DNA of 64,000 bases from Bacteroidota bacterium (GTDB lineage Bacteria; Bacteroidota; Bacteroidia; Cytophagales; Spirosomataceae). The DNA lies in the NCBI GenBank assembly GCA_041158445.1, contig JBEBBJ010000002.1:6672-70671 (forward strand), in the 5' to 3' direction. Positions 1 through 64,000 of this stretch are shown here, in pieces (the stretch's first letter is position 1; each line of letters begins with the position of its first letter). The notes below the pieces were generated by a model, which did not search any database, was not told the DNA's origin, and saw only the letters and a list, made by a program, of their open reading frames with translations. A program made the position numbers and the translations under genes.

Positions 1-3000
1 GATGGCCCCATTTGCAGCTGTATTAGTCGCATCAGCAGGAGAAGCAATAGCAGACGTTAATAAGTTTGTCCAAGTCGTATTATCATTTGATCCTTGCACC
101 ATTAAGCTGCTGGCTGTGTTGGCGAAAATTTGGGTAGAACTTACTTTTTGAATGTACCAGGCGTCTAATTTTACTGGTTTGAAAAAGTTAACTTTGTAGA
201 TGGCTTTCCCAATTTGTGACTGAGCGGTGCTCGTACTGAACGTAATCGATGAAGGGTCTGTGGCTAAATTATCCGTTAGTAAAGTAGAGTTAAACACATT
301 TGTAGTCGTAGCTAAATCAGAGCTTATTAAAGCGAAATTTGATTTATCTTTTGTATTCCAATCCGCTATTTTAAAAAAGCAAGACGGAGACTCTGTTAAG
401 TCTAAAATTCCATCATTATCATCATCGATATCATCAATATCAACAACTCCATCAGTATCCGAATCTATACATTTATTACGTGCAGATTGTAATGCTAAAA
501 AATAGTATGACGAAGGATAATTCGTAATAGCAGAAACTAAATCAGAGGTCTCCACTAAACTGGATAAACCATTTACACCATAAGTTCCGGCCACCGTAGT
601 TACATTGGAGGATACCGCACCTGATTCATAAGCATCATTACAGCCATCGTTGTCAGAATCAGAATCTAGTTGATCTGGAGTGCCGTCTAAATCCGTATCG
701 CGCTCCGTACAATACGCATCGTCTCGATACATACCGATCTCTCGAATTTGGTAGTTCGGTGCCGCTGCTCCAGTCGTTATTCCTGAATAGGCAACTTCTA
801 ATACCATTCGCTTAACCCCTACATAGGTTTTGCTGAATGCATATTTGTCAAACAGCTCATTTCCTGCGCCAGTTGCTCCATTCAAAAGTGGATTAATGGA
901 TTGCTGCGCTAATAATTGATTCGCTTGATTGTATAATTTGATGTTGGCATTCTTAATACCATCACCCACGACCCCATTATCATTCGCAATAAAGAATCCA
1001 TCTGCAATCACAGGGAAATTCAAATTGATATCAATAACAATTGGATTTGCTTGGTTTGTCCAGTTAAAGTTTCCCGTAACCGATTTGGCAATATTTCCAT
1101 CCGTCATATCACTCAAAGGTGTTGCAGTGGTCCCTATCACCGTAAAGTTTTGAGCCGTTACCGACTTAAAATACGTAGGCCCTATGTAGAACGTTCCTGG
1201 AGGAACGCAGAAATTCCCCTCATCGATATCCGTCACACCATCATTATCGTCATCGATATCAATGATATCCGGAACTAAGTCTCCATCTGTATCTAGACAA
1301 GCTTTGATATAAGCTAATTTTGCATAACTGTAAGAATACGTTCCTGAGTAGATTCCAGAATCTGTTCCTGTTTCTAAGGTATTAAGGAAGCCATTTGCCC
1401 CAAAGTTTCCCGTTAAAGGAACTGTGAAATTATACAGCGTAATAATGGATTCTGAAGCGTCATTACAACCGTCATTATCGGAATCCAAATCTTGGTGATT
1501 TAAAATCCCGTCTCCATCATCATCTACTTCACAGGCTAATGTAGGGTACTCTGACGCATTATAAGTGGGAGCCGCAAAACTTATATCCTTTAATTGACCT
1601 GCAGAAACTAGTGTTCCTGCGGTACTATAAACTCGGTAATATTTATATTTATCTGCATTCGTGGATACCGTAAACTTCGTGATATTACCTGTTTCTGACG
1701 TTGAATTAAGTGATTTAGTGGCTAAATCTAACCAGGTAATTCCATCATTTGAACCACGTAAAGTAGCTGAAGATGATGCTCCAAAAATGGTACTAGCAGA
1801 ATTATAATTGAAAGTCAATTCACTTAGCTTCACGCTTCTTGGAAACTCAACTGTAACCACATTTTTATTAACCGCGGACTGGGCATTTAGGAAATCTGTA
1901 TATAAAATCGTCGTCCCTAATGGGTTATCGATCATATTTGTTAATGGTCGAGAAACAGAATTAAGCGTAAGATCAGACGTTATTTTAAGAATTCCTGTGC
2001 GATCCGTGGATCCTAAGCCCATTCCAGCTGCCGTATAAAAACAAGCAGGTGATTCTATGGCATCTAACACACCATCATTATCATCATCGATATCAACGAT
2101 ATCCGTGACACTATCTTGATCAAAATCAGCACAAGCCGCATAGTTTTTTGAGATAGCAAATGGGTAATTATACGTACTATTATAAACACCACTTTCATTG
2201 CTAGTTTCAAGCGAATTAGCAAATCCATTATTCCCAAAAGTAATAGCTGAAGATCCGACCGTAGCCACAACAGCATTTGATAAAGTAGAGGTTAATGTCC
2301 CCGAAAGTATGGTAGAACCGGCTAAGTTTACAGCTGTTCCTGTAGTCAATACAGACGAGGTAATTCCTGATTCCAAGGCATCTGCACAACCATCTCCATC
2401 GGAATCTAAATCCAAATGATTAGCGACGCCGTCTGCATCTGTATCGCAGGTTAAATTAGTTGTACTACTATATGCATTGTAAAATGCCGAAGCTATTTTA
2501 TTCTGATTTGCCGTATACCAAGGTGCTCCCTGGGTAATCGTTCCATCTACAAACCAGGCTACAAACTGATTTTTTGAACTAGTCCCTGGAATTTGTTTCA
2601 TCCCAGCTAGAGCCGAGCCGGCTACCGATGGAGAATAAAATAAGATGTCTGATGGGTCTACATTTAGAATCGGATAGTAATTATTTCCATCTAATGCATT
2701 GGTAGTGAATACAGAGGAATAACTATTGGCATTATTTAATGTAAAGGTTTGGTCAACGGCTGGATGGGACGAAGATAAATCATATTTAGTACCAAAAACA
2801 TTGTTTAATACATTCATTAAACCATTTTGATTTGCTACGACACAGCAGTTGTCCGACTGTATTATAAACGCCTTACTTGTTTTATTTTGAATGGCTGTTT
2901 GTAGGGCTGCCCAGTGATTCGCATGAATGGTATTGAAAGCTGCTCCACCAAAAACAACCATATCATACCCATCATAAAATCCAGCAGGAACAGTGGCTGT

Positions 3001-6000
3001 TTCTATTATATTTGATTGTACAATGGTCGCTCCAGGAGCCTTATTATTATCAAATTCAGCGAACAAGCTAGACCGCATGGTGGAGAAATTTTCATTCGAT
3101 CCTGCAAATAGAATTTTGCCTGGACGCATATCACACTCTGCTCTATCTAAAATCCCATCATTATCATCATCTAAATCTACTACGTCATTCACTCCATCTT
3201 GATCTGAATCTAGACAAGCATTTATCAAAGCAGTTAAGGCATAGGAATTATAATAACTGTTGTAATTAATCGTACCCGCAGTCAGTCCTTCTTTTGTATC
3301 AATTAATCCATTGTTATTTGCATCATTTGTTGGACTTATAAATGAAAATTGAAAATTAGACGTCTGATTTGTAGTTGCTCCCGCTTCCAAAGCATCACTA
3401 CAACCATCCGCATCTGAATCTAGATCTTGAAAATTGAAAAAACCATCTCCATCCGTATCTCCATTACAATTAATCTTTGGATTTACACTTGGTATATAAG
3501 TATCAGGTGTTTCAAAATAAACTTCATTTGCATATCCAGTTGTTCCTACTCCACCACCTGAAACCCAATAAATACGGTAAAATAGGTACTTGCCCGTATT
3601 TTGTGTTACTGTAAACGTATTCGCATTAGTTACACCTATCACCCCAGGAACTGAGGTCACTGCAGAATATCCATTTCCTAAAATAGTCCATGAACTATTA
3701 TCGTTAGATCCTTCTAATCGTAAAACGGTATTTGCATTGAAATGTGTGTTCGCATTAATGTAACCTAAGTAAATGGTTTTTAATTCTACAGCCATAGGCA
3801 TTTTAAATGCATATACCGTTTTGGCAGGCGTAGTAGAAGCGACAAAACTAACCGCCCAACTTGCTGAAGTCGTGCCATTATCACCATCTACTAATTCTTT
3901 CGGACTTTGGTAATAATTACTCATAACCAAATCAGTAGAAACTTGAATATCTGATCGCAATCCTACAAGCCAATCTCGAGAAGAATAAAAACAAGATGGT
4001 GATTCTACTGCATCTAAGGTTCCATCATTATCATCATCTATATCTTGCGGATCAGCAATTCCATCATTATCAAAATCAGAACAAACAGATAGATTTTTTG
4101 CAAGAGCAAAGGGAGTATATTTTGAGAAGTAGCGAATCGAACCACTTTCTGCGGAAGTTTCTACACCATTAGCTAAACCATTCGAACCATAAGGACCAGC
4201 TGCTACCGCATCATTCAATGTGGTCGTAGAAGTGACCGCACCATTGAATCCATTTTTAACCGCTCCTGAATTTAAGGTGCCAGAAACACCTGCCTCCTTT
4301 GCATCCGGACAACCATCTCCATCAGAATCTAAATCGAGATGATTAAAAATTCCATCATTATCGGTATCCATACTACCAGAACAGTACACATCTTTTACTT
4401 CAATTAAAAAAATGTCATCTGCTATAAAATCGGCGGAGTTGGGTGCTCCAGAAGTTTCAAATAACTTAATTAATAAAGACGTATTCGACCCTGTATTAAT
4501 GATGGATTGTTTTGAAACCCAATTAGCTGTAGTTGCAAAATTACCTGTTAAGGCACCTCCATTTATACTATAGCTAACTGTAGCTGGATTCCCATGCTTT
4601 ATTGAAAACCCTAGTTTGTAATTAGTATTAGGTTTTACCGTTATAGTTTGACTCCAAAATTCAGTAAAAGGAGAAGAACAGTCGGCGTTGATTTGTAATG
4701 CATTACCCTCTGATAAAGAGCCCACACTGGAAGCCCAGCCAAAAGGAGCAACAATGTAAGATCCACAAGTACCAATAGAACCTACGTTAACATAGGTTGT
4801 ATTAAATCCAGTATCACCTTGCTCAAAATCACCATTTACAACTAGATTAAATTGTTTTATTACGGGATCATTAAATATTTGTCGATCGTTTGTCAATGCA
4901 GCACAACCATAGCCTTCGGTAATGTCTAAAATACCGTCATTATCATCATCTAAATCTGTTAAATCTGATACCCCATCACCATCAGTGTCTATACCTGTGC
5001 AGGTATTTAAATTTGCAGATAAAGCATAACTAGAATAAGAGGAAATATAATTAATGATCCCACTTTCTGCTGAGGTCTCTAAGGCATCTGCCAATCCATT
5101 TGCTCCATAAGAGTTAACAAGACCAGCCATTGCTTCAGTTGTATTAATGGTAGAAGTTACAACGCCACCATTAGCACCATTTTGTACTGAACCATTACGT
5201 AAGGTTCCCGAAACGCTCGCTTCTTTAGCATCTGTACAGCCATCTCCATCGGAGTCTAAGTCTAAATGATTAGGGACACCATCATTATCGGTATCACAAA
5301 TCTCATAGATTGGATCGGCAGAGATTGAAACACTTGCATTCTGCATGGGCGATACGATTCCCGTATTTTGGAATTGCAAATCATGGCTAGTCGCAGTAGC
5401 TGTAAAGGTAATAAAACGAGTTTCCCAACCGCAACCCAATGTTGGCGTATATTGATCTATTACAGTAGTACCTAATTTAACTGTAATTCTACCTAAAGCT
5501 GGCGTCGCAGCAAATTTCGCATAGTAGGCTTTTAAAATATAAGTCTTTCCAATAGTTAAACCTGAAATAGTCGTTTTGAAAGCTTCTTGCGTATTAGAAT
5601 AAAAGTTCACCCAGGAAGTATGGCCGTTAGGTGCAGCTGGAGCCGTACCAGAACAGCCTCCGATCCATCCATTATAAATGGAGGATGCGGTAGTGGCAAT
5701 ATCTGGAGAGGAATTCGTAATGGTCCATCCAGTAGGAACTTTGAATTGAGTTACCGTGGCAGTTGTATTCGTTGCAGGAAGGAGTATACTTGATTTACAA
5801 TATTCGTCAGTATCCAGTATCCCGTCATTATCATCATCTAAGTCGGACGCATCCAGTACTCCATCCAAATCAGCATCTAATGAAGTACAAATATTTACAC
5901 TAGCTAATTTCGCATAGCTATTGTAATAGGAAGTATAATTAATTAAACCACTTTCAGCCGTCGTTTCTAAACTATTCAATAATCCATTCGCACCTACCGT

Positions 6001-6915
6001 TCCGGAGACTTTGGCGTCAGCTGTGGTAATCGTTGTCGTAACAGAACCTGTGTTATTTCCGTTTTTTACTGACCCAGCAATTAACGTTCCCGGAACTCCT
6101 GCTTCTTTAGCATCAGGACAGCCATCACCATCTGAATCTAAATCAAACTGATTAGGTAACCCATCATTATCCGTATCGCAAAATGCGTCATTTAAAGAAA
6201 TTGTGCTAATGGCATCCAAGGCCATTCTTACACCCACGGGATCGTTTAAAGGATAAGAGCGTGGTTTGATCAACAAAGTCATACTCGTTGCAGTAGCCGT
6301 AAACGTAACTCCTTCGCGCGTCCAAATCGTAGTACTACCATTGAATGATGCCCCAGGACCAGTAGAAACATTGGTTTCACCTAAAACAGCGTTGTTCGCT
6401 TTATTAACAATTTGCCAAAATCCATTTTTGTACCATGCATTACCGTTTTCTTGTCCAACAGCAGCTTGCCAAAATTCAATTCGATAAGATGCACCAATGG
6501 TCAATTGGTTAATCGTTAAACTAGAAAATTCATCTATTGCTGCAGATTGTTGATAAACTGCTGATAGAAATGCACCACCATCAGGACTAACAGGTGTATT
6601 ACTCGGCACATAACCTCCATTAACAGTCATTAAATCGGGTGATGGACTTTCTACGGTAAGGCAACCGGTATTCCCTATATCCTGAACTAATCCAAAAGAT
6701 GGAGCCGAGCAGGAATTCGGTGGATTGACGCGTGGGCATTCTAACAAATCCGGTATACCGTCATTATCATCATCTAAGTCGATGGAGTTAATTATCCCAT
6801 CTCCATCAAAGTCATCAGCGGCGGCAGTGCCACCTACGGTTTGCGCAAAAGCAAACACAGAAACTAACTGAAAACAGAAAATGAGAACGAATCGAATCGG
6901 TAAACGTAATTTCAT
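1..6915 (-). CDS. Giant repetitive cell-surface protein, partial (N-terminal 2305 aa; C-terminus lies beyond window start)
   Basis: Hand translation of the minus strand from ATG at 6915-6913 gives MKLRLPIRFVLIFCFQLVSVFAFAQTVGGTAAADDFDGDGIINSIDLDDDNDGIPD, a signal peptide followed by calcium-binding repeats. The frame is still open at base 1 (..ATNTAANGAI). No complete minus ORF is listed here, consistent with one ORF running off the edge. It has recurrent thrombospondin-type-3-like DxDxDGxxD repeats (e.g. DSDTDGVVDIDDIDDD from 421-468). It also has three discoidin-like GSNDxxxW modules (~79-111, ~1751-1800, ~3691-3720). Confidence 0.85.
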   Translation of the reverse strand, partial: MKLRLPIRFVLIFCFQLVSVFAFAQTVGGTAAADDFDGDGIINSIDLDDDNDGIPDLLECPRVNPPNSCSAPSFGLVQDIGNTGCLTVESPSPDLMTVNGGYVPSNTPVSPDGGAFLSAVYQQSAAIDEFSSLTINQLTIGASYRIEFWQAAVGQENGNAWYKNGFWQIVNKANNAVLGETNVSTGPGASFNGSTTIWTREGVTFTATATSMTLLIKPRSYPLNDPVGVRMALDAISTISLNDAFCDTDNDGLPNQFDLDSDGDGCPDAKEAGVPGTLIAGSVKNGNNTGSVTTTITTADAKVSGTVGANGLLNSLETTAESGLINYTSYYNSYAKLASVNICTSLDADLDGVLDASDLDDDNDGILDTDEYCKSSILLPATNTTATVTQFKVPTGWTITNSSPDIATTASSIYNGWIGGCSGTAPAAPNGHTSWVNFYSNTQEAFKTTISGLTIGKTYILKAYYAKFAATPALGRITVKLGTTVIDQYTPTLGCGWETRFITFTATATSHDLQFQNTGIVSPMQNASVSISADPIYEICDTDNDGVPNHLDLDSDGDGCTDAKEASVSGTLRNGSVQNGANGGVVTSTINTTEAMAGLVNSYGANGLADALETSAESGIINYISSYSSYALSANLNTCTGIDTDGDGVSDLTDLDDDNDGILDITEGYGCAALTNDRQIFNDPVIKQFNLVVNGDFEQGDTGFNTTYVNVGSIGTCGSYIVAPFGWASSVGSLSEGNALQINADCSSPFTEFWSQTITVKPNTNYKLGFSIKHGNPATVSYSINGGALTGNFATTANWVSKQSIINTGSNTSLLIKLFETSGAPNSADFIADDIFLIEVKDVYCSGSMDTDNDGIFNHLDLDSDGDGCPDAKEAGVSGTLNSGAVKNGFNGAVTSTTTLNDAVAAGPYGSNGLANGVETSAESGSIRYFSKYTPFALAKNLSVCSDFDNDGIADPQDIDDDNDGTLDAVESPSCFYSSRDWLVGLRSDIQVSTDLVMSNYYQSPKELVDGDNGTTSASWAVSFVASTTPAKTVYAFKMPMAVELKTIYLGYINANTHFNANTVLRLEGSNDNSSWTILGNGYSAVTSVPGVIGVTNANTFTVTQNTGKYLFYRIYWVSGGGVGTTGYANEVYFETPDTYIPSVNPKINCNGDTDGDGFFNFQDLDSDADGCSDALEAGATTNQTSNFQFSFISPTNDANNNGLIDTKEGLTAGTINYNSYYNSYALTALINACLDSDQDGVNDVVDLDDDNDGILDRAECDMRPGKILFAGSNENFSTMRSSLFAEFDNNKAPGATIVQSNIIETATVPAGFYDGYDMVVFGGAAFNTIHANHWAALQTAIQNKTSKAFIIQSDNCCVVANQNGLMNVLNNVFGTKYDLSSSHPAVDQTFTLNNANSYSSVFTTNALDGNNYYPILNVDPSDILFYSPSVAGSALAGMKQIPGTSSKNQFVAWFVDGTITQGAPWYTANQNKIASAFYNAYSSTTNLTCDTDADGVANHLDLDSDGDGCADALESGITSSVLTTGTAVNLAGSTILSGTLTSTLSNAVVATVGSSAITFGNNGFANSLETSNESGVYNSTYNYPFAISKNYAACADFDQDSVTDIVDIDDDNDGVLDAIESPACFYTAAGMGLGSTDRTGILKITSDLTLNSVSRPLTNMIDNPLGTTILYTDFLNAQSAVNKNVVTVEFPRSVKLSELTFNYNSASTIFGASSSATLRGSNDGITWLDLATKSLNSTSETGNITKFTVSTNADKYKYYRVYSTAGTLVSAGQLKDISFAAPTYNASEYPTLACEVDDDGDGILNHQDLDSDNDGCNDASESIITLYNFTVPLTGNFGANGFLNTLETGTDSGIYSGTYSYSYAKLAYIKACLDTDGDLVPDIIDIDDDNDGVTDIDEGNFCVPPGTFYIGPTYFKSVTAQNFTVIGTTATPLSDMTDGNIAKSVTGNFNWTNQANPIVIDINLNFPVIADGFFIANDNGVVGDGIKNANIKLYNQANQLLAQQSINPLLNGATGAGNELFDKYAFSKTYVGVKRMVLEVAYSGITTGAAAPNYQIREIGMYRDDAYCTERDTDLDGTPDQLDSDSDNDGCNDAYESGAVSSNVTTVAGTYGVNGLSSLVETSDLVSAITNYPSSYYFLALQSARNKCIDSDTDGVVDIDDIDDDNDGILDLTESPSCFFKIADWNTKDKSNFALISSDLATTTNVFNSTLLTDNLATDPSSITFSTSTAQSQIGKAIYKVNFFKPVKLDAWYIQKVSSTQIFANTASSLMVQGSNDNTTWTNLLTSAIASPADATNTAANGAI

Positions 6916-7024
6916 AACGTGCTACGCCGATGCAGAAATAATACAATTCGGCAAACAAATAAAATGAAATCGGGTGTGGGGATTTGTCAAAAAAAGCGCA
7001 TTTGACAGAAATTGGACGAATGAA

Positions 7025-8182
7025 TTAACCTATTCTAGAGCTAAAATACTCTTTAGGCGTGCATCCTTTGGCCTTTTTGAAAGCCGTATAGAAACTCTGA
7101 CGCGACCCAAAACCAGAGGCCTCAGCAATCGTTTCGATGGACGATTTCGCTAAATAGGTGGGGTCACTAAGTTTCTCTTCGATGTACGAAATCCGGTAAT
7201 TGTTCAAATAATCCCTGAAAGATATTCCGTGCGTATGCTTAATCGCTTGACCTATCATTCGGTGCGGATGACCCGTTAATGATCCCAGTAATTCTGCCGT
7301 TAATTGTGAATTTAAAAAGACCTCTGTGGTTCTGAAATATGCTTCTATTTTCGCAGCTAAATGTTGAAGACGCTCACCCTCCTCATCCGTCAATATAACT
7401 TCTGTCTTCTCAGGACCGCGCAAATTTTCGGCAAGAATTTGAACATCTAAAAGCTTCGGATTGATTGCTAGATATAATAGGTGAAAGACGAATTCTGCAA
7501 CAAGTAAATAATCCGTCGTAATGAAAGAAGTCTTTCCATTATCGGTATAAATGAACGTATACCAAATGTAGATAACCGTACAAAGTCGAAAGACTAAAAT
7601 TCCAATAACCCAATAGTGGAAAATACCTTTTTGGAACAAAATCTGATTCTGCTTCTCTCTGCGAAACTGAACATAAAAATAAACCATCGCCACATAGAAA
7701 AGCACGTACATCACAAACTTCGCATAGACATGACAAATGGGATCAAACCACATGAAGCGCTCACTAAAAGCAAAGTAATCTCCCTGAGATAGCATCCATC
7801 TTACCTCTTGAATCTTTGTCGCTTTATCACTTATATAAAAAGGTATATTCTCTACGAGCTGTAGCAGGAAAGGGAAGAAGAATAGGAGATGTGATTTTTT
7901 AAAGGTAGCTCTCGGGTGAAATAAATACCAAAGAAACATAAAATTCAAAGGCGGTACGGTATAAAAAAGTGGGGCTAGGGTTCGGAAAAAATAAGGTGTC
8001 TCAATGATATTTACAGGCATCAGAAAATACGCTGCAACGACCATGTATCCTAGTAACAAAAACTCAATCGCAAGGATTTTGGCAACCACTATATTCCCTT
8101 TTCGAAACAAAAAGTTCAGGCCGAAAAGCACGCAAAGCGAACTAACGATAGAGAAAAGATAAACCGATCCGGCGTTTGACAT
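7025..8182 (-). CDS. Membrane-anchored AraC-family transcriptional regulator
   Basis: 385-aa ORF. The N-terminal ~230 aa are strongly hydrophobic with multiple predicted TM helices. The C-terminus has an AraC/XylS-type HTH (..GFGSRQSFYTAFKKAKGCTPKEYF). It is a paralog of the next gene. Confidence 0.8.
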   Translation of the reverse strand: MSNAGSVYLFSIVSSLCVLFGLNFLFRKGNIVVAKILAIEFLLLGYMVVAAYFLMPVNIIETPYFFRTLAPLFYTVPPLNFMFLWYLFHPRATFKKSHLLFFFPFLLQLVENIPFYISDKATKIQEVRWMLSQGDYFAFSERFMWFDPICHVYAKFVMYVLFYVAMVYFYVQFRREKQNQILFQKGIFHYWVIGILVFRLCTVIYIWYTFIYTDNGKTSFITTDYLLVAEFVFHLLYLAINPKLLDVQILAENLRGPEKTEVILTDEEGERLQHLAAKIEAYFRTTEVFLNSQLTAELLGSLTGHPHRMIGQAIKHTHGISFRDYLNNYRISYIEEKLSDPTYLAKSSIETIAEASGFGSRQSFYTAFKKAKGCTPKEYFSSRIG

Positions 8183-8267
8183 TTAGAACATTTGAATGAT
8201 AAGCTAAATAACAAAAGTTGGACAAGTGTATCTGTCAAGAAAAATGCATTATACAGTTTTTTGACAA

Positions 8268-9443
8268 TTACGATTCTTTCTTTTTCTGTGCAAAAAACAT
8301 CGCTGGAGTGGTGCCATGCAAACGATTTACGGCATTATGAAGGCCTTGTCTAGAACCAAAGCCACTTAACTCCGCCAGCATATCTTGTGAATAGGCCTGC
8401 CAATGCTTGTCAGAATTCCTTTGCTGAATGATGTAATTAATTCGCCAGGAGTTAACAAAATCTGGATAGCCTAACTCATAGATATAGGCGGTGGTGCGCG
8501 ATAAATCTTTCGTCGAAATCTGAAGTTTCTTCGCTGTCTTCTCGAGCGTTAATTCCGAATCTAAAAACGGTTTTTCTTCCGCAAACAAGTCCTCTAAACA
8601 CTTCGCAATTACTTCATATTTTTTTAGTTTTTCGGCATCTTCCCCCTGCTCCGGAAGGCGCTTATCTTCTTGCAGCCGAAGGACTAATGAATGAAACTGT
8701 ATGCCATCCAATATGGAAGGTCGATATAATACTGCCGCTAGATTCACAAAGACAGCTAAATGCATCAGCAAATCAGAATAAGAAAACTTCAAATTGTTAA
8801 ATCCAATAATGCCCAGCACATAAGCCCAAATAAAAAAAATAGATAATATTCCCAACGATCCATGCGCTATAATCCAATTGAAAATAAACCGATTCCTTTG
8901 ATAAATTTTATTGGTATTCTTTAACATATATTGAATAGCAACACCGATAGAACTGGCAGAGTATATAAATGCAAAAGCGACCTTCAGTAAAGACAAAACC
9001 GCCGGTGATAAAACAGTAACAGTTCCGGGATAATTAACCAATGATTTGTATTTTAAAACCAGCTGAATCTGAGCCATTTTGTTTTCAACAGGACCCAGAT
9101 AAAAAGGTAATAATTCGATTAGATGCAGAACAAATGGAATAAAAAGAAGCCCATGCCACAACACAAATTTTTTATTCGGGTAAAATAGAAAGTAAACGAA
9201 TAAAAAAAGCACTGGAGGTGTCAAAAAATGGATAGGAGACCCCAACATAAAAAGATGAGGGTATTGAATAATTCTCCCTCCCGTTGTAAAATATCCTAAA
9301 ATGATACGCGCACAAAAGAGAATAAATGACAAGCCTAAAAATTTTGAAGCAAGTAATCCTTTTCTGAAAAGTAGGTTTAGTCCAAATATCCCCACAAGCG
9401 TGGATATGACAAAATTATACAAAAGTTCGACGATGGTTAGCAA
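8268..9443 (-). CDS. Membrane-anchored AraC-family transcriptional regulator (tandem paralog)
   Basis: 391-aa ORF with the same architecture. The N-terminus aligns with the neighbour (..GIFGLNLLFRKG vs ..VLFGLNFLFRKG). C-terminal HTH: ..LSGFGSRQGLHNAVNRLHGTTPAMFF. TTG start in the track; the exact start is uncertain. Confidence 0.75.
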   Translation of the reverse strand: MLTIVELLYNFVISTLVGIFGLNLLFRKGLLASKFLGLSFILFCARIILGYFTTGGRIIQYPHLFMLGSPIHFLTPPVLFLFVYFLFYPNKKFVLWHGLLFIPFVLHLIELLPFYLGPVENKMAQIQLVLKYKSLVNYPGTVTVLSPAVLSLLKVAFAFIYSASSIGVAIQYMLKNTNKIYQRNRFIFNWIIAHGSLGILSIFFIWAYVLGIIGFNNLKFSYSDLLMHLAVFVNLAAVLYRPSILDGIQFHSLVLRLQEDKRLPEQGEDAEKLKKYEVIAKCLEDLFAEEKPFLDSELTLEKTAKKLQISTKDLSRTTAYIYELGYPDFVNSWRINYIIQQRNSDKHWQAYSQDMLAELSGFGSRQGLHNAVNRLHGTTPAMFFAQKKKES

Positions 9444-9512
9444 AGGTATTGGGTTGTTTCTATCCGCAAAATAAGCATAATTTTTGCAAATGATATAAGC
9501 GGTTTTCAGGAG

Positions 9513-9529
9513 TTGACAACTATTGTCAA
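9513..9529. promoter_or_regulatory. Palindromic element TTGACA-N5-TGTCAA (copy 1), overlapping the -33 region of the thioredoxin-like gene promoter
   Basis: The flanks ttttcagg..ttgaca..tgtcaatacgct are shared with copy 2. Confidence 0.5.
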
Positions 9530-9543
9530 TACGCTAAATTGGG

Positions 9544-9551
9544 TATATTTG
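9544..9551 (+). promoter_or_regulatory. Bacteroidota -7 box (TAnnTTTG)
   Basis: TATATTTG lies 6 nt upstream of ATG 9557. Confidence 0.4.
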
Positions 9552-9556
9552 CCCCC

Positions 9557-10924
9557 ATGAAACAATTCATTGCCCTCTTTCTTTTCATCCCCTTCTTCGC
9601 TCAGGCGCAGTTTAAAATCACGGTTTCCCGTTCTAAGAACCCCATTTACTTCCGTGGAACCCTGTTTGATGAAAAGAATTTCCTGGCAAAAGACACCCTT
9701 CGAGGCACCGTTTTATCTTCCAAAACCCCTATCAAAGGCGGCATTTATTACCTACAATTCGCCCCCTCAAAAGAGCGCATTTACTTCAATATCGAGAACA
9801 ACGACAAATTCGCTTTAACCTTTTCTGGTCCCGCTTTTCTGGCTTCTGCTCATTCATCAGACCCGAAGAATGAGGTATTTTTGAACTACCAAAGACTCGA
9901 AAAATCGTTCTCTGTCATTGACTCGCTATATGCTGTAGAAATTGCACGTGGTCGCAAATTCAAATTCGCAGATAAAGCGGCCTTTTTCCAGTCTAAAACA
10001 GCCGCTTTAGTTGCCTTCCGTAAAAAAGCGCTCGTTTCGCTCCCTCCTTTTAGTGCGGTCGCGCTCTATTTCAAATCGTTAAATACACTCGATGAATCCA
10101 TTCCTAGCCGGACGGATTACGCGGCTCGTGCCCGCTTTTTTGCGAAGATTCCATTCAACGATGGCAAATTACTATTTACCCCCGTTTTCCGCCCTTTGTT
10201 AGTTGAATACCTATCTTATTATCCTTTGCAAGCTGATTCTATCCGCGTAGGAGTGGAAAAAGTTATGTCCAAAATCGACTGCGGAGCTAAGTCCTATCCC
10301 TTCGTTTTCGACTATTTCAGCTCCGTGATGAAGAACCGAAACATCGTGGGAAACACCGAGGGCTATGCTTGGTTTTTGACAAAATATGGCGTTGGGAATG
10401 GGTGCGGCGCGTTTACCGCCGCTCAGAAAAAGGCCTTTAAAGAAGAAGCTGAAAAATTGGGAGCCTTGAAGACGAATACGTTGGCGGAAAATATCGTGTT
10501 GAAAGACACCGCCGGCAACATCCAGGACCTACAGAAATTTGCCGCACAGAACGACTACACATTGTTGATGTTCTACGCGCCTACCTGTGATCATTGCCAA
10601 AAAGAGGTCCCCGAAATCGACTCCACCACCGCCGTCATCGAGCGCATTAAGAACCTAAAAATCGGCCGTTTCGCCGTTTGCAACGAACCTGGCGTATCCC
10701 GCGCTATTTGGCTAGACTTCATCAAGAAATACCACGTAAACACGAACGCTCTTCACGTTGACCTCCCAGCAAACTCCCCTATCCGCGGTACCTATGACGC
10801 CTTCGCGAATCCCACCTTTTATCTTTTAAACCACAAAGGTGAAATCGTCGCAAAAAAAATCAGTCCATCTACCCTGCGCAAATATTTTGCTGGACTACAG
10901 CCTGCACTACCCAATGCGCCCTAG
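9557..10924 (+). CDS. Secreted thioredoxin-fold (TlpA-like) protein
   Basis: Signal peptide MKQFIALFLFIPFFAQAQ. CxxC motif in APTCDHCQKEVP within a C-terminal thioredoxin-like region. I chose ATG 9557 because a TAnnTTTG box at 9544-9551 lies inside the longer track ORF. Confidence 0.7.
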   Translation: MKQFIALFLFIPFFAQAQFKITVSRSKNPIYFRGTLFDEKNFLAKDTLRGTVLSSKTPIKGGIYYLQFAPSKERIYFNIENNDKFALTFSGPAFLASAHSSDPKNEVFLNYQRLEKSFSVIDSLYAVEIARGRKFKFADKAAFFQSKTAALVAFRKKALVSLPPFSAVALYFKSLNTLDESIPSRTDYAARARFFAKIPFNDGKLLFTPVFRPLLVEYLSYYPLQADSIRVGVEKVMSKIDCGAKSYPFVFDYFSSVMKNRNIVGNTEGYAWFLTKYGVGNGCGAFTAAQKKAFKEEAEKLGALKTNTLAENIVLKDTAGNIQDLQKFAAQNDYTLLMFYAPTCDHCQKEVPEIDSTTAVIERIKNLKIGRFAVCNEPGVSRAIWLDFIKKYHVNTNALHVDLPANSPIRGTYDAFANPTFYLLNHKGEIVAKKISPSTLRKYFAGLQPALPNAP

Positions 10925-10985
10925 TGGGCTTAAATGACCCTTTTGTGTGAAATTTCGCGAGACGTGTAGATAGCATTTTCAGGTA

Positions 10986-11002
10986 TTGACACAATTTGTC
11001 AA
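10986..11002. promoter_or_regulatory. Palindromic element TTGACA-N5-TGTCAA (copy 2)
   Basis: gcattttcaggtATTGACAcaattTGTCAATacgct. Confidence 0.5.
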
Positions 11003-11082
11003 TACGCTCATTTCGATTATCAATAACCTGATAGGTTTGTGTTGAAAATTGTTAGAGGTTTGCAAAAATAACCACTAATAAT

Positions 11083-11331
11083 ATGCCCGAAATTTGCCGA
11101 TTCTACGGCCTAACTATTTACATGTTCTTCAACGATCATCTACCTCCGCACTTCAAAGTGAAATTTGCAGAATTCGAAGCCAATATTAAAATTCTAGACG
11201 GCTCAATACTTACAGGAAATTTACCAAAGAATAAACTCAAGCTTGTACAAGCTTGGGCAGAAATTCATACATTTGAATTAATCACCATGTGGGATAGCAA
11301 AAGTTTTCACAGTATTAAACCACTTCAATAA
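11083..11331 (+). CDS. DUF4160-family small protein
   Basis: 82 aa, MPEICRFYGLTIYMFFNDHLPPHFKVKF.., which I recognise as the DUF4160 N-terminal pattern. Confidence 0.6.
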   Translation: MPEICRFYGLTIYMFFNDHLPPHFKVKFAEFEANIKILDGSILTGNLPKNKLKLVQAWAEIHTFELITMWDSKSFHSIKPLQ

Positions 11332-11601
11332 TGATACGCATAGATATATGTTGACTGCCTATTCAATACGGGAGAATTAAAGCGAATTGAAATACTCCCA
11401 CTCCTATTAAATCACCAGCATTTAAATGGAATTGATCAATTAAAAGATTATTCTGTATTTGAAAAAGCGGTGATAGGAGATATGGGTGAATTAAAATGGG
11501 AAAAAATCATTTTATCCCCTAAAGATGATTCCGGACAGCGTTGGGATTATGATATCTCACCTGAGTTTGCTTATGAAATAGGCAACATTTCAAGTTTATA
11601 A
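11331..11601 (+). pseudogene. DUF2442-like gene with apparent frameshift near the 5' end
   Basis: ATG at 11331 overlaps the upstream stop (TAATG) and reads MIRIDIC then TGA at 11352. The +1 frame opens after TAG 11341 and continues ..VDCLFNTGELKRIEILPLL..WDYDISPEFAYEIGNISSL to TAA at 11599-11601. The switch point lies in an ATATAT run at 11344-11349. Confidence 0.5.
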
Positions 11602-11635
11602 ATTCTTTCGAAGCCCTAAAGTCCATTTTCGCAAA

Positions 11636-11652
11636 TTGACAGAAAGTGTCAA
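11636..11652. promoter_or_regulatory. Palindromic element TTGACA-N5-TGTCAA (copy 3, flank inverted relative to copy 2)
   Basis: aATTGACAgaaagTGTCAATacctgaaaag. The reverse complement of the right flank matches the left flank of copy 2 (cttttcaggtattgaca). Confidence 0.5.
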
Positions 11653-11728
11653 TACCTGAAAAGCCCTCTCAGTACCTCGACGTTTATTTCACACATTATT
11701 GCCCCCAGGCGACCTAATCGACATATTT

Positions 11729-11804
11729 GACTAAATCGCAGAGCGATGACTAAACGACAAAGTCGTGACTAAGGCGCAAAGCGCCGACTAAGCCACGAAG
11801 TGGC
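11729..11804. repeat. Tandem array of four 19-nt units: constant GACTAA linker + variable 5-bp stem / 3-nt loop mini-hairpin
   Basis: Unit 1: gactaa ATCGC aga GCGAT. Unit 2: gactaa ACGAC aaa GTCGT. Unit 3: gactaa GGCGC aaa GCGCC. Unit 4: gactaa GCCAC gaa GTGGC. The period is exactly 19 (11729, 11748, 11767, 11786). Degenerate units flank both sides. Confidence 0.9.
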
Positions 11805-11811
11805 GAGTCAA

Positions 11812-13302
11812 CTAAGTCCGCAGGACGCCCTCCGCCAGCGCCCGATCATTCGAGAGGCGGGGAACTTTGTTTTGGCCCCCTAATTTACCCTGGGACTTCA
11901 TGTACGAAATAAATGCGCCTGATGGTAAAGAGGTAAGGACTAAAGGTTGCAAGATGGACCCGGTGATTAGGTCGCGGTAATAGATGTTTTGGGCGCACAT
12001 CGAGGCATCGACAGCTTGTTGAAAAGCTTCCAATGAAGCAGGAGGTGACGAAAATTCCACTAACCACTCATGATAAGGCAAACCAGACGCGGGAGCTACT
12101 TGTGGTGCCACTGTAAATTCCACCACACGAGCTTCAGGACAGGCTGCAAGTCCAGCAGCTAAAGCCTTTTCGACTTCCTCTGCAATCACATGCTCGCCAA
12201 AAGCCGAAATAAAGTGCTTAATTCGCCCCGACACCACAATGCGGTAGGGATTTAAAGAGACAAACTTGACGGTATCGCCGATCGAATACGACCAAAGGCC
12301 TGCATTCGTCGTCAATAAGAGCGCATAATTCACGCCCAAAGAAACCTCTGTGAGGCTTAAGCGGACTGGATTTGCCCCGAAATAGGTATCGGTAGGGACA
12401 AACTCAAAGAAGATCCCGCCGTCTACGTTCAATAATAGCCCTGGTTCGCCCGAAGAGTCTTGAAATGCAATGAACCCTTCCGAAGCCGGATAAGTCTCGA
12501 CTACGTCGATTTCTCGGCCTATCGAGGCCATCAATTTCTCGCGATAAGGTTCAAAGTTCACTCCGCCGGTAACGAAGACCTGGAAATCGGGGAAGAGGTC
12601 GCCTATTTTTTGGCCTGATAATTCTTCCAACCGATCAAAATACATCTGCACCCAGGGAGGAATACCCGAAATCAAACCCATTCGCTTCGAAATCGTTTCC
12701 TGTACAATGGCCTCTAACTTTTGCTCCCAGTCATCGATGCAATTCGTCTTATACGACGGCATTTGGTTGCCGCGCAGATACCCTGGAACATGGTGATTCA
12801 CGATTCCAGACAGGCGGCCAGTAGGTACACCATTAGTCTCTGACATCTCTGGCGAGCCACTTAAAAAGATCAATTTGCGGTCTAAAAACGAGGCATTTCC
12901 GCTGTAATGCACGTAATGCAAAAGCGCATCGCGAGCGGCAGTAATGTGAAAAGGCATGGATTCCGATGAAATCGGGATGTATTTGACGCCGGAGGTCGTG
13001 CCGGAAGTTTTGGCGAAATAGGCTGGCTTGCCTGGCCAAAGAATGTCTTCCTTACCCGCCACCACTTCATCAATATAGGGCTTAATGTCTTCGTATTCAA
13101 AGATGGGCACATTCGACCGGTAGTCGAGGTAGTTCTTGATTTTAGCAAAGGAATGGCCGCGGCCGAAGAGGGTTTTCTCCGCTTTTGCTACCATCTGCTT
13201 CAACCAAAAGTCTTGGCGCTCGAAGGCCTGCTCTTGACTTAAGCGGTACTTTTTAACGACACGGGCCGCTAGAGGTTTGGCAAAAAAGGAACGAATACCC
13301 AT
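11812..13302 (-). CDS. GH3 (auxin-responsive promoter) family acyl-adenylate-forming enzyme
   Basis: 496 aa; ..FAKTSGTTSGVKYIPIS.. adenylation-type motif, with length and overall pattern typical of bacterial GH3-family proteins. Confidence 0.75.
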   Translation of the reverse strand: MGIRSFFAKPLAARVVKKYRLSQEQAFERQDFWLKQMVAKAEKTLFGRGHSFAKIKNYLDYRSNVPIFEYEDIKPYIDEVVAGKEDILWPGKPAYFAKTSGTTSGVKYIPISSESMPFHITAARDALLHYVHYSGNASFLDRKLIFLSGSPEMSETNGVPTGRLSGIVNHHVPGYLRGNQMPSYKTNCIDDWEQKLEAIVQETISKRMGLISGIPPWVQMYFDRLEELSGQKIGDLFPDFQVFVTGGVNFEPYREKLMASIGREIDVVETYPASEGFIAFQDSSGEPGLLLNVDGGIFFEFVPTDTYFGANPVRLSLTEVSLGVNYALLLTTNAGLWSYSIGDTVKFVSLNPYRIVVSGRIKHFISAFGEHVIAEEVEKALAAGLAACPEARVVEFTVAPQVAPASGLPYHEWLVEFSSPPASLEAFQQAVDASMCAQNIYYRDLITGSILQPLVLTSLPSGAFISYMKSQGKLGGQNKVPRLSNDRALAEGVLRT

Positions 13303-13309
13303 CGCTACA

Positions 13310-14020
13310 CTATTTAAAGATGCCTTTCGGGTCTGGCATTTTCGCCGCTAACAATGACCCAAAATTCAAGTCCAATTGCAAAATATCTGCCATGCGAGCT
13401 TCGTGGAAATAGGTCCACGCTAACTCGTAGTTCTCTTTATAATACGCCACCTGACAACGTTTCATCCAGGCATTCGCGTTCTTTGGATCCTGCGCTAAAG
13501 CATGCTTCAATTCTGTTTCTACATCGTCCAATGTTCCACAATCCATACCCTTCTGATAGCAATCCAACTTCACGATGGCATAATCTACGCGCATCATTGA
13601 TTGCGTCGAATCAATTTCTAATCCTTTGTTTAACAAACGAATAGCTAAATCATTATCCCCTCTTTGGAAAGAAATAACACCTAAACCCCAAAACGCATCC
13701 ACGCTATTCGGGTCCAAGGCACTAATCAAATTAAACCTTTGTGTTGCGGTGTCCAAGCGTGCCGTAGCCACATATTCCCAGGCTCTTTCCGCAAAGAAAG
13801 CAACGGCCTCAGCTCTCGAGCCAAAAGACGCATCACAACTCGCTACAAACTCATTTAATTCCTTTTGATCGGCTTTCGAAAGCGGTTTAGATCCATACAA
13901 AACCTCATACTTCGCTTCGCGAGTAGGCTTTACGGGAGCGGCTGCGGCGCTACCTGCCGCGGGTTTTGTTTGTGAGAACGCAGCAAACGAAATCAAACAC
14001 AATAACAGAACTCTTTTCAT
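13310..14020 (-). CDS. TPR-repeat secreted protein
   Basis: Signal peptide MKRVLLLCLISFAAFSQ from the internal ATG at 14020; the longer track ORF would overlap the helicase gene. The remainder is helical-repeat (TPR-like) sequence. Confidence 0.55.
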   Translation of the reverse strand: MKRVLLLCLISFAAFSQTKPAAGSAAAAPVKPTREAKYEVLYGSKPLSKADQKELNEFVASCDASFGSRAEAVAFFAERAWEYVATARLDTATQRFNLISALDPNSVDAFWGLGVISFQRGDNDLAIRLLNKGLEIDSTQSMMRVDYAIVKLDCYQKGMDCGTLDDVETELKHALAQDPKNANAWMKRCQVAYYKENYELAWTYFHEARMADILQLDLNFGSLLAAKMPDPKGIFK

Positions 14021-14030
14021 AGACACAAAA

Positions 14031-15455
14031 CTAACGTTTCTTTTTATTGGACGCGGCACCGGGACGGAATTTTGCATTCTTTCCCGGGCGGTTATTGCGG
14101 ACTATCGGCTTAGGACCTTGAACGGCTCCGCCTTTCGGCCCAGCCTTCGTCACGGCTTTTTTCTGAGGCACTTTTTTACCCGCGGCCTTGGCCTTAATGA
14201 CCCATTTCTTATCGTGGAACGCCCCTTTAAAGTCTGGATCCTCGCGTTTGCGCTGATCATCGACCGCGCGTAACATATCTTGTTGCTCTAAAAACGGCGT
14301 TTCTTCGATCTTGATTCCCTCTGGCAATTGTTCGATTTCAATCTTCTGCTGAATGATCTCTTCGATCTTCGCCCAGTGGTAACTCTCCGCCAAGGTGATA
14401 AAAGTGATCGACTCCCCTATCTCTTCCGCTCGACCTGTACGGCCGATTCGGTGGACGTAATCCTCATAAATTAAAGGCACATCAAAGTTAACCACGTGGG
14501 AAACTTTGGGGATATCGATGCCGCGGGCAGCTACATCTGTCGTCACCAAAACGCGCACATTTCCTTCGCGGAATTGCGCCATCGCGTTGATACGTGTATT
14601 CTGGCCCTTGTTCGAGTGAATCACCCGAACCTGGTCTTTAGGTAATGATTTCAACAACCACTTCTCTACGTCATTTGCCGCATCTTTTGAACGACAAAAT
14701 ACCATAACACGATGAAAATCAGGGTTTTGCATAAAATAAGCGAGAGCATGTAACTTGGTTAATAAGTTAGGCGCCTCGTAAACTGATTGCGTCACCTGAC
14801 TCGCCGGCGTAGCCTGCGGGGTGATTTCAATCTTCATCGGAAACTCCAAAAACTCGTGCGACAAGTTCTCTACCTTCTCTGGGAAAGTGGCAGAAAACAA
14901 GCCATTCATTCGCTTTTTATAAGGAATCTTCTCCAAAATCTGACGAATCTGCGGCATAAAGCCCATATCCATCATCTTATCTGCTTCGTCTAAAATCAAG
15001 AATTTCAATTCCTTCACCACGATCACATCCTTGCGGTATAATTCAAGGAAGCGGCCTGGTGTAGAAACGAGGATGTCGACGCCTTCCTCGAGGGCTTGGA
15101 TTTGCGGCTTTGGCCCTAATCCACCGTATAAAGCAAGAATTCGCAAGTCCGTAAACTGCGCTAAACCGATCATCACCGTGTGAATCTGCATGACTAACTC
15201 CCGCGTAGGCGCTAAAATCAAGGCCCGCGGATTCTTCCCCTGGGCATACTTGCAACGCATTAAAATAGGAAGCGCATAGGCCGCGGTTTTACCCGTACCC
15301 GTCTGCGCGATGCCTAATAAATCGTGGCCCTGCAATAATAAGGGAATCGCCTTCTCCTGAATGGGCGTCGGTTTCGTGTAACCCACCGCTGTGCAAGCGC
15401 GTTGAAGCTGTGGATTTAATCCCAAACTTAAAAATTCATCCATTGGATTCGGCAT
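14031..15455 (-). CDS. DEAD-box ATP-dependent RNA helicase (RhlE-like) with basic C-terminal tail
   Basis: Motifs AQTGTGKT, PTRELV, DEAD, SAT and HRIGRTGRA are all present. The C-terminal tail is lysine/glycine-rich. Confidence 0.9.
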   Translation of the reverse strand: MPNPMDEFLSLGLNPQLQRACTAVGYTKPTPIQEKAIPLLLQGHDLLGIAQTGTGKTAAYALPILMRCKYAQGKNPRALILAPTRELVMQIHTVMIGLAQFTDLRILALYGGLGPKPQIQALEEGVDILVSTPGRFLELYRKDVIVVKELKFLILDEADKMMDMGFMPQIRQILEKIPYKKRMNGLFSATFPEKVENLSHEFLEFPMKIEITPQATPASQVTQSVYEAPNLLTKLHALAYFMQNPDFHRVMVFCRSKDAANDVEKWLLKSLPKDQVRVIHSNKGQNTRINAMAQFREGNVRVLVTTDVAARGIDIPKVSHVVNFDVPLIYEDYVHRIGRTGRAEEIGESITFITLAESYHWAKIEEIIQQKIEIEQLPEGIKIEETPFLEQQDMLRAVDDQRKREDPDFKGAFHDKKWVIKAKAAGKKVPQKKAVTKAGPKGGAVQGPKPIVRNNRPGKNAKFRPGAASNKKKR

Positions 15456-15519
15456 TGTTAATGATTTACAAAGGTAGGGAAAATATAATTCTTACCTTTG
15501 AAACAAAATTATTGTTGTT

Positions 15520-16611
15520 TTGGCTCGAATTAAGGCATTTCTATTGAATCTAGGCCTATTGGTCGCCCTCTCCTTTGCCACAGGGAGCCTGTCTTCGCTA
15601 TTTTTAGCCGGCCTCGACTGGATTCAGCACCACGGATCCTATTTATACGCCTTACCTATTTTAGGTTTAGTCTTCCAAAGCTTCCCCTTTCCCGCCTACC
15701 TCATCATCCCCGCTACCTGGCTCAGTCATTTAGCTGGAGCATCGGTCGGTCGCGAAGGAACAGCCGTTACGATGGGTCGAGTTTTAGGAGAGAGAATTTC
15801 ATCTTCTACTATTTTTCCAAAAGCCGGCATGGCCGCTGGCTTCGCCTCGGTTTTTGGGACACCACTTGCCGGCGCCTTTTTTGCACTCGAAGTAGGAGAG
15901 GTCGGCAAAATAAATTTCCGTCACCTTCCGGCCTGTCTTTTTGCAGCATTTTCAGCCAATTTTGTCAGTCTCCACGTGTACGGCACAAAACATCTTTCTT
16001 ACCCTGTCCTTTTTTTGCCTTCGTTTTCAGGCGAATTTTATGCGAAATTAGCGCTTATGGGCCTATTTTTAGCCCTAATTGCCTTCCTTTATAAGCGCTC
16101 AGAATCGTTTATAATTTCTGCGTTCGACAAATTACCCGTACAAGGTCCGCTAAAAGGGATTCTCGCGGGCTTGATTTTGTTCGGAGTCCTAAGCATCCCA
16201 GTGTTTCACGAAAGCACCGGACTCGGATCTGAATTTTTGTTGAGACCCTTTACTACTGTCGTACCGGACTTCGCCTTATGGAAATTACTCGCCACGAACC
16301 TAAGTTTAGGCCTCGGTTTTAAAGGGGGAGAAGCAACACCATTATTTTTGATCGGCTCGCATGCCGCTTCCGGATTTGCCTCCTGGATCGGCTTGCCTAT
16401 CGGACTTGCGGCAGCTATCGGATTCGTGAGTTTATATGGAGGTCTTGCCAAAACTCCACTAGCCGCCACCCTTTTAGGAGTGGAACTTTTCGGTCCATCT
16501 GCCTGGTTTTGCTATTTATTTATCACCCTGATCGTCTTATTCGGCTCAGGGAAAAAAGGTATATTCTCGAATCAAACCTGGGCAGCTTATCTGCCAAAAC
16601 CACTTTACTAA
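15520..16611 (+). CDS. ClC-family chloride channel protein
   Basis: 363 aa polytopic membrane protein with ClC selectivity-filter-like motifs GREGTAV and GFASVFGTPLAGAFFALEV. TTG start in the track; the start is uncertain. Confidence 0.7.
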   Translation: MARIKAFLLNLGLLVALSFATGSLSSLFLAGLDWIQHHGSYLYALPILGLVFQSFPFPAYLIIPATWLSHLAGASVGREGTAVTMGRVLGERISSSTIFPKAGMAAGFASVFGTPLAGAFFALEVGEVGKINFRHLPACLFAAFSANFVSLHVYGTKHLSYPVLFLPSFSGEFYAKLALMGLFLALIAFLYKRSESFIISAFDKLPVQGPLKGILAGLILFGVLSIPVFHESTGLGSEFLLRPFTTVVPDFALWKLLATNLSLGLGFKGGEATPLFLIGSHAASGFASWIGLPIGLAAAIGFVSLYGGLAKTPLAATLLGVELFGPSAWFCYLFITLIVLFGSGKKGIFSNQTWAAYLPKPLY

Positions 16612-17792
16612 TGTTTACAAAAGCCTTCGAACACTACGAATCCTTCCGTGAAAATCGCCTAAACAAGCGCCGCTTTTCTGCCGCTTTATGGCAGGAATTA
16701 ATGACCGAATGGTCATCTTATTTCGACGTTCGCGAACTCGGAAAAACGGAAGAGGGTAGACCCATCCAGGAGGTAAAATGGGGAGAAGGTCCTATACAAG
16801 TCATCGCTTGGTCCCAAATGCACGGCGACGAGGCCACAGCCACACTCGCTTTAGCTGATATTTTTCGTTTATTATCCACTTCGGGCGAACCGAGTACGGA
16901 GATTAAGCAAAAATTGCATCAGAAAATCACTTTGCGCATCATTCCTCGTTTAAATGCTGATGGTGCAGAAAGATGGCAACGCGAAACGGCTCTAGGCATC
17001 GATATGAACCGTGATGCAACGAAACAAAACTCAGTCGAGGCACAGATTTTATCCTCCTGGGCAGACGAAATCAAACCTTCTTTCGCCTTTAATCTACACG
17101 ACCAAAACCGTTTATATTCCGTAGGAAATAGCCCAGAGCAAACCCACATCGCCTTCCTAGCAACCACAGGTGATGATGAGGGAACCTGGACCCCATCACG
17201 TCTGCGCGCCGGCCAAATCTGCAACCGCATGCTTTCACAAATCCGGCCTATTATACCCGGAAAAATAGCAAAATGGACGGACGAATATGAGTCCCGCGCT
17301 TTTGGCGATACCTTCTCGTCTCGCGGATACGGGCTTGTTTTATTAGAATCTGGTGGAGCAGGATGGGACTTAGAAAAACATGTCTTACGTAAATTAAATG
17401 CCTGTCTTTTAATCGATGCCTTTTGCGCCATCGCAGACGGAAGCTATACATCAGAATCGATTGCAAACTACGAGGCACTTCCTACGAACGAGAGAGCCAT
17501 CGTTGACATCAAAATAACCGACGCACCATTGAGCTCAAGTGTCCGTGCGGACGTCTTATTCAACCTAGTTGAAACGCCGATGACCGACGGAAATATCCAC
17601 TACTCCTGGGTGATAGAAAACATCGGCGACATGTCTCCTTTCTATGGATTAACAGAAATCGACGGGAAAGACTTACATTTGTCCCCTGATTCGAACATTG
17701 CCTTAGGCGATAATTACACCGAATTAGTCCTGTTAAAAGACGGAAAACCAAGTTTCAAATTATCCGATTACACGCATAAAATACAATCCTAA
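16611..17792 (+). CDS. M14-family zinc carboxypeptidase-like protein
   Basis: Start taken at ATG 16611 (TAATG overlap with the ClC stop). ..WSQMHGDEATAT.. and ..DMNRD.. resemble M14 zinc-ligand and active-site regions. Confidence 0.6.
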   Translation: MFTKAFEHYESFRENRLNKRRFSAALWQELMTEWSSYFDVRELGKTEEGRPIQEVKWGEGPIQVIAWSQMHGDEATATLALADIFRLLSTSGEPSTEIKQKLHQKITLRIIPRLNADGAERWQRETALGIDMNRDATKQNSVEAQILSSWADEIKPSFAFNLHDQNRLYSVGNSPEQTHIAFLATTGDDEGTWTPSRLRAGQICNRMLSQIRPIIPGKIAKWTDEYESRAFGDTFSSRGYGLVLLESGGAGWDLEKHVLRKLNACLLIDAFCAIADGSYTSESIANYEALPTNERAIVDIKITDAPLSSSVRADVLFNLVETPMTDGNIHYSWVIENIGDMSPFYGLTEIDGKDLHLSPDSNIALGDNYTELVLLKDGKPSFKLSDYTHKIQS

Positions 17793-18428
17793 ATGACATC
17801 CTTACCTGTAATAATTATTGGAGTTAATCCTTTTGGCCTAGAAGTAGCACACATCTTTGAGAAAAATGACGTCGTAGTCTATGGATTCTTAGATGATGAT
17901 CCAAAGAAAAAGGACACCAGCATCGGTGAAATTCCCGTCTTAGGAGCAGCGGACGATGAGTCTTATTTCAAATTAATTGGCAAAAACTGCGGCGTTTTTG
18001 TAGCCCTAGAAAATCCAATTGAGCGGAAGAAAATGATCGAATTGATCTTAGAGGAACGCGAAGTGAAACCCGTAAATGCGATCCATCCATCAGCTAATAT
18101 CGCCGATGTGAAGAGCCTTTCCTACGGTGTATTCATCGGTAGCGGTGCACAGATTTTACCTGAAACAAAACTAGGGGATCACGTGATTATTGGCTCTGGA
18201 ACCATCATCGAAACGGGTGCACAAATCAATGATTTCGCGTCTATCGGCGCAGGTTCAGTTGTAGGTAAAGAAGCGATTATTGAGAACAATGCCTACGTGG
18301 GAATTCACTCGACTATCGTAGGAAGTGTGAAGGTAGGTAAGAGCGCAACGGTAGGAGCGGGCAGTGTAGTTATTGAGAATGTGGCTGCGAGCAAACGCGT
18401 ATTCGGAAACCCGGCGAAGCCTCTATAA
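17793..18428 (+). CDS. Hexapeptide-repeat sugar O-acyltransferase (NeuD/PglD-like)
   Basis: N-terminal Rossmann-like segment (IIIGVNPFGLEV..), then left-handed beta-helix hexapeptide repeats (IGSGTIIETGAQINDFASIGAGSVVGKEAIIENNAYVGIHSTIVGSVKVG). Confidence 0.75.
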   Translation: MTSLPVIIIGVNPFGLEVAHIFEKNDVVVYGFLDDDPKKKDTSIGEIPVLGAADDESYFKLIGKNCGVFVALENPIERKKMIELILEEREVKPVNAIHPSANIADVKSLSYGVFIGSGAQILPETKLGDHVIIGSGTIIETGAQINDFASIGAGSVVGKEAIIENNAYVGIHSTIVGSVKVGKSATVGAGSVVIENVAASKRVFGNPAKPL

Positions 18429-19148
18429 TTTGACAATATTTTCTGGCGCAACTAGATCTAAAAAGTGAAAACGAAGGTAGAGTTGCGCCACTACAATCAC
18501 ATCTTCTAGGCAATACTCATTGATCCTAGCTAATCCATTTTCTTTGTAAAAAACACGGTTTACCTGGTCACCAGAAAGGTCGGCTTTGGCCCCTGAAATA
18601 CCCATCAATTCCGCTAACAATTCCAACGAAGTATAGGATCTTCTATCCCCAAACTTCCACATCTCCATCGTATCCTGGTGGATAATTTCCCATGGTTTCT
18701 TCCCCTGCAATTGCAAAGATTTCGGAATCTCTAGCCCATTAATTAACATCCGTCTGCACAAATAAGGGAAGTCAAATTCCTTCCCATTGTGTGCCACGAG
18801 GGTCAATTCTCTCGACTTATACGTCTTATTTACAAAGGAAATGAACTCCGTGAGAAGCGTTTTTTCGTCTGCATGCGCGATGGTCTTCACTTTTAAAGCC
18901 ATCTCACCCTGCTTATTCACGAACAAAAATCCCATTCCCACCACAATAATCTTCCCAAATTCCGCATACAAAGGGGCCTTTTCGAAATACATCTCTTCTA
19001 GGCTGATATTAGCTGGATTTACCAGATTCTTCGCCTTTTTTAGCCAAAATTCTTTCATCTTATCCGAAAGAAGGGAAAAATCGGATACTCCAGACGAAGT
19101 TTCGATGTCTATGAAGAGGGTATTCTTGAAGTTCTTTAATGTATCCAT
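18423..19148 (-). CDS. DEDD-type 3'-5' exonuclease (PolB-exonuclease-like)
   Basis: 241 aa; FIDIETSS (ExoI), LVAHNGKEFDFPYL (ExoII) and a C-terminal YCLEDV (ExoIII-like). Confidence 0.7.
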   Translation of the reverse strand: MDTLKNFKNTLFIDIETSSGVSDFSLLSDKMKEFWLKKAKNLVNPANISLEEMYFEKAPLYAEFGKIIVVGMGFLFVNKQGEMALKVKTIAHADEKTLLTEFISFVNKTYKSRELTLVAHNGKEFDFPYLCRRMLINGLEIPKSLQLQGKKPWEIIHQDTMEMWKFGDRRSYTSLELLAELMGISGAKADLSGDQVNRVFYKENGLARINEYCLEDVIVVAQLYLRFHFLDLVAPENIVKL

Positions 19149-19156
19149 CTACATAC

Positions 19157-19170
19157 GTTCCACGTGGAAC
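19157..19170. repeat. Related 14-bp palindrome GTTCCACGTGGAAC
   Basis: Same CACGTG core. It lies between the exonuclease gene start and the lipB stop. Confidence 0.7.
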
Positions 19171-19178
19171 TAAAATTA

Positions 19179-19913
19179 TTATGCATTTAATGTTTCACGT
19201 GAAACATCTACTAATTCCATTTTAAACAAATCAACTAAATGGCCTTTAACCACGTCTGAAACCGACCGAAAATCCATTTCCTGGCCTAATTCCTGCTGTA
19301 ATGACGTTACACCTCGTGTCGCAATTCCACAAGGAACGATGTGCGAGAAATAACTTAGGTCGGTATTTACGTTCAACGCAAACCCGTGCATGCTAATCCA
19401 GCGTGAAGCTTTAACGCCCATCGCACAAATCTTTCGAGCATCCTCTTGTGTTGGATTAATCCACACGCCGGTCAAACCTTCAATACGCCCCGCAACCAAA
19501 CCATAACCCTCGCAGGTCTTAATAATCGCTTCCTCCAGCATCCGTAGATACAAGTGAATATCCGTATAGAAATTCTCTAAGTCCAAAATAGGGTAGCCCA
19601 CTAATTGCCCGGGCCCATGGTAGGTAATATCTCCGCCGCGATTTGTCTTAAAATAGGTCGCACCTATGGTAGACAAAAACGACTCTTGTAATAACAAATG
19701 CGACTCGTCACCACTCTTACCTAGGGTATACACATGTGGGTGCTGGCAGAATAAAAGGAAGTTTTCAGTGATCTCTTTGCTGTCATCAGAAAGCCCGCGG
19801 TTCGCTAATTTTACTGTCGCTATGCGATTTAATAAAGTCTCCTGTAGATCCCAAGCCTGCTTGTATTCTACCAGATTTAAATCAACAAATTGGACTTCTT
19901 TATTCTGATTCAT
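19179..19913 (-). CDS. lipB: Lipoyl(octanoyl) transferase
   Basis: 244 aa with RGGDITYHGPGQLVGYPI and KICAMGVK (catalytic Lys region), both typical of LipB. Confidence 0.9.
   Translation of the reverse strand: MNQNKEVQFVDLNLVEYKQAWDLQETLLNRIATVKLANRGLSDDSKEITENFLLFCQHPHVYTLGKSGDESHLLLQESFLSTIGATYFKTNRGGDITYHGPGQLVGYPILDLENFYTDIHLYLRMLEEAIIKTCEGYGLVAGRIEGLTGVWINPTQEDARKICAMGVKASRWISMHGFALNVNTDLSYFSHIVPCGIATRGVTSLQQELGQEMDFRSVSDVVKGHLVDLFKMELVDVSRETLNA
19190..19207. repeat. 18-bp perfect palindrome ATGTTTCACGTGAAACAT (copy 1, in the last codons of lipB)
   Basis: Exact match to 20772-20789. Confidence 0.85.
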
Positions 19914-19983
19914 TCTTTATCAATTACCTGATAGCATCCGCAGAAACACGCCGCTACCTTTAGTAAAAAACAAAGATACAAGA

Positions 19984-20337
19984 ATGGCAAAACATTTGAC
20001 ACAAGGAAAATTAGGCGAGCAATTAAGTGTAGACTATTTGCTAAAAAACGCCTACACCATCGAGGCGAGAAACTACCGCTACAAAAGGGCAGAAGTAGAC
20101 ATCGTTGCAAAGAAAGGGGATCTTCTCATCTTTATTGAGGTGAAATCCCTTCGGAGAAATACACACGGACATCCAGAGCAAAAAATCACAAAAAATAAAA
20201 TACGGCTTTTAAGTAGAGCTGCTTGTGCTTACCAATACCAACATAAATGGCGCCAAGAGATTCGTTTTGACAGCATTTCGGTGAATTTTTATCCACAAGC
20301 CTTCAAAATAGAGCATTTCGAGGATGCTTTTTCGTAA
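19984..20337 (+). CDS. yraN: YraN-family (UPF0102) endonuclease-like protein
   Basis: 117 aa; GEQLSVDYLLKNAYTIEARNYRYKRAEVDIVAKKGDLLIFIEVK matches the YraN/UPF0102 pattern. Confidence 0.8.
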   Translation: MAKHLTQGKLGEQLSVDYLLKNAYTIEARNYRYKRAEVDIVAKKGDLLIFIEVKSLRRNTHGHPEQKITKNKIRLLSRAACAYQYQHKWRQEIRFDSISVNFYPQAFKIEHFEDAFS

Positions 20338-20360
20338 ATTCGCGCTTTAATAGCGCGCAC

Positions 20361-20771
20361 ATGATTCATTTTTGTACTGAAGACATAACATTCTCCTTAA
20401 AAGAGAAGTTAAAACACAAAGCCTGGTTAAACGAGGTGGCGAAACAGGAAGGGAAAAAGATCCTAGAATTGACTTACGTTTTTTGTTCAGACGAGTACTT
20501 ATTACAGATTAATCAAGAGTACTTGAATCACGATACGCTGACCGATATTGTTACGTTTGACAATTCAGAAGATCCGAAAAAAATCGAAGGCGACATCTTT
20601 ATCTCCATTGAAAGAGTGAGAGAGAATGGTAACAAATTGGGGACTTCGGAAACGGAGTTAGAACGTGTTATGGTGCACGGATTATTGCACCTGCTCGGTT
20701 ACAAAGACAAGAAGAAAGAGGATAAAGCGTTGATGACCGAGAAGGAAGATTTTTACATTAAACAGTACTAA
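20361..20771 (+). CDS. ybeY: rRNA maturation endoribonuclease YbeY
   Basis: 136 aa with the zinc motif HGLLHLLGYKD. Confidence 0.9.
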   Translation: MIHFCTEDITFSLKEKLKHKAWLNEVAKQEGKKILELTYVFCSDEYLLQINQEYLNHDTLTDIVTFDNSEDPKKIEGDIFISIERVRENGNKLGTSETELERVMVHGLLHLLGYKDKKKEDKALMTEKEDFYIKQY

Positions 20772-20789
20772 ATGTTTCACGTGAAACAT
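20772..20789. repeat. 18-bp perfect palindrome ATGTTTCACGTGAAACAT (copy 2, directly after the ybeY stop)
   Basis: Exact match to 19190-19207. Confidence 0.85.
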
Positions 20790-20797
20790 GAAATGAT

Positions 20798-22657
20798 ATG
20801 CTAAATTCATACGATGTAATTGTGGTGGGAGCGGGACACGCCGGATGTGAAGCAGCTTATGCGGCAGCACAAATGGGATCACGTGTTTTGTTAGTAACCA
20901 TGAATATGCAGACGATTGCCCAAATGTCCTGCAACCCAGCGATGGGTGGCGTGGCTAAAGGTCAAATCGTACGAGAGATTGACGCATTAGGTGGAATGTC
21001 TGGAATCATTTCAGACAAGACCATGATTCAATTCAGAATGCTAAACCGATCAAAAGGTCCGGCAATGTGGTCACCACGTTGTCAATCGGATCGTATGCGT
21101 TTTGCAGAGGAATGGAGAAACGCGCTGGAAGGAAATTTGAATGTAGATTTTTGGCAAGATTCTGTTCAACAATTAATCGTTGAAAAAGGCGAAGTAAAGG
21201 GGGTGATTACTCGTATGGGTATGACTTTTACAGCGAGAGCAGTGGTGCTTACAAATGGTACTTTCTTAAATGGATTGATCCACATAGGAGAGAAGAATTT
21301 TGGGGGAGGCCGCATGGCTGAACCGATGGCCATCGGCTTAACAGAACAGTTAATTCAACTGGGTTTCGAATCCGGTAGAATGAAGACGGGAACTCCGCCG
21401 CGTGTCGACGGAAGAAGCTTAGACTTCGCTGCGATGGAAGAACAAAAGGGGGATGAAAACCCAAGCTCTTTTTCATACTTAACTGAAACGCCATTAACAG
21501 AACAGCGCTCTTGCTGGATTACACACACAAACACAAAGGTGCACGAAGTCTTGAGAAAAGGTTTCGATCGTTCACCTATGTTCGCCGGAAGAATCAAGGG
21601 TTTAGGCCCACGCTATTGTCCCTCCGTAGAAGATAAAATCAACCGCTTTGCAGATAAAGATTCACACCAAATTTTCGTAGAACCGGAAGGATGGAGCACG
21701 GTGGAAATTTATGTCAATGGATTTTCGACATCGTTACCAGAGGACATCCAATTTGAGGCGATTCGCTTAATCCCTGGATTTGAAAAAGCAAAGATGTTCC
21801 GCCCGGGTTATGCCATCGAATACGATTATTTCCCGCCTACCCAATTAACATCGACGTTGGAAACAAAGCGAGTAAGCGGACTATTCTTCGCCGGCCAAAT
21901 CAACGGGACCACGGGCTACGAAGAGGCGGCATGCCAAGGCTTAATCGCCGGCATTAATGCCCACCAAAAAACACACGAATTAGATCCGTTTACCTTGTCA
22001 CGTTCGGACGCTTACATCGGCGTGTTGATCGACGATTTAATCAACAAGGGAACAGACGAACCATATCGCATGTTCACGTCGCGTGCCGAGTTCAGAACTT
22101 TGCTTAGACAAGACAATGCGGATGAACGCTTAACCGCAAAAGGATATCAATTAGGATTAGCGACGGAAAAACGTTGGAATAGATTTCAAGAGAAGAAGGC
22201 GCAAGTCGCGGCTTTGACAGAAGAAATCAAAAACACGAAAGTGAAACCAACAGAAGTGAACGATTGGTTAGAGCAGGAGGGAAGCGCTTCGTTGAAAGAG
22301 GGTGCGCCTATCGTGAATTTGCTGAGAAGATCCGATTTGTCTTTTGATCGAATTGCAACACACCCTAGCATCGAGCCTATCGTGAGAAACTATTCTCAAG
22401 AGGTGCGCGAGCAGGTGGAGATTTTAGTGAAATACGAAAGCTATATCGAAAAGGAAAGATTGATGGTGGACAAAATGCGCTCGATGGAAGACTTATCCAT
22501 TCCGGCGAATTTCGATTACGATAAAATCAAAACGCTGTCGACAGAATCACGCATAAAATTGAAATCGATTTTACCTCAGACCATCGGTCAGGCAAGTCGC
22601 ATTTCCGGAGTGTCGGCTTCTGACATTTCTATCTTACTTTTATTCATGGGACGCTAA
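20798..22657 (+). CDS. mnmG: tRNA uridine 5-carboxymethylaminomethyl modification enzyme MnmG (GidA)
   Basis: 619 aa; FAD-binding N-terminus [16 protein letters not shown], plus [11 protein letters not shown] and [16 protein letters not shown] signatures. Confidence 0.95.
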
Positions 22658-23541
22658 TGGAAAATATACAAAACTGCCCCGTTTGCGGATCACCTAATTC
22701 GACCTTAAAATTTAAGGCAAAAGATTATACTGTATCGAACGAGCAATTCCACATCGTTAGCTGTGATGCTTGTTCTTTGATCTACACAAACCCAAGACCT
22801 GCAGCGAACGAAGCTGGACCTTATTACCATGCGAGTGCTTACATTTCCCATAGTGATACGAATGAGGGAATTGTTAATAAGCTTTACCATGCGGTTCGCA
22901 AGTTCACACTTCAATCAAAATTGAATTGGATTGCGCCGGACAAAAAAGCCAATAAAGAATTACTAGATATCGGTTGCGGTAACGGGCATTTTCTAGCTGC
23001 CGCAAAAGAAAAAGGTTGGAATATCAATGGCTTGGAATTAGACCCAGAAACGGCGGCTAGAGCGGCTAAATTAACGGGGCTTAGCATCTCGCCATCTTTA
23101 GCAGAAATCGCTCCGGAAAAACAATTTCAAGTGATCACCTTGTGGCACGTTTTGGAACACGTCTACGAACTAGATGAGTATTTTAACTTCTTCCAAAGCC
23201 GACTGAATAAAGGCGGGAAATTATTGTTAGCCCTGCCTAACCCGGCGAGTTTCGATGCCGATTATTTCGAAGAATACTGGGCTGCCTACGATGTTCCACG
23301 ACACATCTACCATTTCACGCCAGCTACAATCACAGCGCTAGCGGCAAAGTATGGTTTTAAATTACAGAAGAGCCGCGGGCTTATTTTCGATAGCTTTTAC
23401 ATTTCGTTGTTAAGCAACGAATACAAAACAGGTAATAAACGCCTGCTTCATTCGTTTTTAATTGGATTCATTTCTAACCTACGAGCGATGCTGGGCAAGC
23501 CGAATTATTCAAGTAATCTATATACATTTGAACATGCGTAA
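22657..23541 (+). CDS. Class I SAM-dependent methyltransferase with N-terminal zinc ribbon
   Basis: CPVCGS..CDAC cysteine pairs, then LLDIGCGNGHFL (SAM motif I). Confidence 0.75.
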   Translation: MENIQNCPVCGSPNSTLKFKAKDYTVSNEQFHIVSCDACSLIYTNPRPAANEAGPYYHASAYISHSDTNEGIVNKLYHAVRKFTLQSKLNWIAPDKKANKELLDIGCGNGHFLAAAKEKGWNINGLELDPETAARAAKLTGLSISPSLAEIAPEKQFQVITLWHVLEHVYELDEYFNFFQSRLNKGGKLLLALPNPASFDADYFEEYWAAYDVPRHIYHFTPATITALAAKYGFKLQKSRGLIFDSFYISLLSNEYKTGNKRLLHSFLIGFISNLRAMLGKPNYSSNLYTFEHA

Positions 23542-25165
23542 TTACCTGAAATTCAGCCTTTTAATTATATTCCTAGGCCTAGGAATCAGCTTGGTTTTCT
23601 TACAGAGCTGCGCCCAAATGGCCGCACCTCCGGGTGGGAAAAAAGATACATTAGCACCAGTGGTTATCAACTCGATTCCGTTAAATAAGAGCAAGAATTT
23701 CAAAGGCAAAAAGATTGAATTAACCTTCAACGAATACGTGACCATCAAAGGCTTGAACCAAGAGTTGTTAATCACGCCTTCGATTGGAAACTACGAAACG
23801 CGCATTCGTCCTACGGGGCTAACTTTGGTATTAGACAGCGCATTAAAAGAAAATACGACCTATACCTTTAACTTCAGAAATGCGGTGGAGGATGTCGCAG
23901 AGAGAAATAAGGGGAGAAATATCAAACTGGTTTTCAGTACCTCGAACACCATCGATTCCTTGAAAATTCAAGGGAAAGTAAAACACCTGCTGACGAACAA
24001 AAAGGCCGATAATATCACGGTAGGCTTATATCCTTACAATGACAGCTTGCGTATCGATAAGGCGAAACCTTATTATTTCGTGAGAACTGATACGTCGGGA
24101 ACCTATACTTTGGAGAACTTGGCCGCCGGAAAATACTACATGGCGGCCTTCGACGACGCGAATAATAACTTGCTGTATAATTCAGCTAAAGAATCGGTAG
24201 ACTTTATCCCCGAGGCTTTCATCGACCTACAGAAAAATGAAACCCGGGATTTCAAAATCGCCCTGCAAAACCAGGATCCCTTGAAATTAATGAAAACGAC
24301 GACGACCGCTAAAACGGTTTTATATGAGTTTTCGCGGGGTATAAAAGCGGCTAACCTACGCTTTTCGTCTGAGGAAAAGCCGCTTTATCAAATTGAAAAT
24401 GACCGCAACCTACGGATTTACGTAGGTGGTTTAAATAAAGCGGATACCTTAGGTATTGATGCAGCACTTGAAGATTCCGTGGGCCGAAGCATCGATTTTA
24501 AACTAAAAGCTAAATTCAGAGAATTGGCTAAGAAGGAAAAGGCCACAAACGTTCCTTTAGGCTTCGATATCTTCCCAAAAGCGGGTTCTCTCATCGTTCC
24601 GACTGATTCCATCTTGATTATTTTCCCTAAACCCGTCTTACAATGGGTGTCTAAGAAAGTCCATATTTTAACGGAAAACGAGGATGATTTAACCTTCCCG
24701 GACGAGGCGTTTAGCTGGAATAAGTTCCAGAACATCCTAACTATTAAAAGCGCCTTCTTACCGAAGCGGGAGAAATTCACACTAGCGTTAGATAAAATCG
24801 CTTTCGTGGGCCCTGAGGCAGATTCTACGAATGAATACAAACAGCTCATCAAGCGATTGGATCCAGAGGAAACGGGTATAATCGAAGGGGGTATTCGCAA
24901 ACCTGGGCATTATATCTACCAATTATTAAAAGGAGAAAAGTTAGAAAAGGCCTACGAGCTTAAGTCTAATGGAACCTGTTCTTTCCAAAACGTGGAACCC
25001 GGCATCTATACACTGCGGGTAATCGTGGATGAAAATGAGAATGGCCAATGGGATATAGGCGATTTCAAGACTAAGAAAAAGCCAGAAGCGATCTATTACT
25101 TTGAAAATAAGATCAAATTAAAGGCGAATTTCCAATTAAGTGACTTGTGGATAAACACCCCTTAG
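23534..25165 (+). CDS. Ig-like domain lipoprotein
   Basis: Internal ATG 23534 gives MRNYLKFSLLIIFLGLGISLVFLQSCAQ (lipoprotein signal with Cys). An SbsA-type Ig-like N-terminal segment follows (DTLAPVVINSIP..). The last codons contain the first DnaA box. Confidence 0.6.
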   Translation: MRNYLKFSLLIIFLGLGISLVFLQSCAQMAAPPGGKKDTLAPVVINSIPLNKSKNFKGKKIELTFNEYVTIKGLNQELLITPSIGNYETRIRPTGLTLVLDSALKENTTYTFNFRNAVEDVAERNKGRNIKLVFSTSNTIDSLKIQGKVKHLLTNKKADNITVGLYPYNDSLRIDKAKPYYFVRTDTSGTYTLENLAAGKYYMAAFDDANNNLLYNSAKESVDFIPEAFIDLQKNETRDFKIALQNQDPLKLMKTTTTAKTVLYEFSRGIKAANLRFSSEEKPLYQIENDRNLRIYVGGLNKADTLGIDAALEDSVGRSIDFKLKAKFRELAKKEKATNVPLGFDIFPKAGSLIVPTDSILIIFPKPVLQWVSKKVHILTENEDDLTFPDEAFSWNKFQNILTIKSAFLPKREKFTLALDKIAFVGPEADSTNEYKQLIKRLDPEETGIIEGGIRKPGHYIYQLLKGEKLEKAYELKSNGTCSFQNVEPGIYTLRVIVDENENGQWDIGDFKTKKKPEAIYYFENKIKLKANFQLSDLWINTP

Positions 25166-25570
25166 CACTGTGGATAAGTGCCCTTTTTATCCACATTCTA
25201 TCCACAATTTGTGTGCATAACTGTGTATAACTTTTGAGCTCACCTCACCTATGTGGATAAGTCCGAGGTTATCCACAAGTTGTTAGACACTTATCCACAG
25301 TGGCATATTGGCTTTTGATTTCCCAAAACATAGTCATATCAAGTACTTACAAACACGATATTGACTTATCCACTTATCCACAGAGAACAACAAGAAGAAA
25401 CAAAAAAGAGATTTTAAAATTCTTTTCTTTTTTTAATTTATGTGTGTGGATAAGTTTTTAGGCTGAAAAAAGGATTTTGATGCTTTTTTGATATTTCATA
25501 CCTATTAATTTAGTAAAGCAGGTAATTAAATATCAAAACACCTTATTCTATGTGGATAACTTGTGGATAA
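25146..25570. other. Putative chromosomal replication origin (oriC): DnaA-box cluster plus AT-rich tract
   Basis: Ten perfect TTATCCACA/TGTGGATAA boxes at 25146, 25169, 25187, 25252, 25269, 25291, 25374, 25445, 25551 and 25562. One-mismatch boxes at 25198, 25212, 25222 and 25366. An AT-rich stretch lies at 25383-25550. Confidence 0.8.
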
Positions 25571-25641
25571 GTAATTTAGATGCAAAAAGAACTTTATTTA
25601 ATACTATTTGGCTAAATTGCTTTCTCAAAATCTTTCCTTTT

Positions 25642-27414
25642 ATGGTTCATCAACAATTCACACGCGTATTTGATTTATTACAAGCTTATGCCAGCTTCAA
25701 GAAAGAAGACCTATTTAATCTAAAGAGAGATGGCGAATGGAAGAAGTATTCGGTAGACGAAACTTTGGAGACCATTCAAACATTGGCTTTGGGATTATTA
25801 GAGCTTAAAATTAAGCCAGGTGAAAAAGTAGCCATCATTTCAGGGAATCGTCCCGCTTGGAACTTTGTTGATTTTGCCGTTCAAATGATCGGTGGTGTGA
25901 CTGTTCCCATGTATCCTACAATTACGATTGAGGATTACGACTATATTTTTAAAGATGCTGAAGTGAAGTTTGTCTTCTGTGAAAATGAAGAACTGTACTT
26001 GAAAGTGAAGGCAGCATCGAAAGATAATAAGAAGATTAAGGGCATTTATACCTTTGATCCGGTGGCGGATGTGGAACGTTGGACAGCGGTGAAGGATTTA
26101 GGGGAAGGAAAAGATCCAGCTAAATTGAAGCCTTTGATGGATGCGGTGCAGCCGAGTGATTTACTGACTTTGATTTATACTTCGGGAACGACGGGTCGTC
26201 CGAAGGGCGTGATGTTAACGCACCACAATATCGTGAGTAATGTGAAATCCTTAGTGCGTGGGAATTTCTTTGATTTGTTGCCCTCAGATCGCGCTTTGAG
26301 TTTCTTGCCGTTGTGCCACATATATGAGCGCACGGACATTTATATGTACATGTACTACGGCGTTTCGGTCTATTATGCGGAGAGCATGGAGACAATCGCG
26401 GACAATATTAGAGAGGTGAAGCCGGCGATGTTTGCGACGGTGCCACGTTTATTGGAGAAAGTATATGATAAGATTTTGGCCAAAGGAAATGAACTTACCG
26501 GCATCAAGCGTGCTCTTTTCTTTGGGGCATTGGATTTTGGTTTGAAATACGATCCGATGGAGAAGCTGGGCTTAATCGATTCTTTAAAATTAGGCTTCTA
26601 CCGCAAAGTGATTTTCAGTAAATGGAAAGAAGCCTTAGGCGGAAATGTTCGTTTGATCGCTTCTGGTTCTGCTGCTTTACAACCTCGTCTTTCTCGTGTT
26701 TTCTGGGCGGCCGGCATTCCGGTTTCGGAAGGCTATGGCTTAACGGAAACCTCTCCGGTGATTTCGGTTTCACGTGTGAAGCCAGTTGATTTCAAAGTAG
26801 GTTGCGTGGGATCGCTAGTTGATTCGATTGAATTGAAGATTGCGGAGGACGGAGAAATTTGTGTGAAGGGAGATTCAGTGATGGTGGGTTATTATAAAAA
26901 TCCGGAGGCTACGGCTGAGGCGATTGATAAGGACGGTTGGTTCCACACCGGTGACATCGGGATGATGGTAGACGGCAAGTATTTGAAGATTACGGATCGC
27001 AAGAAAGAGATCTTCAAAACTTCAGGTGGTAAATACGTCGCACCGCAATTAGTGGAAAACAAGTTAAAAGAATCGGCCTTTATTGAGCAATGTATGGTCG
27101 TAGGTGAAGGCCAAAAATTCCCATCGGCGCTGATTATCCCCGAGTTTAATGCCTTGCAAGTTTGGGCAGATCAACAAGGAATTAAGGCCAAAGGTCCTGA
27201 GTCACTGATTACGAACAAGGAGATCATCGCTAAAATAGAAGAAGAAGTTTTAGATACGATGGGTTCTGTTGCGAAATACGAACAGGTGAAAAAATTCGTT
27301 CTATTGCCACGCTTATTCACGGTAGCGGATGGAGAAATCACCCCTACGTTGAAATTAAAACGCAAGGCAATTTACGCGAAACACGAGAAGGCCATTTTAG
27401 CCTTGTATGAATAA
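25642..27414 (+). CDS. Long-chain fatty acid-CoA ligase (AMP-dependent synthetase)
   Basis: YTSGTTGRPKGV AMP-binding motif, GYGLTETSP, and TGDIG..DRKKEIFKTSGGKYVAP. Start moved to ATG 25642 because the track start lies inside DnaA boxes. Confidence 0.85.
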   Translation: MVHQQFTRVFDLLQAYASFKKEDLFNLKRDGEWKKYSVDETLETIQTLALGLLELKIKPGEKVAIISGNRPAWNFVDFAVQMIGGVTVPMYPTITIEDYDYIFKDAEVKFVFCENEELYLKVKAASKDNKKIKGIYTFDPVADVERWTAVKDLGEGKDPAKLKPLMDAVQPSDLLTLIYTSGTTGRPKGVMLTHHNIVSNVKSLVRGNFFDLLPSDRALSFLPLCHIYERTDIYMYMYYGVSVYYAESMETIADNIREVKPAMFATVPRLLEKVYDKILAKGNELTGIKRALFFGALDFGLKYDPMEKLGLIDSLKLGFYRKVIFSKWKEALGGNVRLIASGSAALQPRLSRVFWAAGIPVSEGYGLTETSPVISVSRVKPVDFKVGCVGSLVDSIELKIAEDGEICVKGDSVMVGYYKNPEATAEAIDKDGWFHTGDIGMMVDGKYLKITDRKKEIFKTSGGKYVAPQLVENKLKESAFIEQCMVVGEGQKFPSALIIPEFNALQVWADQQGIKAKGPESLITNKEIIAKIEEEVLDTMGSVAKYEQVKKFVLLPRLFTVADGEITPTLKLKRKAIYAKHEKAILALYE

Positions 27415-27463
27415 ATTGCGTTAGGCCCGTTTTTTGCGTAATTTTGACTTCTTAATGAATCGT

Positions 27464-28543
27464 ATGTCGACAGGAAAAAAGGTAGCTCTCATTACGGGCG
27501 TAACAGGACAAGATGGCGCTTATTTAGCGGAATTTCTTTTAAATAAAGGATACATCGTACACGGAATCAAGCGCAGAAGCTCTTTGATTAACACGGATCG
27601 CATTGATCATTTGTACCAAGATCCGCACGTGGATTCCGCCTCTTTTATCTTGCACTATGGCGATTTAAGTGATTCTACGAACATCATTCGCATCATTCAA
27701 GAAGTACAACCGGACGAAATTTACAACCTTGGGGCCATGTCCCACGTGAAAGTTTCTTTCGACGAACCAGAATATACCGCGCAGGTAGACGGCATCGGAA
27801 CCTTGCGTATTTTAGAGGCCATTCGTTTGCTAGGTTTGGTGAAAAAGACCAAAGTGTATCAAGCGTCCACTTCGGAACTTTACGGCCTCGTACAGGAAGT
27901 TCCGCAATCAGAAACGACTCCTTTTTATCCCCGCTCACCTTACGCAGTTGCTAAATTATATGGCTACTGGATCACTGTGAATTACCGCGAAGCCTACGGG
28001 ATGTTTGCAGTAAACGGTATTTTATTTAACCACGAATCCCCGCTTCGCGGCGAGACTTTCGTGACACGTAAAATCACTCGTGGTGTAGCTCAGATTGCTT
28101 TAGGGCAAGAGAAAAAGATCCATTTAGGTAACCTGGACGCGAAACGCGACTGGGGCCACGCGAAAGATTATATCGAGGCGATGTGGTTGATTTTGCAACA
28201 AGATACGCCGGAAGATTATGTGATCGCGACCGGAATCACGACGACGGTGCGCGAATTTATCCGCATGTCGTTTGCTGAATTAGGTATCGAAGTGGCGTTC
28301 TCAGGCGAAGGTGTGAACGAAAAAGGAACCGTGGTTTCTTGCTCGAATCCAGCCTACCAAGTGCCGGTGGGACAAGAAGTCATCGCCATCGACCCGCGCT
28401 ATTTCCGCCCGACGGAGGTAGAATTATTAATAGGTGATCCTACGAAGGCCAAAGAAAAACTAGGCTGGACCCTTAAATACGATTTAGCCGCGCTAGTAAA
28501 AGACATGGTTCAGGCGGACGTAAAATTATTCTCGACGAAATAA
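27464..28543 (+). CDS. gmd: GDP-mannose 4,6-dehydratase
   Basis: [35 protein letters not shown].., [10 protein letters not shown] (YxxxK), [10 protein letters not shown]. Confidence 0.9.
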
Positions 28544-28544
28544 G

Positions 28545-29798
28545 ATGAGTACACGGATCGCCATTATAGGCTTAGGATATGTGGGTTTTCCGCTGGCGGT
28601 GGAGTTTGGCAAGAAAATTCCTACGCTCGGCTTTGACATCGACACGAGTCGCATAGCTGAATTAAACACCGGTTTTGATCGCACGCACGAAGTAAAGCCG
28701 GAGCAATTAAAAGCATCGGTTTCTTTGAGCTTTTCATCGAATGCGGCTGATTTAGCGGCCTGCAATACTTTTATTGTAACAGTCCCCACTCCCATCGATC
28801 ACTTCAAAAAGCCGGACTTAAGCCCGCTTTTAAAGGCTTCTGAAATGATCGGAAAAGCCTTGAAAAAAGGTGATTTAGTCATTTACGAATCGACGGTTTA
28901 TCCGGGTTGTACGGAGGAGGATTGTGTTCCTGTTTTGGAGAAATTCTCTGGACTAAAATTCAACGAAGACTTCTTCTGTGGCTACTCGCCAGAACGCATT
29001 AATCCAGGTGACAAGGTAAACACCTTGACCAAAATCAAGAAAGTTACCTCCGGCTCCACACCCGAAATCGCCGAAAAAGTCGACCAATTATACCGCTCCA
29101 TCATCACCGCCGGTACGCACAAAGCGCCTTCGATGAAAGTGGCGGAAGCCAGCAAAGCCATCGAAAATGCCCAACGCGACGTCAATATCTCCTTCGTAAA
29201 CGAGCTAGCCTTGATCTTCGATCGCATGGGCATCGACACGACGGAAGTATTAGAAGCGGCCGGAACGAAGTGGAACTTCCTGAATTTCAAACCCGGCTTA
29301 GTGGGCGGCCATTGCATCGGCGTGGACCCCTATTACTTATTGCACAAGTCCGAAAGCTTAGGCTATTACCCACAGGTGATCCTTTCTGGTCGCCGCGTGA
29401 ATGATAACATGGGTATTTTCGTCGCCAATAAATTAGTCAAATTGTTGATTAATAAAGGCCAAAAAATAGGCGGCGCCAAAACCCTCATGCTCGGCATCAC
29501 CTTCAAAGAAAACTGTCCCGACATCCGCAACTCTCGCGTTGTTGATATCTATAAAGAGCTCGTTGATTTTGGGATGGACGTAGACGTCTATGACCCTTGG
29601 GCAAACGCCGCCGAAGTGAAACACGAACACGGCATCGACTTAGTCACAAAACTAGCTGATCAATACCAGGCGATTGTTTTGACCGTAGCCCACAACGAAT
29701 TTCTAGACCTCCCCTTCGCATCCTTGCGCGCCGAAAACGGGGTCATCTTCGACATCAAATCCATCTTATCCAAAGACTTGGCTGACGCCCGATTATAA
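28545..29798 (+). CDS. Nucleotide-sugar dehydrogenase (TviB/WbpO-like UDP-N-acetyl-hexosamine 6-dehydrogenase family)
   Basis: 417 aa; N-terminal IAIIGLGYVGFPLA Rossmann motif and the catalytic-Cys region GLVGGHCIGVDPYY. Confidence 0.8.
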   Translation: MSTRIAIIGLGYVGFPLAVEFGKKIPTLGFDIDTSRIAELNTGFDRTHEVKPEQLKASVSLSFSSNAADLAACNTFIVTVPTPIDHFKKPDLSPLLKASEMIGKALKKGDLVIYESTVYPGCTEEDCVPVLEKFSGLKFNEDFFCGYSPERINPGDKVNTLTKIKKVTSGSTPEIAEKVDQLYRSIITAGTHKAPSMKVAEASKAIENAQRDVNISFVNELALIFDRMGIDTTEVLEAAGTKWNFLNFKPGLVGGHCIGVDPYYLLHKSESLGYYPQVILSGRRVNDNMGIFVANKLVKLLINKGQKIGGAKTLMLGITFKENCPDIRNSRVVDIYKELVDFGMDVDVYDPWANAAEVKHEHGIDLVTKLADQYQAIVLTVAHNEFLDLPFASLRAENGVIFDIKSILSKDLADARL

Positions 29799-29800
29799 GC

Positions 29801-30283
29801 ATGGCTTGGTACGCGATTTACACGAAATCCAGAATGGAGAAGAAAGTCTCCTTGCGCCTTCAGGAGCTAGGCATCGAAGCCTACTGCCCTACTACGAAGC
29901 GCAAGAAGCAATGGTCTGACCGCAAAAAATGGGTTGAAGAAGTTCTCTTCCGCTCCTACGTTTTCGTTAACATCGACCTTGAAAAGCAAAGTGGCCTAGT
30001 CCGCCGAACCTTCGGAGTCGTTAACTTCGTCTACTGGCTCCACAAACCCGCTGTCATCCAAGATGACGAAATCCTGGCCATCAAACAATTCTTATCCGAC
30101 CACCTCGAAGTCGAAACCATCGGCACCACCGCAAAAGTGGGCGACTACATCACCATCGAATCTGGCCCACTAACCGGCCAAACCGCCAAGATCGTCGGGC
30201 TGAAGAATAAGCACGAGGTGAGGCTTAAGATTGAGAGCCTTGGGTTTGAGCTTGTTGCGGCCCTGCGGGACGCAGGAGAGTAG
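29801..30283 (+). CDS. UpxY-family (NusG-like) transcription antiterminator
   Basis: 160 aa; MAWYAIYTKSRMEKKV.. NGN-like N-terminus and a KOW-like C-terminus (GDYITIESGPLTGQTAKIVG). Confidence 0.8.
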   Translation: MAWYAIYTKSRMEKKVSLRLQELGIEAYCPTTKRKKQWSDRKKWVEEVLFRSYVFVNIDLEKQSGLVRRTFGVVNFVYWLHKPAVIQDDEILAIKQFLSDHLEVETIGTTAKVGDYITIESGPLTGQTAKIVGLKNKHEVRLKIESLGFELVAALRDAGE

Positions 30284-30329
30284 AGATAAGAGATTAGAGA
30301 GAGGAGATAAAAGAGTAGAGATTATAGAT
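30281..30329. repeat. Degenerate heptamer array (TAGAGAT-type), 7 units, starting at the UpxY TAG stop
   Basis: tagagat aagagat tagagag aggagat aaaagag tagagat tatagat, read directly from the sequence. Confidence 0.85.
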
Positions 30330-30413
30330 TGGCTCACTTTATCATCTAAATTACCAATTTCTTGATAGGCTTTCAGGCGCTTCCTGAATAATATTGTCAT
30401 CAAATATTAACCG

Positions 30414-30764
30414 ATGACTATAAGCCCCGCACAAACAAAATCATACGATTTTTCTGTTAAAATGGTTACTCTTTGTCGCAAACTAATGGTTGAGGATAAA
30501 GAATTTGTGCTTAGTCGACAATTATTAAAGTCCGCAACTTCCATAGGAGCAAATATTGAAGAGGCAATTGGCGGCTTTTCTCGTAATGACTTTAAGTACA
30601 AAATTTCTATTTCTTACAAAGAAGCACGCGAATCTAGATATTGGATTCGCTTATTGGTTAGTACTGGATTTATTTCAAAAGAAGAGGGATTCTCGGCCCT
30701 AGCCGATTTAGATGAATTAATGCGAATGCTAATGTCAACCTTGAAGACTTTAAATAGAGTATAG
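30414..30764 (+). CDS. Four-helix-bundle protein (23S rRNA intervening-sequence protein family)
   Basis: 116 aa; ..SRQLLKSATSIGANIEEAIGGFSRNDFKYKISISYKEARESRYWIRLL.. is the characteristic pattern of this family. Confidence 0.8.
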   Translation: MTISPAQTKSYDFSVKMVTLCRKLMVEDKEFVLSRQLLKSATSIGANIEEAIGGFSRNDFKYKISISYKEARESRYWIRLLVSTGFISKEEGFSALADLDELMRMLMSTLKTLNRV

Positions 30765-30768
30765 TTTT

Positions 30769-30853
30769 TAGATTAGAGAGAGTAGAGATTAGAGAGTAAA
30801 GATAAGAGAGAGAAAACCCATCTATACTCTTTACTCTCTAATCTCTACTCTCT
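30769..30853. repeat. Heptamer array folded into a perfect 26-bp inverted repeat (probable bidirectional terminator)
   Basis: Heptamers tagatta gagagag tagagat tagagag taaagat aagagag run from 30769. Left arm 30777-30802 (agagagtagagattagagagtaaaga) is the exact reverse complement of 30828-30853, with a 25-nt loop. It lies between convergent stop codons at 30764 and 30856. Confidence 0.85.
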
Positions 30854-30855
30854 TA

Positions 30856-32091
30856 CTATCCAAAAAACAAATAGCTCACCCCCACCGCTGTAAGGATCCC
30901 CACCAAGTCAGCCGCCAAGCCCGCCCACAGCGTGTAGCGAATATTGCGTACCTGAACGGAGCCGTAGTAAAGGGCGATGACGAAAAGGACGGTTTCTGCG
31001 GAGCCTTGGAAGACGCAAGATAAGCGGCCAGCGAAGGAGTCTGGACCGAAGGTTTTCATCGTGTCGATCATCATGGCGCGGGAACCGCTACCCGAGACTG
31101 GGTGTAAAAGGGCGGTAGGCATCGCGTCTGTGAATCGGTTGTCTATGCCGAAGCTGTTAACGGCGAATTTCATGCCGTCTACGATGAAATCTAAAACACC
31201 GGAATTACGAAGGCAAGAAATGGCAACGAGCATTCCTACGAGGTAGGGAATGATGCGGACGGAGGTTTCGAAGCCTCCTTTGGCGCCTTCGACGAAGGTT
31301 CCGAAAATATCTACTTTCTTATAAAAGGCCGCGGCGATGAAGGAGAAAATGAGGGCGAAAAGGATGCCGTTGCTGAAGAGTTTGGACTGGATATCGATTT
31401 GCTCTTTTGGGAGGCTGCTGAAGTACCATAAGATACCCGCTAAAATGGCGGTGATGCTGAAAAGCCAGCCAAAAAGAACAGGGTCGAAAAGACGTATTTT
31501 TTGCTTGATGGAGACGAAGATTAAACCCGTTATGGTAGCCGCATAGGTGGCCATTAGGCAGGGAATAAAGACGTCAGAGGCATCTTGGGCGCCATAAATG
31601 GCACGCTGTGCCATGATGGAAAGAGGGATTAAAACGGGACCTGCACTGTGGAGCACGAGGAACATGATTTGGGCGTTTGAGGCGGTTTCTTTTTCTGGAT
31701 TGATGTCCTGCAAACCTTGCATCGCTTTTAGACCAAAAGGTGTCGCCGCGTTGTCTAGACCTAACAGGTTCGCGGAGAAGTTCATAATCATTTGGCCATG
31801 AACGGGGTGGTCTTTGGGTACTTCTGGAAAAAGGCGCGAGAAGAAGGGTTGAATTTTGCGGGCTAAAAAGTGGATTGCGCCAGCCTTCTCCCCTACTTGT
31901 AAGATGCCCATGAAGAAGGCCATCACCCCGGTTAGCGGAAGTGCGACTTTCATGACCGCGACTTCAGCGGAGTCAAACATGCCATCGACTAGGACTTTAA
32001 AGATGTCGGCGTTGCCGAAGAAAATGAATTGAATGAGGGCGACGACGAATGCGACACCGAAGAACAAAAACCAAATCCAATTTAAAGCCAT
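30856..32091 (-). CDS. Nucleoside-recognition-domain membrane protein (fused SpmA/SpmB-like)
   Basis: Polytopic membrane protein. Start taken at the internal ATG 32091 (MALNWIWFLFFGVAFVVALIQ..). The family call is from overall pattern only. Confidence 0.55.
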   Translation of the reverse strand: MALNWIWFLFFGVAFVVALIQFIFFGNADIFKVLVDGMFDSAEVAVMKVALPLTGVMAFFMGILQVGEKAGAIHFLARKIQPFFSRLFPEVPKDHPVHGQMIMNFSANLLGLDNAATPFGLKAMQGLQDINPEKETASNAQIMFLVLHSAGPVLIPLSIMAQRAIYGAQDASDVFIPCLMATYAATITGLIFVSIKQKIRLFDPVLFGWLFSITAILAGILWYFSSLPKEQIDIQSKLFSNGILFALIFSFIAAAFYKKVDIFGTFVEGAKGGFETSVRIIPYLVGMLVAISCLRNSGVLDFIVDGMKFAVNSFGIDNRFTDAMPTALLHPVSGSGSRAMMIDTMKTFGPDSFAGRLSCVFQGSAETVLFVIALYYGSVQVRNIRYTLWAGLAADLVGILTAVGVSYLFFG

Positions 32092-32140
32092 AGGTTGACA
32101 GAGGTAAAAAACGATTAAATTTAGGGAAAATTCCGTCAAA

Positions 32141-32824
32141 ATGAAGAGACATTTCGCTAAAGCAGGAATTATCCTACTACTTAGCCTATCCTTAAAAGCA
32201 CAAAAATCGACTTGCGCTGCCGAGCTTTCGATGCAAAAGCAGGGTCTTCAAGAAGTTACCGCGCAGGTTCCGGGTGTGTTAGTCGAATTAAAATATGCGA
32301 CTACTGATAATTTTATGGGCAAGGACGTGTACGGTTGTTTGACGCACGCGTATTTGCAAAAAGAGACGGTGGCGATGTTGAAGAAGGCGCAGGAGAATTT
32401 GGAAAAAGCACATCCTGGTTATCATTTGTTGATTTATGATGCGGCGAGGCCGCTTTCGAAGCAGTGGGAACTTTGGAATACATTGACCCAGTATACGCCT
32501 GAAAAGCGTCGTACGTATGTGGCGGATCCGAAAGAGCATTCGATTCATAATTATGGAAGTGCGATCGATTTAACAGTGGCGGATGAGAAGGGAAAGCCGC
32601 TAGAGATGGGGACGAAATACGATTTTTTTGGTGAAATGGCCTATCCGAAAGAGGAAGCGAGGCTGTTAAAAGCGGGGAAATTGTCGGCTAAGGCTTTGGC
32701 AAATCGCCTCATCCTACGCAAAGCGATGACCCAGGCCGGTTTTATGCCCATCGAATATGAGTGGTGGCATTTTAATGCGTTCTCCCGAAAAGTGGCCAAA
32801 GAAAAATTTCAAGTAATACCCTAA
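32141..32824 (+). CDS. M15-family D-alanyl-D-alanine dipeptidase (VanX/DdpX-like), secreted
   Basis: Signal peptide; SIHNYGSAIDLTV (SxHxxGxAxD) and EWWHF motifs. Confidence 0.75.
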   Translation: MKRHFAKAGIILLLSLSLKAQKSTCAAELSMQKQGLQEVTAQVPGVLVELKYATTDNFMGKDVYGCLTHAYLQKETVAMLKKAQENLEKAHPGYHLLIYDAARPLSKQWELWNTLTQYTPEKRRTYVADPKEHSIHNYGSAIDLTVADEKGKPLEMGTKYDFFGEMAYPKEEARLLKAGKLSAKALANRLILRKAMTQAGFMPIEYEWWHFNAFSRKVAKEKFQVIP

Positions 32825-32922
32825 ACTGCGATTTTATCCTGAACCCTTGCCGTTTATCCTAAAATCAGGAGGGGCTTTCCGGGGAATGTTTACCTTTGCA
32901 TACATTATTTTATTGTCGACCT

Positions 32923-34275
32923 ATGTACTTAAAAATAGTTAGTCTTACCTCCCTCCTTTTCGTTAGCGGAATGCAGGTGAATGCTCAGAGCGCTTCGGCG
33001 ATTCAGGCAAACGCAAATACGGTGCAGTTATCGCTTACGAAGGCGGTGGAAATCGCGTTGCAACATAACCTAAACGTGAAGTCGTACGAGGTGAGTTTGC
33101 GCAATGCACAATTGCAATTTCAGCAGTCTAAGAACAATGCGCTGCCTAATTTAAGTGCGAATATTAATCAGTCGGCGAGTTTTGGCCGTAGTATTAACCC
33201 CTTCACGAACGGTTACGATTCGCGAAATATCAATTACAATAACTTAGGTTTAAACGCGGGAATGCTTCTTTTTAATGGAGGCCAAATCCGTAACACGGTT
33301 CTCCAGAACGATTATAATCTAAAGGCATCGCAAGAAGATTTAGCGTCCATCAAGGAAAACATTTCCCTGCAAGTCGTGCTTTCGTATTTAGCGATTCTGA
33401 ATTCAGAAGATCAATTAAGCATCGCAAAGACGCAAACAGAGATCACGAAATTACAGATTACCCGCACCGAAAAATTAGTTAATGCGGGCTCTTTAGCCCC
33501 ATCCAACCTATTGGATTTGAAGGCGCAATTAGCGAGTGAAGAGTCGAATGTGGTGAATTTCCAGAGCTCTTTGGACCTAAATAAACTGACTTTACTTCAA
33601 TTATTGAATGATTCGAGCATCACGGCGATCGAATTACAGCGCATTCAAGTTCCTGCGCCTAGTTCGAGTGGCTATGATACGGGAATAGAGGATTTATATG
33701 CCAAAGCCCTAGCGATTCAACCCCTCGTAAAGGCGGCTGACTTACGCGTTCAGAGTGCATTAAAAGGCATTTCGGTTGCGAAAGCAGGAACACTACCTAC
33801 CCTATCCTTTAGCGCGAGCATGTCGGCTAACCAGTCAAATGCGTTAACGATGGGCTATTTTGATCAGCTAAATAACACCCAAAACAAGGTGCTTTCTTTA
33901 GGCTTAAACATCCCTATTTTTACGCGATTTGCAGCTAAAACAAGAATTGCTCAAGCAGGTTTACAACGCGAGAACGCTTCCATTGAAGCAGCAAAAGCAC
34001 GCCAAAACTTGCGTCAAAACATCGAGCAAGCTTACGTGAACTTAAATAATGCAGCGATGAAATATGAGGCAGGCCTTTCACAGGTATCTGCTTTAGAAGA
34101 ATCCTTCCGCGCGGCTGAGAGCCGTTTTGGGGCTGGAACCATTGACTTCGTGAGCTATAACTTACAAAAAACGAATTTAGATAAAGCGCGCTTGAGCTTG
34201 ATTCAATCGAAATACGACTTCGTGTTTAGAACGAAGATTTTGGATTTTTATCAGGGGAAAAGCTTAACCTTTTAG
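32923..34275 (+). CDS. TolC-family outer-membrane efflux protein
   Basis: Signal peptide MYLKIVSLTSLLFVSGMQVNAQ. Two-fold repeated coiled-coil/beta pattern typical of TolC (LSLTKAVEIALQHNLNVK..). Confidence 0.8.
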   Translation: MYLKIVSLTSLLFVSGMQVNAQSASAIQANANTVQLSLTKAVEIALQHNLNVKSYEVSLRNAQLQFQQSKNNALPNLSANINQSASFGRSINPFTNGYDSRNINYNNLGLNAGMLLFNGGQIRNTVLQNDYNLKASQEDLASIKENISLQVVLSYLAILNSEDQLSIAKTQTEITKLQITRTEKLVNAGSLAPSNLLDLKAQLASEESNVVNFQSSLDLNKLTLLQLLNDSSITAIELQRIQVPAPSSSGYDTGIEDLYAKALAIQPLVKAADLRVQSALKGISVAKAGTLPTLSFSASMSANQSNALTMGYFDQLNNTQNKVLSLGLNIPIFTRFAAKTRIAQAGLQRENASIEAAKARQNLRQNIEQAYVNLNNAAMKYEAGLSQVSALEESFRAAESRFGAGTIDFVSYNLQKTNLDKARLSLIQSKYDFVFRTKILDFYQGKSLTF

Positions 34276-34349
34276 ATTAGAGATTATAGAGTAGAGAGTA
34301 TAGATAAAATCTGCTAGCGACTGGCGACTGGCGACTATTGACTAAAATT
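34273..34349. repeat. Degenerate heptamer array filling the whole TolC-HlyD intergenic spacer (11 x 7 nt)
   Basis: tagatta gagatta tagagta gagagta tagataa aatctgc tagcgac tggcgac tggcgac tattgac taaaatt. It runs from the TAG stop (34273) exactly to the ATG at 34350. Confidence 0.8.
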
Positions 34350-35747
34350 ATGGCAACAAACAACAACAGTAAGCGGACTTGGATGATCATCGGAGGCGCG
34401 GTGGTATTAATTTTTGGTGGATTATTTCTAGCCAAAAAAATGGAGTGGATCGGCAAGGTCGAGCCTACGGAAGTAGAATTCGCGAAGGCGTCTCGTTCGA
34501 CGATCATTGAAAAGGTTTCAGCGTCTGGAAAGATCCAGCCAGAGGTAGAGGTGAAATTATCACCGGACGTTTCTGGGGAGATTGTTTCCTTGAACGTGGC
34601 GGAAGGCGATTCAGTAGTAGCTGGACAGGAATTATTGAAGATTCGTCCAGATAACTATGTGTCTCTTTTAGCACGTGCGGAAGCTCAAATGAATGCTACG
34701 AAGGCAAACATGGAGCAAAGCAAGGCGGTGTTAGCCCAAAGCGAAGCACGTCTTTCGAAAGCGAAAATCGACTACGATCGTAACGCGAAATTGCACAAGG
34801 ACAAGGTGATTTCTGATGCAGATTTTGACCAATTCGTATCGGCTTATACGGTAGCTAAACAAGATTTAGAGGCGGCAAAAGCAAACGTGAATGCAGCTAA
34901 CTACAACGTGAAATCGTCTCAGGCGACCTTGAAAGAAGCAAAAACGAACTTAACGAAGACGACGATTTATGCTCCCCAAAGCGGTATCATCTCGAAGTTG
35001 AACGTTGAATTAGGTGAGCGTGTGGTAGGTACTTCGCAGATGGCGGGTACGGAAATGTTGCGTATCGCGAACTTGAATAAAATGGAAGTGCGCGTGAATG
35101 TAAACGAAAATGACATCACACGTGTGAGCATCGGTGATACGGTGTTAATTGATGTAGATGCCTTCTCTTCTAGCGAGCGTAAGTTCAAAGGGGTTGTTTA
35201 TGAGATCGCGAGTTCAGCGAATTCAAGTGGAACGGCTTCTGCAGTTTCAAATGATGCGGTGACGGAATTCGAAGTAAAGATTCGTGTTTTGCGTTCTTCT
35301 TATGCAGACTTAATCAAGGGTAAATTATCGTATCCATTAAAGCCGGGAATGACGGCGTCTGTGGAGATTTTGACAAACAGAAAGGACAATACCTTAACGG
35401 TTCCATTATCGTCTGTGACAACGCGTGAAATAGGTGCAGTAGCAGAGGGTGAGAAGAAAGAGGAGGATGGAACGAATTCGACGAATGCGAATGATGCTTT
35501 GGAGGCCAAAAAACGCAAGGAAAACACCAAAGAAGTCGTTTTTGTAATGGAAAAAGGCAAAGCGAAGATGATCCAAGTGAAAACAGGCATCTCAGATTTC
35601 GAAAACATCGAAATTGTATCTGGCTTGAAAGACGGTCAAGAGATCATCGCAGGTCCATACGCGACAGTAGCTAAGAAGTTGAAAGAAGGAGACTTAGTGA
35701 AGAAAAAGGATCCGAAAGCAGCAGAAAAGGCCGCTGACAAGAAATAA
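34350..35747 (+). CDS. Efflux-pump periplasmic adaptor (HlyD/MacA family)
   Basis: N-terminal TM anchor, biotinyl/lipoyl-like hairpin (VSGEIVSLNVAEGDSVVAGQELLKI), long coiled coil and a beta-barrel region. Confidence 0.8.
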   Translation: MATNNNSKRTWMIIGGAVVLIFGGLFLAKKMEWIGKVEPTEVEFAKASRSTIIEKVSASGKIQPEVEVKLSPDVSGEIVSLNVAEGDSVVAGQELLKIRPDNYVSLLARAEAQMNATKANMEQSKAVLAQSEARLSKAKIDYDRNAKLHKDKVISDADFDQFVSAYTVAKQDLEAAKANVNAANYNVKSSQATLKEAKTNLTKTTIYAPQSGIISKLNVELGERVVGTSQMAGTEMLRIANLNKMEVRVNVNENDITRVSIGDTVLIDVDAFSSSERKFKGVVYEIASSANSSGTASAVSNDAVTEFEVKIRVLRSSYADLIKGKLSYPLKPGMTASVEILTNRKDNTLTVPLSSVTTREIGAVAEGEKKEEDGTNSTNANDALEAKKRKENTKEVVFVMEKGKAKMIQVKTGISDFENIEIVSGLKDGQEIIAGPYATVAKKLKEGDLVKKKDPKAAEKAADKK

Positions 35748-35760
35748 ATTCAAAAAAAAC

Positions 35761-35800
35761 AGGGGGCTATCTTGCATTTAATGATTTAGCCCCCTATTTT
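35761..35800 (+). terminator. Rho-independent terminator after the adaptor gene
   Basis: agggggcta (35761-69) pairs with tagccccct (35787-95), followed by a T-run. Confidence 0.65.
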
Positions 35801-35823
35801 TGCAGTCCCAATAGGAACAAAAT

Positions 35824-35897
35824 TCCTTCTTAGCTCAGTTGGTTAGAGCACATGACTGTTAATCATGGGGTCCCTGGTTCGAGCCCAGGAGAGGGAG
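35824..35897 (+). tRNA. tRNA-Asn (anticodon GTT)
   Basis: Hand-folded cloverleaf. Acceptor TCCTTCT/AGAGGGA, D stem GCTC/GAGC, anticodon stem CATGA/TCATG with loop CTGTTAA, T stem CCTGG/CCAGG with loop TTCGAGC. 74 nt. Confidence 0.9.
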
Positions 35898-35900
35898 CAA
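35856..35900 (+). repeat. attL core: 45-bp direct repeat (anticodon loop to 3' end of tRNA-Asn)
   Basis: ctgttaatcatggggtccctggttcgagcccaggagagggagcaa is identical to 61667-61711. Confidence 0.9.
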
Positions 35901-35905
35901 ACACG

Positions 35906-35932
35906 AAAGTCACTAGAAATAGTGACTTTTTT
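35906..35932 (+). terminator. Rho-independent terminator downstream of the intact tRNA (island-derived)
   Basis: aaagtcact / agtgacttt stem with a 6-nt loop, followed by a T-run. Confidence 0.7.
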
Positions 35933-36049
35933 CGTTTATAATCCATCTCTATTTCGTCTATTCATCGATTTTCTTGGTTCAAGACTAGTAGAGGGTTTAG
36001 TGTTTTTTCGACGATTTTAGTTGAGAGTTATACCTGTGATTTTAGTTTT

Positions 36050-36070
36050 GTGCCAAGAATGTGCCAAGAG
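36050..36070 (+). promoter_or_regulatory. Putative arm-type integrase binding sites (left end)
   Basis: gtGCCAAGAATgtGCCAAGAg, a tandem motif ~150 bp inside attL. The same tandem motif occurs at 61534-61558. Confidence 0.55.
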
Positions 36071-36249
36071 TTGGTTTTGGATCTGTGTTTATGTATTTCT
36101 AAATGCCTTATACTTATTGTAAGTTAAAGGAAGTTGATCATTACATAAAAAAGGAATAATTGAATATTCACAATGACCGAATGCATGCTAATTGCCCAAT
36201 TCATAAAATTTCACCACCATTAATGGTGATTTTCGAGATTAAAACATCT

Positions 36250-37920
36250 TTATGCTTTAATCTTCTTCAAATAGGAAACGGAAAATCCAGTCACCTGGGC
36301 GATGTCTTCTTCTCGGCGGCGTTCGCGGCGCATTTTGCGGACCAGGTCAAGGCGCTTAGAGCGGATGAGTTCGCCGGGTTTGTCGTTACCTAAAATATCA
36401 TTTAGCTGGAGTGGGTTGATTTTGAATTCGTAGCAAATGTTTACGATGGTGACATCTTTTAGGTTTGCGTCGATGTAGGCGATGATCTCTGCGGCTTTGG
36501 CTTTACTATCAGAAACAGGAGATTTTTTGCGTATAATGAGGTATATGCTTAGTCCTAAAAGAAGCACAATGAGTGCTGTTAAGCCATAAATAATTTCCTG
36601 CGAATGGTTCTCATACGAAGGTATGGCCTCTAGCTTGATCTCTTCTTGGCGCTGAATGACCAGCTGTTCTATTTGAGCTTTTGTTAATTGGTAATAGCCG
36701 TGAATAGTCCCTAAAAAGAAAAATGAAGGGGTTATATAAACGGCTCGGTGATTGAATTCATCTCGAATTAAATGAGGAATCCATTCCCTAGTATCTATAT
36801 TATAGCTAGACAACCCTTCATTAGAGGTAATCAGTAGGAGATTGTTTAATGGAATAATGTGGTGATTGCCCAGTAAGTTTTCTGCAAGATGTTGATAAGA
36901 GTACTTATTCTCTTGTAGATTAGACATCGCCTTAACCAACTTGTTTTCAGTTAAAAAATAGATGTTTGCAGTGGAATTCATGTAAACATCCTCGATGTTG
37001 CCTAGTTTAGCATCAATTTGTAATAATGTGGTGTAAGCATCATTAAGCAAATTGAATTTTTGTATTCTATTATTATCGATGTAATAAATTACAACTGGTA
37101 GATTGTCGCGGTAATAGGCCTTAATAAATCGTGGTTCAGGGCCAGATGTTTTCTTTTGAATCCAACGCAATTTTGTTTTCAAATCACTGATGCATAACCC
37201 TTTATCAGAAAAAAGAAGGTAGCGACTTGTATCTATTTTGAAGATATCTTTTACTTTACCTAAATCCACGCTCGCTACTTGAGTGTTCCCATTATTTGCC
37301 TCATAGCGCAGCGTATCCGTGCCCATGATGCGCATTAATCCATCATAACAGATGAATGTTTCCCCGGGATATTCCCGAATATACCCATTAGTGTATTCGG
37401 GGTAGGTGAATCGTTTGCCATTGGAAAATAATCCGCCGTAGGATCCAATAAAGTTTTTAGATAAGGTTCGAATACTCAGTGTATCTGCTTTCGGTTTTAC
37501 CGTCTTTTTGTAGATGAACAACTGCCCTTTAGAAATAATCAAAAGATTGTTTTTAAAAGTAGTCCCGATAATTGAATTGTGCCTAAATCCATCCGGTAAA
37601 AGTGGCTTGTAGTGCGGTGTAAACAGGTTTCCGTTTAAGTAAATGGAACTTTTTAACTGTCCATTCTCTAGAAAGATATAACCCTTCTTAGTCGAGTTAT
37701 CTACTTTTATATGTAAAGGATCTTTATAGGCCAAAACCCCGGCGTCACTCCCTATATATAGGTTCGTCCCCACATATTCAAAGTTATAATGGAAGCGTTC
37801 TGAGCTCACTGAAATGAGCTGGTAGCCAGACAAATCGTCCGCACTAGCAGTCAATTGACTCATCAAGAAAAGTGCCCATAGGGCGCCTAATCGGCCGAGA
37901 TGTTTTATGAATTTGCTCAT
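36250..37920 (-). CDS. Single-pass transmembrane one-component regulator: extracytoplasmic sensor domain + cytoplasmic AraC-type HTH
   Basis: 556 aa. Signal peptide (..LFLMSQLTASADD), a ~420-aa beta-rich ectodomain and a TM helix (IIYGLTALIVLLLGLSIYLII). C-terminal HTH segments ..VNICYEFKINPLQLNDIL.. and ..IAQVTGFSVSYLKKI. Divergent from the adhesin gene. Confidence 0.65.
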   Translation of the reverse strand: MSKFIKHLGRLGALWALFLMSQLTASADDLSGYQLISVSSERFHYNFEYVGTNLYIGSDAGVLAYKDPLHIKVDNSTKKGYIFLENGQLKSSIYLNGNLFTPHYKPLLPDGFRHNSIIGTTFKNNLLIISKGQLFIYKKTVKPKADTLSIRTLSKNFIGSYGGLFSNGKRFTYPEYTNGYIREYPGETFICYDGLMRIMGTDTLRYEANNGNTQVASVDLGKVKDIFKIDTSRYLLFSDKGLCISDLKTKLRWIQKKTSGPEPRFIKAYYRDNLPVVIYYIDNNRIQKFNLLNDAYTTLLQIDAKLGNIEDVYMNSTANIYFLTENKLVKAMSNLQENKYSYQHLAENLLGNHHIIPLNNLLLITSNEGLSSYNIDTREWIPHLIRDEFNHRAVYITPSFFFLGTIHGYYQLTKAQIEQLVIQRQEEIKLEAIPSYENHSQEIIYGLTALIVLLLGLSIYLIIRKKSPVSDSKAKAAEIIAYIDANLKDVTIVNICYEFKINPLQLNDILGNDKPGELIRSKRLDLVRKMRRERRREEDIAQVTGFSVSYLKKIKA

Positions 37921-37973
37921 TTTTTATCTCCACTTTTAGCTGAAATATGTTATAACGAAAAGTGGTTGCTGGG

Positions 37974-37981
37974 CAAATATA
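37974..37981 (-). promoter_or_regulatory. Bacteroidota -7 box (TAnnTTTG) for the regulator gene
   Basis: The minus strand reads TATATTTG about 50 nt upstream of ATG 37920. Confidence 0.4.
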
Positions 37982-38070
37982 GTACTTAAATGGATCAAAA
38001 ATACATTATTTGATGTTTTTTATGGTTTTTTAGTTTTTGTCTTTTGTACTGATAGGGGGAATGGAATGGG

Positions 38071-38078
38071 TAGTTTTG
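38071..38078 (+). promoter_or_regulatory. Bacteroidota -7 box (TAnnTTTG) for the giant adhesin operon
   Basis: TAGTTTTG, 37 nt upstream of ATG 38115. Confidence 0.45.
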
Positions 38079-38114
38079 AAATTGAACTGAAAAATTACCA
38101 AGAATTAAGACCTT

Positions 38115-41100
38115 ATGTCTATTAAATCTCGTTTGCAAAGATTTGCCTCTTTAAGTGTAGTATTATTCTCATTGATTTTGCCTGTTGTCAAAACACAAGG
38201 TCAAACTGCTCAATTTCAACTAACGGAAAGTGATGGATTAAATCCCTACTTGTATGTCATTGAAAAGTCTTCAGGCAGGGTATTTATGAATAATACCCTT
38301 TCTGATAATAGTATTCATGGACGGATTTACTTACCCAAAGGTGATTATCACACTTCAGATGCGACGGTTACCTATCTAGGAGAGGCAGCTAATGATGCGG
38401 TTATTCAAGTATACTCCTATAAGACTGATAGGCTCTATCCTAATATTAATGCTGCTTTATTCATTACGCAGTCTGGTAAGGCATATTTATATCAGTTGGA
38501 TTTAGGTGGTTATGATGTATGGAATCCACAATGGAAAGGAAACACACCTCGTTTAGTGAGTGTGGGATCTAATGAAGTAGTTATTGGTGGTCGCTTAATG
38601 AATGAAAGCATCACTCAAACTAATTATGCAATGAATTTATACCTGATTACACAATCAGGAAAGCTTTTTAAGTCTGCTTGGACAATGGGAACCGCTGGAG
38701 GATATAATACGAGTACAGAAGTTACAGGTGTAAGCGGAATAACAAGAATTAGCGGTAATGATAAAGACAAATTGTTTTTATTGACAAGTAGTAATGCGCT
38801 TTACTTGAGAAAAGATTTTGGAAGGTCTGGTGGGGGATTAGGGAATTTTTTAGTGAACATAAGCAGTCTACCCGCGGGTAGAACTATTTCAAAAATTGTA
38901 TCTAATACGAATGGGGATTTTGCTCTATTAGATAACGGTACCGTTTTCAGCATGGGAATTGAAATGGCTAATGGGACTGTTACAGCCAGTTTCGTTGCTT
39001 TACCATCTGGGCCAACCTATAATAGCGGGTCTGGTAATTTAGGGGAGGAATCGAATAATAAAATCACAAAAATTGCAGCTGCAGGTGATAAAATTGCTTT
39101 CATTACTGAGAAAGGCCAAGTATACCTTGCAGGAAGTGATTTAGTTGCGATGCCTGTGGATCATTTAGCAAATGTAACACAATCATTAAGTACAGATAGA
39201 GATAAGCATTGGTTATTGTCCAAACAAAGTGGACAATCATTATTTGGCGGATCTGCAAGTCCTACATATGATTTCTACGGAGATAATAGTGAGTCCGCTG
39301 CCACTGGATTTGCATTCTATGATAATGGACGTTTTGCTATTCAAGATAATGCGAATAATATTTTCATATATGGAGGTAGGCGCTATAATACAAATACGAC
39401 GAATTGGTCTGCAAGTGCTTCTGATTATACAAATGTTGATGTAAAAATTGGAGCAAACTATGTGGGATTACCCATGGTGGATTATGCTACAAATGGAATA
39501 TTAAATAGCTATGTTTCTGATGTAACCAAGCCTGTTTATACACTTACGCCTGTAAATTTCAAGAGTGGAGAAAGACATAATTCTAGAACTTTCCAGTTTA
39601 AATTAGAAGTGTCTGAAATGCCCCTTGTTCCACCTACTAATTTTATTAATACGGTAATAAATACAGGAACGGGTGCAGCAACAGTTAGCAATGTCAAATT
39701 CATTTCGGATTTTACACTGGCTAAAAAAGCGGTAGACCAAAAATACATTTATACTTTTGATGTAGTTATTTCAGGAACATCTACCATTTATGATGTTGAT
39801 GTTAATCTGCCTTTAGGAGTCATTAAAGATCGAAGGGGAAATATTGCTGACGGAACTTCTACCTTTAAATTATTATTAGATCTAAGCCCTACTACGGTAA
39901 CCTTACTAAACAGGGTTGTGACTAAGGATGTTGCCAAAGGTAAATGGTATGTGGACATTCAAGCCACACCAAACCGGATATATACTCCTTCCAGCCCTGA
40001 TAAAAAATTATTACCTAGTTCTTTCCAATTGGAACAAAACTATTATGGAAGTGCTCCAGCCAGCTTTAATGAAATTGCTGAAATTGGAAACGGTATTTAT
40101 CGCTTATATTTTGCCGAAGATTTTTCAACTTCAACCTATAGAAACGAAGATCTCGGATGGCAGTTCCATGCCGGTAATATTGTTGATTTTAACCAACAAA
40201 GCATCGAATTATACGGAGGTCTTTCTTATAGATTAGGCTTTTTAACGGGTAAAGAGGGTCCCAATTTTATCACTTTTATAGATGCAAGAAAACCAACTCC
40301 AGTAATTTCAGGAGTAAGTAATACGAATAATCCTTCTAATGGATCTAAAGGATTTAAAATACATATTCCACATGAATATGTTTCTTTGACAGAAGGAGAA
40401 GGGGATAATACCAAAATTGGAAAAGATGATATTGTCATAACCGTAAACGGCACAACGGTAACTAATACAACAAGTTATATCAGTAATTTTAGAAAGACAG
40501 AATTCTACAACGCAAGAGGTACAAACTATTTTGACATAGGTAGATGGTGGCCGAGTGAACAAACTTCAATTTTTGCCTATCAAGATTGGGAATTTACATT
40601 AACTCCACCCGCAGGTGTAGAGGGTACTATAACCGTATCAGTGGGGGCTAATACATTTGCAGACGCACGCGGAAATACCAATGTGGTGTCTAATGTGTAT
40701 TCTTGGACGCATGACATTACTCCTCCCACCATTTCAAACATAGTTGTTAGTGCTGATAATAAATATGCAGAAGTCACTTTTAGCGAGGATGTTAATTTTG
40801 TAAACAATGCATCAGGAGTATTGACTCCAGCAGATTTTGCTTTATCCATGGCAACAAATTCGGGTAATGCGTTTTTAGCGTCATCGGATTTAATACCTAT
40901 TAATCCAGATTTTTCAACTTCTAATGCTACTTATGTAGGGGTTAATCCGGTAACCAAAATAGCGAGTAATAAAATTAAAGTATTCTTTAAAAGCTCTTAT
41001 ACATCGGATGCTGGACCAGCTGAAATTCAAGATGAAGGACCATCTGATAGAAATTTCGACGTCCGTTCTGTAAAAAAGGCAAAAGGTGTCGAACAGTTAA

Positions 41101-44100
41101 CAGTAGGTGTTCTTATCGGTAAAATAAGTGACAAAGCAGGCAATCTAAATTCAGGAACAATTTCTTCTACGGTTGGTGCAGGAGCTACGTTAAAGGATTT
41201 GTATGCGCCAAGTTTGTCATTAGTGGTAAAGGGAAGTGATGCAGTAGCTATTAATGCAGGAGCCACAGTTCAAAAAGCGCCTTATGTATTTACTTATACT
41301 GCTGATGAAGCTTTGAGTGCATCTACTTCAATTACATTAGCGAATTTAAGTACGTATTTTAATGTTACTGGTACTTCAATTGCCTCTGTTACTTATGATG
41401 CAATAAATAAAAAAATTACATTAACTACTTCAAGTTCTATTACCGATGGGACGACTATTACTATTGCCGTAAAGACTAAAACCTTGTCCGATGTGGCAGG
41501 GAATTTAATGCGAAAAAACAATAGTTTTAGTTTTATACATAATACTGCAGCCATATCATTTGGTGGTTATATATACTCTACCATCGGAGGCAAAAAAGTC
41601 GGTGTTAGTACTATTACGGGTAATGGAACATACAATAAAAATTATTTCCAAATAAATACTTTTTGGTATGGTATAAATGGTGCTTTCAATGCTACTAATG
41701 GATATAATAAGTTACTGAATTGGGGAGGGTCCGCCCAAAATGGTACCATTGCGAATAGTAATTTTTCAATTAAAGTGTATCAAGCTGATGGAGTAACAGA
41801 AATTCCTGGTGCTGCTACATTGATTAATAGTGCGAATAATAGCTACACTAAAACAGATGAATTTGGGAATACTCAATACACTATTCAGGCTGATTTTAGT
41901 TTAAATTTTACACCTAATGGAACGGAGAAAATCACCTTTGGTCCTGTAAATGATAACACCTTTAAATTATCGGGTAGTAATAACCCGTGGCTAGCTAGTC
42001 AATCTTCTACTTTGACCGAATTGCCTGATCTAAGGAATGATGTTTCAATAACAGTTAAGGATGGAAATGGAGTAGATTTACCGGCCATGTCAACATTAAT
42101 TTCTGGAGGAACATTGTTTTCAAATACGACTCCAACTTCCATTACGAATGTTATCACTACTGATGTGATTAAAGTAAAAGTGAGTATTCCAACTTCATGG
42201 AATTCTATTGCAACTTATTTAACAAGTGGTTCACCAGGTTCTTTAACCACATTTGCAACACTTACTGATTATGTTAGAAGTACTTTATTTATTAATAAAT
42301 TGCCAACTTCAGGTAGTACATTGTCAACTTTATCTAATGGTTCGGATTATGTTTTGGAAAACTTTGTTACCTCAAATAACGGATTGACATGTGAATTTGA
42401 TTTGCGATTTATTAATAAAATAGATGCCACTAATTCAAAGTTTGCCTATTTTTCTTTAGGACAATTTTTTGGAATACCACCAGGGGGATATCAACAATTA
42501 TTTTCTGCCTATAATACAGCTGGAGTCAATACGGCAATAAATTCTACAAACTCTCCTCAACTGTATTACTATCTTGAAAATGGAATAACCCCATATATGT
42601 ATGCAGGACCTGGAGTGTATAGGAGTTATGGAGTAATTTATGCCTTTAGTGAGGTCCAGGGTTATGGTTCAATTAAAGTTACATCTACCGTTCAAGCTAG
42701 TACTAAAAAAGTATTAGGAGTTTACGATGTGGCTAATGAGAAATCACTCCCAGCAAATACATTCATTTGGTCTGTAAAAGATCCAGATAAAAATAAAGTA
42801 GCAGACACAAGGTTGCCAGGAGGTACTAGTAATGGATTTCCTGTATTTTACGGTGATCAATTTAATACGATTGATTTCTCAAACAATACAATGCCTGCCT
42901 CTGGATCTTATTTGATGAATTGGGCAAACTTTAAATCATCTCCCTCCTCATCCACATATAGTAATCACGATAATTGGGGATTCGGACAAGATTTACGAGA
43001 TGGTTGGAATAACGTAATAGTTTCAGCTGCCAGTAGAAAGGTAAATATCTATGCATACGAAAAAAGTGATGGAACAAGCCGTTCAATAGTTAATTATACA
43101 TCAGGGCCCACTGGAACATGGACTATACAAAAGCAGTTTAAAGCAACAAACAGTGTATTAGGATCTAATGACCTTTGGTTTATTACTGGTGCACCTACAA
43201 TTGCTTCAGCAGCTCTTGATGATATGGTTGCAAATCCATCGGATTATTATTATAGCACGGTTACAAACATGGATTTTGGCAGTACTCAAACAGCTACTGC
43301 ATCTAAATCCTATAAGTCAAAAATGGTATTAACTAGCGATGTGCAAAACGTAGCAGGTGATGCAGGTGATTTTACCGTTAATGATTTGACTTTTACTTCT
43401 ACCAATTCGGCTGTTACTATTTCCAATAAATCATTGACTAGAGTAGATGCCAAAAATTATACTTTATCTTTTGATGTATCAGGTTATGGAACTTCTACCA
43501 TTAAAATAAACATACCAAATAATAGTTATAAAAATACCTTAGGCGCATGGAATAAAGAAGACTTTACCGAGGCCTCAGCTATGGAATTTGTGTATCAAGG
43601 TCCATCCACTCCTGTAGTGACCCCGCGTGCTTTACCTACCATTTCCATGGAACTAAAAAGTGCTTTGGGTACGGTATTAAACGGTAAAACTAATTTGAAG
43701 GAAAATTTAAATTTAGAAGTCACCTGGGCAACAGCGGGTTCAACTTACACAAACACTTCTGATATTTATAATACCTATAATGATCCATTATTCTTAAAGA
43801 ATAATAATTTCTTAGTGACGGATAATACAGATTCTGATGGAGATGGTACGCCGGATTATTCAGCACAAGTTCTTTCTTCTTCTTTGATGTACCGTTCGGG
43901 AGATACGCGTTATCCGATAGGAGTTAAACTAGGTTTGAAAATTAATCTCGATCCTACACCTTATACATCTGGTTCAGGTAATAATACCACGGCAAATCAA
44001 TTCAAAGATGCACAATCTGTAAATATACCACGGAATATTTCGTTTACTATTCCGGCCAATACCTTTGCATTAGTACCTACCGACTATGTGGTTAGTACTA

Positions 44101-47100
44101 CTGCTACTCCTACTTCGTATGATTGGACTACTTATTTAGCAGCTGCAGGTACGGTTTCAAAGACAACAGCAGATACCTATAGTTTTGTGTATAGTGGTGG
44201 CGGAACAAGTCCTACTATTTCAGCTACGACTAATGGAACTGCACTGATTTCTGGCGATAAAGCTTATGCCACACCGATTACAATTACCACGGTTTTTGAT
44301 AGGTCGATCGATGCGAACTCTATAAGTTTATCCGACTTTGATATTACAGGTGCTACTGCCTCTTCTGGGACATTATCAGGAACAACCTACACGTTTACAT
44401 TAACTCCATCTAATGTGAGTTATTCGAATATAACGGTTTCATTAAGAGCTGGTACGATTTCTGATACGTATGGGAATGCAAATCTAGCTTCTAATGAGTT
44501 TAGCTTAACTTATGATCACAGAGCGCCTACACCTACGGTGTCCTTATCAGATGGAACAAATGTGTTAAGCCAAAACGAAATAACCAGTAAATCCCCGCTA
44601 TATGCAACTGTTTTATTTGATTCAGATGTAACGGGTTTTGACCTAACTGATATAACGAATTCAATTACCGGCGGTACATATGTGACTAATTCATTAGTTC
44701 AAAGTGGCCGCTTGTATTCATTCACAATAACACCTACTGCAAATACTGCTCTTACCATTTCGGTGCCTGCTGGAACTGCAACCGGGGTGAATAATGTATC
44801 ATCTGTTGCATCAAATACTTTAACAGTTACAAATAGTTCTAATTCAAGTGTATTATTATCGGCGTATAAAAATACGATATCAAATAACGTGACTTCGACC
44901 GTTAGTCTAAGCAATAACGATGTTGTTTTACAATCGCCTGTTTACATAAATTTAGCTAGTTCCCAAGCTTTTGCAGGAACACTTTCTATGACAAACTTTA
45001 CGCTATCTAATTGTACGATTACCATTACAAATAATGGGAATGGCAATTATTTATTAGAAGTAAGTCCTACCGCTGCAGGTGATTTCAGCATTAAAATGCC
45101 AGCGAATTCATTGGCGAATAGTTTAGGAGGCCAAAATTTAGCTTCTAATGAAATCATTTTAAATTATGATAACCAGGTTCCCATCATCACAGGATCGGTT
45201 TTAAATCAATCTCAAAATAAGATTACGGTAACCTTTGATCAAGACATTTATAATGCAGTAAAGTCGGGAACCTTCACTGCCACTGATCTCACATTAAGCT
45301 TAACAGGAACAGGATCTCATGCTACTTTGGCTTCCACTGCAATATCAAGCATTGTAACTACTTCTACTAATTCAGTAGTCATTACCTATCAATTAAATCA
45401 ATCACCCGCTCCTAATGGAACAGAGGTAATAACCATTCTACCTGCGTTAAATTCGATCATGGATGCGAATGGGAATTTTGCTAGCAATACTACTCAATCA
45501 AATAACCAGGTTAGCTTAGAGGACGTTAATCCCTTAACAGTTACTCTTTCTGTTTCAGAGATTGACGGAAGTAATAACGATATTATAGCAAATGGCACAT
45601 TTGTTGAGAGTCAAACCTTATCAATCACTTTAAGTAAACCAGTCCAAAGTTTAGACTTATTGGATTTTGCTGTTACGAATGCAGTATTAAGTGATCTGAC
45701 CTACATAGACGATACACACTATTCCGCAATTGTTAATTATTCTCCTACTGGATCAAACATTATTACAGTACAATTAAATGCAAATGAAATTCAGGATTTA
45801 GGTGGAACAATGAATTCAGCATCTAATACACTGAGTTACACGTTTAATCAGCGTACGGAAGTAACGGTTTCTGTGTACGATAACTTTGGTCGATTATTAA
45901 GAACCGGAGCTACTGTAAAAAATCCAAACATTCGTGTGGTTATGGTGGCAAGTGATGAGCCATCAAGTTCAGGATCAGATGCTTTAGAATTAAACGATGT
46001 TTTAGTTAGTGCAACTAATTTAACGGGCTCTAGCTATACTACGAGCAATTGGTCTGGAACAGGGTATGTACGCTCTTTTAATATGGCTATTGGAGACGCG
46101 AACAAGTTATTCTCTATTTCAATTCCTGCAAATAAGTTTAAAGGGTCAAATACTAATTCGAATAACGTAGTTTCTAACGTATTTGGTATTACTTATTCTG
46201 CGCCTAATAATCCACCAGCAATCGCGGCTAGGGTTTATGCTTACCAAGAAGATGCTTCGAATTTATCTCTTGATTTATTAGACGGCATTACAGACCCAGA
46301 ATCAAATAGCCTCTCCATTTCAAATATTACTTTAAAGTATTTAGAAGCGACAGGTGGAACCAGCAGTTTCTTGGGTGTTACAAACAGCTCTAGAGTGACG
46401 AAATATGAGAATATTTCGAAATTAGCTAACCTAGTAAACAACCAAACTCTACCACTTACGTTTACAAGTTCCAAGTTCTTAAGAGGATCAGAAAAGGCGA
46501 AATTCCAATTAACCTATAAAGTATATGATGGGACAACTTATGTTCCCGTAACTCGAAATATAGAAATCCAAGGTTTAAATACTACACCTAGGTCTAGTGC
46601 TAAGAATGTGACGAATATAGATCCATCTACTTTATTAAGGGAAGGGGGGCTTGTTCATGATAATTTGGAAATGACCGATGATGACGATGGAGATCAAGTA
46701 GGCTTAATTTATGTGGATGACTCAGGAAATGAACAAACGATTTCTTCGAATACAATCATCAATTTGTCTTCCGGAACGTTAACTCTTACAGCTAATGGAG
46801 CATTTGATTTTAAAGCAAATTCGAATGCCTATGGCACACAAGCATTTAGGTATAAATTACTAGATAATGCTAGTTCTGTAAATAGTAAATCTGGTATTTA
46901 TACGGCTACTATTCAAATTACAGAAACACCTGATGCTGATGGTATTGATACTAAAATGGAAGTTTTAGGTAAATCCCGAGATATTAATGGTGATGGTATT
47001 GATGATAGAAAGCAAAATAGTATTACCCATTTCCCAATGGGTTCTAAAGCAGCCTATGATAATGCTGTAGATTGGGTGGCAGGAACTAATCCAACGGCTC

Positions 47101-50100
47101 CCTCACAATCTGGATTTGGGGCAATTTTAGTTGCTAAAGTTACTGATAACGCTAAGGCAAAACGAACGTTATCTTTAAACTCAGCTTCAGAATTAGATGT
47201 CTTAAACTTTAATTCAAGGCTGAGTAATGTTAGTACAGTTGCAAGACCTGTTTCTGTTCCTAGTTATGTTGCTTTTGAAAAAGATCCTATTTCATTTTCT
47301 GTCGTAGGCGAGAATGGTGGTTCATTAATTGATATGGATGGAGATGCTACAAATGGTATTCAACAACGTATTATTATTGATTTGCCTTCTGGTTACAAGG
47401 GGTCTACCTATTTGAAACAAAATGCAAATGGCACTTTCAGTTCATTCTTAGATGACCAGGATTTATCTACTTGGGATAACGGAGCAACCTTGTTTGACAC
47501 AAATGGTAAAACAAGAAATGAACAAGGTTTTAATAAGGATCAATTAGCTAGAATCGTTGTTACTATTACCGATAATGGCCCAGGTGATGCCGATAATACG
47601 GTAGGCAGAATTACTGACCCTGCTACATCCGGCTTTATATATCCATTAATTAATGATGCCTCTGCTACTTCAGTTAATGAGAGAATCACTACAAATACGG
47701 AATTATATGATATAAATGATGCGAATTCGAGTGCCGATACAGATGCGGAGGCTCAAGCTTTAACGTATGCCTTAACAAGTACAAACTCCACCTTATTAGA
47801 TGCTGTACAAATTAATAGTACTGATGGAAAAATTACGGTTAAAGACCAGGTTAAATTTGATTTCGAATTATTTAAAGCCGCTGGCTTATTATCAAACGAA
47901 ACAACGGTTAACAATAAAATAGTTAGTGGTACACTTTCTATAACAGTTCGTGCAACAGATACCGATGGATATACTGATGATGCAACAATTGCTCTAGTTA
48001 TCAAAAACATTAATGAATCTATTAGTATTACAAATGCATCTGGAGGCACTATTACTACCTCTGTTAATGAGAAACAAACATCAACAGGACTTACGATTGC
48101 GACTGCTGATGACGATCAATTAACGGGTGACGCAGCGACATTTACTTTATCCGGTACAGATGCGTCTTATTTTAGTATTTCATCTACAGGAGTTATTACC
48201 TTTAATGTAGCACCGGTATATGCGGCAGGTAAAATATTATACAACTTTAATGTAACTGCGACGGATATATACAGAGGATCAGCTGGCACTGATGCAGCTA
48301 CTTCTGCAACAAGTGCGGTAGTTATTAACTTGTTAGATATTACACCTCCTACTTTAAGTACAGTAGTTCTATCTAGTTCAAATAATAATTCTTCCGTTGC
48401 AAAAACGAACGATGTACTTACGCTTAGTATTACTGCTAATGAACCAATAACAACTCCTGTTGTTACAATAGCAGGCCAATCTGCAACAGTTACGGGGACA
48501 TCTAGCACCTATACGGCGACATTTACTGTAACTAATTCGACACCTCAGGGCACAGCCACTATTTCTGTAACCTATGTCGATGTAAATGGTAACCCTGGAA
48601 CTGCTGTAACAAGTACGACGAATAGTAGCACTGTGGTAGTGGATACAGCAGTACCTACACTAGGAACGGTATCGGTTAGCAGTAGCAACACTAATACCAG
48701 TCAAGAAGCTATTCAAACGCCGACAGTGACAGTAGCTGGACAAGTTGCATCAGTCACAGGAACGGGTTCAACTTACGCTGCCACCTATACGGTAACTAGC
48801 AATACGCCACAAGGAACGGCCTCCATTAGTGTGACATTTAGTGATGTGGCTAACAACCTAGGAACTGCGGTAACTAGTACGACGAACAGTAGCACGGTGG
48901 TTGTGGATACAGCAGTCCCAACTTTGTATACGGTGGATTGGATTCCGGCTTCTATAGATAATGCTAATTTCCGTAACGTAGGATTTACTTTAACAAACGC
49001 AGAACTAGGAGCTACTTATTCTTACATTATATCAAGTGGAACGTCTAGTTTGACGGCCTCTGGAACCGTGACTAATTCGACTCAGGTAATTGGAAATATC
49101 AATACAAGTACATTGCGTGATGGTATAATTACCTTAAGCTTAAAGATTATTGACCAGGCGGGTAATTCAGGGTTAGTGGTTACTGACACCATTAATAAAG
49201 CAACAAATGGTGGACCGACAGGAACTCCTACTCCTATTACCTTATCTCAAAACGACCCAGATCAAACGATTAATCTATTAAATGGTATCACTGATGCCGA
49301 AGGCGATCCACTCACCGTCAGCAACGTAACGATTTCTTATTCGATTGAAAATGTGGTGACGAATCAGCCAGTGGTGATTAATTCTACCTTGTTGACGAAG
49401 TTCCAAGATGTTGTCTCCACTTCGGATTTAACGGGAACGAATTTATTCATCGAAATGAGCAAGTCGAAGTTCTTGAACGGCTCACAGAAGGGACAAATTA
49501 ACATCGCTTATGTGGTGACGGATGGGAATAATAACCTAAATGCGAACGCGGTCTTAAACATCATAGGTGCAAATGACCAGCCTACAGGTTCGGCCGTGAC
49601 TTTAAACCAGGTCGTGATTAATGGCCAAAACATGGGTATTCCATTAACCGAGGGAGTAGGCGTAAGCACGAACGTACCAGGAATCGATCCGGATGATGAT
49701 TCGGTGACCTATACCTTAGATCAAAACTCTTCCGTTTCTAACGGACAATTCGTCTTCAATCCGGATGGTTCATTTAATTTCTTGCCAGATGCAAACTACT
49801 ATGGTGAGCAAGAATTTGACTATTACATTAAAGATCAAAGTGGGGTCTTAAATGGTCCGTACAAAGTAAAAATTGTCATCGCAGAAAACCCAGATATTGA
49901 TGGTATTCCATCGAAATTAGAAGAGGTGGCTCCTAATGGGGGTGACGTGAACGGTGATGGTATTCCGGATCGTAAGCAGAATAATATCACGAACGTGCCT
50001 TTAGGTTCTTTTGCAGATTACCAAGCGGGAATTGACTGGGCGAATGGTGTTCCGGGTGCTACGCGCCCTTCTACTTCGAAAGTAGGATCTCTCTTAATCG

Positions 50101-51974
50101 GATCTCTTCCTGGTGGTAAAAGTGGGTTGGATTCACTTGATTTAGATCCGAATGCGAAATTCAGAAATGTAGCTTTATTGCCTACGCCTAACATCGCAAA
50201 TACGGATCGCCAATTCTCGTCTGACTTGTATCAATTCACGATCGAAGGTTTACTAACAAACGCAGCGGATACACTTTCGCCACGCTTACCTCTGCGCGAT
50301 TTAGATCCTACTAGACCAGGATTACAGGTTCGTGCGGTATTGGAATTCCCAGTGGGAATGAAAGGTTCTACTTATTTGAAACAGAATAAAGCAGGAGAGT
50401 GGAAGAGCTTTAAGGACGATCAAAATCTGGCGACCTATGACGATGGTGCCACATTAATCGACTTAGATAATGACCCTAGTACGATTGAACGTATTGTGTT
50501 GACGTTCACGGACGGAGCTTTTGGGGATAAGGATACTTTAGTGAACAACTCGATTAGTGACCCGGGTGGGTTGGGAATCATTAAGCCGGTGATCGATGAT
50601 GCGACGCTTCCTACCCGTGCGGAGGGAGTGGCTACAGCGACTACCTTGTTTAATGTATTCGAAAGGAACTCCCGATTAGATGTGGATGAAGAAGGCCAAA
50701 AACTCTACTACACCATCGACTCCACTAACAACTCCGCTGCGGTTCGGGCGGCCGTTAAAATCGACTCCTTAACTGGGGTGATTACGGTGCGCGATGCGGG
50801 CGGTTTTGACTACGAATCTTTTGTGGATGCGAATGGCTTAGCGAAGTTTAACATCGTGGTGAAGGCGACTGATACGGATGGGAATTTTGACTTAGCGACC
50901 TTTACTCAGACGATCACAAACGTAGACGAATATCCGCGCATCATTTCAGGTAAAACGGTTTCGTACCGCGAGAAACAGCCGACCACGGTGGCCGTGATTA
51001 AGGTTCAAACCTTACCGGATTACCAAGATTTAACGAGCTTCTCGATACTATCAGGGTTAGATGGAGCCTTCTTTACCATAGATCCTGCTACAGGAGTCTT
51101 GCGTTTCAAGAACAGCCCTAATTACGATGATAAGCCTGTTTATACGCTTGATATTCAGTCTCAAGATTTAAGTGGCAAAACGGATCACGCGGTGTTTACG
51201 GTGAACATCATCGACATCGATGCGGATAATGATGGCATTTTAGATGACGAGGAAATAGGTCCAGATCCATTAAATCCAATTGATACAGATAAGGACGGAA
51301 TTCCGGATTACAAAGACACAGATTCCGATGGGGATGGTATTCCAGATTTATTAGAGTCGAAATCTGATACGGACAAAGATGGTATCCCAGATTACTTGGA
51401 TACGGACTCGGATGGTGATGGTATTTTGGACAAAATCGAAGCCGGCCCTAATCCATTAAAACCACTAGATTCAGATGGTGATGGCATTCCAGATTTCAGA
51501 GAATTGGATGCGGATAATGACGGCTATCTAGATAGCTATGAGAAGAGTATCGATACGGATAAGGATGGTATTCCAGACTTCCAAGATACGGACTCAGATG
51601 GAGATGGTATTCTGGATAAGGTGGAGGATGACCTGGATTTTGGCAATATCAAAGACTGCGATCATGACGGAATCGAGAACCGCATCGACCCAGATGTGTG
51701 CGATCTGATTCTGCCGCAAATCATCACACCGAATGGCGATGGGATGAACGACGTGCTGAAGATTCCAGGTATTATGCGCCTGCAACCTAATCACATCACG
51801 ATTATTAACCGCTGGGGTGCTGTGGTGTATGACGCAGAAAATTACCAAAACACCTGGGGTGGCACAGGTGACTCCGGTGAATTGCCAGACGGAACGTATT
51901 ATTATGTCGTCGACTTCAAGGGAGCGAAACCGACGATTTCGAACTTTATTTACTTAGATCGCACAGGAAAATGA
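38115..51974 (+). CDS. Giant (4619 aa) T9SS-secreted adhesin with type-B (gliding-motility) C-terminal sorting domain
   Basis: N-terminal signal-like segment (..ASLSVVLFSLILPVVKTQGQ). Many Ig-like/cadherin-like modules. TSP3-type DxDxDGxxD repeats at ~51210-51690 (DTDKDGIPDYKDTDSDGDGIPD..). The C-terminus ..ITPNGDGMNDVLKI..INRWGAVVY..GTYYYVV.. is typical of the T9SS type-B CTD. Confidence 0.9.
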   Translation: MSIKSRLQRFASLSVVLFSLILPVVKTQGQTAQFQLTESDGLNPYLYVIEKSSGRVFMNNTLSDNSIHGRIYLPKGDYHTSDATVTYLGEAANDAVIQVYSYKTDRLYPNINAALFITQSGKAYLYQLDLGGYDVWNPQWKGNTPRLVSVGSNEVVIGGRLMNESITQTNYAMNLYLITQSGKLFKSAWTMGTAGGYNTSTEVTGVSGITRISGNDKDKLFLLTSSNALYLRKDFGRSGGGLGNFLVNISSLPAGRTISKIVSNTNGDFALLDNGTVFSMGIEMANGTVTASFVALPSGPTYNSGSGNLGEESNNKITKIAAAGDKIAFITEKGQVYLAGSDLVAMPVDHLANVTQSLSTDRDKHWLLSKQSGQSLFGGSASPTYDFYGDNSESAATGFAFYDNGRFAIQDNANNIFIYGGRRYNTNTTNWSASASDYTNVDVKIGANYVGLPMVDYATNGILNSYVSDVTKPVYTLTPVNFKSGERHNSRTFQFKLEVSEMPLVPPTNFINTVINTGTGAATVSNVKFISDFTLAKKAVDQKYIYTFDVVISGTSTIYDVDVNLPLGVIKDRRGNIADGTSTFKLLLDLSPTTVTLLNRVVTKDVAKGKWYVDIQATPNRIYTPSSPDKKLLPSSFQLEQNYYGSAPASFNEIAEIGNGIYRLYFAEDFSTSTYRNEDLGWQFHAGNIVDFNQQSIELYGGLSYRLGFLTGKEGPNFITFIDARKPTPVISGVSNTNNPSNGSKGFKIHIPHEYVSLTEGEGDNTKIGKDDIVITVNGTTVTNTTSYISNFRKTEFYNARGTNYFDIGRWWPSEQTSIFAYQDWEFTLTPPAGVEGTITVSVGANTFADARGNTNVVSNVYSWTHDITPPTISNIVVSADNKYAEVTFSEDVNFVNNASGVLTPADFALSMATNSGNAFLASSDLIPINPDFSTSNATYVGVNPVTKIASNKIKVFFKSSYTSDAGPAEIQDEGPSDRNFDVRSVKKAKGVEQLTVGVLIGKISDKAGNLNSGTISSTVGAGATLKDLYAPSLSLVVKGSDAVAINAGATVQKAPYVFTYTADEALSASTSITLANLSTYFNVTGTSIASVTYDAINKKITLTTSSSITDGTTITIAVKTKTLSDVAGNLMRKNNSFSFIHNTAAISFGGYIYSTIGGKKVGVSTITGNGTYNKNYFQINTFWYGINGAFNATNGYNKLLNWGGSAQNGTIANSNFSIKVYQADGVTEIPGAATLINSANNSYTKTDEFGNTQYTIQADFSLNFTPNGTEKITFGPVNDNTFKLSGSNNPWLASQSSTLTELPDLRNDVSITVKDGNGVDLPAMSTLISGGTLFSNTTPTSITNVITTDVIKVKVSIPTSWNSIATYLTSGSPGSLTTFATLTDYVRSTLFINKLPTSGSTLSTLSNGSDYVLENFVTSNNGLTCEFDLRFINKIDATNSKFAYFSLGQFFGIPPGGYQQLFSAYNTAGVNTAINSTNSPQLYYYLENGITPYMYAGPGVYRSYGVIYAFSEVQGYGSIKVTSTVQASTKKVLGVYDVANEKSLPANTFIWSVKDPDKNKVADTRLPGGTSNGFPVFYGDQFNTIDFSNNTMPASGSYLMNWANFKSSPSSSTYSNHDNWGFGQDLRDGWNNVIVSAASRKVNIYAYEKSDGTSRSIVNYTSGPTGTWTIQKQFKATNSVLGSNDLWFITGAPTIASAALDDMVANPSDYYYSTVTNMDFGSTQTATASKSYKSKMVLTSDVQNVAGDAGDFTVNDLTFTSTNSAVTISNKSLTRVDAKNYTLSFDVSGYGTSTIKINIPNNSYKNTLGAWNKEDFTEASAMEFVYQGPSTPVVTPRALPTISMELKSALGTVLNGKTNLKENLNLEVTWATAGSTYTNTSDIYNTYNDPLFLKNNNFLVTDNTDSDGDGTPDYSAQVLSSSLMYRSGDTRYPIGVKLGLKINLDPTPYTSGSGNNTTANQFKDAQSVNIPRNISFTIPANTFALVPTDYVVSTTATPTSYDWTTYLAAAGTVSKTTADTYSFVYSGGGTSPTISATTNGTALISGDKAYATPITITTVFDRSIDANSISLSDFDITGATASSGTLSGTTYTFTLTPSNVSYSNITVSLRAGTISDTYGNANLASNEFSLTYDHRAPTPTVSLSDGTNVLSQNEITSKSPLYATVLFDSDVTGFDLTDITNSITGGTYVTNSLVQSGRLYSFTITPTANTALTISVPAGTATGVNNVSSVASNTLTVTNSSNSSVLLSAYKNTISNNVTSTVSLSNNDVVLQSPVYINLASSQAFAGTLSMTNFTLSNCTITITNNGNGNYLLEVSPTAAGDFSIKMPANSLANSLGGQNLASNEIILNYDNQVPIITGSVLNQSQNKITVTFDQDIYNAVKSGTFTATDLTLSLTGTGSHATLASTAISSIVTTSTNSVVITYQLNQSPAPNGTEVITILPALNSIMDANGNFASNTTQSNNQVSLEDVNPLTVTLSVSEIDGSNNDIIANGTFVESQTLSITLSKPVQSLDLLDFAVTNAVLSDLTYIDDTHYSAIVNYSPTGSNIITVQLNANEIQDLGGTMNSASNTLSYTFNQRTEVTVSVYDNFGRLLRTGATVKNPNIRVVMVASDEPSSSGSDALELNDVLVSATNLTGSSYTTSNWSGTGYVRSFNMAIGDANKLFSISIPANKFKGSNTNSNNVVSNVFGITYSAPNNPPAIAARVYAYQEDASNLSLDLLDGITDPESNSLSISNITLKYLEATGGTSSFLGVTNSSRVTKYENISKLANLVNNQTLPLTFTSSKFLRGSEKAKFQLTYKVYDGTTYVPVTRNIEIQGLNTTPRSSAKNVTNIDPSTLLREGGLVHDNLEMTDDDDGDQVGLIYVDDSGNEQTISSNTIINLSSGTLTLTANGAFDFKANSNAYGTQAFRYKLLDNASSVNSKSGIYTATIQITETPDADGIDTKMEVLGKSRDINGDGIDDRKQNSITHFPMGSKAAYDNAVDWVAGTNPTAPSQSGFGAILVAKVTDNAKAKRTLSLNSASELDVLNFNSRLSNVSTVARPVSVPSYVAFEKDPISFSVVGENGGSLIDMDGDATNGIQQRIIIDLPSGYKGSTYLKQNANGTFSSFLDDQDLSTWDNGATLFDTNGKTRNEQGFNKDQLARIVVTITDNGPGDADNTVGRITDPATSGFIYPLINDASATSVNERITTNTELYDINDANSSADTDAEAQALTYALTSTNSTLLDAVQINSTDGKITVKDQVKFDFELFKAAGLLSNETTVNNKIVSGTLSITVRATDTDGYTDDATIALVIKNINESISITNASGGTITTSVNEKQTSTGLTIATADDDQLTGDAATFTLSGTDASYFSISSTGVITFNVAPVYAAGKILYNFNVTATDIYRGSAGTDAATSATSAVVINLLDITPPTLSTVVLSSSNNNSSVAKTNDVLTLSITANEPITTPVVTIAGQSATVTGTSSTYTATFTVTNSTPQGTATISVTYVDVNGNPGTAVTSTTNSSTVVVDTAVPTLGTVSVSSSNTNTSQEAIQTPTVTVAGQVASVTGTGSTYAATYTVTSNTPQGTASISVTFSDVANNLGTAVTSTTNSSTVVVDTAVPTLYTVDWIPASIDNANFRNVGFTLTNAELGATYSYIISSGTSSLTASGTVTNSTQVIGNINTSTLRDGIITLSLKIIDQAGNSGLVVTDTINKATNGGPTGTPTPITLSQNDPDQTINLLNGITDAEGDPLTVSNVTISYSIENVVTNQPVVINSTLLTKFQDVVSTSDLTGTNLFIEMSKSKFLNGSQKGQINIAYVVTDGNNNLNANAVLNIIGANDQPTGSAVTLNQVVINGQNMGIPLTEGVGVSTNVPGIDPDDDSVTYTLDQNSSVSNGQFVFNPDGSFNFLPDANYYGEQEFDYYIKDQSGVLNGPYKVKIVIAENPDIDGIPSKLEEVAPNGGDVNGDGIPDRKQNNITNVPLGSFADYQAGIDWANGVPGATRPSTSKVGSLLIGSLPGGKSGLDSLDLDPNAKFRNVALLPTPNIANTDRQFSSDLYQFTIEGLLTNAADTLSPRLPLRDLDPTRPGLQVRAVLEFPVGMKGSTYLKQNKAGEWKSFKDDQNLATYDDGATLIDLDNDPSTIERIVLTFTDGAFGDKDTLVNNSISDPGGLGIIKPVIDDATLPTRAEGVATATTLFNVFERNSRLDVDEEGQKLYYTIDSTNNSAAVRAAVKIDSLTGVITVRDAGGFDYESFVDANGLAKFNIVVKATDTDGNFDLATFTQTITNVDEYPRIISGKTVSYREKQPTTVAVIKVQTLPDYQDLTSFSILSGLDGAFFTIDPATGVLRFKNSPNYDDKPVYTLDIQSQDLSGKTDHAVFTVNIIDIDADNDGILDDEEIGPDPLNPIDTDKDGIPDYKDTDSDGDGIPDLLESKSDTDKDGIPDYLDTDSDGDGILDKIEAGPNPLKPLDSDGDGIPDFRELDADNDGYLDSYEKSIDTDKDGIPDFQDTDSDGDGILDKVEDDLDFGNIKDCDHDGIENRIDPDVCDLILPQIITPNGDGMNDVLKIPGIMRLQPNHITIINRWGAVVYDAENYQNTWGGTGDSGELPDGTYYYVVDFKGAKPTISNFIYLDRTGK

Positions 51975-52864
51975 GAAAGATAGTATTAGCAGCGTTTCTA
52001 TTTTTAGGGGGACACGTCGTTTCAGCCCAAATCGAATCGATGTACTCGATGTACCAAATCAACCCCATCGTCTCTTCGCCAGCCTATGCAGGCCTAGTGG
52101 CGAATGGCGCGAAAGGGGAATTCGTCGCTATTAATCGCCAGCAATGGATAGGCGTGCAGGGTTCGCCACGCACCTCGTTGATGACGGGAAATTACCAGTT
52201 GAAACCGAAGATCGGGATAGGCGCCATTTTAGCGACCGATCAAGCGGGTCCTTTGCGCATTACAAGCGTGTCTGGTGATTTAGCGTACTCGGTTCGTTTG
52301 AATGAGGACTGGAAGATGAATGGCGGACTACGTCTTTCATTAGCGTCCGTTTACATCGATTATGCGGGACTTACGGCGATCGATATCAACGATCCCTACA
52401 TCCAAGTCAATAAGTCGACGGGGTTAAAAGCAAACACCGGTTGGGGCCTACATTTCGCGCATCGCGGGGGTAGCTTCTTATCAGTTTCGCAACCTCGGGT
52501 GCTGAGCTATGATTTTGGCAATTTATCCGGTGCGTTTAAGGACGTTTCGTATTTCTATTTGCAAGCAGGAACGGCTATTCAGGCGGCTCCGGGGATTCGT
52601 GTGAGCCCATCGGTGATGGCGCGTTTAGCTTCATCGACGCCATTTAGCTGGGATGCGAACGTGATCGTGAATCTACAAGAAAAAGTGGATGTGGGTCTGA
52701 TTTACCGCGATAAAATCAGTTATGGAGCGCGTGTAGGTGTACCTTTTTCTAAGAAAGTGTATGTGGCCTACACGGGAGAATTTCCGCTGGCGACCTTGAA
52801 TGCGTTTGGGGTGCAGACGCACGAATTAGCGCTTAAAATTTCCTTATTCGAGAAACAAAAATGA
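51971..52864 (+). CDS. PorP/SprF-family T9SS membrane protein
   Basis: 297 aa; signal peptide then ..SMYSMYQINPIVSSPAYAG.. (PorP/SprF N-terminal signature). ATGA overlap with the adhesin stop. Confidence 0.85.
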   Translation: MRKIVLAAFLFLGGHVVSAQIESMYSMYQINPIVSSPAYAGLVANGAKGEFVAINRQQWIGVQGSPRTSLMTGNYQLKPKIGIGAILATDQAGPLRITSVSGDLAYSVRLNEDWKMNGGLRLSLASVYIDYAGLTAIDINDPYIQVNKSTGLKANTGWGLHFAHRGGSFLSVSQPRVLSYDFGNLSGAFKDVSYFYLQAGTAIQAAPGIRVSPSVMARLASSTPFSWDANVIVNLQEKVDVGLIYRDKISYGARVGVPFSKKVYVAYTGEFPLATLNAFGVQTHELALKISLFEKQK

Positions 52865-53931
52865 GATCATATACACTAGTCTTTTTCCTGTGTGCCGTTT
52901 CGTATTTTTCATACGGCCAAAAATCCCTTTCCTTCTCCCTCGGTTCCACCGCTCGCTCTTTACAACAGGCATCGAACCGCCGAGATGTGCTTTTGGATTA
53001 CACTTCTGTGGGTGCGCAGTTCAGTTATTTCACTTCGCCTAAAGCAGAGCTTTTTAGCGGTGTTTCGTATGGTTTTCAGTCATCGGGTACTGCTAAGTTT
53101 GCTGGCGCGCAGGCCGGGATGCGGTATTTTCTGAACTTGCCTTTGCCTGCGCGCCTTCGGGTGTTTGGCCAATTTGCGGGGGAGGTTTTGTTAGATAATT
53201 CCTATGCGATTACGAACCGTGATGCTGATTTTATCGGTGCGGCTGGTGCAGGATTTGACTTTAAAATTTCGTCTGCTGTATCCTTACGTGGCTCCGCAAA
53301 TTTAGGGTTGCCCTTCCTTTCAACCGGGTCTTTAAGCCCGTACACAAACAGTGGATCTAATTTTACAGCAGGGATCGGTTTAGTGTTCTTATTGCCTTCG
53401 AAGAAAGAGGCTGTTGTTGCGCCTGTTATTGTGGTAGTGGAGGAGCCAATTGTTGCGGCTGTTGCGAGTCCTGAACCTGTGAAAGCCACAGTTCCTGCAC
53501 CGGTAATTAAAGAGCAAGCACCTGTGGTAGCTGTTGCGCCTGTTGATGAACGTGCTGAGCCAGTTGCTGTGCCTGCTGCGGTAGTGGTGGCCGAAGTGAA
53601 TTTGGACAGCTTATTCAATAAAGAAATTTACTTCAAGACAGATAAGTCTTGGGTGGGTCCTGAGTCTGCCAAAAAACTCGATTTAATCGTCGCTTTAATG
53701 GCAAAATATCCGGACGTGAAGGTGCACTTAAAAGGACACACAGATTACCGAAAATCAGAGGATTACAACTTAAAACTTTCTGCGAAGCGGGTGGAGAATG
53801 TGCGTTTGTATTTAGTTAAACACGGGGTAGCTGCAGCCCGTTTTAAAGCGGAGGCATTCTCCGAAGAGGTTCCAGCCTCTAGAACAGATTTACAATTAAA
53901 TCGCCGGGTGGAAGTCCGGATTTGGAAATAA
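52861..53931 (+). CDS. OmpA-family protein (beta-barrel-like N-domain, P/V/A-rich linker, OmpA C-terminal domain)
   Basis: C-terminus ..LKGHTDYRKSEDYNLKLSAKRVENVRLYLVKHGV..NRRVEVRIWK is an OmpA_C peptidoglycan-binding domain. ATGA overlap with the upstream gene. Confidence 0.85.
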   Translation: MRSYTLVFFLCAVSYFSYGQKSLSFSLGSTARSLQQASNRRDVLLDYTSVGAQFSYFTSPKAELFSGVSYGFQSSGTAKFAGAQAGMRYFLNLPLPARLRVFGQFAGEVLLDNSYAITNRDADFIGAAGAGFDFKISSAVSLRGSANLGLPFLSTGSLSPYTNSGSNFTAGIGLVFLLPSKKEAVVAPVIVVVEEPIVAAVASPEPVKATVPAPVIKEQAPVVAVAPVDERAEPVAVPAAVVVAEVNLDSLFNKEIYFKTDKSWVGPESAKKLDLIVALMAKYPDVKVHLKGHTDYRKSEDYNLKLSAKRVENVRLYLVKHGVAAARFKAEAFSEEVPASRTDLQLNRRVEVRIWK

Positions 53932-54185
53932 TGAAATCTATTCGCTTAAAATATTGTAGCGCCCAAGGCTGCACATTTAAGTTTGTGAACAAAGCAAATC
54001 TGAAAGAACACGTTATTTCAGAGAAGGATGGAGTTGTTTTTATACGCTTGTTTTTAAAGACAGGAGAAGAGATTTCGCTATCTGGCGTATCTGAGACGGT
54101 AGAAATAATTAACCTGCGCTGGTCGCGGTTTGAGACTTCGGATGAGATCTTTTTTGATCTCGCAGAGTTCGAAGTGATAAATTAA
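53931..54185 (+). CDS. Small hypothetical protein (84 aa), last gene of the adhesin operon
   Basis: ATG 53931 overlaps the OmpA stop (TAATG). A terminator follows at 54205-54236. I recognise no family. Confidence 0.45.
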   Translation: MKSIRLKYCSAQGCTFKFVNKANLKEHVISEKDGVVFIRLFLKTGEEISLSGVSETVEIINLRWSRFETSDEIFFDLAEFEVIN

Positions 54186-54204
54186 TTTAGAACACGGAGT
54201 TTTG

Positions 54205-54236
54205 AAACCCTTTGGCTATTGGCTGAAGGGTTTTTT
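54205..54236 (+). terminator. Rho-independent terminator ending the adhesin operon
   Basis: aaaccctt (54205-12) pairs with aagggttt (54226-33), followed by TTT. Confidence 0.65.
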
Positions 54237-54647
54237 CATTATAAGGGTTTACTTTTCTTTTGGGCAAGTTTTTTTGTATTTAAGGTTTAAAGCGTACAAT
54301 CCTATTATAAATCGTTTATTTTTTACATTATATAAGCGGATGTTTCCAGTTAGTTTTGAGTGTTTGAAAAAGGCGGGCTAATTACAAAGTATTCCGATAA
54401 AGGGAAGAGAGTACTTGAATTCTGGTGAAAAAAACTGGAAAATTTTTAAATCAAATTTCGAGGCTTACTGGATTGAGAATCATTTTTTTCCAGAATTTTT
54501 GTTCTCGAAAGTAAGTATCCCCCTGTATTTTGAAGTTTTTTGTCTATTACTAGTCCTGGGATACCTAGGGAGGGAAGGGGGCTAGGGGCTGATCAAACAT
54601 GATCATAACTTAAGTTTACTGGATTATGATGAATTGAAAAAAGGTCA

Positions 54648-55262
54648 CTATAACCTATTCATGAGTTTTTTGATTTTGGTTATAGTGTTAATGTTTAATC
54701 CAGTAATCTTTGCGACTTCTGATCCTTTGTAATTCTTTTTTATAAGTTCCATCGCTCGCCTATTCTTCACTTTAGATAAAAATTTCAGCGGGTCTTCTTT
54801 GGTATTGGGTTTTCTTCCTAAATATACATCCCCTTTGAGCTTTGCTAGAGCGACCCCTTCTTTCTGTCTCTCTAGCGTGAGCTTTCTTTCCATCTCCGCT
54901 ACGACCCCAAGAATCGAAATCACCATTTTAGAAATTGGATTTTCTTCCCCATTTTCATGGATGGTACAAAGTCCTTGGTTGATAAACTTAACAGGGATTT
55001 TTCTCTCAGTAGTATATTTAATAAAAGAAAGAATGTCATGAAGATCTCTTCCACACCGATCAATTTGCCAAATAGATATACTTGATACCAAATTCAGGTC
55101 GATGAGTTTTTTAAGTTCAATCCCGCCGGTTCTAGAAAACATGGAAATACTTCCACTACAACGGTCTTCAATGACCTTATCGAAATCTTTTTCATTTACA
55201 CGTTGTCGGTCTGAGTTTTGTTCAATGGTGCTGCAACGCACATAAAGGATGGAAATACTCAT
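54648..55262 (-). CDS. Serine recombinase (resolvase/invertase family) with C-terminal HTH
   Basis: From the internal ATG 55262: MSISILYVRCSTIEQNSDRQ (catalytic Ser motif). ..IWQIDRCGRD.. and a C-terminal HTH (..VAKITGLNINTITKI). Confidence 0.8.
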   Translation of the reverse strand: MSISILYVRCSTIEQNSDRQRVNEKDFDKVIEDRCSGSISMFSRTGGIELKKLIDLNLVSSISIWQIDRCGRDLHDILSFIKYTTERKIPVKFINQGLCTIHENGEENPISKMVISILGVVAEMERKLTLERQKEGVALAKLKGDVYLGRKPNTKEDPLKFLSKVKNRRAMELIKKNYKGSEVAKITGLNINTITKIKKLMNRL

Positions 55263-55376
55263 AAAATTAGCTTGGTAGGGTGATAAGGCTAATTTCCAGA
55301 GAATAAACCGGTATTGCTGCATTTTTAAGCCGCTTTTTCAAATTTAAAGATGCGCAATAAAAAGTACACCCTAAAT

Positions 55377-55574
55377 TTAGGAGTCCGAATTGCGCTTGAA
55401 GAAGTCATTTAGTAAATCACTAGCCTTTAAGCGGATCTCAAACTCTTTTTGATGTAACCTTCTCCATTCTACAGCAACTGGATCGTCCGATGTAATTAGT
55501 AGATTGAATTCTTCTTTGGTCAAATCAGAAAGTTTCTTAATTGAATTAAGTGGTTTAAATTCTTCAGCTTTCAT
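55377..55574 (-). CDS. Hypothetical small protein (65 aa)
   Basis: ORF only, co-oriented with the recombinase. No recognisable motif. Confidence 0.35.
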   Translation of the reverse strand: MKAEEFKPLNSIKKLSDLTKEEFNLLITSDDPVAVEWRRLHQKEFEIRLKASDLLNDFFKRNSDS

Positions 55575-55942
55575 TTAATATGGATTGAGATTCACGAATG
55601 GGTTAGTTCCCACCTAGTTAAATTACGATAAAAAATAACTAAAAATTGACTTCAAATTGTGGATTATAATACGATTATCCCAAATCTTGAATTTGGTCAC
55701 TACCAGTTCTTCTCTATAGTTCCACTACGACAAAACTTCGTTTAATTTAAACGAAGTAATGGAAAGTTTGTTAGCAATTCCTTAGCATTGGAGCCTTCCC
55801 TTTATCGCTTATTTCCTTTATATTTTAGTAAAGTACATAGTTGAAGGGTTACAGATTCAACTCCAGTACATAAGATATTGATTACCCCCTCATTGTGAGT
55901 AGTTGACTGTAACCAACGAAGCAATGGGGGATTCTTTTTAAA

Positions 55943-56692
55943 ATGTCAGAACGATATTTGAATGTTCCTTATAGTATCCTATTAAATCCCAATCTAACAT
56001 GTGATGAGAAATTCATCCTTGCAGAAATTGTATCCCTTGATAAAAGACCCAGAGGTTGTACCGCTAGTGATAACCATTTTGCTGAAATCATAAATAAGAC
56101 AAGACAGACTACTAATGGTATAATAAAGAACCTGGAGTTCAAAGGATTAATTCATATTGAAGTCAGACCTGGAGTTGGGAAGAAGACTAAACCTGCGGCC
56201 AAATTTTGGGAGTTAATCAAAATACGTGTCGAGAATGATGACACCTTGGAATCCAATCAGAAGGATAGAGGTGTCGGAAAAACTGATACCACGTGTCGGG
56301 ATTCAATACAGGTAGGTGTCGAGTTTCATGACACCACGTGTCGAGATTCCGACACAACTAATACAATTACTAATACAGATATACTAATACAAAGAGAATT
56401 ACAATATACTGGGGCAACCGCTAGTCTGTCTGTTGAATATAAAAAAATAGAAAAGCTCCTCTCTACAGATCCAGCATTTATTTCAAATGATTTTCTAATA
56501 GATTTCCAGTACTATTCTTTTAAACTAGAGGAATACTTTGGGTCTAGCATCTTTGAGCAAATGAATATTTTAAAGACTAATCAAGAGATATATGAGATTT
56601 ATAATGCTACTAATTTGCATGGGATCCGGGATGAATTAAACTTCGTAAAATCAAATATGGCTAGATTTCTAAGAATTGAAACATATATATAG
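55943..56692 (+). CDS. Winged-helix DNA-binding protein (possible replication/regulatory protein of the island)
   Basis: The N-terminal ~90 aa resemble wHTH phage/plasmid Rep-organiser proteins (..CDEKFILAEIVSL..NHFAEIINKTRQTTNGIIKNLEFKGLIHIE). The central region is encoded by repeated GTGTCG-containing DNA (DTTCRDS twice). Confidence 0.45.
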   Translation: MSERYLNVPYSILLNPNLTCDEKFILAEIVSLDKRPRGCTASDNHFAEIINKTRQTTNGIIKNLEFKGLIHIEVRPGVGKKTKPAAKFWELIKIRVENDDTLESNQKDRGVGKTDTTCRDSIQVGVEFHDTTCRDSDTTNTITNTDILIQRELQYTGATASLSVEYKKIEKLLSTDPAFISNDFLIDFQYYSFKLEEYFGSSIFEQMNILKTNQEIYEIYNATNLHGIRDELNFVKSNMARFLRIETYI

Positions 56693-56836
56693 GCTCTCAA
56701 CGAAGATCGGGAGTGAATCGAGCGAATCATATAAGTCCTTAGGACTTCAAACCCCTCCCCGATTCCGCTCGGCCCCTCCCCCCAAAAAAAAATTAAAAAA
56801 AATATCTACGAGTCTTGATTTATTGATTTATTATAC

Positions 56837-56844
56837 TACCTTTG
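56837..56844 (+). promoter_or_regulatory. Bacteroidota -7 box (TAnnTTTG)
   Basis: TACCTTTG lies 8 nt upstream of ATG 56852, so the mRNA would be near-leaderless. Confidence 0.4.
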
Positions 56845-56851
56845 TATCGCT

Positions 56852-57550
56852 ATGATTAAAACACATAAAAATATCCGTAATGTTTTAGGGGAGCTTTTAG
56901 CCTCTGAAGACTATAATAAGAACCTGTTAGAGGTTCTTAAAAAGAACGTTTCAATAGATTTTAATGACATCGTTTCATCATTAAATGAAATTTACAATGA
57001 TGGTGGAGATTTGTTGAAATCAAAAGCAACTGTTGAGGAAGAATCAGTTGTAATAAAACGTAACAAGGTAATTAACAAAAACTACTCTGGACTATTAGAG
57101 CAAATTTTAAATAATGAAGGTGAGTTTATTACAGAACTAAGATTGTTTAAGCACCTTGAAACGATAATTATTAATACGCAATTTTTATTAAATCTTAATT
57201 TTAAAATTTCATTTTTAAAGCAGAAAAAGGGTTTATCTACACGTACTTATCTAATTGCAAAAGCTCCATTTTATTTACCAGATGCTGTTAGACAAGAAGC
57301 GAGAGTTTATGTTAGAAAGAATGTTTTAGAATTATATGAAATAGAAGATGGAGATAGAGTAGAAGACTATCAATGTGACGAAAAGGTAATGCAATTGGCA
57401 AAGGAGCAATTACTTAAAAGTATGCATAGTTCAATTATAAGAACACTAATGGAGTTTCATGATTTGAAAAATAATGTCAAATATGATTCTAACATAGTTC
57501 GTTTGTACAACCAATATTTTAACGATCTTAAAAAAGTCAAAAAAGAGTAA
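56852..57550 (+). CDS. Hypothetical protein (232 aa)
   Basis: ORF only; K/E/N-rich and helical-looking. No motif recognised. Confidence 0.4.
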   Translation: MIKTHKNIRNVLGELLASEDYNKNLLEVLKKNVSIDFNDIVSSLNEIYNDGGDLLKSKATVEEESVVIKRNKVINKNYSGLLEQILNNEGEFITELRLFKHLETIIINTQFLLNLNFKISFLKQKKGLSTRTYLIAKAPFYLPDAVRQEARVYVRKNVLELYEIEDGDRVEDYQCDEKVMQLAKEQLLKSMHSSIIRTLMEFHDLKNNVKYDSNIVRLYNQYFNDLKKVKKE

Positions 57551-57614
57551 GTATATTTTTTTCATCCGTTTACGAGTCAAAGAATCGTGATTCGTAGACA
57601 TAAATAATAACAAA

Positions 57615-59138
57615 ATGACACATAAAATCAACATTCAAGAAATCGAAATTGATTTCATCAAAATTCACCCTTTGCTTGAGCAATTTGTGAAACCCAAAAA
57701 GAAGGACCACATCGAATACACCATGCATCGTTTGGGTCAATTCACACCTTTACTAGGAAACCTAGTTGACGGAACATTCTACGTCACAGATGGGATTGTA
57801 CGATTGGACGTTGCAAAATCTTTAGGACTGAAAACACTACAATGTTTACACGTTAACATCCCCGATGAAGATGTAGTGAAGATTAGATTAACTAGTAATC
57901 AACGAACGACTATGTCATACTCAGAGATGGCACACTATGCGGAACATTTATTAGGTCTTTTGGGGAAATCTCAAGGTAAGAAAAGAGACTTAATGGGATT
58001 TGATTTTGTTGACAAAGACGATCATTACGGATTGATTGGAAAGAATCGATTTGAGTTGGTATGCCACCTTCTTAACCTACCTATCAAGGCTTCATCCTTA
58101 CGGAAATTGATGGAAGTTAAATGGTTTGAAGATGATAATCCGGATAACAAAATTGGAGTAATGGCTGGTTTGGAAAATGGATTATATAAAATTGATAAAG
58201 CCCATCAATTACTAGGGGAAAAAGGAAAGAAGGAAGCCCAAATTGCAGAAAGAAAACGTAGAGATTTTGAGGGAAAAGTAAATGATGTAAGTTATCATTT
58301 ATTTAACACGTCCTCACTAGACCTGTCTGATATTCCTGATTCTAGTTTTAGAATGTTCATTCAATCCCCACCATATTTTCAACTTCGCGATTATGTAAAT
58401 CAGTTAAAAGACTTTGTTCATGGTCAAGAGAAGACCTTAACGGAATACATTGAAAATGAAATTAAGTTTTACGAAGGGACTAAGAGAAAGCTACTTCCCA
58501 ATGGGGTAATTGTTATTATTATTGGGGAGACATACAGAGATGGCTACCAGGGTGTTTGTACCAAATTGGAAACGGCTTTAGCTGAAAATGGGTGGTATAT
58601 TTTTGATGTAAATACCTTTGTTAAGACCAATGCCAAGGCTACCCCTCATATTGGAAGATTTCTGAATTCTAAGGAAACAATCATTGTAGCAGGATTACAA
58701 CCCTACACAGAAACATTGTTCAATGATGTTACAAGACCATCATCCATTGGAGAATTTAAAGTAATACCGGGTTCTTCAAGAACTTCAGGGGCTAAGGGAT
58801 ATTCCATGGCCTCTCCTGAATCATCCATTACTAATGTATTTATTGAATCCGTATTTCAAAAGTCTGAATATGATGATGTTGATGAAGACTTCTATCACCA
58901 AGCTCCCACTTCAATTAACATTTATGAGAAGTTCATTAAGGCTTATAGCAATCCAGGGGATAACGTTGGAGATTTATTTGTAGGGAGTGGATCTGGACTT
59001 GAAAGTGCAATTTTAAACGGAAGAAATGGGTACGGGTGGGACGTGGACCACAAGTCGATTGAATTTTGTAACAAACGTTTGACAAAAAGACTTAAGGAGC
59101 GCATGAATAACAAAGAAGTATTATTACAAGCAGCATAA
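57615..59138 (+). CDS. ParB/Srx-like N-terminal domain fused to a beta-class N6A/N4C DNA methyltransferase
   Basis: ParB-like ..FYVTDGIVRLDVAKSLG.. (DGxxR). Motif IV FIQSPPYF precedes motif I VGDLFVGSGSGLESA near the C-terminus, the order typical of N-4/N-6 methylases. Confidence 0.75.
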   Translation: MTHKINIQEIEIDFIKIHPLLEQFVKPKKKDHIEYTMHRLGQFTPLLGNLVDGTFYVTDGIVRLDVAKSLGLKTLQCLHVNIPDEDVVKIRLTSNQRTTMSYSEMAHYAEHLLGLLGKSQGKKRDLMGFDFVDKDDHYGLIGKNRFELVCHLLNLPIKASSLRKLMEVKWFEDDNPDNKIGVMAGLENGLYKIDKAHQLLGEKGKKEAQIAERKRRDFEGKVNDVSYHLFNTSSLDLSDIPDSSFRMFIQSPPYFQLRDYVNQLKDFVHGQEKTLTEYIENEIKFYEGTKRKLLPNGVIVIIIGETYRDGYQGVCTKLETALAENGWYIFDVNTFVKTNAKATPHIGRFLNSKETIIVAGLQPYTETLFNDVTRPSSIGEFKVIPGSSRTSGAKGYSMASPESSITNVFIESVFQKSEYDDVDEDFYHQAPTSINIYEKFIKAYSNPGDNVGDLFVGSGSGLESAILNGRNGYGWDVDHKSIEFCNKRLTKRLKERMNNKEVLLQAA

Positions 59139-59186
59139 TTTATTTTTAACTAAAACCCCGTTGGTGGTTGACCAACATTAAAAAAC

Positions 59187-59522
59187 ATGACTGAAGCTGT
59201 CAAAAACAAAAAAAAAGAATTTGGAGACCTTATTCAAAAACTTGAATCTCATGAATGCCATTTCGGTAGTTATATTATTGAAGATGTTGATATTATCTCT
59301 TCCATTGGACATCATTTTGATTACAATTATGATGTGATCGATTATAATCTCTTGGTGAAATATCTGAATGATAAAAAAGAGGAGATTTCCAATTTGGTAA
59401 ATAAAAACTTTGGCAATTATGAATCAGATATTTTGGAGGGGATTGATGAAGATATTTGGAGTGAATTTGGTGATGAAATTGTAAAATTATGCAATTTAAA
59501 TTCAGGTAATTCTGATAAATAA
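59187..59522 (+). CDS. Hypothetical acidic protein (111 aa)
   Basis: ORF only; strongly D/E-rich. Confidence 0.4.
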   Translation: MTEAVKNKKKEFGDLIQKLESHECHFGSYIIEDVDIISSIGHHFDYNYDVIDYNLLVKYLNDKKEEISNLVNKNFGNYESDILEGIDEDIWSEFGDEIVKLCNLNSGNSDK

Positions 59523-59713
59523 TCGCCTAAAAATAATCACAACATCATCGTGATTTAGAATTCCATAGTTAAATCTGGAATATTGAAATCCTCATCAAAT
59601 CGATGGGTAGGGGGATTTGTGTATTAAATATTAGAAACCTGTGGGTGTATAGGATGTCAAACCCTCTTCAAACTTTAACCTTTTGGTGTATAAGGTCAAC
59701 CATAATTTTTAAA

Positions 59714-59992
59714 ATGATTGCAGAGAAATCATTATCAATTGGTAAAAATGGAAGTTTTGAAGTTTATCAGAAATTGCGTTTTGAACAAAAATTGAATATC
59801 TGTCTAATGGCGGATCGTGATATGCTTAGACATTTCTTTGGGGTAGAATTTACGAATAAAGAATGGGATGACTTTTTGAAAATGTGTGATGAGTTCTATT
59901 TGGAAAATAAGCACAGCTGGACAAACGAAATCATTAAAAAATGGAAACGAGCCAAATCCAAAAAGCAAAACTCAATTAAAATGACTTCATAG
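59714..59992 (+). CDS. Hypothetical protein (92 aa from internal ATG)
   Basis: ORF only. The ATG at 59714 (MIAEKSLSIG..) is preferred over the upstream non-ATG start. Confidence 0.35.
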   Translation: MIAEKSLSIGKNGSFEVYQKLRFEQKLNICLMADRDMLRHFFGVEFTNKEWDDFLKMCDEFYLENKHSWTNEIIKKWKRAKSKKQNSIKMTS

Positions 59993-60064
59993 GAAGTTAT
60001 GAATTAGTATGCGGCGTCATTGAATTGGAAGCAATATCTTTGGCGCCGTTTTCAACAAACTACA

Positions 60065-60313
60065 ATGAGAGACTTCGTTTTCGACTACACAAAGTACCTA
60101 ACCATAAAGATGACATGTGACTATCTTAATATATCACGTTCCACATTAGGCGCATGGATGAAAGAAGGTAAGATACCATTTTCAAGGATTGGTCGTTCAC
60201 CTCGATTCGACAGAGAAGAACTTGATCAGTGGATTAAATCAGGAGTAAGAACAACTATGGAGTTACCTCCATTACCAACATTAAATAGAAAAGTACGCTA
60301 TGGCAACAATTAA
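60065..60313 (+). CDS. Excisionase-family (MerR-like) HTH DNA-binding protein
   Basis: ..LTIKMTCDYLNISRSTLGAWMKEGKIPFSRIGRSPRFDREELDQWI.. is the excisionase/AlpA-type pattern. It overlaps the integrase start. Confidence 0.7.
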   Translation: MRDFVFDYTKYLTIKMTCDYLNISRSTLGAWMKEGKIPFSRIGRSPRFDREELDQWIKSGVRTTMELPPLPTLNRKVRYGNN

Positions 60314-61532
60314 TATTAGATTAGATAAGAGAGGGAATAGACCCGATAAACATGGGAGATTTAATCTTTCTGTCATTGTTCAGCACCAAGGTGAAGTCTT
60401 ATACCTGAATGTTGATAAGCTGACGGAACAACAGTATAACCACGTTTTTGTTAAGCGTTCGTTGGATGACAAGAGTAAAGAATACCGGCTACGATGTGAT
60501 GAGTTTTTAGAGAAGGCGGAGAAGGTATTCGCAAGAGTAATACCATTTGATAGACAACAGTTTAGAGAGGAGTTTTTTAAGGAGGAGGTAGTTGAACCGG
60601 TCGTTAAGGTTACACCAACTGAAATGACCTATTTCGAAATGGCGGAATATTTTAGAGAGAATAAGAGATTAAAACCTGCCTCGAAAAACAGAATGAAGAC
60701 CGCAAGAAACCAGTTGGAAAAGTTCAAGCCAGGGTTAACCTACAAGGACATTACCGTTAACTTCTTACATGATTTTGAATATGAGGTATCGAAACGAGGC
60801 GGTTCACCAGCAACCATTTCAGGCTACATGACAGATATTCGTACTGTCTTAAATTACCACAGAAACATCACCAAGTTTATTCCTCAAGATTATGAGTATC
60901 CATTTGGAGCAGGTGGTTATGGTATCAAAACGTTCTTCCCAACCAAGATAGTTTTAGGTGCTGAGGAAATCCAATCTATTGCGGAATTAACAGAGTTTGA
61001 AACCACAAAACAGGAATGGGCGCGTGATATTTGGTTGTTTTTATATAGATGTAATGGAATCAATTTTGTGGACCTTTTGGCGATGAGATGGAACCATATC
61101 CAAAGCGGTAGTTTTATCTTCTATAGGACAAAAACCAAGACCACAAGAAGGAGTAATATTAAACCCATCTCGGTGCCAATTGATGATAAACTACAAGCGG
61201 TGTTGGACAAGATTGCTGTTAAGGATAGTCCTTTTATTATCGGAAAGATGAAGGATGGATATACCGATACTACCTTGGCAAATAAGTCTCATAAGTTATG
61301 TGCTGAGATAAACAAGGAGCTCAATTATGTTACGCAGAAATTGAACTTGTCATTAAGTCTTGTCTTAGATATTGCTAGAGACTCTTATGCGACTACGCTT
61401 AATAGAAATGGGCGTTCAATTAATCATATCGCAGAATGTATGGGGCATGCTTCGCCGGTCATTACTTCAAAACATTATGTGGGGCAATTATCGAAAGAGC
61501 AGGTCATGGAGATTAATAGTTGTTTGTATTAA
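60300..61532 (+). CDS. Tyrosine-type site-specific integrase (Bacteroidota type with N-terminal arm-binding domain)
   Basis: 410 aa. N-terminus MATINIRLDKRGNRPDKHGRFNLSV.. resembles arm-binding domains. C-terminus ..ARDSYATTL.. and ..MGHASPVITSKHYV holds the catalytic Arg, His and Tyr box. Confidence 0.85.
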   Translation: MATINIRLDKRGNRPDKHGRFNLSVIVQHQGEVLYLNVDKLTEQQYNHVFVKRSLDDKSKEYRLRCDEFLEKAEKVFARVIPFDRQQFREEFFKEEVVEPVVKVTPTEMTYFEMAEYFRENKRLKPASKNRMKTARNQLEKFKPGLTYKDITVNFLHDFEYEVSKRGGSPATISGYMTDIRTVLNYHRNITKFIPQDYEYPFGAGGYGIKTFFPTKIVLGAEEIQSIAELTEFETTKQEWARDIWLFLYRCNGINFVDLLAMRWNHIQSGSFIFYRTKTKTTRRSNIKPISVPIDDKLQAVLDKIAVKDSPFIIGKMKDGYTDTTLANKSHKLCAEINKELNYVTQKLNLSLSLVLDIARDSYATTLNRNGRSINHIAECMGHASPVITSKHYVGQLSKEQVMEINSCLY

Positions 61533-61533
61533 T

Positions 61534-61558
61534 GCGCCAAGAATCACGCCAAGAATGG
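61534..61558 (+). promoter_or_regulatory. Putative arm-type integrase binding sites (right end)
   Basis: gcGCCAAGAATcacGCCAAGAATgg, ~110 bp inside attR. It matches the tandem motif at 36050-36070. Confidence 0.55.
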
Positions 61559-61666
61559 TGAACATAGATGAACAAATTCGGACAATCAATATTAATTAGT
61601 TTAAGATTATGTTTATATGGGGGTTTAAACCCTGTATGATAACATTAGGTTATGACCCTTTTCAAT

Positions 61667-61711
61667 CTGTTAATCATGGGGTCCCTGGTTCGAGCCCAGG
61701 AGAGGGAGCAA
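61667..61711 (+). repeat. attR core: displaced 3' half of tRNA-Asn (45-bp direct repeat)
   Basis: Identical to 35856-35900. No 5' half of a tRNA lies upstream. Confidence 0.9.
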
Positions 61712-61718
61712 GTTGAGA

Positions 61719-61746
61719 AAAGAGGTCGAAATGACCTCTTTTTTTG
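61719..61746 (+). terminator. Rho-independent terminator (probable original tRNA-Asn terminator)
   Basis: aaagaggtc / gacctcttt stem with a gaaat loop, followed by a T-run. Confidence 0.7.
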
Positions 61747-61771
61747 TTTAGAAATATGCTGAGTCAGTCGC

Positions 61772-62110
61772 TTATAATTTTGACTCAATGTCCTTCGCTA
61801 AATGGGAATTACCCCACTTGGCAACTTCAATTAAAACAGGCATCAAACTCAGTCCCGCCTTTGTTAATTTGTATTCTACTCTCGGAGGTTTTTCGTCAAA
61901 CTCAATTCGATCGATTAATCCTAAAGTTTCTAGGTCATTAAGTTCTTTTGAAAGAACCTTATTCGATATCGCGGGTATTAACTGATTTAGTTTACCAAAG
62001 CGGATAGTTTTATCCCCGATACAATTCAAGACAATCGGTTTCCATTTACCACCAATGATTGACATGGTACGAGTCACGGGACACTGAAAGGGATTGTCTA
62101 TAAAACGCAT
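61772..62110 (-). CDS. HxlR-family winged-helix transcriptional regulator
   Basis: 112 aa; CPVTRTMSIIGGKWKPIVL..RFGKLNQLIPAISNKVLSKELNDLETLGLIDR..VEYKLT is the HxlR pattern. Confidence 0.85.
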   Translation of the reverse strand: MRFIDNPFQCPVTRTMSIIGGKWKPIVLNCIGDKTIRFGKLNQLIPAISNKVLSKELNDLETLGLIDRIEFDEKPPRVEYKLTKAGLSLMPVLIEVAKWGNSHLAKDIESKL

Positions 62111-62198
62111 TTTCTAGTTACTTAGAGGTTACTACTAATTGAATAATGGTTACAAATATATACCACAATTAGGTAGCTTTGATGAAAAATAGATAAAT

Positions 62199-63290
62199 AT
62201 GAGAAAAGTATTGATAGTAGGGCTAACGATTATGTTAGCTACGTTTTCTTCTTTTGCACAACGCAAGGAAGTTATTTATGTGAATGCTAATTCGGGTGAA
62301 GATGGAGCGGCTGGCTCACAAGCTGCTCCTTTGAAGACATTGACGGAGGCGGCTAAACGTGTCAATAAATTAGTGGGTAAAGGAAGTATAAAAGTGCTTT
62401 TATCCGAGGGTACCTATGGGCTTGCAGAAACCGCAGCATTTAACCCAGTTCAGTGGGAGTTTTCAAATCAAGATCGCTTAGAAATTCAAGCTGAAATATT
62501 ACCAGATAGTTCCGTTTGGGAACCTAATAAAATGCCAATTATAGTCTCTACGATGCCATTTAAAATAGAACGCGATGACAAAAAAATAATTACTGGCGGT
62601 TCAAACTATGGTATATTAATTGAAAACAGTCATACCACAATTCAAGGACTTCGTATTTTAGGTGAACCTGTTCATGAGAAACCAAGAGCTGGTGTACTTG
62701 TTAGAAATTATCCAATTGTTTGGGAAGGGAAGAACTTAAGTGATTTGCGTGTTACGCAATGTTTGTTTTTGGGAAATCAATTCGCTTTACCTAATCACTT
62801 GGGGATTCTTGCAAATGGGAAACAACTGGAAGTAGACCATTGTGTATTTTACGGTGTGAAAGACGCAGTCGTAATGTGGAATTCGCCTGCAGAGCAATCA
62901 AGTATGCACCATAATTTAGTTTTGAACAGTTACGGGGCAGCTGTTTGGACATGGTCTACAACACCGGACTTCAAATTTTATAATAATGTTTTAAGTGGAA
63001 TTAATGTCTTTTGGGTGCTAGAGAAAGAAGCAAAAAATTCCTATCAGATTCAGAATTCTTTGCTTGTTGGATATAATGAATTGGTTAATCAAGGCGGTGG
63101 CCCACAGGATTTTGGCACACCTGCTGATCCGAAAAAATTGGTCTATAAGCCTGACTTTGTGGTTCAAAAATCAGGTGTCTTAGCCATTGAAGAAGATCAA
63201 ACGAGTCGTTTTTATTTACAATTAAAACCTGGAACTTTGGGCACGACATATGGCGCAGGGTTATTTTATAAATCATCAAATGAGAAATAA
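62199..63290 (+). CDS. Secreted right-handed beta-helix (DUF1565-like) protein
   Basis: Signal peptide, then YVNANSGEDGAAGSQAAPLKTLTEAAKRV, which is typical of DUF1565/pectin-lyase-fold proteins. Confidence 0.55.
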   Translation: MRKVLIVGLTIMLATFSSFAQRKEVIYVNANSGEDGAAGSQAAPLKTLTEAAKRVNKLVGKGSIKVLLSEGTYGLAETAAFNPVQWEFSNQDRLEIQAEILPDSSVWEPNKMPIIVSTMPFKIERDDKKIITGGSNYGILIENSHTTIQGLRILGEPVHEKPRAGVLVRNYPIVWEGKNLSDLRVTQCLFLGNQFALPNHLGILANGKQLEVDHCVFYGVKDAVVMWNSPAEQSSMHHNLVLNSYGAAVWTWSTTPDFKFYNNVLSGINVFWVLEKEAKNSYQIQNSLLVGYNELVNQGGGPQDFGTPADPKKLVYKPDFVVQKSGVLAIEEDQTSRFYLQLKPGTLGTTYGAGLFYKSSNEK

Positions 63291-63975
63291 AGTTTTTATT
63301 GCATTCATGATATTGTTGGCTCTACCAACCTATGCCCAACAATTCACCTGGGGAAATCAGGAATATAAAGCCATTAATTCTGTCGCTAAAGTTGTTGAAA
63401 TGGATGGATCAATGGTATTAGAAGTCACGAGAGACTTGGTGAAATCTCCGTTTGATATCAATAACATCGAGAATTCGGTAGATGGGCCCACATTTGTTAA
63501 GTTAGCGAATACCGACATCGAAAATGGTACTGTCGAAGTGAAGATGTTGAGTAAGATTCAATCAGACTCACCGTTTCCACAAGCTCGTGGATTTATTGGT
63601 TTGGCCTACCGAATTGACGAAGCGAATACGATGTTTGAAAATATATATTTGCGTCCAAGTAACGGTCGCGCAGATGATCAACTTCGCAGAAACCATACCG
63701 TACAGTATTTTGCTTACCCCGGTTATACCTTTAGTCGTTTACGCAAAGAGTCAAATGGCTTATATGAAACGTATGCAGATATTGGGTTAAATGAATGGAT
63801 AGATGTCCGGATTGAATTTTATAAGGAGAAAGTCGCTTTGTTTATTAATAACCAAAAGGCACCCAATTTCATCGTTAATAAAATGTTAGGCAAATCTACC
63901 CACGGAAGTGTTGGCTTGTGGGTGGAAGTGGGAACAGTCGGTTACTTCAAAGATTTGAAAGTGACAAAGAATTAA
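63280..63975 (+). CDS. Secreted concanavalin-A-like/DUF1080-like protein
   Basis: Signal peptide MRNKVFIAFMILLALPTYAQ from the internal ATG. The C-terminus ..VRIEFYKEKVALFINNQ..GSVGLWVEVGTVGYFKDLKV resembles the DUF1080 jelly-roll pattern. Confidence 0.45.
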   Translation: MRNKVFIAFMILLALPTYAQQFTWGNQEYKAINSVAKVVEMDGSMVLEVTRDLVKSPFDINNIENSVDGPTFVKLANTDIENGTVEVKMLSKIQSDSPFPQARGFIGLAYRIDEANTMFENIYLRPSNGRADDQLRRNHTVQYFAYPGYTFSRLRKESNGLYETYADIGLNEWIDVRIEFYKEKVALFINNQKAPNFIVNKMLGKSTHGSVGLWVEVGTVGYFKDLKVTKN

Positions 63976-64000
63976 ATAAAAAAGGGGCTCTACTAATGAG

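Follow-up and report, generated by a model that had tools for sequence, protein, structure and literature searches.

How did an operon for a giant secreted adhesin come to lie between two copies of the same tRNA gene end? The window (the whole analysed stretch of DNA, 64,000 nt) comes from an Aquirufa-like freshwater bacterium (Spirosomataceae), and its positions 35856-61711 probably represent a non-conjugative, integrative genomic element that has inserted into tRNA-Asn at its 3' end. The location of the adhesin operon inside an att-bounded, integrase-bearing element in this tRNA gene is supported by the data below. The element is a real and mechanistically ordinary genomic island with an unusual cargo, and we infer that the present 25.8-kb unit is mobile. 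Its ends and their surroundings are as follows.

35824..35898, + strand: tRNA-Asn (GTT), found by ARAGORN; the left att core (attL) comprises its last 43 nt
35856..35900, + strand: attL core, left copy of an exact 45-bp direct repeat
35905..35930, + strand: Terminator A, first part of the conserved P' arm (scan; fold -14 kcal/mol, z -5.3)
35973..35995, + strand: decayed tRNA T-arm-like remnant (dT) within the P' arm, read directly from the sequence
36050..36070, + strand: P'-arm tandem repeat M (GTGCCAAGAATGTGCCAAGAG), a putative arm-type site of the integrase
61536..61556, + strand: tandem GCCAAGAAT-CAC-GCCAAGAAT repeat of the P arm, putatively an arm-type site of the integrase
61667..61711, + strand: attR core, right 45-bp copy, the displaced 3' part of tRNA-Asn
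61715..61745, + strand: Terminator B, host-side (B'), common to L002 (fold -16.5 kcal/mol, z -4.9)
61772-62110, - strand: chromosomal HxlR gene, beyond Terminator B

The core repeat, CTGTTAATCATGGGGTCCCTGGTTCGAGCCCAGGAGAGGGAGCAA, starts in the anticodon loop and ends 2 nt beyond the tRNA 3' end. As stated in the original prediction, it occurs at 35856-35900 and 61667-61711; the two copies are 100% identical (45/45) and bound 25.8 kb. A search of the window tolerant to 12 mismatches gave no third copy. The fact that k-mer-based assemblies of the same population stop at this repeat could point to a chimeric window joined there, but such an artefact is hardly credible, as a single 577-kb contig of the near-conspecific L001 has both flanks in synteny, with order and orientation preserved, the junction of tRNA and P' arm is independently present in L001, and a separate metagenome contig (L011) contiguously joins the adhesin C-terminus, PorP, OmpA, the backbone, int, the core and HxlR. 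The comparison with close relatives, proposed at the outset, shows that L001 shares the flanks (95-96% identity; 453/454 aa identical in the MFP protein) and the same tRNA-Asn with its left flank and P' arm, followed by different DNA, namely a 7.4-kb copper/other segment in place of the adhesin island; no adhesin cassette lies between its tRNA-Asn and HxlR.

Both cores are followed by a strong hairpin with a T-run, so that, as expected earlier, each copy of the tRNA 3' end has a separate terminator, judging by the folds listed above; Terminator A is conserved in 5 contexts. The tandem motif predicted at both ends is present, though at coordinates shifted by ~2 nt: the left repeat GCCAAGAAT-GT-GCCAAGAG occupies 36052-36070, 152 nt past the left core, and the right one lies 110 nt ahead of the right core. 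GCCAAGAAT occurs in the window in 3 places only, all within these two repeats; this count is weak by itself (0.8 expected; 5/100 shuffles reach 3); the significance of the repeats comes from their position and their conservation in relatives. In particular, GCCAAGAAT-N3-GCCAAGAAT is invariant in 28/28 distinct attR regions of the family, exactly 151 nt upstream of the T-arm, and the DNA flanking this conserved stretch is unrelated among the 28 regions. By position and conservation, the GCCAAGA repeats appear to behave like integrase arm sites. The P' arm is kept in 5 contexts, with homology ending 3-8 nt past M, which thereby marks how far inward the conserved arm extends. The dT remnant, also kept in L001, L045, L031 and L034, is probably an older att core.

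The right-hand part of the element contains the following genes.

54648..55322, - strand: serine recombinase (DNA-invertase/resolvase type), the first conserved backbone gene (PF00239 2e-20, phrog_125 3e-35)
55377..55574, - strand: small conserved backbone ORF, 65 aa (tblastn: 7 relatives)
55943..56692, + strand: replication-initiator / DnaD-like protein, a weak assignment (phrog_428 1.9e-9 and three more Rep families)
56852..57550, + strand: backbone ORF, 232 aa, without a match in family searches
57615..59138, + strand: ParB-N-like domain fused to an N6/N4 DNA methyltransferase (orphan methylase)
59187..59992, + strand: two small backbone ORFs, 111 and 129 aa
60020..60313, + strand: Xis/RDF, excisionase-family HTH (HTH_17), overlapping the int start (PF12728 3e-14, TIGR01764 3e-14)
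60300..61532, + strand: tyrosine integrase, SAM-like N-domain and catalytic domain

Family matches confirm the excisionase-like HTH and the tyrosine integrase foreseen at the right end. The cargo had been listed as the adhesin operon, which is correct, but the ~7.5 kb backbone (54.6-60 kb) with the serine recombinase, Rep-like protein and ParB-methyltransferase had been overlooked. The serine recombinase (weak Mpi-family match) is 62-89% identical in relatives, and the Rep-like protein 39-68%; L014 and L017 also have the 129-aa ORF, and the 65-aa ORF gave no match in family searches. As predicted for relaxase and conjugation genes, family searches detected no relaxase, T4SS, Mob or phage structural genes in the element, four small ORFs of which have no assigned family. 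Lacking transfer genes, the element would depend for its spread between cells on a helper, be it a conjugative element, a phage or transformation.

The absence of transfer genes would also agree with a domesticated element that retains att sites and int, the adhesin operon being in effect a strain-specific chromosomal locus. Neither an excised circle nor an empty attB was observed, the assemblies breaking at the 45-bp repeat, and many relatives are clearly decayed at this locus (e.g. L001, L042). Still, we consider domestication unlikely: the two cores of the window are identical, while decayed copies elsewhere diverge by ~40%; the int and xis frames next to attR are intact, with the catalytic residues R242, R360, H383 and Y393 invariant across the family; the arm repeats agree fully with the family consensus; and at least two independent samples yielded the identical integrase.

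Integrases 80-95% identical to that of the element were found in A. aurantiipilula, A. originis, S. limnophila and ~30 MAG/metagenome loci, forming a previously undescribed family of Aquirufa and Sandaracinomonas elements. About 30 elements with such integrases all share one ending (arm repeats, exactly 151 nt, partial tRNA-Asn) and a backbone comprised of the invertase-like recombinase, the replication-initiator-like protein, the ParB-methylase, Xis and Int. The window holds the only member seen complete, the related elements being seen without their left ends (full tRNA), and the comparison of cargo rests on members where it is visible: copper resistance in L016, L017, L019, L043 and L058, RND efflux in L014, L021, L040 and L057, and ABC/HlyD/OEP efflux in L020. 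The adhesin, PorP, OmpA and regulator have no match in any related element examined. This supports the earlier view of a giant T9SS adhesin operon as unusual island cargo, the relatives carrying metal-resistance or efflux genes.

The cargo of the element and its terminator are the following.

36250..37920, - strand: transmembrane one-component regulator (AF2 model, pLDDT 83.8)
38115..51974, + strand: giant secreted adhesin-like protein, 4619 aa, with a signal peptide and a T9SS type-B CTD
51971..52864, + strand: PorP/SprF-family outer-membrane shuttle/anchor, its start overlapping the adhesin stop
52861..53931, + strand: OmpA-family peptidoglycan-binding protein (PF00691 1e-14)
53931..54185, + strand: conserved 84-aa ORF (length from its ATG), coupled to the OmpA gene
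54204-54234: terminator past the 84-aa ORF

The divergent giant adhesin gene with a T9SS type-B C-terminal domain was predicted correctly (PF13585 8e-25; TIGR04131 58 bits, cut-off 35); the protein also has Ig/cadherin-like repeats and Ca-binding TSP3-like repeats. All three smaller genes expected downstream, the cognate PorP/SprF (PF11751 8e-43; TIGR03519 159 bits, cut-off 90.6), the OmpA-like gene and the small coupled ORF, were identified, with overlapping start and stop codons, and in A. lenticrescens a homologue of the 84-aa ORF also follows OmpA.

Elsewhere in Aquirufa, homologues of the regulator (43-88% identity) are divergent from giant CHU_C adhesins in chromosomal contexts. The pairing is seen in 4 contexts besides the window's own, and a fifth, L028, ends at the regulator; the neighbours include adh_short, Fic and gldM/gldN, and no tRNA, core or arm repeats were found in any of these contexts. 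As the pair is otherwise chromosomal in this genus, it was apparently captured by the element. The opposite order of events, in which the adhesin already stood beside tRNA-Asn and only a small element of ~7.5 kb was inserted, is very unlikely and largely refuted. It would suit the genus-typical, usually chromosomal cassette, and the P'-arm fragment, inverted, that lies directly left of the backbone in L019, L043 and L058. However, the cassette is lacking at this site in the near-conspecific L001 and has other neighbours and no tRNA in other species; moreover, a small element would adjoin the tRNA, leaving the adhesin outside the repeats, and no trace of an att site exists at 54.2-54.65 kb of the window.

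The original statement that everything between the repeats must have been inserted stands for an att-bounded element, but not for insertion in a single step, given accretion at a hot spot and the older decayed tRNA copy. The tRNA-Asn locus is a recurrent, long-standing accretion hot spot with decayed att copies: in L042 two decayed cores come after an intact one, each having a terminator, and in L050 and L045 the elements are followed by further island starts. In L001-L003 a strongly decayed core lies beside HxlR, where that of the window is intact, a difference that a single simple integration does not explain. It is possible, though doubtful, that the cassette and the int-bearing backbone arrived here separately, by tandem integrations or by homologous recombination into a resident island, with the internal junction later erased; the 25.8-kb unit would then never have moved as one piece, though it now could. 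Besides these remnants and the decayed T-arm in the P' arm, such accretion is suggested by GC steps at ~48 kb and ~54 kb (the island is heterogeneous, 0.36, then 0.42-0.48, then 0.34) and by near-identical int/P-arm modules (93-95%) attached to quite different backbones. On the other hand, the stretch from the cassette to the recombinase gene has no core, dT or arm-repeat remnant, relatives as a rule have their cargo in this slot beside the backbone, and tandem integration would set the newcomer's backbone beside the tRNA rather than distal to the adhesin. The older decayed core and the inverted P'-arm fragments of the relatives nevertheless imply a mosaic history, and the cassette may have joined an element already in place instead of travelling with it.

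For the integrative element that we prefer, the family layout would be a conserved right-hand backbone, attP, and a slot for variable cargo, bounded by the P' arm and the recombinase gene and occupied here by an 18-kb cassette of the propeller-sensor/HTH regulator, the 4619-aa adhesin, the PorP/SprF shuttle, the OmpA/PorE-like anchor and the small ORF. The predicted attP consists of the P arm (GCCAAGAAT twice, then 110 nt to the core), the 45-bp core and the P' arm (terminator, decayed T-arm, GCCAAGAAT-GT-GCCAAGAG). Int, directed by the arm repeats, would recombine the core with the tRNA gene, Xis would assist excision, and the tRNA would stay functional because the element brings a copy of the tRNA 3' end together with a terminator.

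Islands integrated in tRNA genes by tyrosine recombinases follow P4/lambda-type logic, one example being the Yersinia high-pathogenicity island at asn-tRNA genes. As in the present element, they integrate at the tRNA 3' end and supply a replacement for it, have direct repeats at both ends, int/xis at one end and arm-type repeats on either side of the core, are absent from close relatives, and accrete at the same tRNA. The differences are an integrase that is only 25-31% identical to any phage integrase of the collection and has no PDB relative by sequence, the family-specific invertase/Rep-like/ParB-MTase backbone and GCCAAGAAT arm repeats, the freshwater Cytophagia-type host, and the T9SS adhesin operon as cargo. 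NBU1 and NBU2, small mobilizable elements of Bacteroides, also share with it the phylum Bacteroidota, site-specific integration at a tRNA 3' end by a tyrosine integrase, and the need for a helper in transfer; but NBUs carry a mobilization protein and oriT, and no relaxase/Mob homologue was detected here, with the four unassigned small ORFs noted above.

The adhesin operon resembles Fjoh_3952/3951/3950 of F. johnsoniae, with a type-B substrate followed by PorP/SprF-like and OmpA/PorE-like genes, a requirement for the cognate shuttle, and a predicted static, peptidoglycan-anchored surface complex (PMC12618676, PMC9143113). Dependence on a cognate shuttle and PorE-linked static anchoring have been reported for type-B substrates (PMC12618676, PMC9143113), and since these need their own PorP-like partner, the cassette would be portable to any host with a core T9SS. 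Unlike in F. johnsoniae, the OmpA protein matches PorE in the C-terminal OmpA domain only (NF052230 70 bits, cut-off 600), and there are an extra small ORF, a dedicated divergent sensor-regulator and a location in an integrative element. The term "SprB-like" is loose, as the OmpA/PorE-like gene fits the static, cell-wall-anchored type-B class (PMC9143113, PMC12618676). Because its operon, in contrast to sprB/sprF, is linked to a PorE-like gene, the adhesin is probably not a moving gliding adhesin, unlike SprB.

The regulator had been described as a transmembrane AraC-type sensor. The transmembrane beta-propeller sensor is seen in the AF2 model (signal/TM helix, periplasmic beta-propeller, TM helix, 7-helix C-terminal domain), while the AraC label is unconfirmed by sequence models, the C-terminus being weakly AraC-like (profile E ~0.1 with MarA, SoxS and RamA; Pfam HTH_AraC E = 0.11, too divergent for Pfam). 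The top Foldseek matches of the sensor, at 2e-11, are the periplasmic beta-propellers of B. thetaiotaomicron BT4663, BT4673 and BT3049, which also have an AraC-like HTH output. These are hybrid two-component and "one-component" sensors. The regulator differs from them in having no kinase, phosphotransfer or receiver domains, a single TM helix joining the sensor to the HTH, and in being coupled to adhesin genes, not polysaccharide-utilisation loci.

The island is delimited by two copies of a 45-nt sequence, CTGTTAATCATGGGGTCCCTGGTTCGAGCCCAGGAGAGGGAGCAA, located at positions 35856-35900 and 61667-61711 and identical at 45 of 45 positions. The repeat starts in the anticodon loop of tRNA-Asn(GTT) (35824-35898, forward strand), the sole tRNA gene identified by ARAGORN in the window, and ends 2 nt beyond it; the exact direct repeat of the original prediction is thus confirmed, and no third copy was found in the window by a fuzzy search allowing up to 12 substitutions. 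Each copy of this core is followed, as had also been predicted, by its own terminator, a hairpin with a T-run (-14 and -16.5 kcal/mol, z-scores -5.3 and -4.9 compared to shuffled sequences). The motif GCCAAGAAT occurs three times in the 64 kb, always on the forward strand, at 36052 (where it is followed by GT-GCCAAGAG), 61536 and 61548. Its count alone (0.8 expected by chance, at least three in 5 of 100 shuffles) is not compelling, and the weight rests on its placement within the island, at 152 nt from the left core and 110 nt from the right one.

The genes of the island are as follows.

Genes between the two core copies
36250-37920, reverse strand: membrane protein, 556 aa (the regulator)
38115-51974, forward strand: adhesin, 4619 aa, with a signal peptide, Ig/cadherin-like and Ca-binding repeats and a T9SS type-B C-terminal domain (PF13585, 8e-25; TIGR04131, 58 bits, cut-off 35)
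51971-52864, forward strand: PorP/SprF (TIGR03519, 159 bits)
52861-53931, forward strand: OmpA-family protein (PF00691)
53931-54185, forward strand: ORF of 84 aa, followed by a terminator (54204-54234)
54648-55322, reverse strand: serine recombinase of the DNA-invertase type (phrog_125, 3e-35)
55377-55574, reverse strand: ORF of 65 aa
55943-56692, forward strand: replication-initiator/DnaD-like protein (phrog_428, 2e-9)
56852-57550, forward strand: ORF of 232 aa, no family
57615-59138, forward strand: ParB-N domain fused to an N6/N4 methyltransferase
59187-59992, forward strand: two small ORFs, no family
60020-60313, forward strand: Xis (TIGR01764, 53 bits, cut-off 28.8)
60300-61532, forward strand: tyrosine integrase, Int (PF00589, 33 bits, cut-off 27.1; phrog_1, 3e-22)

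The domain matches bear out both the tyrosine integrase with an excisionase-like HTH protein at the right end and the type-B adhesin with a cognate PorP/SprF, an OmpA-like protein and a small coupled ORF; in the latter operon of four genes the stop codons overlap the next start codons. The original account did not include the 7.5 kb that extend from the recombinase gene to xis. Residues R242, R360, H383 and Y393 of the integrase do not vary among 22 sequences, and Ala or Asp takes the place of the first His normally present in box II; the integrase profile has no match among PDB sequences.

The island is a tRNA-Asn integrative element, the initial interpretation being essentially right, and its integration mechanism is conventional. 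No relaxase and no T4SS or coupling protein was matched in the 14 island ORFs using Pfam, NCBIfam and PHROGs, in agreement with the prediction, nor was a relaxase or T4SS found by PADLOC in nine backbone ORFs and the regulator. Judged by these protein matches, which leave four small ORFs unassigned, neither an ICE (relaxase with a T4SS or coupling protein) nor an IME (relaxase or oriT) is supported. A prophage or phage satellite was rejected: no virion genes (capsid, terminase) were found, PHROGs matching only the integrase, Xis, invertase, Rep-like protein and methyltransferase, and there is no relative in IMG/VR, where a scan found no arm motif and none of 235 pattern matches to the integrase family was confirmed as a relative by tblastn. 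No plasmid DNA with similarity to the backbone was found. PADLOC identified no defence system, the methylase and Xis matching only generic methyltransferase and mad1/mad2 models.

Integrase homologues with 80-95% identity are encoded in Aquirufa aurantiipilula, A. originis, an uncultured Aquirufa, Sandaracinomonas limnophila and about 30 MAG or metagenome contigs. In every locus that is long enough, the integrase gene is followed, sometimes after one or two extra genes, by the tandem repeat GCCAAGAA, then by exactly 151 nt leading to the T-arm of a partial tRNA-Asn, and then by a terminator. In the alignment of 28 distinct attR regions the invariant elements are GCCAAGAAT-N3-GCCAAGAAT, a GGACA motif, TTTAAAC and the core, while the sequences on either side, before the repeats and after GGGAGC, are unrelated; the conserved stretch looks like the P arm of an attachment site. 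The left arm (the terminator, a decayed T-arm and the repeat) retains 81% identity in five independent contexts, where homology stops 3-8 nt past the repeat and gives way to unrelated cargo. Attempts to locate attL of related elements via a copper-module protein led to contigs that were too short or to rearranged P' arms. The spacing of 151 nt, constant in 28 of 28 attR regions, and the retention of the repeats in 5 of 5 P' arms are consistent with GCCAAGAAT/GCCAAGAG being putative arm-type integrase sites. In one related locus (L045, 6125-6475) the int stop codon, P-arm repeats, core, terminator, decayed T-arm and P' repeat are contiguous, the core carrying a compensatory T-stem variant (CTTGG...CCAAG); this arrangement may be either an attP-like site or the junction of tandem elements.

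To compare the site in close relatives, flanking genes were traced by exact protein sequence, and loci L001-L010 were compared with the window, L006, L009 and L011. The HxlR gene to the right of the island (61772-62110) is present on many contigs. One of them, a 577-kb contig of GCA_027491195.1 (L001), comes from a near-conspecific genome and bears HxlR, the left-flank efflux genes (with an MFP identical to that of the window at 453 of 454 aa) and tRNA-Asn, its flanking DNA being 95-96% identical to the window. In this locus, tRNA-Asn and HxlR are separated by 7.4 kb encoding DUF2911, multicopper oxidase, DUF3347, CMD and other proteins, with neither the integrase nor the adhesin among them; in four further loci (L002-L005) still other genes adjoin HxlR. 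Given these differences among close relatives, the adhesin island is an accessory part of the locus. The window and L001 are homologous along the left flank, across the tRNA and up to 36082, a stretch that includes the terminator, the decayed T-arm-like sequence (35973-35995) and GCCAAGAAT-GT-GCCAAGAG; homology resumes at 61740. By HxlR, exactly at the position of the intact core of the window, relatives have a strongly decayed tRNA 3' copy (...CACCTAGTAAGGGAGCAA). In the comparison of occupied and empty tRNA-Asn loci that had been proposed, the site is polymorphic and L001 lacks the adhesin island; no truly empty site was found among the relatives compared. The copper module of L001 is 88% identical to the copper cargo of family elements, and L001 therefore contains a sibling element that has decayed.

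Remnants build up at the tRNA-Asn site. Behind its intact attR core, L042 (10490-11960) has an array of minimal remnants, with two more cores that are decayed, a terminator after each and a single small gene in between; similar arrays are seen in L050 and L045. A conserved but strongly decayed tRNA-Asn 3' copy, TGGCTGCAACATTCCACCTAKTAAGGGAGCAA, is found in L001 (10380-10440), L002 (10390-10430), L003 (10380-10440), L031 (2205-2236) and L034 (3293-3325), where it marks an old attR site and is followed by HxlR or by a fresh P' arm. These copies point to serial accretion of islands.

In L043 (3255-3400), L058 (140-215) and L019 (3840-4010), the copper cargo is separated from the backbone by an inverted copy of the distal half of the P' arm (the decayed T-arm and the repeat GTGCCAAGAATGTGCCAAGAG), the GTGCCAAGAATGTGCCAAGAG repeat of L019 having the orientation opposite to that in L043, and in L001 the whole copper module is flipped. 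These rearrangements map to the arm repeat or its immediate vicinity, in the neighbourhood of the invertase-type gene, and may reflect site-specific inversion. They show the element family to be mosaic. The original claim that everything between the copies was inserted should therefore not be assumed to hold for a single event; with perfect att sites at both ends, the present unit would still excise as a whole.

Related elements share the recombinase, the 65-aa ORF, a Rep-like or BT4734-N-like protein, ParB-methyltransferase, Xis and Int. Their cargo differs.

Cargo left of the recombinase gene in related elements
Copper resistance: L016, L017, L019, L043, L058
RND efflux with DUF6660/DUF3987: L014, L021, L040, L057
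ABC/HlyD/OEP efflux: L020

No tblastn match to the regulator, adhesin ends, PorP, OmpA or small ORF of the window was obtained in any related element, and a complete type-B T9SS adhesin cassette is unusual cargo for this family. Relatives have another variable slot, located between int and the P arm, with candidate defence genes in it, e.g. the DUF2971/PDC-S31 pair; the window has no genes there. In L014 (11222-12647) a 221-aa gene is adjacent to a DUF2971 gene (PADLOC candidate system PDC-S31, 2e-17), and the same pair is observed in L041, L042, L051, L057, L058 and L062; the second slots of L017 (11262-12956) and L016 (11230-12081) contain other genes of no known family. Directly past attR, L014 (12790-21230) and L017 (13098-21233) carry a second element in inverted orientation, which encodes a large serine recombinase, a ParB-methyltransferase of its own, a BT4734-N-like protein and a small resolvase and is a sibling backbone with a different integrase type.

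Homologues of the regulator (43-88% identity) are always divergent from a giant CHU_C adhesin, as observed in A. lenticrescens, L029, L030 and L085; the L028 contig does not extend beyond the regulator. Other neighbours of these pairs are ordinary chromosomal genes, including gldM/gldN, and no tRNA, core or arm repeat is found near them. Homology between the window and the chromosomal cassette starts exactly at the regulator stop codon (36250/36257) and ends about 55 nt past the small ORF (54242), the adhesin bodies being unalignable except for approximately 1 kb near the C-terminus. As the homologous cassettes are chromosomal and lack these features, the 18-kb cassette is a genus-typical module acquired by this element; we infer both the mobility of the island and the route by which the cargo was captured. 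No flanking repeats of at least 9 nt, which would be a signature of transposition, and no IS were found at the cassette. Between the cassette and the backbone, no att remnant (core, decayed T-arm or arm repeat) was detected at up to 12 mismatches, nor by word-7 blastn against the junctions of six relatives.

A. lenticrescens (L027; CP049834, 1185670-1207343) has two adjacent loci for giant type-B adhesins: one encodes a 6785-aa adhesin, PorP, OmpA, an 84-aa ORF and Fic, and the other has a regulator divergent from a 3832-aa adhesin. The window cassette looks like a combination of the two, its regulator end resembling one and its small-ORF tail the other. The GC content increases from 0.36 (38000-48000) to 0.42-0.48 over the last 4 kb of the adhesin gene, PorP and OmpA (48000-54000), and alignment with the adhesin of A. 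lenticrescens is restricted to approximately 1 kb close to the C-terminus (49273-50284; 81% identity). This pattern suggests a conserved C-terminal, or secretion, module joined to a rapidly changing passenger. The adhesin gene also contains an internal duplication (46986-47423 and 49950-50387).

The regulator had been described as a transmembrane AraC-type protein. It is recognised by neither Pfam nor NCBIfam, HTH_AraC giving E = 0.11 (13 bits, cut-off 26.6). Its AlphaFold model (20 homologues, pLDDT 83.8) consists of an N-terminal helix, a beta-propeller (32-411), a transmembrane helix (439-462) and seven C-terminal helices (475-552). The best Foldseek matches (E = 2e-11) are periplasmic sensor domains of BT4663, BT4673 and BT3049, hybrid two-component or one-component systems of B. 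thetaiotaomicron. When the family profile is compared to PDB sequences, MarA, SoxS and RamA account for the top four matches (residues 470-548), though only with E of 0.1-0.35. The predicted structure supports a transmembrane sensor-regulator, while the AraC-type output is likely but not established. A match to CTP_transf_3 (E = 0.003, below the cut-off) was considered spurious, since this region folds as a beta-propeller.

In F. johnsoniae, type-B substrates need a PorP/SprF-like protein encoded directly downstream; operons with a PorE-like gene (Fjoh_3952/3951/3950) yield static, presumably peptidoglycan-anchored complexes, and moving adhesins, e.g. SprB, have no linked PorE-like gene (PMC12618676; PMC9143113). 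Aquirufa species glide and have genomes of approximately 3 Mb with approximately 40% GC (PMC9163014). The putative PorE-like anchor of the window has the OmpA C-terminal domain (PF00691) and scores 70 of 600 bits with the full PorE model. By the PorE-linkage criterion the operon would belong to the static class, unlike SprB, whose sprCDBF-type operon has no PorE-like gene, so "SprB-like" overstates the resemblance; no match to an SprB-specific family was found either.

Being marked by the constant geometry of arm repeats and core, this undescribed tRNA-Asn element family of Aquirufa and Sandaracinomonas is easily recognised and could serve to map the flow of accessory genes (metal resistance, efflux, candidate defence genes). 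Because each type-B substrate depends on a PorP/SprF partner of its own (PMC12618676), a cassette that unites the substrate with a shuttle, an anchor and a regulator, and is carried by an integrase-driven element, would form the minimal transferable unit for a new Bacteroidota surface adhesin. If the cassette moves, it offers a simple route to differences in attachment or particle association among closely related freshwater strains. The cargo, together with the modular family, provides a useful and testable lead on the spread of surface properties in freshwater Bacteroidota. In the literature collection searched, to which this statement is limited, no paper was found that describes a T9SS adhesin operon carried by an integrative element. 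A bolder reading, which we consider rather unlikely, is that the family is a modular cargo-exchange platform, in which the distal P'-arm repeat and the adjacent DNA-invertase-type recombinase would define a docking and inversion point where whole modules are swapped or flipped between related elements. Such exchange would fit the copper, RND and ABC efflux modules and the 18-kb chromosomal adhesin cassette; if it occurs, surface-attachment phenotypes of the abundant freshwater Aquirufa populations could be exchanged horizontally as one self-sufficient T9SS substrate/shuttle/anchor/regulator unit.

At a distance of 29 kb from the island, the window encodes another giant surface protein: positions 1-6921 (reverse strand) correspond to at least 2307 N-terminal amino acids of a secreted protein that runs off the left edge; it has a signal peptide and, around residue 2216, an F5/8 type C domain. 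An intergenic stretch of 146 nt is 79% identical between the window (11647-11788) and the A. lenticrescens locus (L027, 13051-13196), at unrelated positions, and may be a dispersed repeat of small size; short repeats of a similar kind are also present in the island regions of L016, L020 and L021.

What the first reader, a model, noticed from the sequence alone, without database searches (positions are those of the whole stretch)
46200..53931. Compositional and codon-usage break inside the giant adhesin gene suggests a chimeric gene
I counted GC by hand in 60-nt lines. The result is about 28-38% across 42000-48420, then about 43-52% from ~48480 onward through the SprF and OmpA genes. The 50521 and 50941 lines give 47% and 52%.

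The 3' part uses ACG, CCG, GTG and GCC codons like the housekeeping genes of this window. The 5' 10 kb uses A/T-ending codons like the island backbone at 54-61.6 kb.

The gene also contains two colinear paralogous ~1.8-kb super-modules:
- 46200-48010, starting ..LLDGITDPESNSLSISNITL.. and including ..ETPDADGIDTK..NGDGIDDRKQNSITHFPMGS.. and ..GSTYLKQNANG..;
- 49205-50940, starting ..LLNGITDAEGDPLTVSNVTI.. and including ..ENPDIDGIPSK..NGDGIPDRKQNNITNVPLGS.. and ..GSTYLKQNKAG..

One copy sits on each side of the break. This fits recombination between an AT-rich incoming adhesin and a resident host-like adhesin locus at a shared module. The result would be a new N-terminal binding region grafted onto a host-adapted CTD/SprF/OmpA secretion end.
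Basis: partly seen in the sequence, partly recalled or inferred. Interest (0 to 1): 0.65.

Follow-up and report, generated by a model that had tools for sequence, protein, structure and literature searches.

The report
Mosaic giant T9SS adhesin gene
A 14-kb surface-adhesin gene of a freshwater Aquirufa-like bacterium is a natural patchwork: a rare, AT-rich 10-kb binding part joined to a host-like secretion and anchoring end that close relatives carry behind quite different binding parts. This is a clear but not surprising case of surface-protein shuffling.

Summary
The compositional break is real. Four-fold-site GC is 0.26 over 38,115-48,440, 0.33 over the repeat block and 0.51 from 49,206 on. 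A change-point test conditioned on amino acids gives LLR 147 against at most 47 in permutations. The step coincides with homology breakpoints. From about 49,297 the gene, SprF and OmpA are 97-99% identical in nucleotides to another contig (L011) whose adhesin has an unrelated 5' part. From about 48.5 kb they match L008, which has yet another 5' part at the same locus.

The 5' 10 kb has only one family of relatives (46-47% identity). The two relatives' genes I could read are uniformly AT-rich.

So the gene is a three-part mosaic, and the chimera idea is broadly right. Three corrections apply:
- The two 1.9-kb super-modules are ancient paralogues (35% identity) that both occur in the 5' part's relatives. 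They are not the crossover site.
- The main synonymous step is at about 49.25-49.30 kb, not 48.45 kb.
- The window's join at 48,705 is probably a collapsed repeat array, so physical linkage rests on depth and context.

The whole operon plus the integrase island is bracketed by an exact 45-nt tRNA-Asn repeat, so the locus may not be "resident".

The parts
35824..35898 (+). tRNA-Asn (GTT). Its 3' 43 nt plus 2 nt form the left copy of a 45-nt direct repeat (35,856-35,900).
   Evidence: ARAGORN; the repeat finder family D3.
35901..36070 (.). 'X': a terminator-like hairpin and flanking sequence just after the tRNA. In relatives it lies to the right of other inserts or islands at this tRNA.
   Evidence: L019 15,199-15,375 matches W 35,893-36,070 at 87%. 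L016 carries att followed by 83 nt of X.
36250..37920 (-). Divergently transcribed 556-aa gene conserved upstream of the adhesin in the orthologous loci L008, L013 and L014. It is distantly AraC-like and looks like a membrane-bound regulator. Four-fold GC is 0.46, which is host-like.
   Evidence: tblastn gives 80, 74 and 62% aa identity to L008, L013 and L014. BLASTP to P0191 gives E = 9e-9 over a TM segment plus a C-terminal HTH-like region. L010's neighbour gene is annotated AraC-like.
37921..38114 (.). Conserved intergenic/promoter region. Homology between the loci ends a few tens of nt before the adhesin ATG, which marks the left edge of the swapped segment.
   Evidence: MAFFT alignment of W, L008, L013 and L014. 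blastn W-L008 homology runs up to 38,096.
38115..51974 (+). Giant adhesin ORF of 4,619 aa as assembled. It has a signal peptide, Ig/cadherin-like domains and a CHU_C type-B T9SS C-terminal domain.
   Evidence: the ORF listing; Pfam hits to CHU_C, Big_12, Big_9 and Cadherin.
38115..48590 (+). S1: the AT-rich passenger region. Four-fold GC is 0.26, and RSCU r is 0.28 to core genes but 0.93-0.94 to the L009/L010 adhesins. Only one family of relatives exists, at 46-47% identity. The right edge is uncertain and lies between about 48,440 and 48,620.
   Evidence: L020 gives an independent JGI assembly identical over 24,350-45,747.
46266..48299 (+). Super-module A (aa 2718-3395), which belongs to S1.
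   Evidence: Self-BLAST; module tree.
48381..48908 (+). Tandem Ig-like repeats with an 88-aa (264-nt) period. The array is probably longer in reality than in the window.
   Evidence: Repeat unitigs in X1 have about 3.5 times the flank depth. L001 and P0004 carry extra complete units.
48704..48705 (.). Suspect assembly join. The window lacks 42 nt (AKVGDVITVNIVAG) that every other contig has at this point.
   Evidence: L001, L003 and L004 diverge or stop at 48,705. Loose ends in X1 continue into the missing 42 nt on both sides. No run holds the junction words, although only 2 words were sampled. No contig crosses the join in 8 runs.
48590..49296 (+). S2: the 3' part of the repeats plus a 'pre-B' Ig-like domain. 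Four-fold GC is about 0.33. It is shared with L008 (4-fold identity 63%) and with L001, L003 and L004 (99-100%), but not with L011 or L013.
49297..51974 (+). S3: module B, the Ca-binding repeats and the CTD. It is host-like (4-fold GC 0.51, RSCU r 0.85 to core). Nucleotide identity to L011 is 97-98% and begins abruptly at about 49,297.
49266..51191 (+). Super-module B (aa 3718-4359).
51208..51638 (+). Thrombospondin-type-3-like Asp-rich (DxDxDGxxD) repeats.
   Evidence: the repeat finder families D1 and D2. The motif is read from the translation.
51708..51956 (+). CHU_C type-B T9SS C-terminal signal domain (aa 4532-4614).
   Evidence: Pfam PF13585, E = 8e-25.
51971..52864 (+). PorP/SprF-family outer-membrane protein. 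Its start overlaps the adhesin stop codon.
   Evidence: Pfam PF11751, E = 8e-43.
52861..53931 (+). OmpA-family (peptidoglycan-binding, PorE-like in the loose sense) protein.
   Evidence: Pfam PF00691 at aa 257-344.
53931..54185 (+). 84-aa ORF followed by a terminator hairpin. Homology to the island-less contigs L002 and L011 ends at 54,238.
54239..61666 (.). AT-rich integrase module. It holds a resolvase (54,648-55,322, minus strand), a ParB-methyltransferase, an HTH_17 gene and a tyrosine integrase (60,300-61,532, plus strand). No att copy lies at its left edge.
   Evidence: Pfam and gene calls; junction comparison; att scan.
61667..61711 (+). Right copy of the exact 45-nt tRNA-Asn repeat, 135 nt after the integrase gene.
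   Evidence: the repeat finder D3. The att unitig in X1 has about twice the flank depth.

Best explanation
The adhesin gene is a natural three-part recombinant.

The three parts:
- S1 (38,115 to about 48,500) encodes a rare passenger (binding) region. Its codon usage is that of AT-rich genomes.
- S2 (about 48,500 to 49,296) encodes Ig-like tandem repeats and a short domain.
- S3 (49,297 onward) encodes module B, the Ca-binding repeats and the type-B CTD, and it continues into SprF and OmpA. Its codon usage is that of the host.

Proposed mechanism. This locus consists of a regulator-like gene, a conserved promoter, the adhesin, SprF and OmpA. In Aquirufa-like bacteria the passenger-coding DNA between the promoter and the 3' block is repeatedly replaced by recombination. 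The CTD together with its cognate PorP/SprF and the OmpA-type anchor is kept as one co-adapted secretion and anchoring unit.

What is shown here: the composition step, the homology breakpoints, and the diversity of 5' parts at orthologous loci.

What is inferred: homologous recombination anchored in the conserved promoter and in the repeats or module B; S1 came from an AT-rich lineage; the CTD, SprF and OmpA work together as described for Flavobacterium johnsoniae and Porphyromonas gingivalis.
For: Composition:
- The step holds at synonymous sites, with LLR 147 against at most 47 in permutations.
- RSCU r to core genes is 0.85 for S3 and 0.28 for S1. S1 against the L009/L010 adhesins gives 0.93-0.94.

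Breakpoints:
- Window against L011 jumps from about 45% to 100% identity at about 49,297. Downstream, 4-fold-site identity is 87-99%.
- Homology to L008 (89.6% nt) starts at about 48,465-48,620 and runs to the end of OmpA.

Orthologous loci:
- L008, L013 and L014 share the upstream 556-aa gene and SprF, but their 5' adhesin parts are not homologous to the window's.
- L008's adhesin is itself a patchwork of P0010-like, P0002-like and window-like pieces.
- The relatives also show GC4 mosaics.

Origin of S1:
- Only P0034, P0038 and P0121 match, at 46-47%.
- Only 2 of 1.84 billion representatives match aa 1001-2100.
- L009 and L010 have GC4 of 0.18-0.35 throughout. That includes L009's own module B and L010's neighbouring gene.

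History of the 3' block: window against L008 gives 4-fold identity of 35% in the flank gene but 63-88% from S2 through OmpA.

Functional logic: type-B CTD cargo needs a cognate PorP-like protein, and porP-like genes often sit beside porE-like genes (PMC9143113).

Linkage of the two halves:
- Left and right depths co-vary across eight runs: 126/141, 7/5, 37/19, 5/4, 29/28-46, 4-7/6-8 and 3-5/3-8. Two of the eight runs (X4 and X5) appear to be one data set filed twice.
- Two JGI contigs from one sample abut inside the repeat array.
Against: - No single contig or read shown here crosses the repeat array. The window's own join at 48,705 is not reproduced anywhere and lacks 42 nt.
- The 5'-most parts of several unrelated adhesins (L013, L011, L008) and the window's other giant ORF (1-6,915, GC4 0.31) are also AT-rich. 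Some of the low GC3 could therefore be a general property of such passenger regions and not a mark of recent import.
- The closest S1 relative is only 47% identical, so no donor is identified.
- The direction and order of the events are not resolved.
Confidence: 0.75

Rival explanations
1. Assembly chimera. S1 and S3 belong to different co-occurring strains. The assembler joined them through the shared tandem-repeat array, so the 4,619-aa ORF does not exist in any cell.
For: - The window's join at 48,705 lacks 42 nt that L001 and the X1 contigs carry.
- L001, L003 and L004 all stop or diverge there, and no contig crosses it in 8 runs.
- Strains with the same 3' block but other 5' parts exist in freshwater metagenomes.
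Against: - Depths on the two sides co-vary within about two-fold across nearly two orders of magnitude.
- In X1 the S1 contig (126), the S3 contig (141) and all four att-adjacent contigs (122-135) have the same depth.
- The S1 contig carries the conserved promoter and the 556-aa gene of this locus, and it ends in the same repeat family with the ORF still open.
- The S3 contig starts with an open ORF in that same repeat family.
- The S1-type gene needs a CTD, and the S3 block needs a 5' end.
Confidence: 0.08
2. No foreign origin. Passenger regions of giant adhesins in this genome are AT-rich because of relaxed codon selection with AT-biased mutation, or because of some expression-related constraint. 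The conserved 3' end keeps host-like usage.
For: - The other giant ORF in the window has GC4 of 0.31.
- The unrelated 5' parts in L013 (0.16-0.32), L011 (0.23-0.37) and L008 (0.26-0.36) are also depressed.
Against: - The step is abrupt and coincides with homology breakpoints.
- L014's adhesin is flat at 0.36-0.55.
- S1's relatives sit in AT-rich genomes, and in L009 module B is as AT-rich as the rest of the gene.
- S1 has no homologue at the other orthologous loci.
Confidence: 0.12
3. Reverse direction. An AT-rich, element-borne adhesin operon arrived with S1 and the AT-rich integrase module. Its original 3' end was then replaced by the host-type block (S2/S3, SprF, OmpA, 84-aa ORF) taken from a resident Aquirufa locus.
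For: - The 4.9-kb block 49,297-54,238 is 97-99% identical to L011 and L002. In the window it is flanked on both sides by AT-rich DNA that those contigs lack.
- RSCU r between S1 and the integrase module is 0.85.
- The whole segment is bracketed by att repeats.
Against: - The 556-aa gene and the promoter to the left of S1 are host-like (GC4 0.46) and syntenic with L008, L013 and L014. S1 is therefore flanked by locus-type DNA on both sides.
- The S1-family gene in L010 sits in a different context.
Confidence: 0.2

Closest known systems
SprB/SprF of Flavobacterium johnsoniae and other type-B-CTD cargo with a cognate PorP-like protein (PMC9143113)
   Same: A giant repetitive surface protein with a CHU_C/type-B CTD, followed immediately by a PorP/SprF-family gene and then by an OmpA-type (porE-like) gene. 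This is the arrangement proposed for non-mobile, wall-anchored cargo.
   Different: Secretion, anchoring and any role in gliding were not tested here. The passenger region has no detectable similarity to SprB, and about 2,400 aa of it has no Pfam domain. The OmpA-family protein has only the C-terminal OmpA domain in common with PorE.
Domain rearrangement and allelic exchange in Porphyromonas gingivalis T9SS surface proteins such as Kgp and HagA (PMC5266723)
   Same: T9SS-secreted surface proteins diversify through recombination that shuffles adhesin domains between strains, in a pattern unrelated to the core phylogeny.
   Different: Those proteins are type-A CTD cargo within one species, and the exchanged variants have similar composition. 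Here the cargo is type B, a 10-kb passenger region is replaced, codon usage differs strongly, and a conserved module B/CTD/SprF/OmpA block is shared between species-level lineages.
Cassette-type locus switching between conserved flanks, as at capsule and O-antigen loci (from general knowledge; not searched here)
   Same: Variable DNA of atypical composition lies between conserved anchors that allow homologous replacement.
   Different: The downstream anchor here lies inside the coding sequence of the same gene, so each swap creates a new fusion protein.
tRNA-integrated genomic islands with a tyrosine integrase
   Same: An exact 45-nt duplication of a tRNA 3' end brackets a 25.8-kb segment, with an integrase and an HTH_17 (excisionase-like) gene beside one copy. 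Close relatives have other inserts at the same tRNA.
   Different: The sequence next to the intact tRNA ('X') is chromosomal flank in relatives. The integrase module is separable from the adhesin operon in L002 and L011. No excision product was seen.

Membership tests
T9SS type-B CTD cargo | C-terminal CHU_C / type-B sorting domain | tested here: met
   Pfam PF13585 at aa 4532-4614, E = 8.4e-25, 87 bits against a cut-off of 27.
T9SS type-B CTD cargo | N-terminal Sec signal peptide | tested here: inconclusive
   The N-terminus MSIKSRLQRFASLSVVLFSLILPVVKTQGQ looks like a signal peptide when read by eye. No predictor was run.
T9SS type-B CTD cargo | Adjacent cognate PorP/SprF-like gene | tested here: met
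   PF11751, E = 7.8e-43. The gene start overlaps the adhesin stop codon. That it is the cognate partner is inferred from adjacency and from PMC9143113.
T9SS type-B CTD cargo | Secretion that depends on the T9SS and on the SprF-like protein | not testable with these tools
   This needs genetics in a cultured strain.
PorE-like anchor | OmpA C-terminal-like peptidoglycan-binding domain, encoded next to a porP-like gene | tested here: met
   PF00691 at aa 257-344. The gene is adjacent to SprF.
PorE-like anchor | The TPR, beta-propeller and CRD domains of P. gingivalis PorE | tested here: not met
   No Pfam family other than OmpA was found in the 356-aa protein at E <= 0.01. It is therefore only 'PorE-like' in the loose sense.
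Recombinant (mosaic) gene | Different segments have different nearest relatives, with sharp breakpoints | tested here: met
   S3 is 97-99% identical in nucleotides to L011 starting at about 49,297. S2 is shared with L008 only. S1 is related only to P0034/P0038/P0121, at 47%.
Recombinant (mosaic) gene | Physical continuity of the segments on one molecule | tested here: inconclusive
   Depth co-variation and context support continuity. No contig or read spans the array, and the window's join at 48,705 is not reproduced.
tRNA-integrated genomic island | Direct repeats of the tRNA 3' end at both ends | tested here: met
   Exact 45-nt repeat at 35,856-35,900 and 61,667-61,711. No other copy exceeds chance.
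tRNA-integrated genomic island | Integrase next to an att site | tested here: met
   Phage_integrase gene at 60,300-61,532, 135 nt from the right att, with HTH_17 just upstream.
tRNA-integrated genomic island | An empty site in relatives that joins the two outer flanks | tested here: inconclusive
   L019 and L021 lack the segment at this tRNA but continue into other genes. L017 and L016 hold the HxlR flank with other left neighbours. In X3 both flanks have depths of 120-400 and the interior 0-13. No contig joins the two flanks.
tRNA-integrated genomic island | Excision into a circle (attP junction) | tested here: inconclusive
   The Logan contigs break at att and cannot tell the two pairings apart. 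L001 supports the integrated form on the right side.

The most novel reading that the evidence does not exclude
The complete operon rides on a 25.8-kb element integrated at tRNA-Asn. The operon consists of the regulator, the 14-kb adhesin, PorP/SprF and the OmpA-type anchor. On this reading, giant T9SS adhesin cassettes are horizontally mobile plug-in units in freshwater Bacteroidota. The conserved module B/CTD/SprF/OmpA block would serve both as the secretion adaptor and as the recombination anchor that lets passenger regions from distant, AT-rich lineages be swapped in.
Probability: 0.35. Interest if true: 0.6.

Novelty: new member of a known kind. Interest (0 to 1): 0.4.

Why it matters
The locus shows, with natural replicates, where a T9SS type-B cargo gene can be cut and rejoined. 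Everything from the start codon to the first residues of module B is replaceable. Module B, the Ca-binding repeats, the CTD, SprF and OmpA travel together. That marks a candidate minimal secretion and anchoring unit of about 900 aa plus two genes, which could be tested in Flavobacterium johnsoniae or a cultured Aquirufa strain. It also suggests how planktonic freshwater Bacteroidota diversify their surface adhesins. In addition, it is a caution for genome bins: the repeat array at the junction is collapsed in this assembly.

Tried and rejected
I could not obtain a genome-wide GC3 baseline or search the genome for paralogues. The window's own 19 core genes served as the baseline instead.

Searches that found nothing:
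- Two genome-contig scans with module B, once as a protein and once as an alignment, found nothing. No GTDB representative genome carries this cassette.
- The one metagenome-contig scan returned a single locus, L010.
- The look-up of encoding contigs refuses proteins longer than 5,000 aa, so P0034, P0038 and P0002 could not be fetched whole. L011 gave only the 3' 9 kb of P0002's gene. The exact 4,619-aa product is not on record.
- No Nanopore or PacBio runs were listed for the junction region.
- A search for runs holding the 48,705 junction words found none, but only 2 words were sampled.

Analyses that led nowhere:
- An AlphaFold model of S1 residues 981-1480, from a 3-sequence alignment, was poor (mean pLDDT 40). 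I ran no fold search on it and took no functional inference from it.

Ideas rejected:
- A decayed internal att copy at about 35,956. It matches 23 of 45 positions, which is within the chance range of 22-25.
- Modules A and B as the crossover substrate.
- Amino-acid composition as the cause of the step.
- L010 as an orthologous locus. Its neighbour gene gave no tblastn hit to the 556-aa protein, and the two proteins align only weakly by BLASTP.


Full report
**What is there.** The stretch lies in one ORF, 38,115-51,974 (4,619 aa as assembled). It has Ig/cadherin-like domains and a C-terminal CHU_C type-B T9SS sorting domain. A PorP/SprF gene (51,971-52,864) and an OmpA-family gene (52,861-53,931) follow, each with overlapping stop and start codons. 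The organism is Aquirufa-like: its MnmG falls in a 90% cluster with Aquirufa species. The window comes from an 82-kb NCBI contig. Aquirufa genomes have 38-42.6% G+C, and the strains glide on soft agar (PMC12528234).

**Checking the observation.**
- The 60-nt lines at 50,521 and 50,941 are 46.7% and 51.7% GC. Mean GC is 0.363 over 42,000-48,420 and 0.458 over 48,480-53,931.
- The contrast is not an amino-acid effect. Four-fold-degenerate GC is 0.26 for 38,115-48,440, 0.33 for 48,441-49,205 and 0.51 for 49,206-51,974. It is 0.61 for SprF, 0.44 for OmpA and 0.39-0.66 (16 of 19 at 0.46 or more) for the core genes at 10-36 kb.
- A two-segment likelihood model of synonymous codon choice, conditioned on the protein sequence, gives LLR 147. 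The maximum in 100 permutations that keep the protein is 47. The optimum is at 49,245, on a plateau from 48,465 to 49,290.
- RSCU vectors correlate with the window's core genes at 0.85 for the 3' part and 0.28 for the 5' part.
- ACG, CCG, GTG and GCG rise.
- The rise in total GC at about 48.45 kb is mostly a GC2 effect of a Thr/Ala/Ser/Gly-rich repeat block. The main synonymous step is at about 49.25-49.30 kb.
- The two colinear super-modules are real: aa 2718-3395 against aa 3718-4359, at 29-39% identity by segment. An 88-aa tandem Ig-like repeat lies between them.

**Do the two halves have different relatives?** Yes.
- The 3' 920 aa has more than 1,000 relatives. The closest are 98%, 95% and 89% identical, and they sit in proteins of 5,492, 2,658 and 3,614 aa (P0002, P0004, P0005). 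The 5' parts of those proteins do not resemble the window's.
- The 5' 3,400 aa has only three real relatives among 5.8 billion proteins: P0034, P0038 and P0121, at 46-47% identity.
- An exhaustive HMMER pass over 1.84 billion representatives, using aa 1001-2100, found only 2 hits, both from that family.
- P0034 and P0038 are colinear with the window over its first 3,400 aa. They then carry a different repeat array, followed by a module B at 55-74% identity. The A-repeats-B architecture is therefore old.
- A maximum-likelihood tree puts the A and B modules in two clades with 100/100 support. Each clade contains both the window and the P0034-type proteins. The paralogous modules were not made by the chimera. 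At 35% identity they cannot have served as a homologous crossover site.

**Natural replicates of the locus.** Contigs L008, L013 and L014 carry the same divergently transcribed 556-aa gene (80, 74 and 62% aa identity), a conserved intergenic region, an adhesin and SprF. L008 and L013 also carry OmpA.
- Homology between the loci is lost a few tens of bases before the ATG and returns only in the 3' part. The replaced segment is therefore the passenger-coding region.
- Against L011 (the P0002 contig), nucleotide identity jumps from about 45% to 100% at about 49,297, inside the motif DAEGDPLTVSNV. It stays at 97-99% through OmpA.
- Against L008, homology (89.6% nt) begins at about 48,465-48,620, in the first repeat unit, and runs to the end of OmpA.
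- The gene is thus at least three pieces: S1 (to about 48.5 kb), S2 (to 49,296; shared with L008 but not with L011 or L013) and S3 (from 49,297).
- L008's own adhesin is a patchwork of P0010-like, P0002-like and window-like pieces. L013, L011 and L008 also show GC4 mosaics. Shuffling appears to be the rule at this locus.

**Which side is foreign?**
- S1's codon usage matches that of the L009 and L010 adhesins (RSCU r 0.93-0.94).
- L009 is a P0034-type gene with GC4 of 0.19-0.35 from end to end, including its own module B.
- L010's version has GC4 of 0.18-0.33. It lies beside a gene with GC 0.32, in a different chromosomal context.
- The architecture therefore does not in itself produce a step. 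In its usual home the family is uniformly AT-rich. This favours S1 as the imported piece.
- The 3' block is not simply resident either. Between the window and L008, four-fold sites are 35% identical in the flanking 556-aa gene (saturated) but 63-88% identical from S2 to OmpA. Against L013 all parts are saturated at 40-49%.
- The module B/CTD/SprF/OmpA block has therefore moved between lineages more recently than the flank diverged.

**Why this unit stays together (inferred from published work).** Type-B CTD cargo needs a cognate PorP-like protein for secretion and anchorage. Many porP-like genes sit beside porE-like genes, which are proposed to tie non-mobile cargo to the cell wall (PMC9143113). 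A swap that keeps CTD, SprF and OmpA intact should keep the new fusion protein secretable. Domain rearrangement and allelic exchange in T9SS surface proteins is already documented in Porphyromonas gingivalis (PMC5266723). This is why I rate the case as a new member of a known kind.

**Assembly caveat.**
- Independent contigs match the window at 99-100% downstream of 48,705 and stop or diverge exactly there (L001/L006, L003, L004).
- L001 and the X1 contigs carry 42 nt (AKVGDVITVNIVAG) that the window lacks, and L001 also carries further repeat units. Repeat unitigs in X1 have about 3.5 times the flank depth.
- No run holds the junction words, though only 2 were sampled. No contig crosses the join in 8 runs. 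The array in the window is almost certainly collapsed, and the true protein is probably longer.
- Linkage of S1 to S3 is supported indirectly. Left and right depths co-vary within about two-fold across nearly two orders of magnitude.
- In X1 the S1 contig (126), the S3 contig (141) and the four att-adjacent contigs (122-135) agree in depth.
- In one JGI sample, a left contig that is 100% identical to the window over 24,350-45,747 has its ORF open to the contig end at about 48,830. A right contig from the same sample starts inside the array. The two abut.
- I give the assembly-chimera rival about 8%.

**An unexpected context.**
- A tRNA-Asn gene lies at 35,824-35,898. Its last 43 nt plus 2 more are repeated exactly at 61,667-61,711, which is 135 nt after a tyrosine integrase gene. 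No other copy exceeds chance.
- The bracketed 25.8 kb holds the 556-aa gene, the adhesin, SprF, OmpA, the 84-aa ORF and the AT-rich integrase module.
- L019 is a 640-kb genome contig about 96% identical to the window on the left flank. It matches the window exactly up to the end of att. It then has a different 3.65-kb insert, followed by 8 nt of att and the sequence 'X', which in the window follows the tRNA directly.
- L021 has the tRNA followed by a hairpin like the one after the window's right att.
- L016 has another integrase island, then att, then X, next to the same HxlR gene.
- L002 and L011 have the operon without the integrase module. That junction is at 54,238, with no att copy.
- In X3 both outer flanks reach depths of 120-400, while the interior next to the tRNA is at 0-13.
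- One model fits all of this. An element whose attP is flanked by the integrase on one side and X on the other integrated into a tRNA-Asn whose native flank is the HxlR side, and it carried the adhesin operon with it. This is not proven. I saw no empty site joining the two flanks and no circle junction.

**Verdict.** The chimera reading is partly supported and needs the corrections above. The finding is a well-documented but unsurprising example of surface-protein mosaicism. The possibly mobile context is the most interesting loose end.

**Limits.** A genome-wide baseline and a paralogue search were therefore not possible.

Noticed in passing
window 35,824-35,900 and 61,667-61,711: A tRNA-Asn gene and an exact 45-nt copy of its 3' end lie 25.8 kb apart. 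Together they bracket the 556-aa gene, the adhesin operon and the integrase module. Close relatives (L019, L021) have other DNA at this tRNA, and L016 has a different integrase island at the HxlR side.
   Followed up: partly
window 48,704/48,705: The join lacks 42 nt (AKVGDVITVNIVAG) that all other contigs carry, and further 264-nt repeat units seen in L001 are missing. The repeat array is probably collapsed in this assembly, so the true ORF is longer than 4,619 aa.
   Followed up: yes
window 38,115-45,300 (adhesin aa 1-2,400): No Pfam domain was found over about 2,400 aa. Residues 1001-2100 match only 2 of 1.84 billion representative proteins. The AlphaFold model of aa 981-1480 was poor (pLDDT 40, beta-rich).
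   Followed up: partly
window 36,250-38,114: The divergently transcribed 556-aa gene has a TM segment and a C-terminal HTH-like region distantly related to AraC-like proteins (E = 9e-9 to P0191). The intergenic region contains blocks conserved across four loci (for example CTTTTGTACTGATAGGGGGAATGGAA), which is a candidate operator or promoter. An AraC-like gene of similar size also sits beside the S1-family adhesin in L010.
   Followed up: partly
window 1-6,915 (minus strand): A second giant ORF (more than 2,305 aa, running off the window) also has low synonymous GC (GC4 0.31; RSCU r 0.84 to S1 and 0.46 to core genes).
   Followed up: no
L008 8-2,068: A second SprF/OmpA/small-ORF set lies immediately upstream of the 556-aa gene, so two adhesin cassettes may sit in tandem in that lineage. 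The small ORF is 76% identical in nucleotides to the window's 84-aa ORF region.
   Followed up: no
L019 11,552-15,190: A different 3.65-kb insert occupies the same tRNA-Asn site in a strain about 96% identical on the left flank. It carries a 117-aa ORF, an AraC-type regulator, an acetyltransferase and an M50 peptidase, and it ends in only 8 nt of att.
   Followed up: partly
window 51,208-51,638: Seven or more Asp-rich thrombospondin-type-3-like calcium-binding repeats (DxDxDGxxD) lie between module B and the CTD. P0010, P0013 and P0017 have much longer versions of this array.
   Followed up: no
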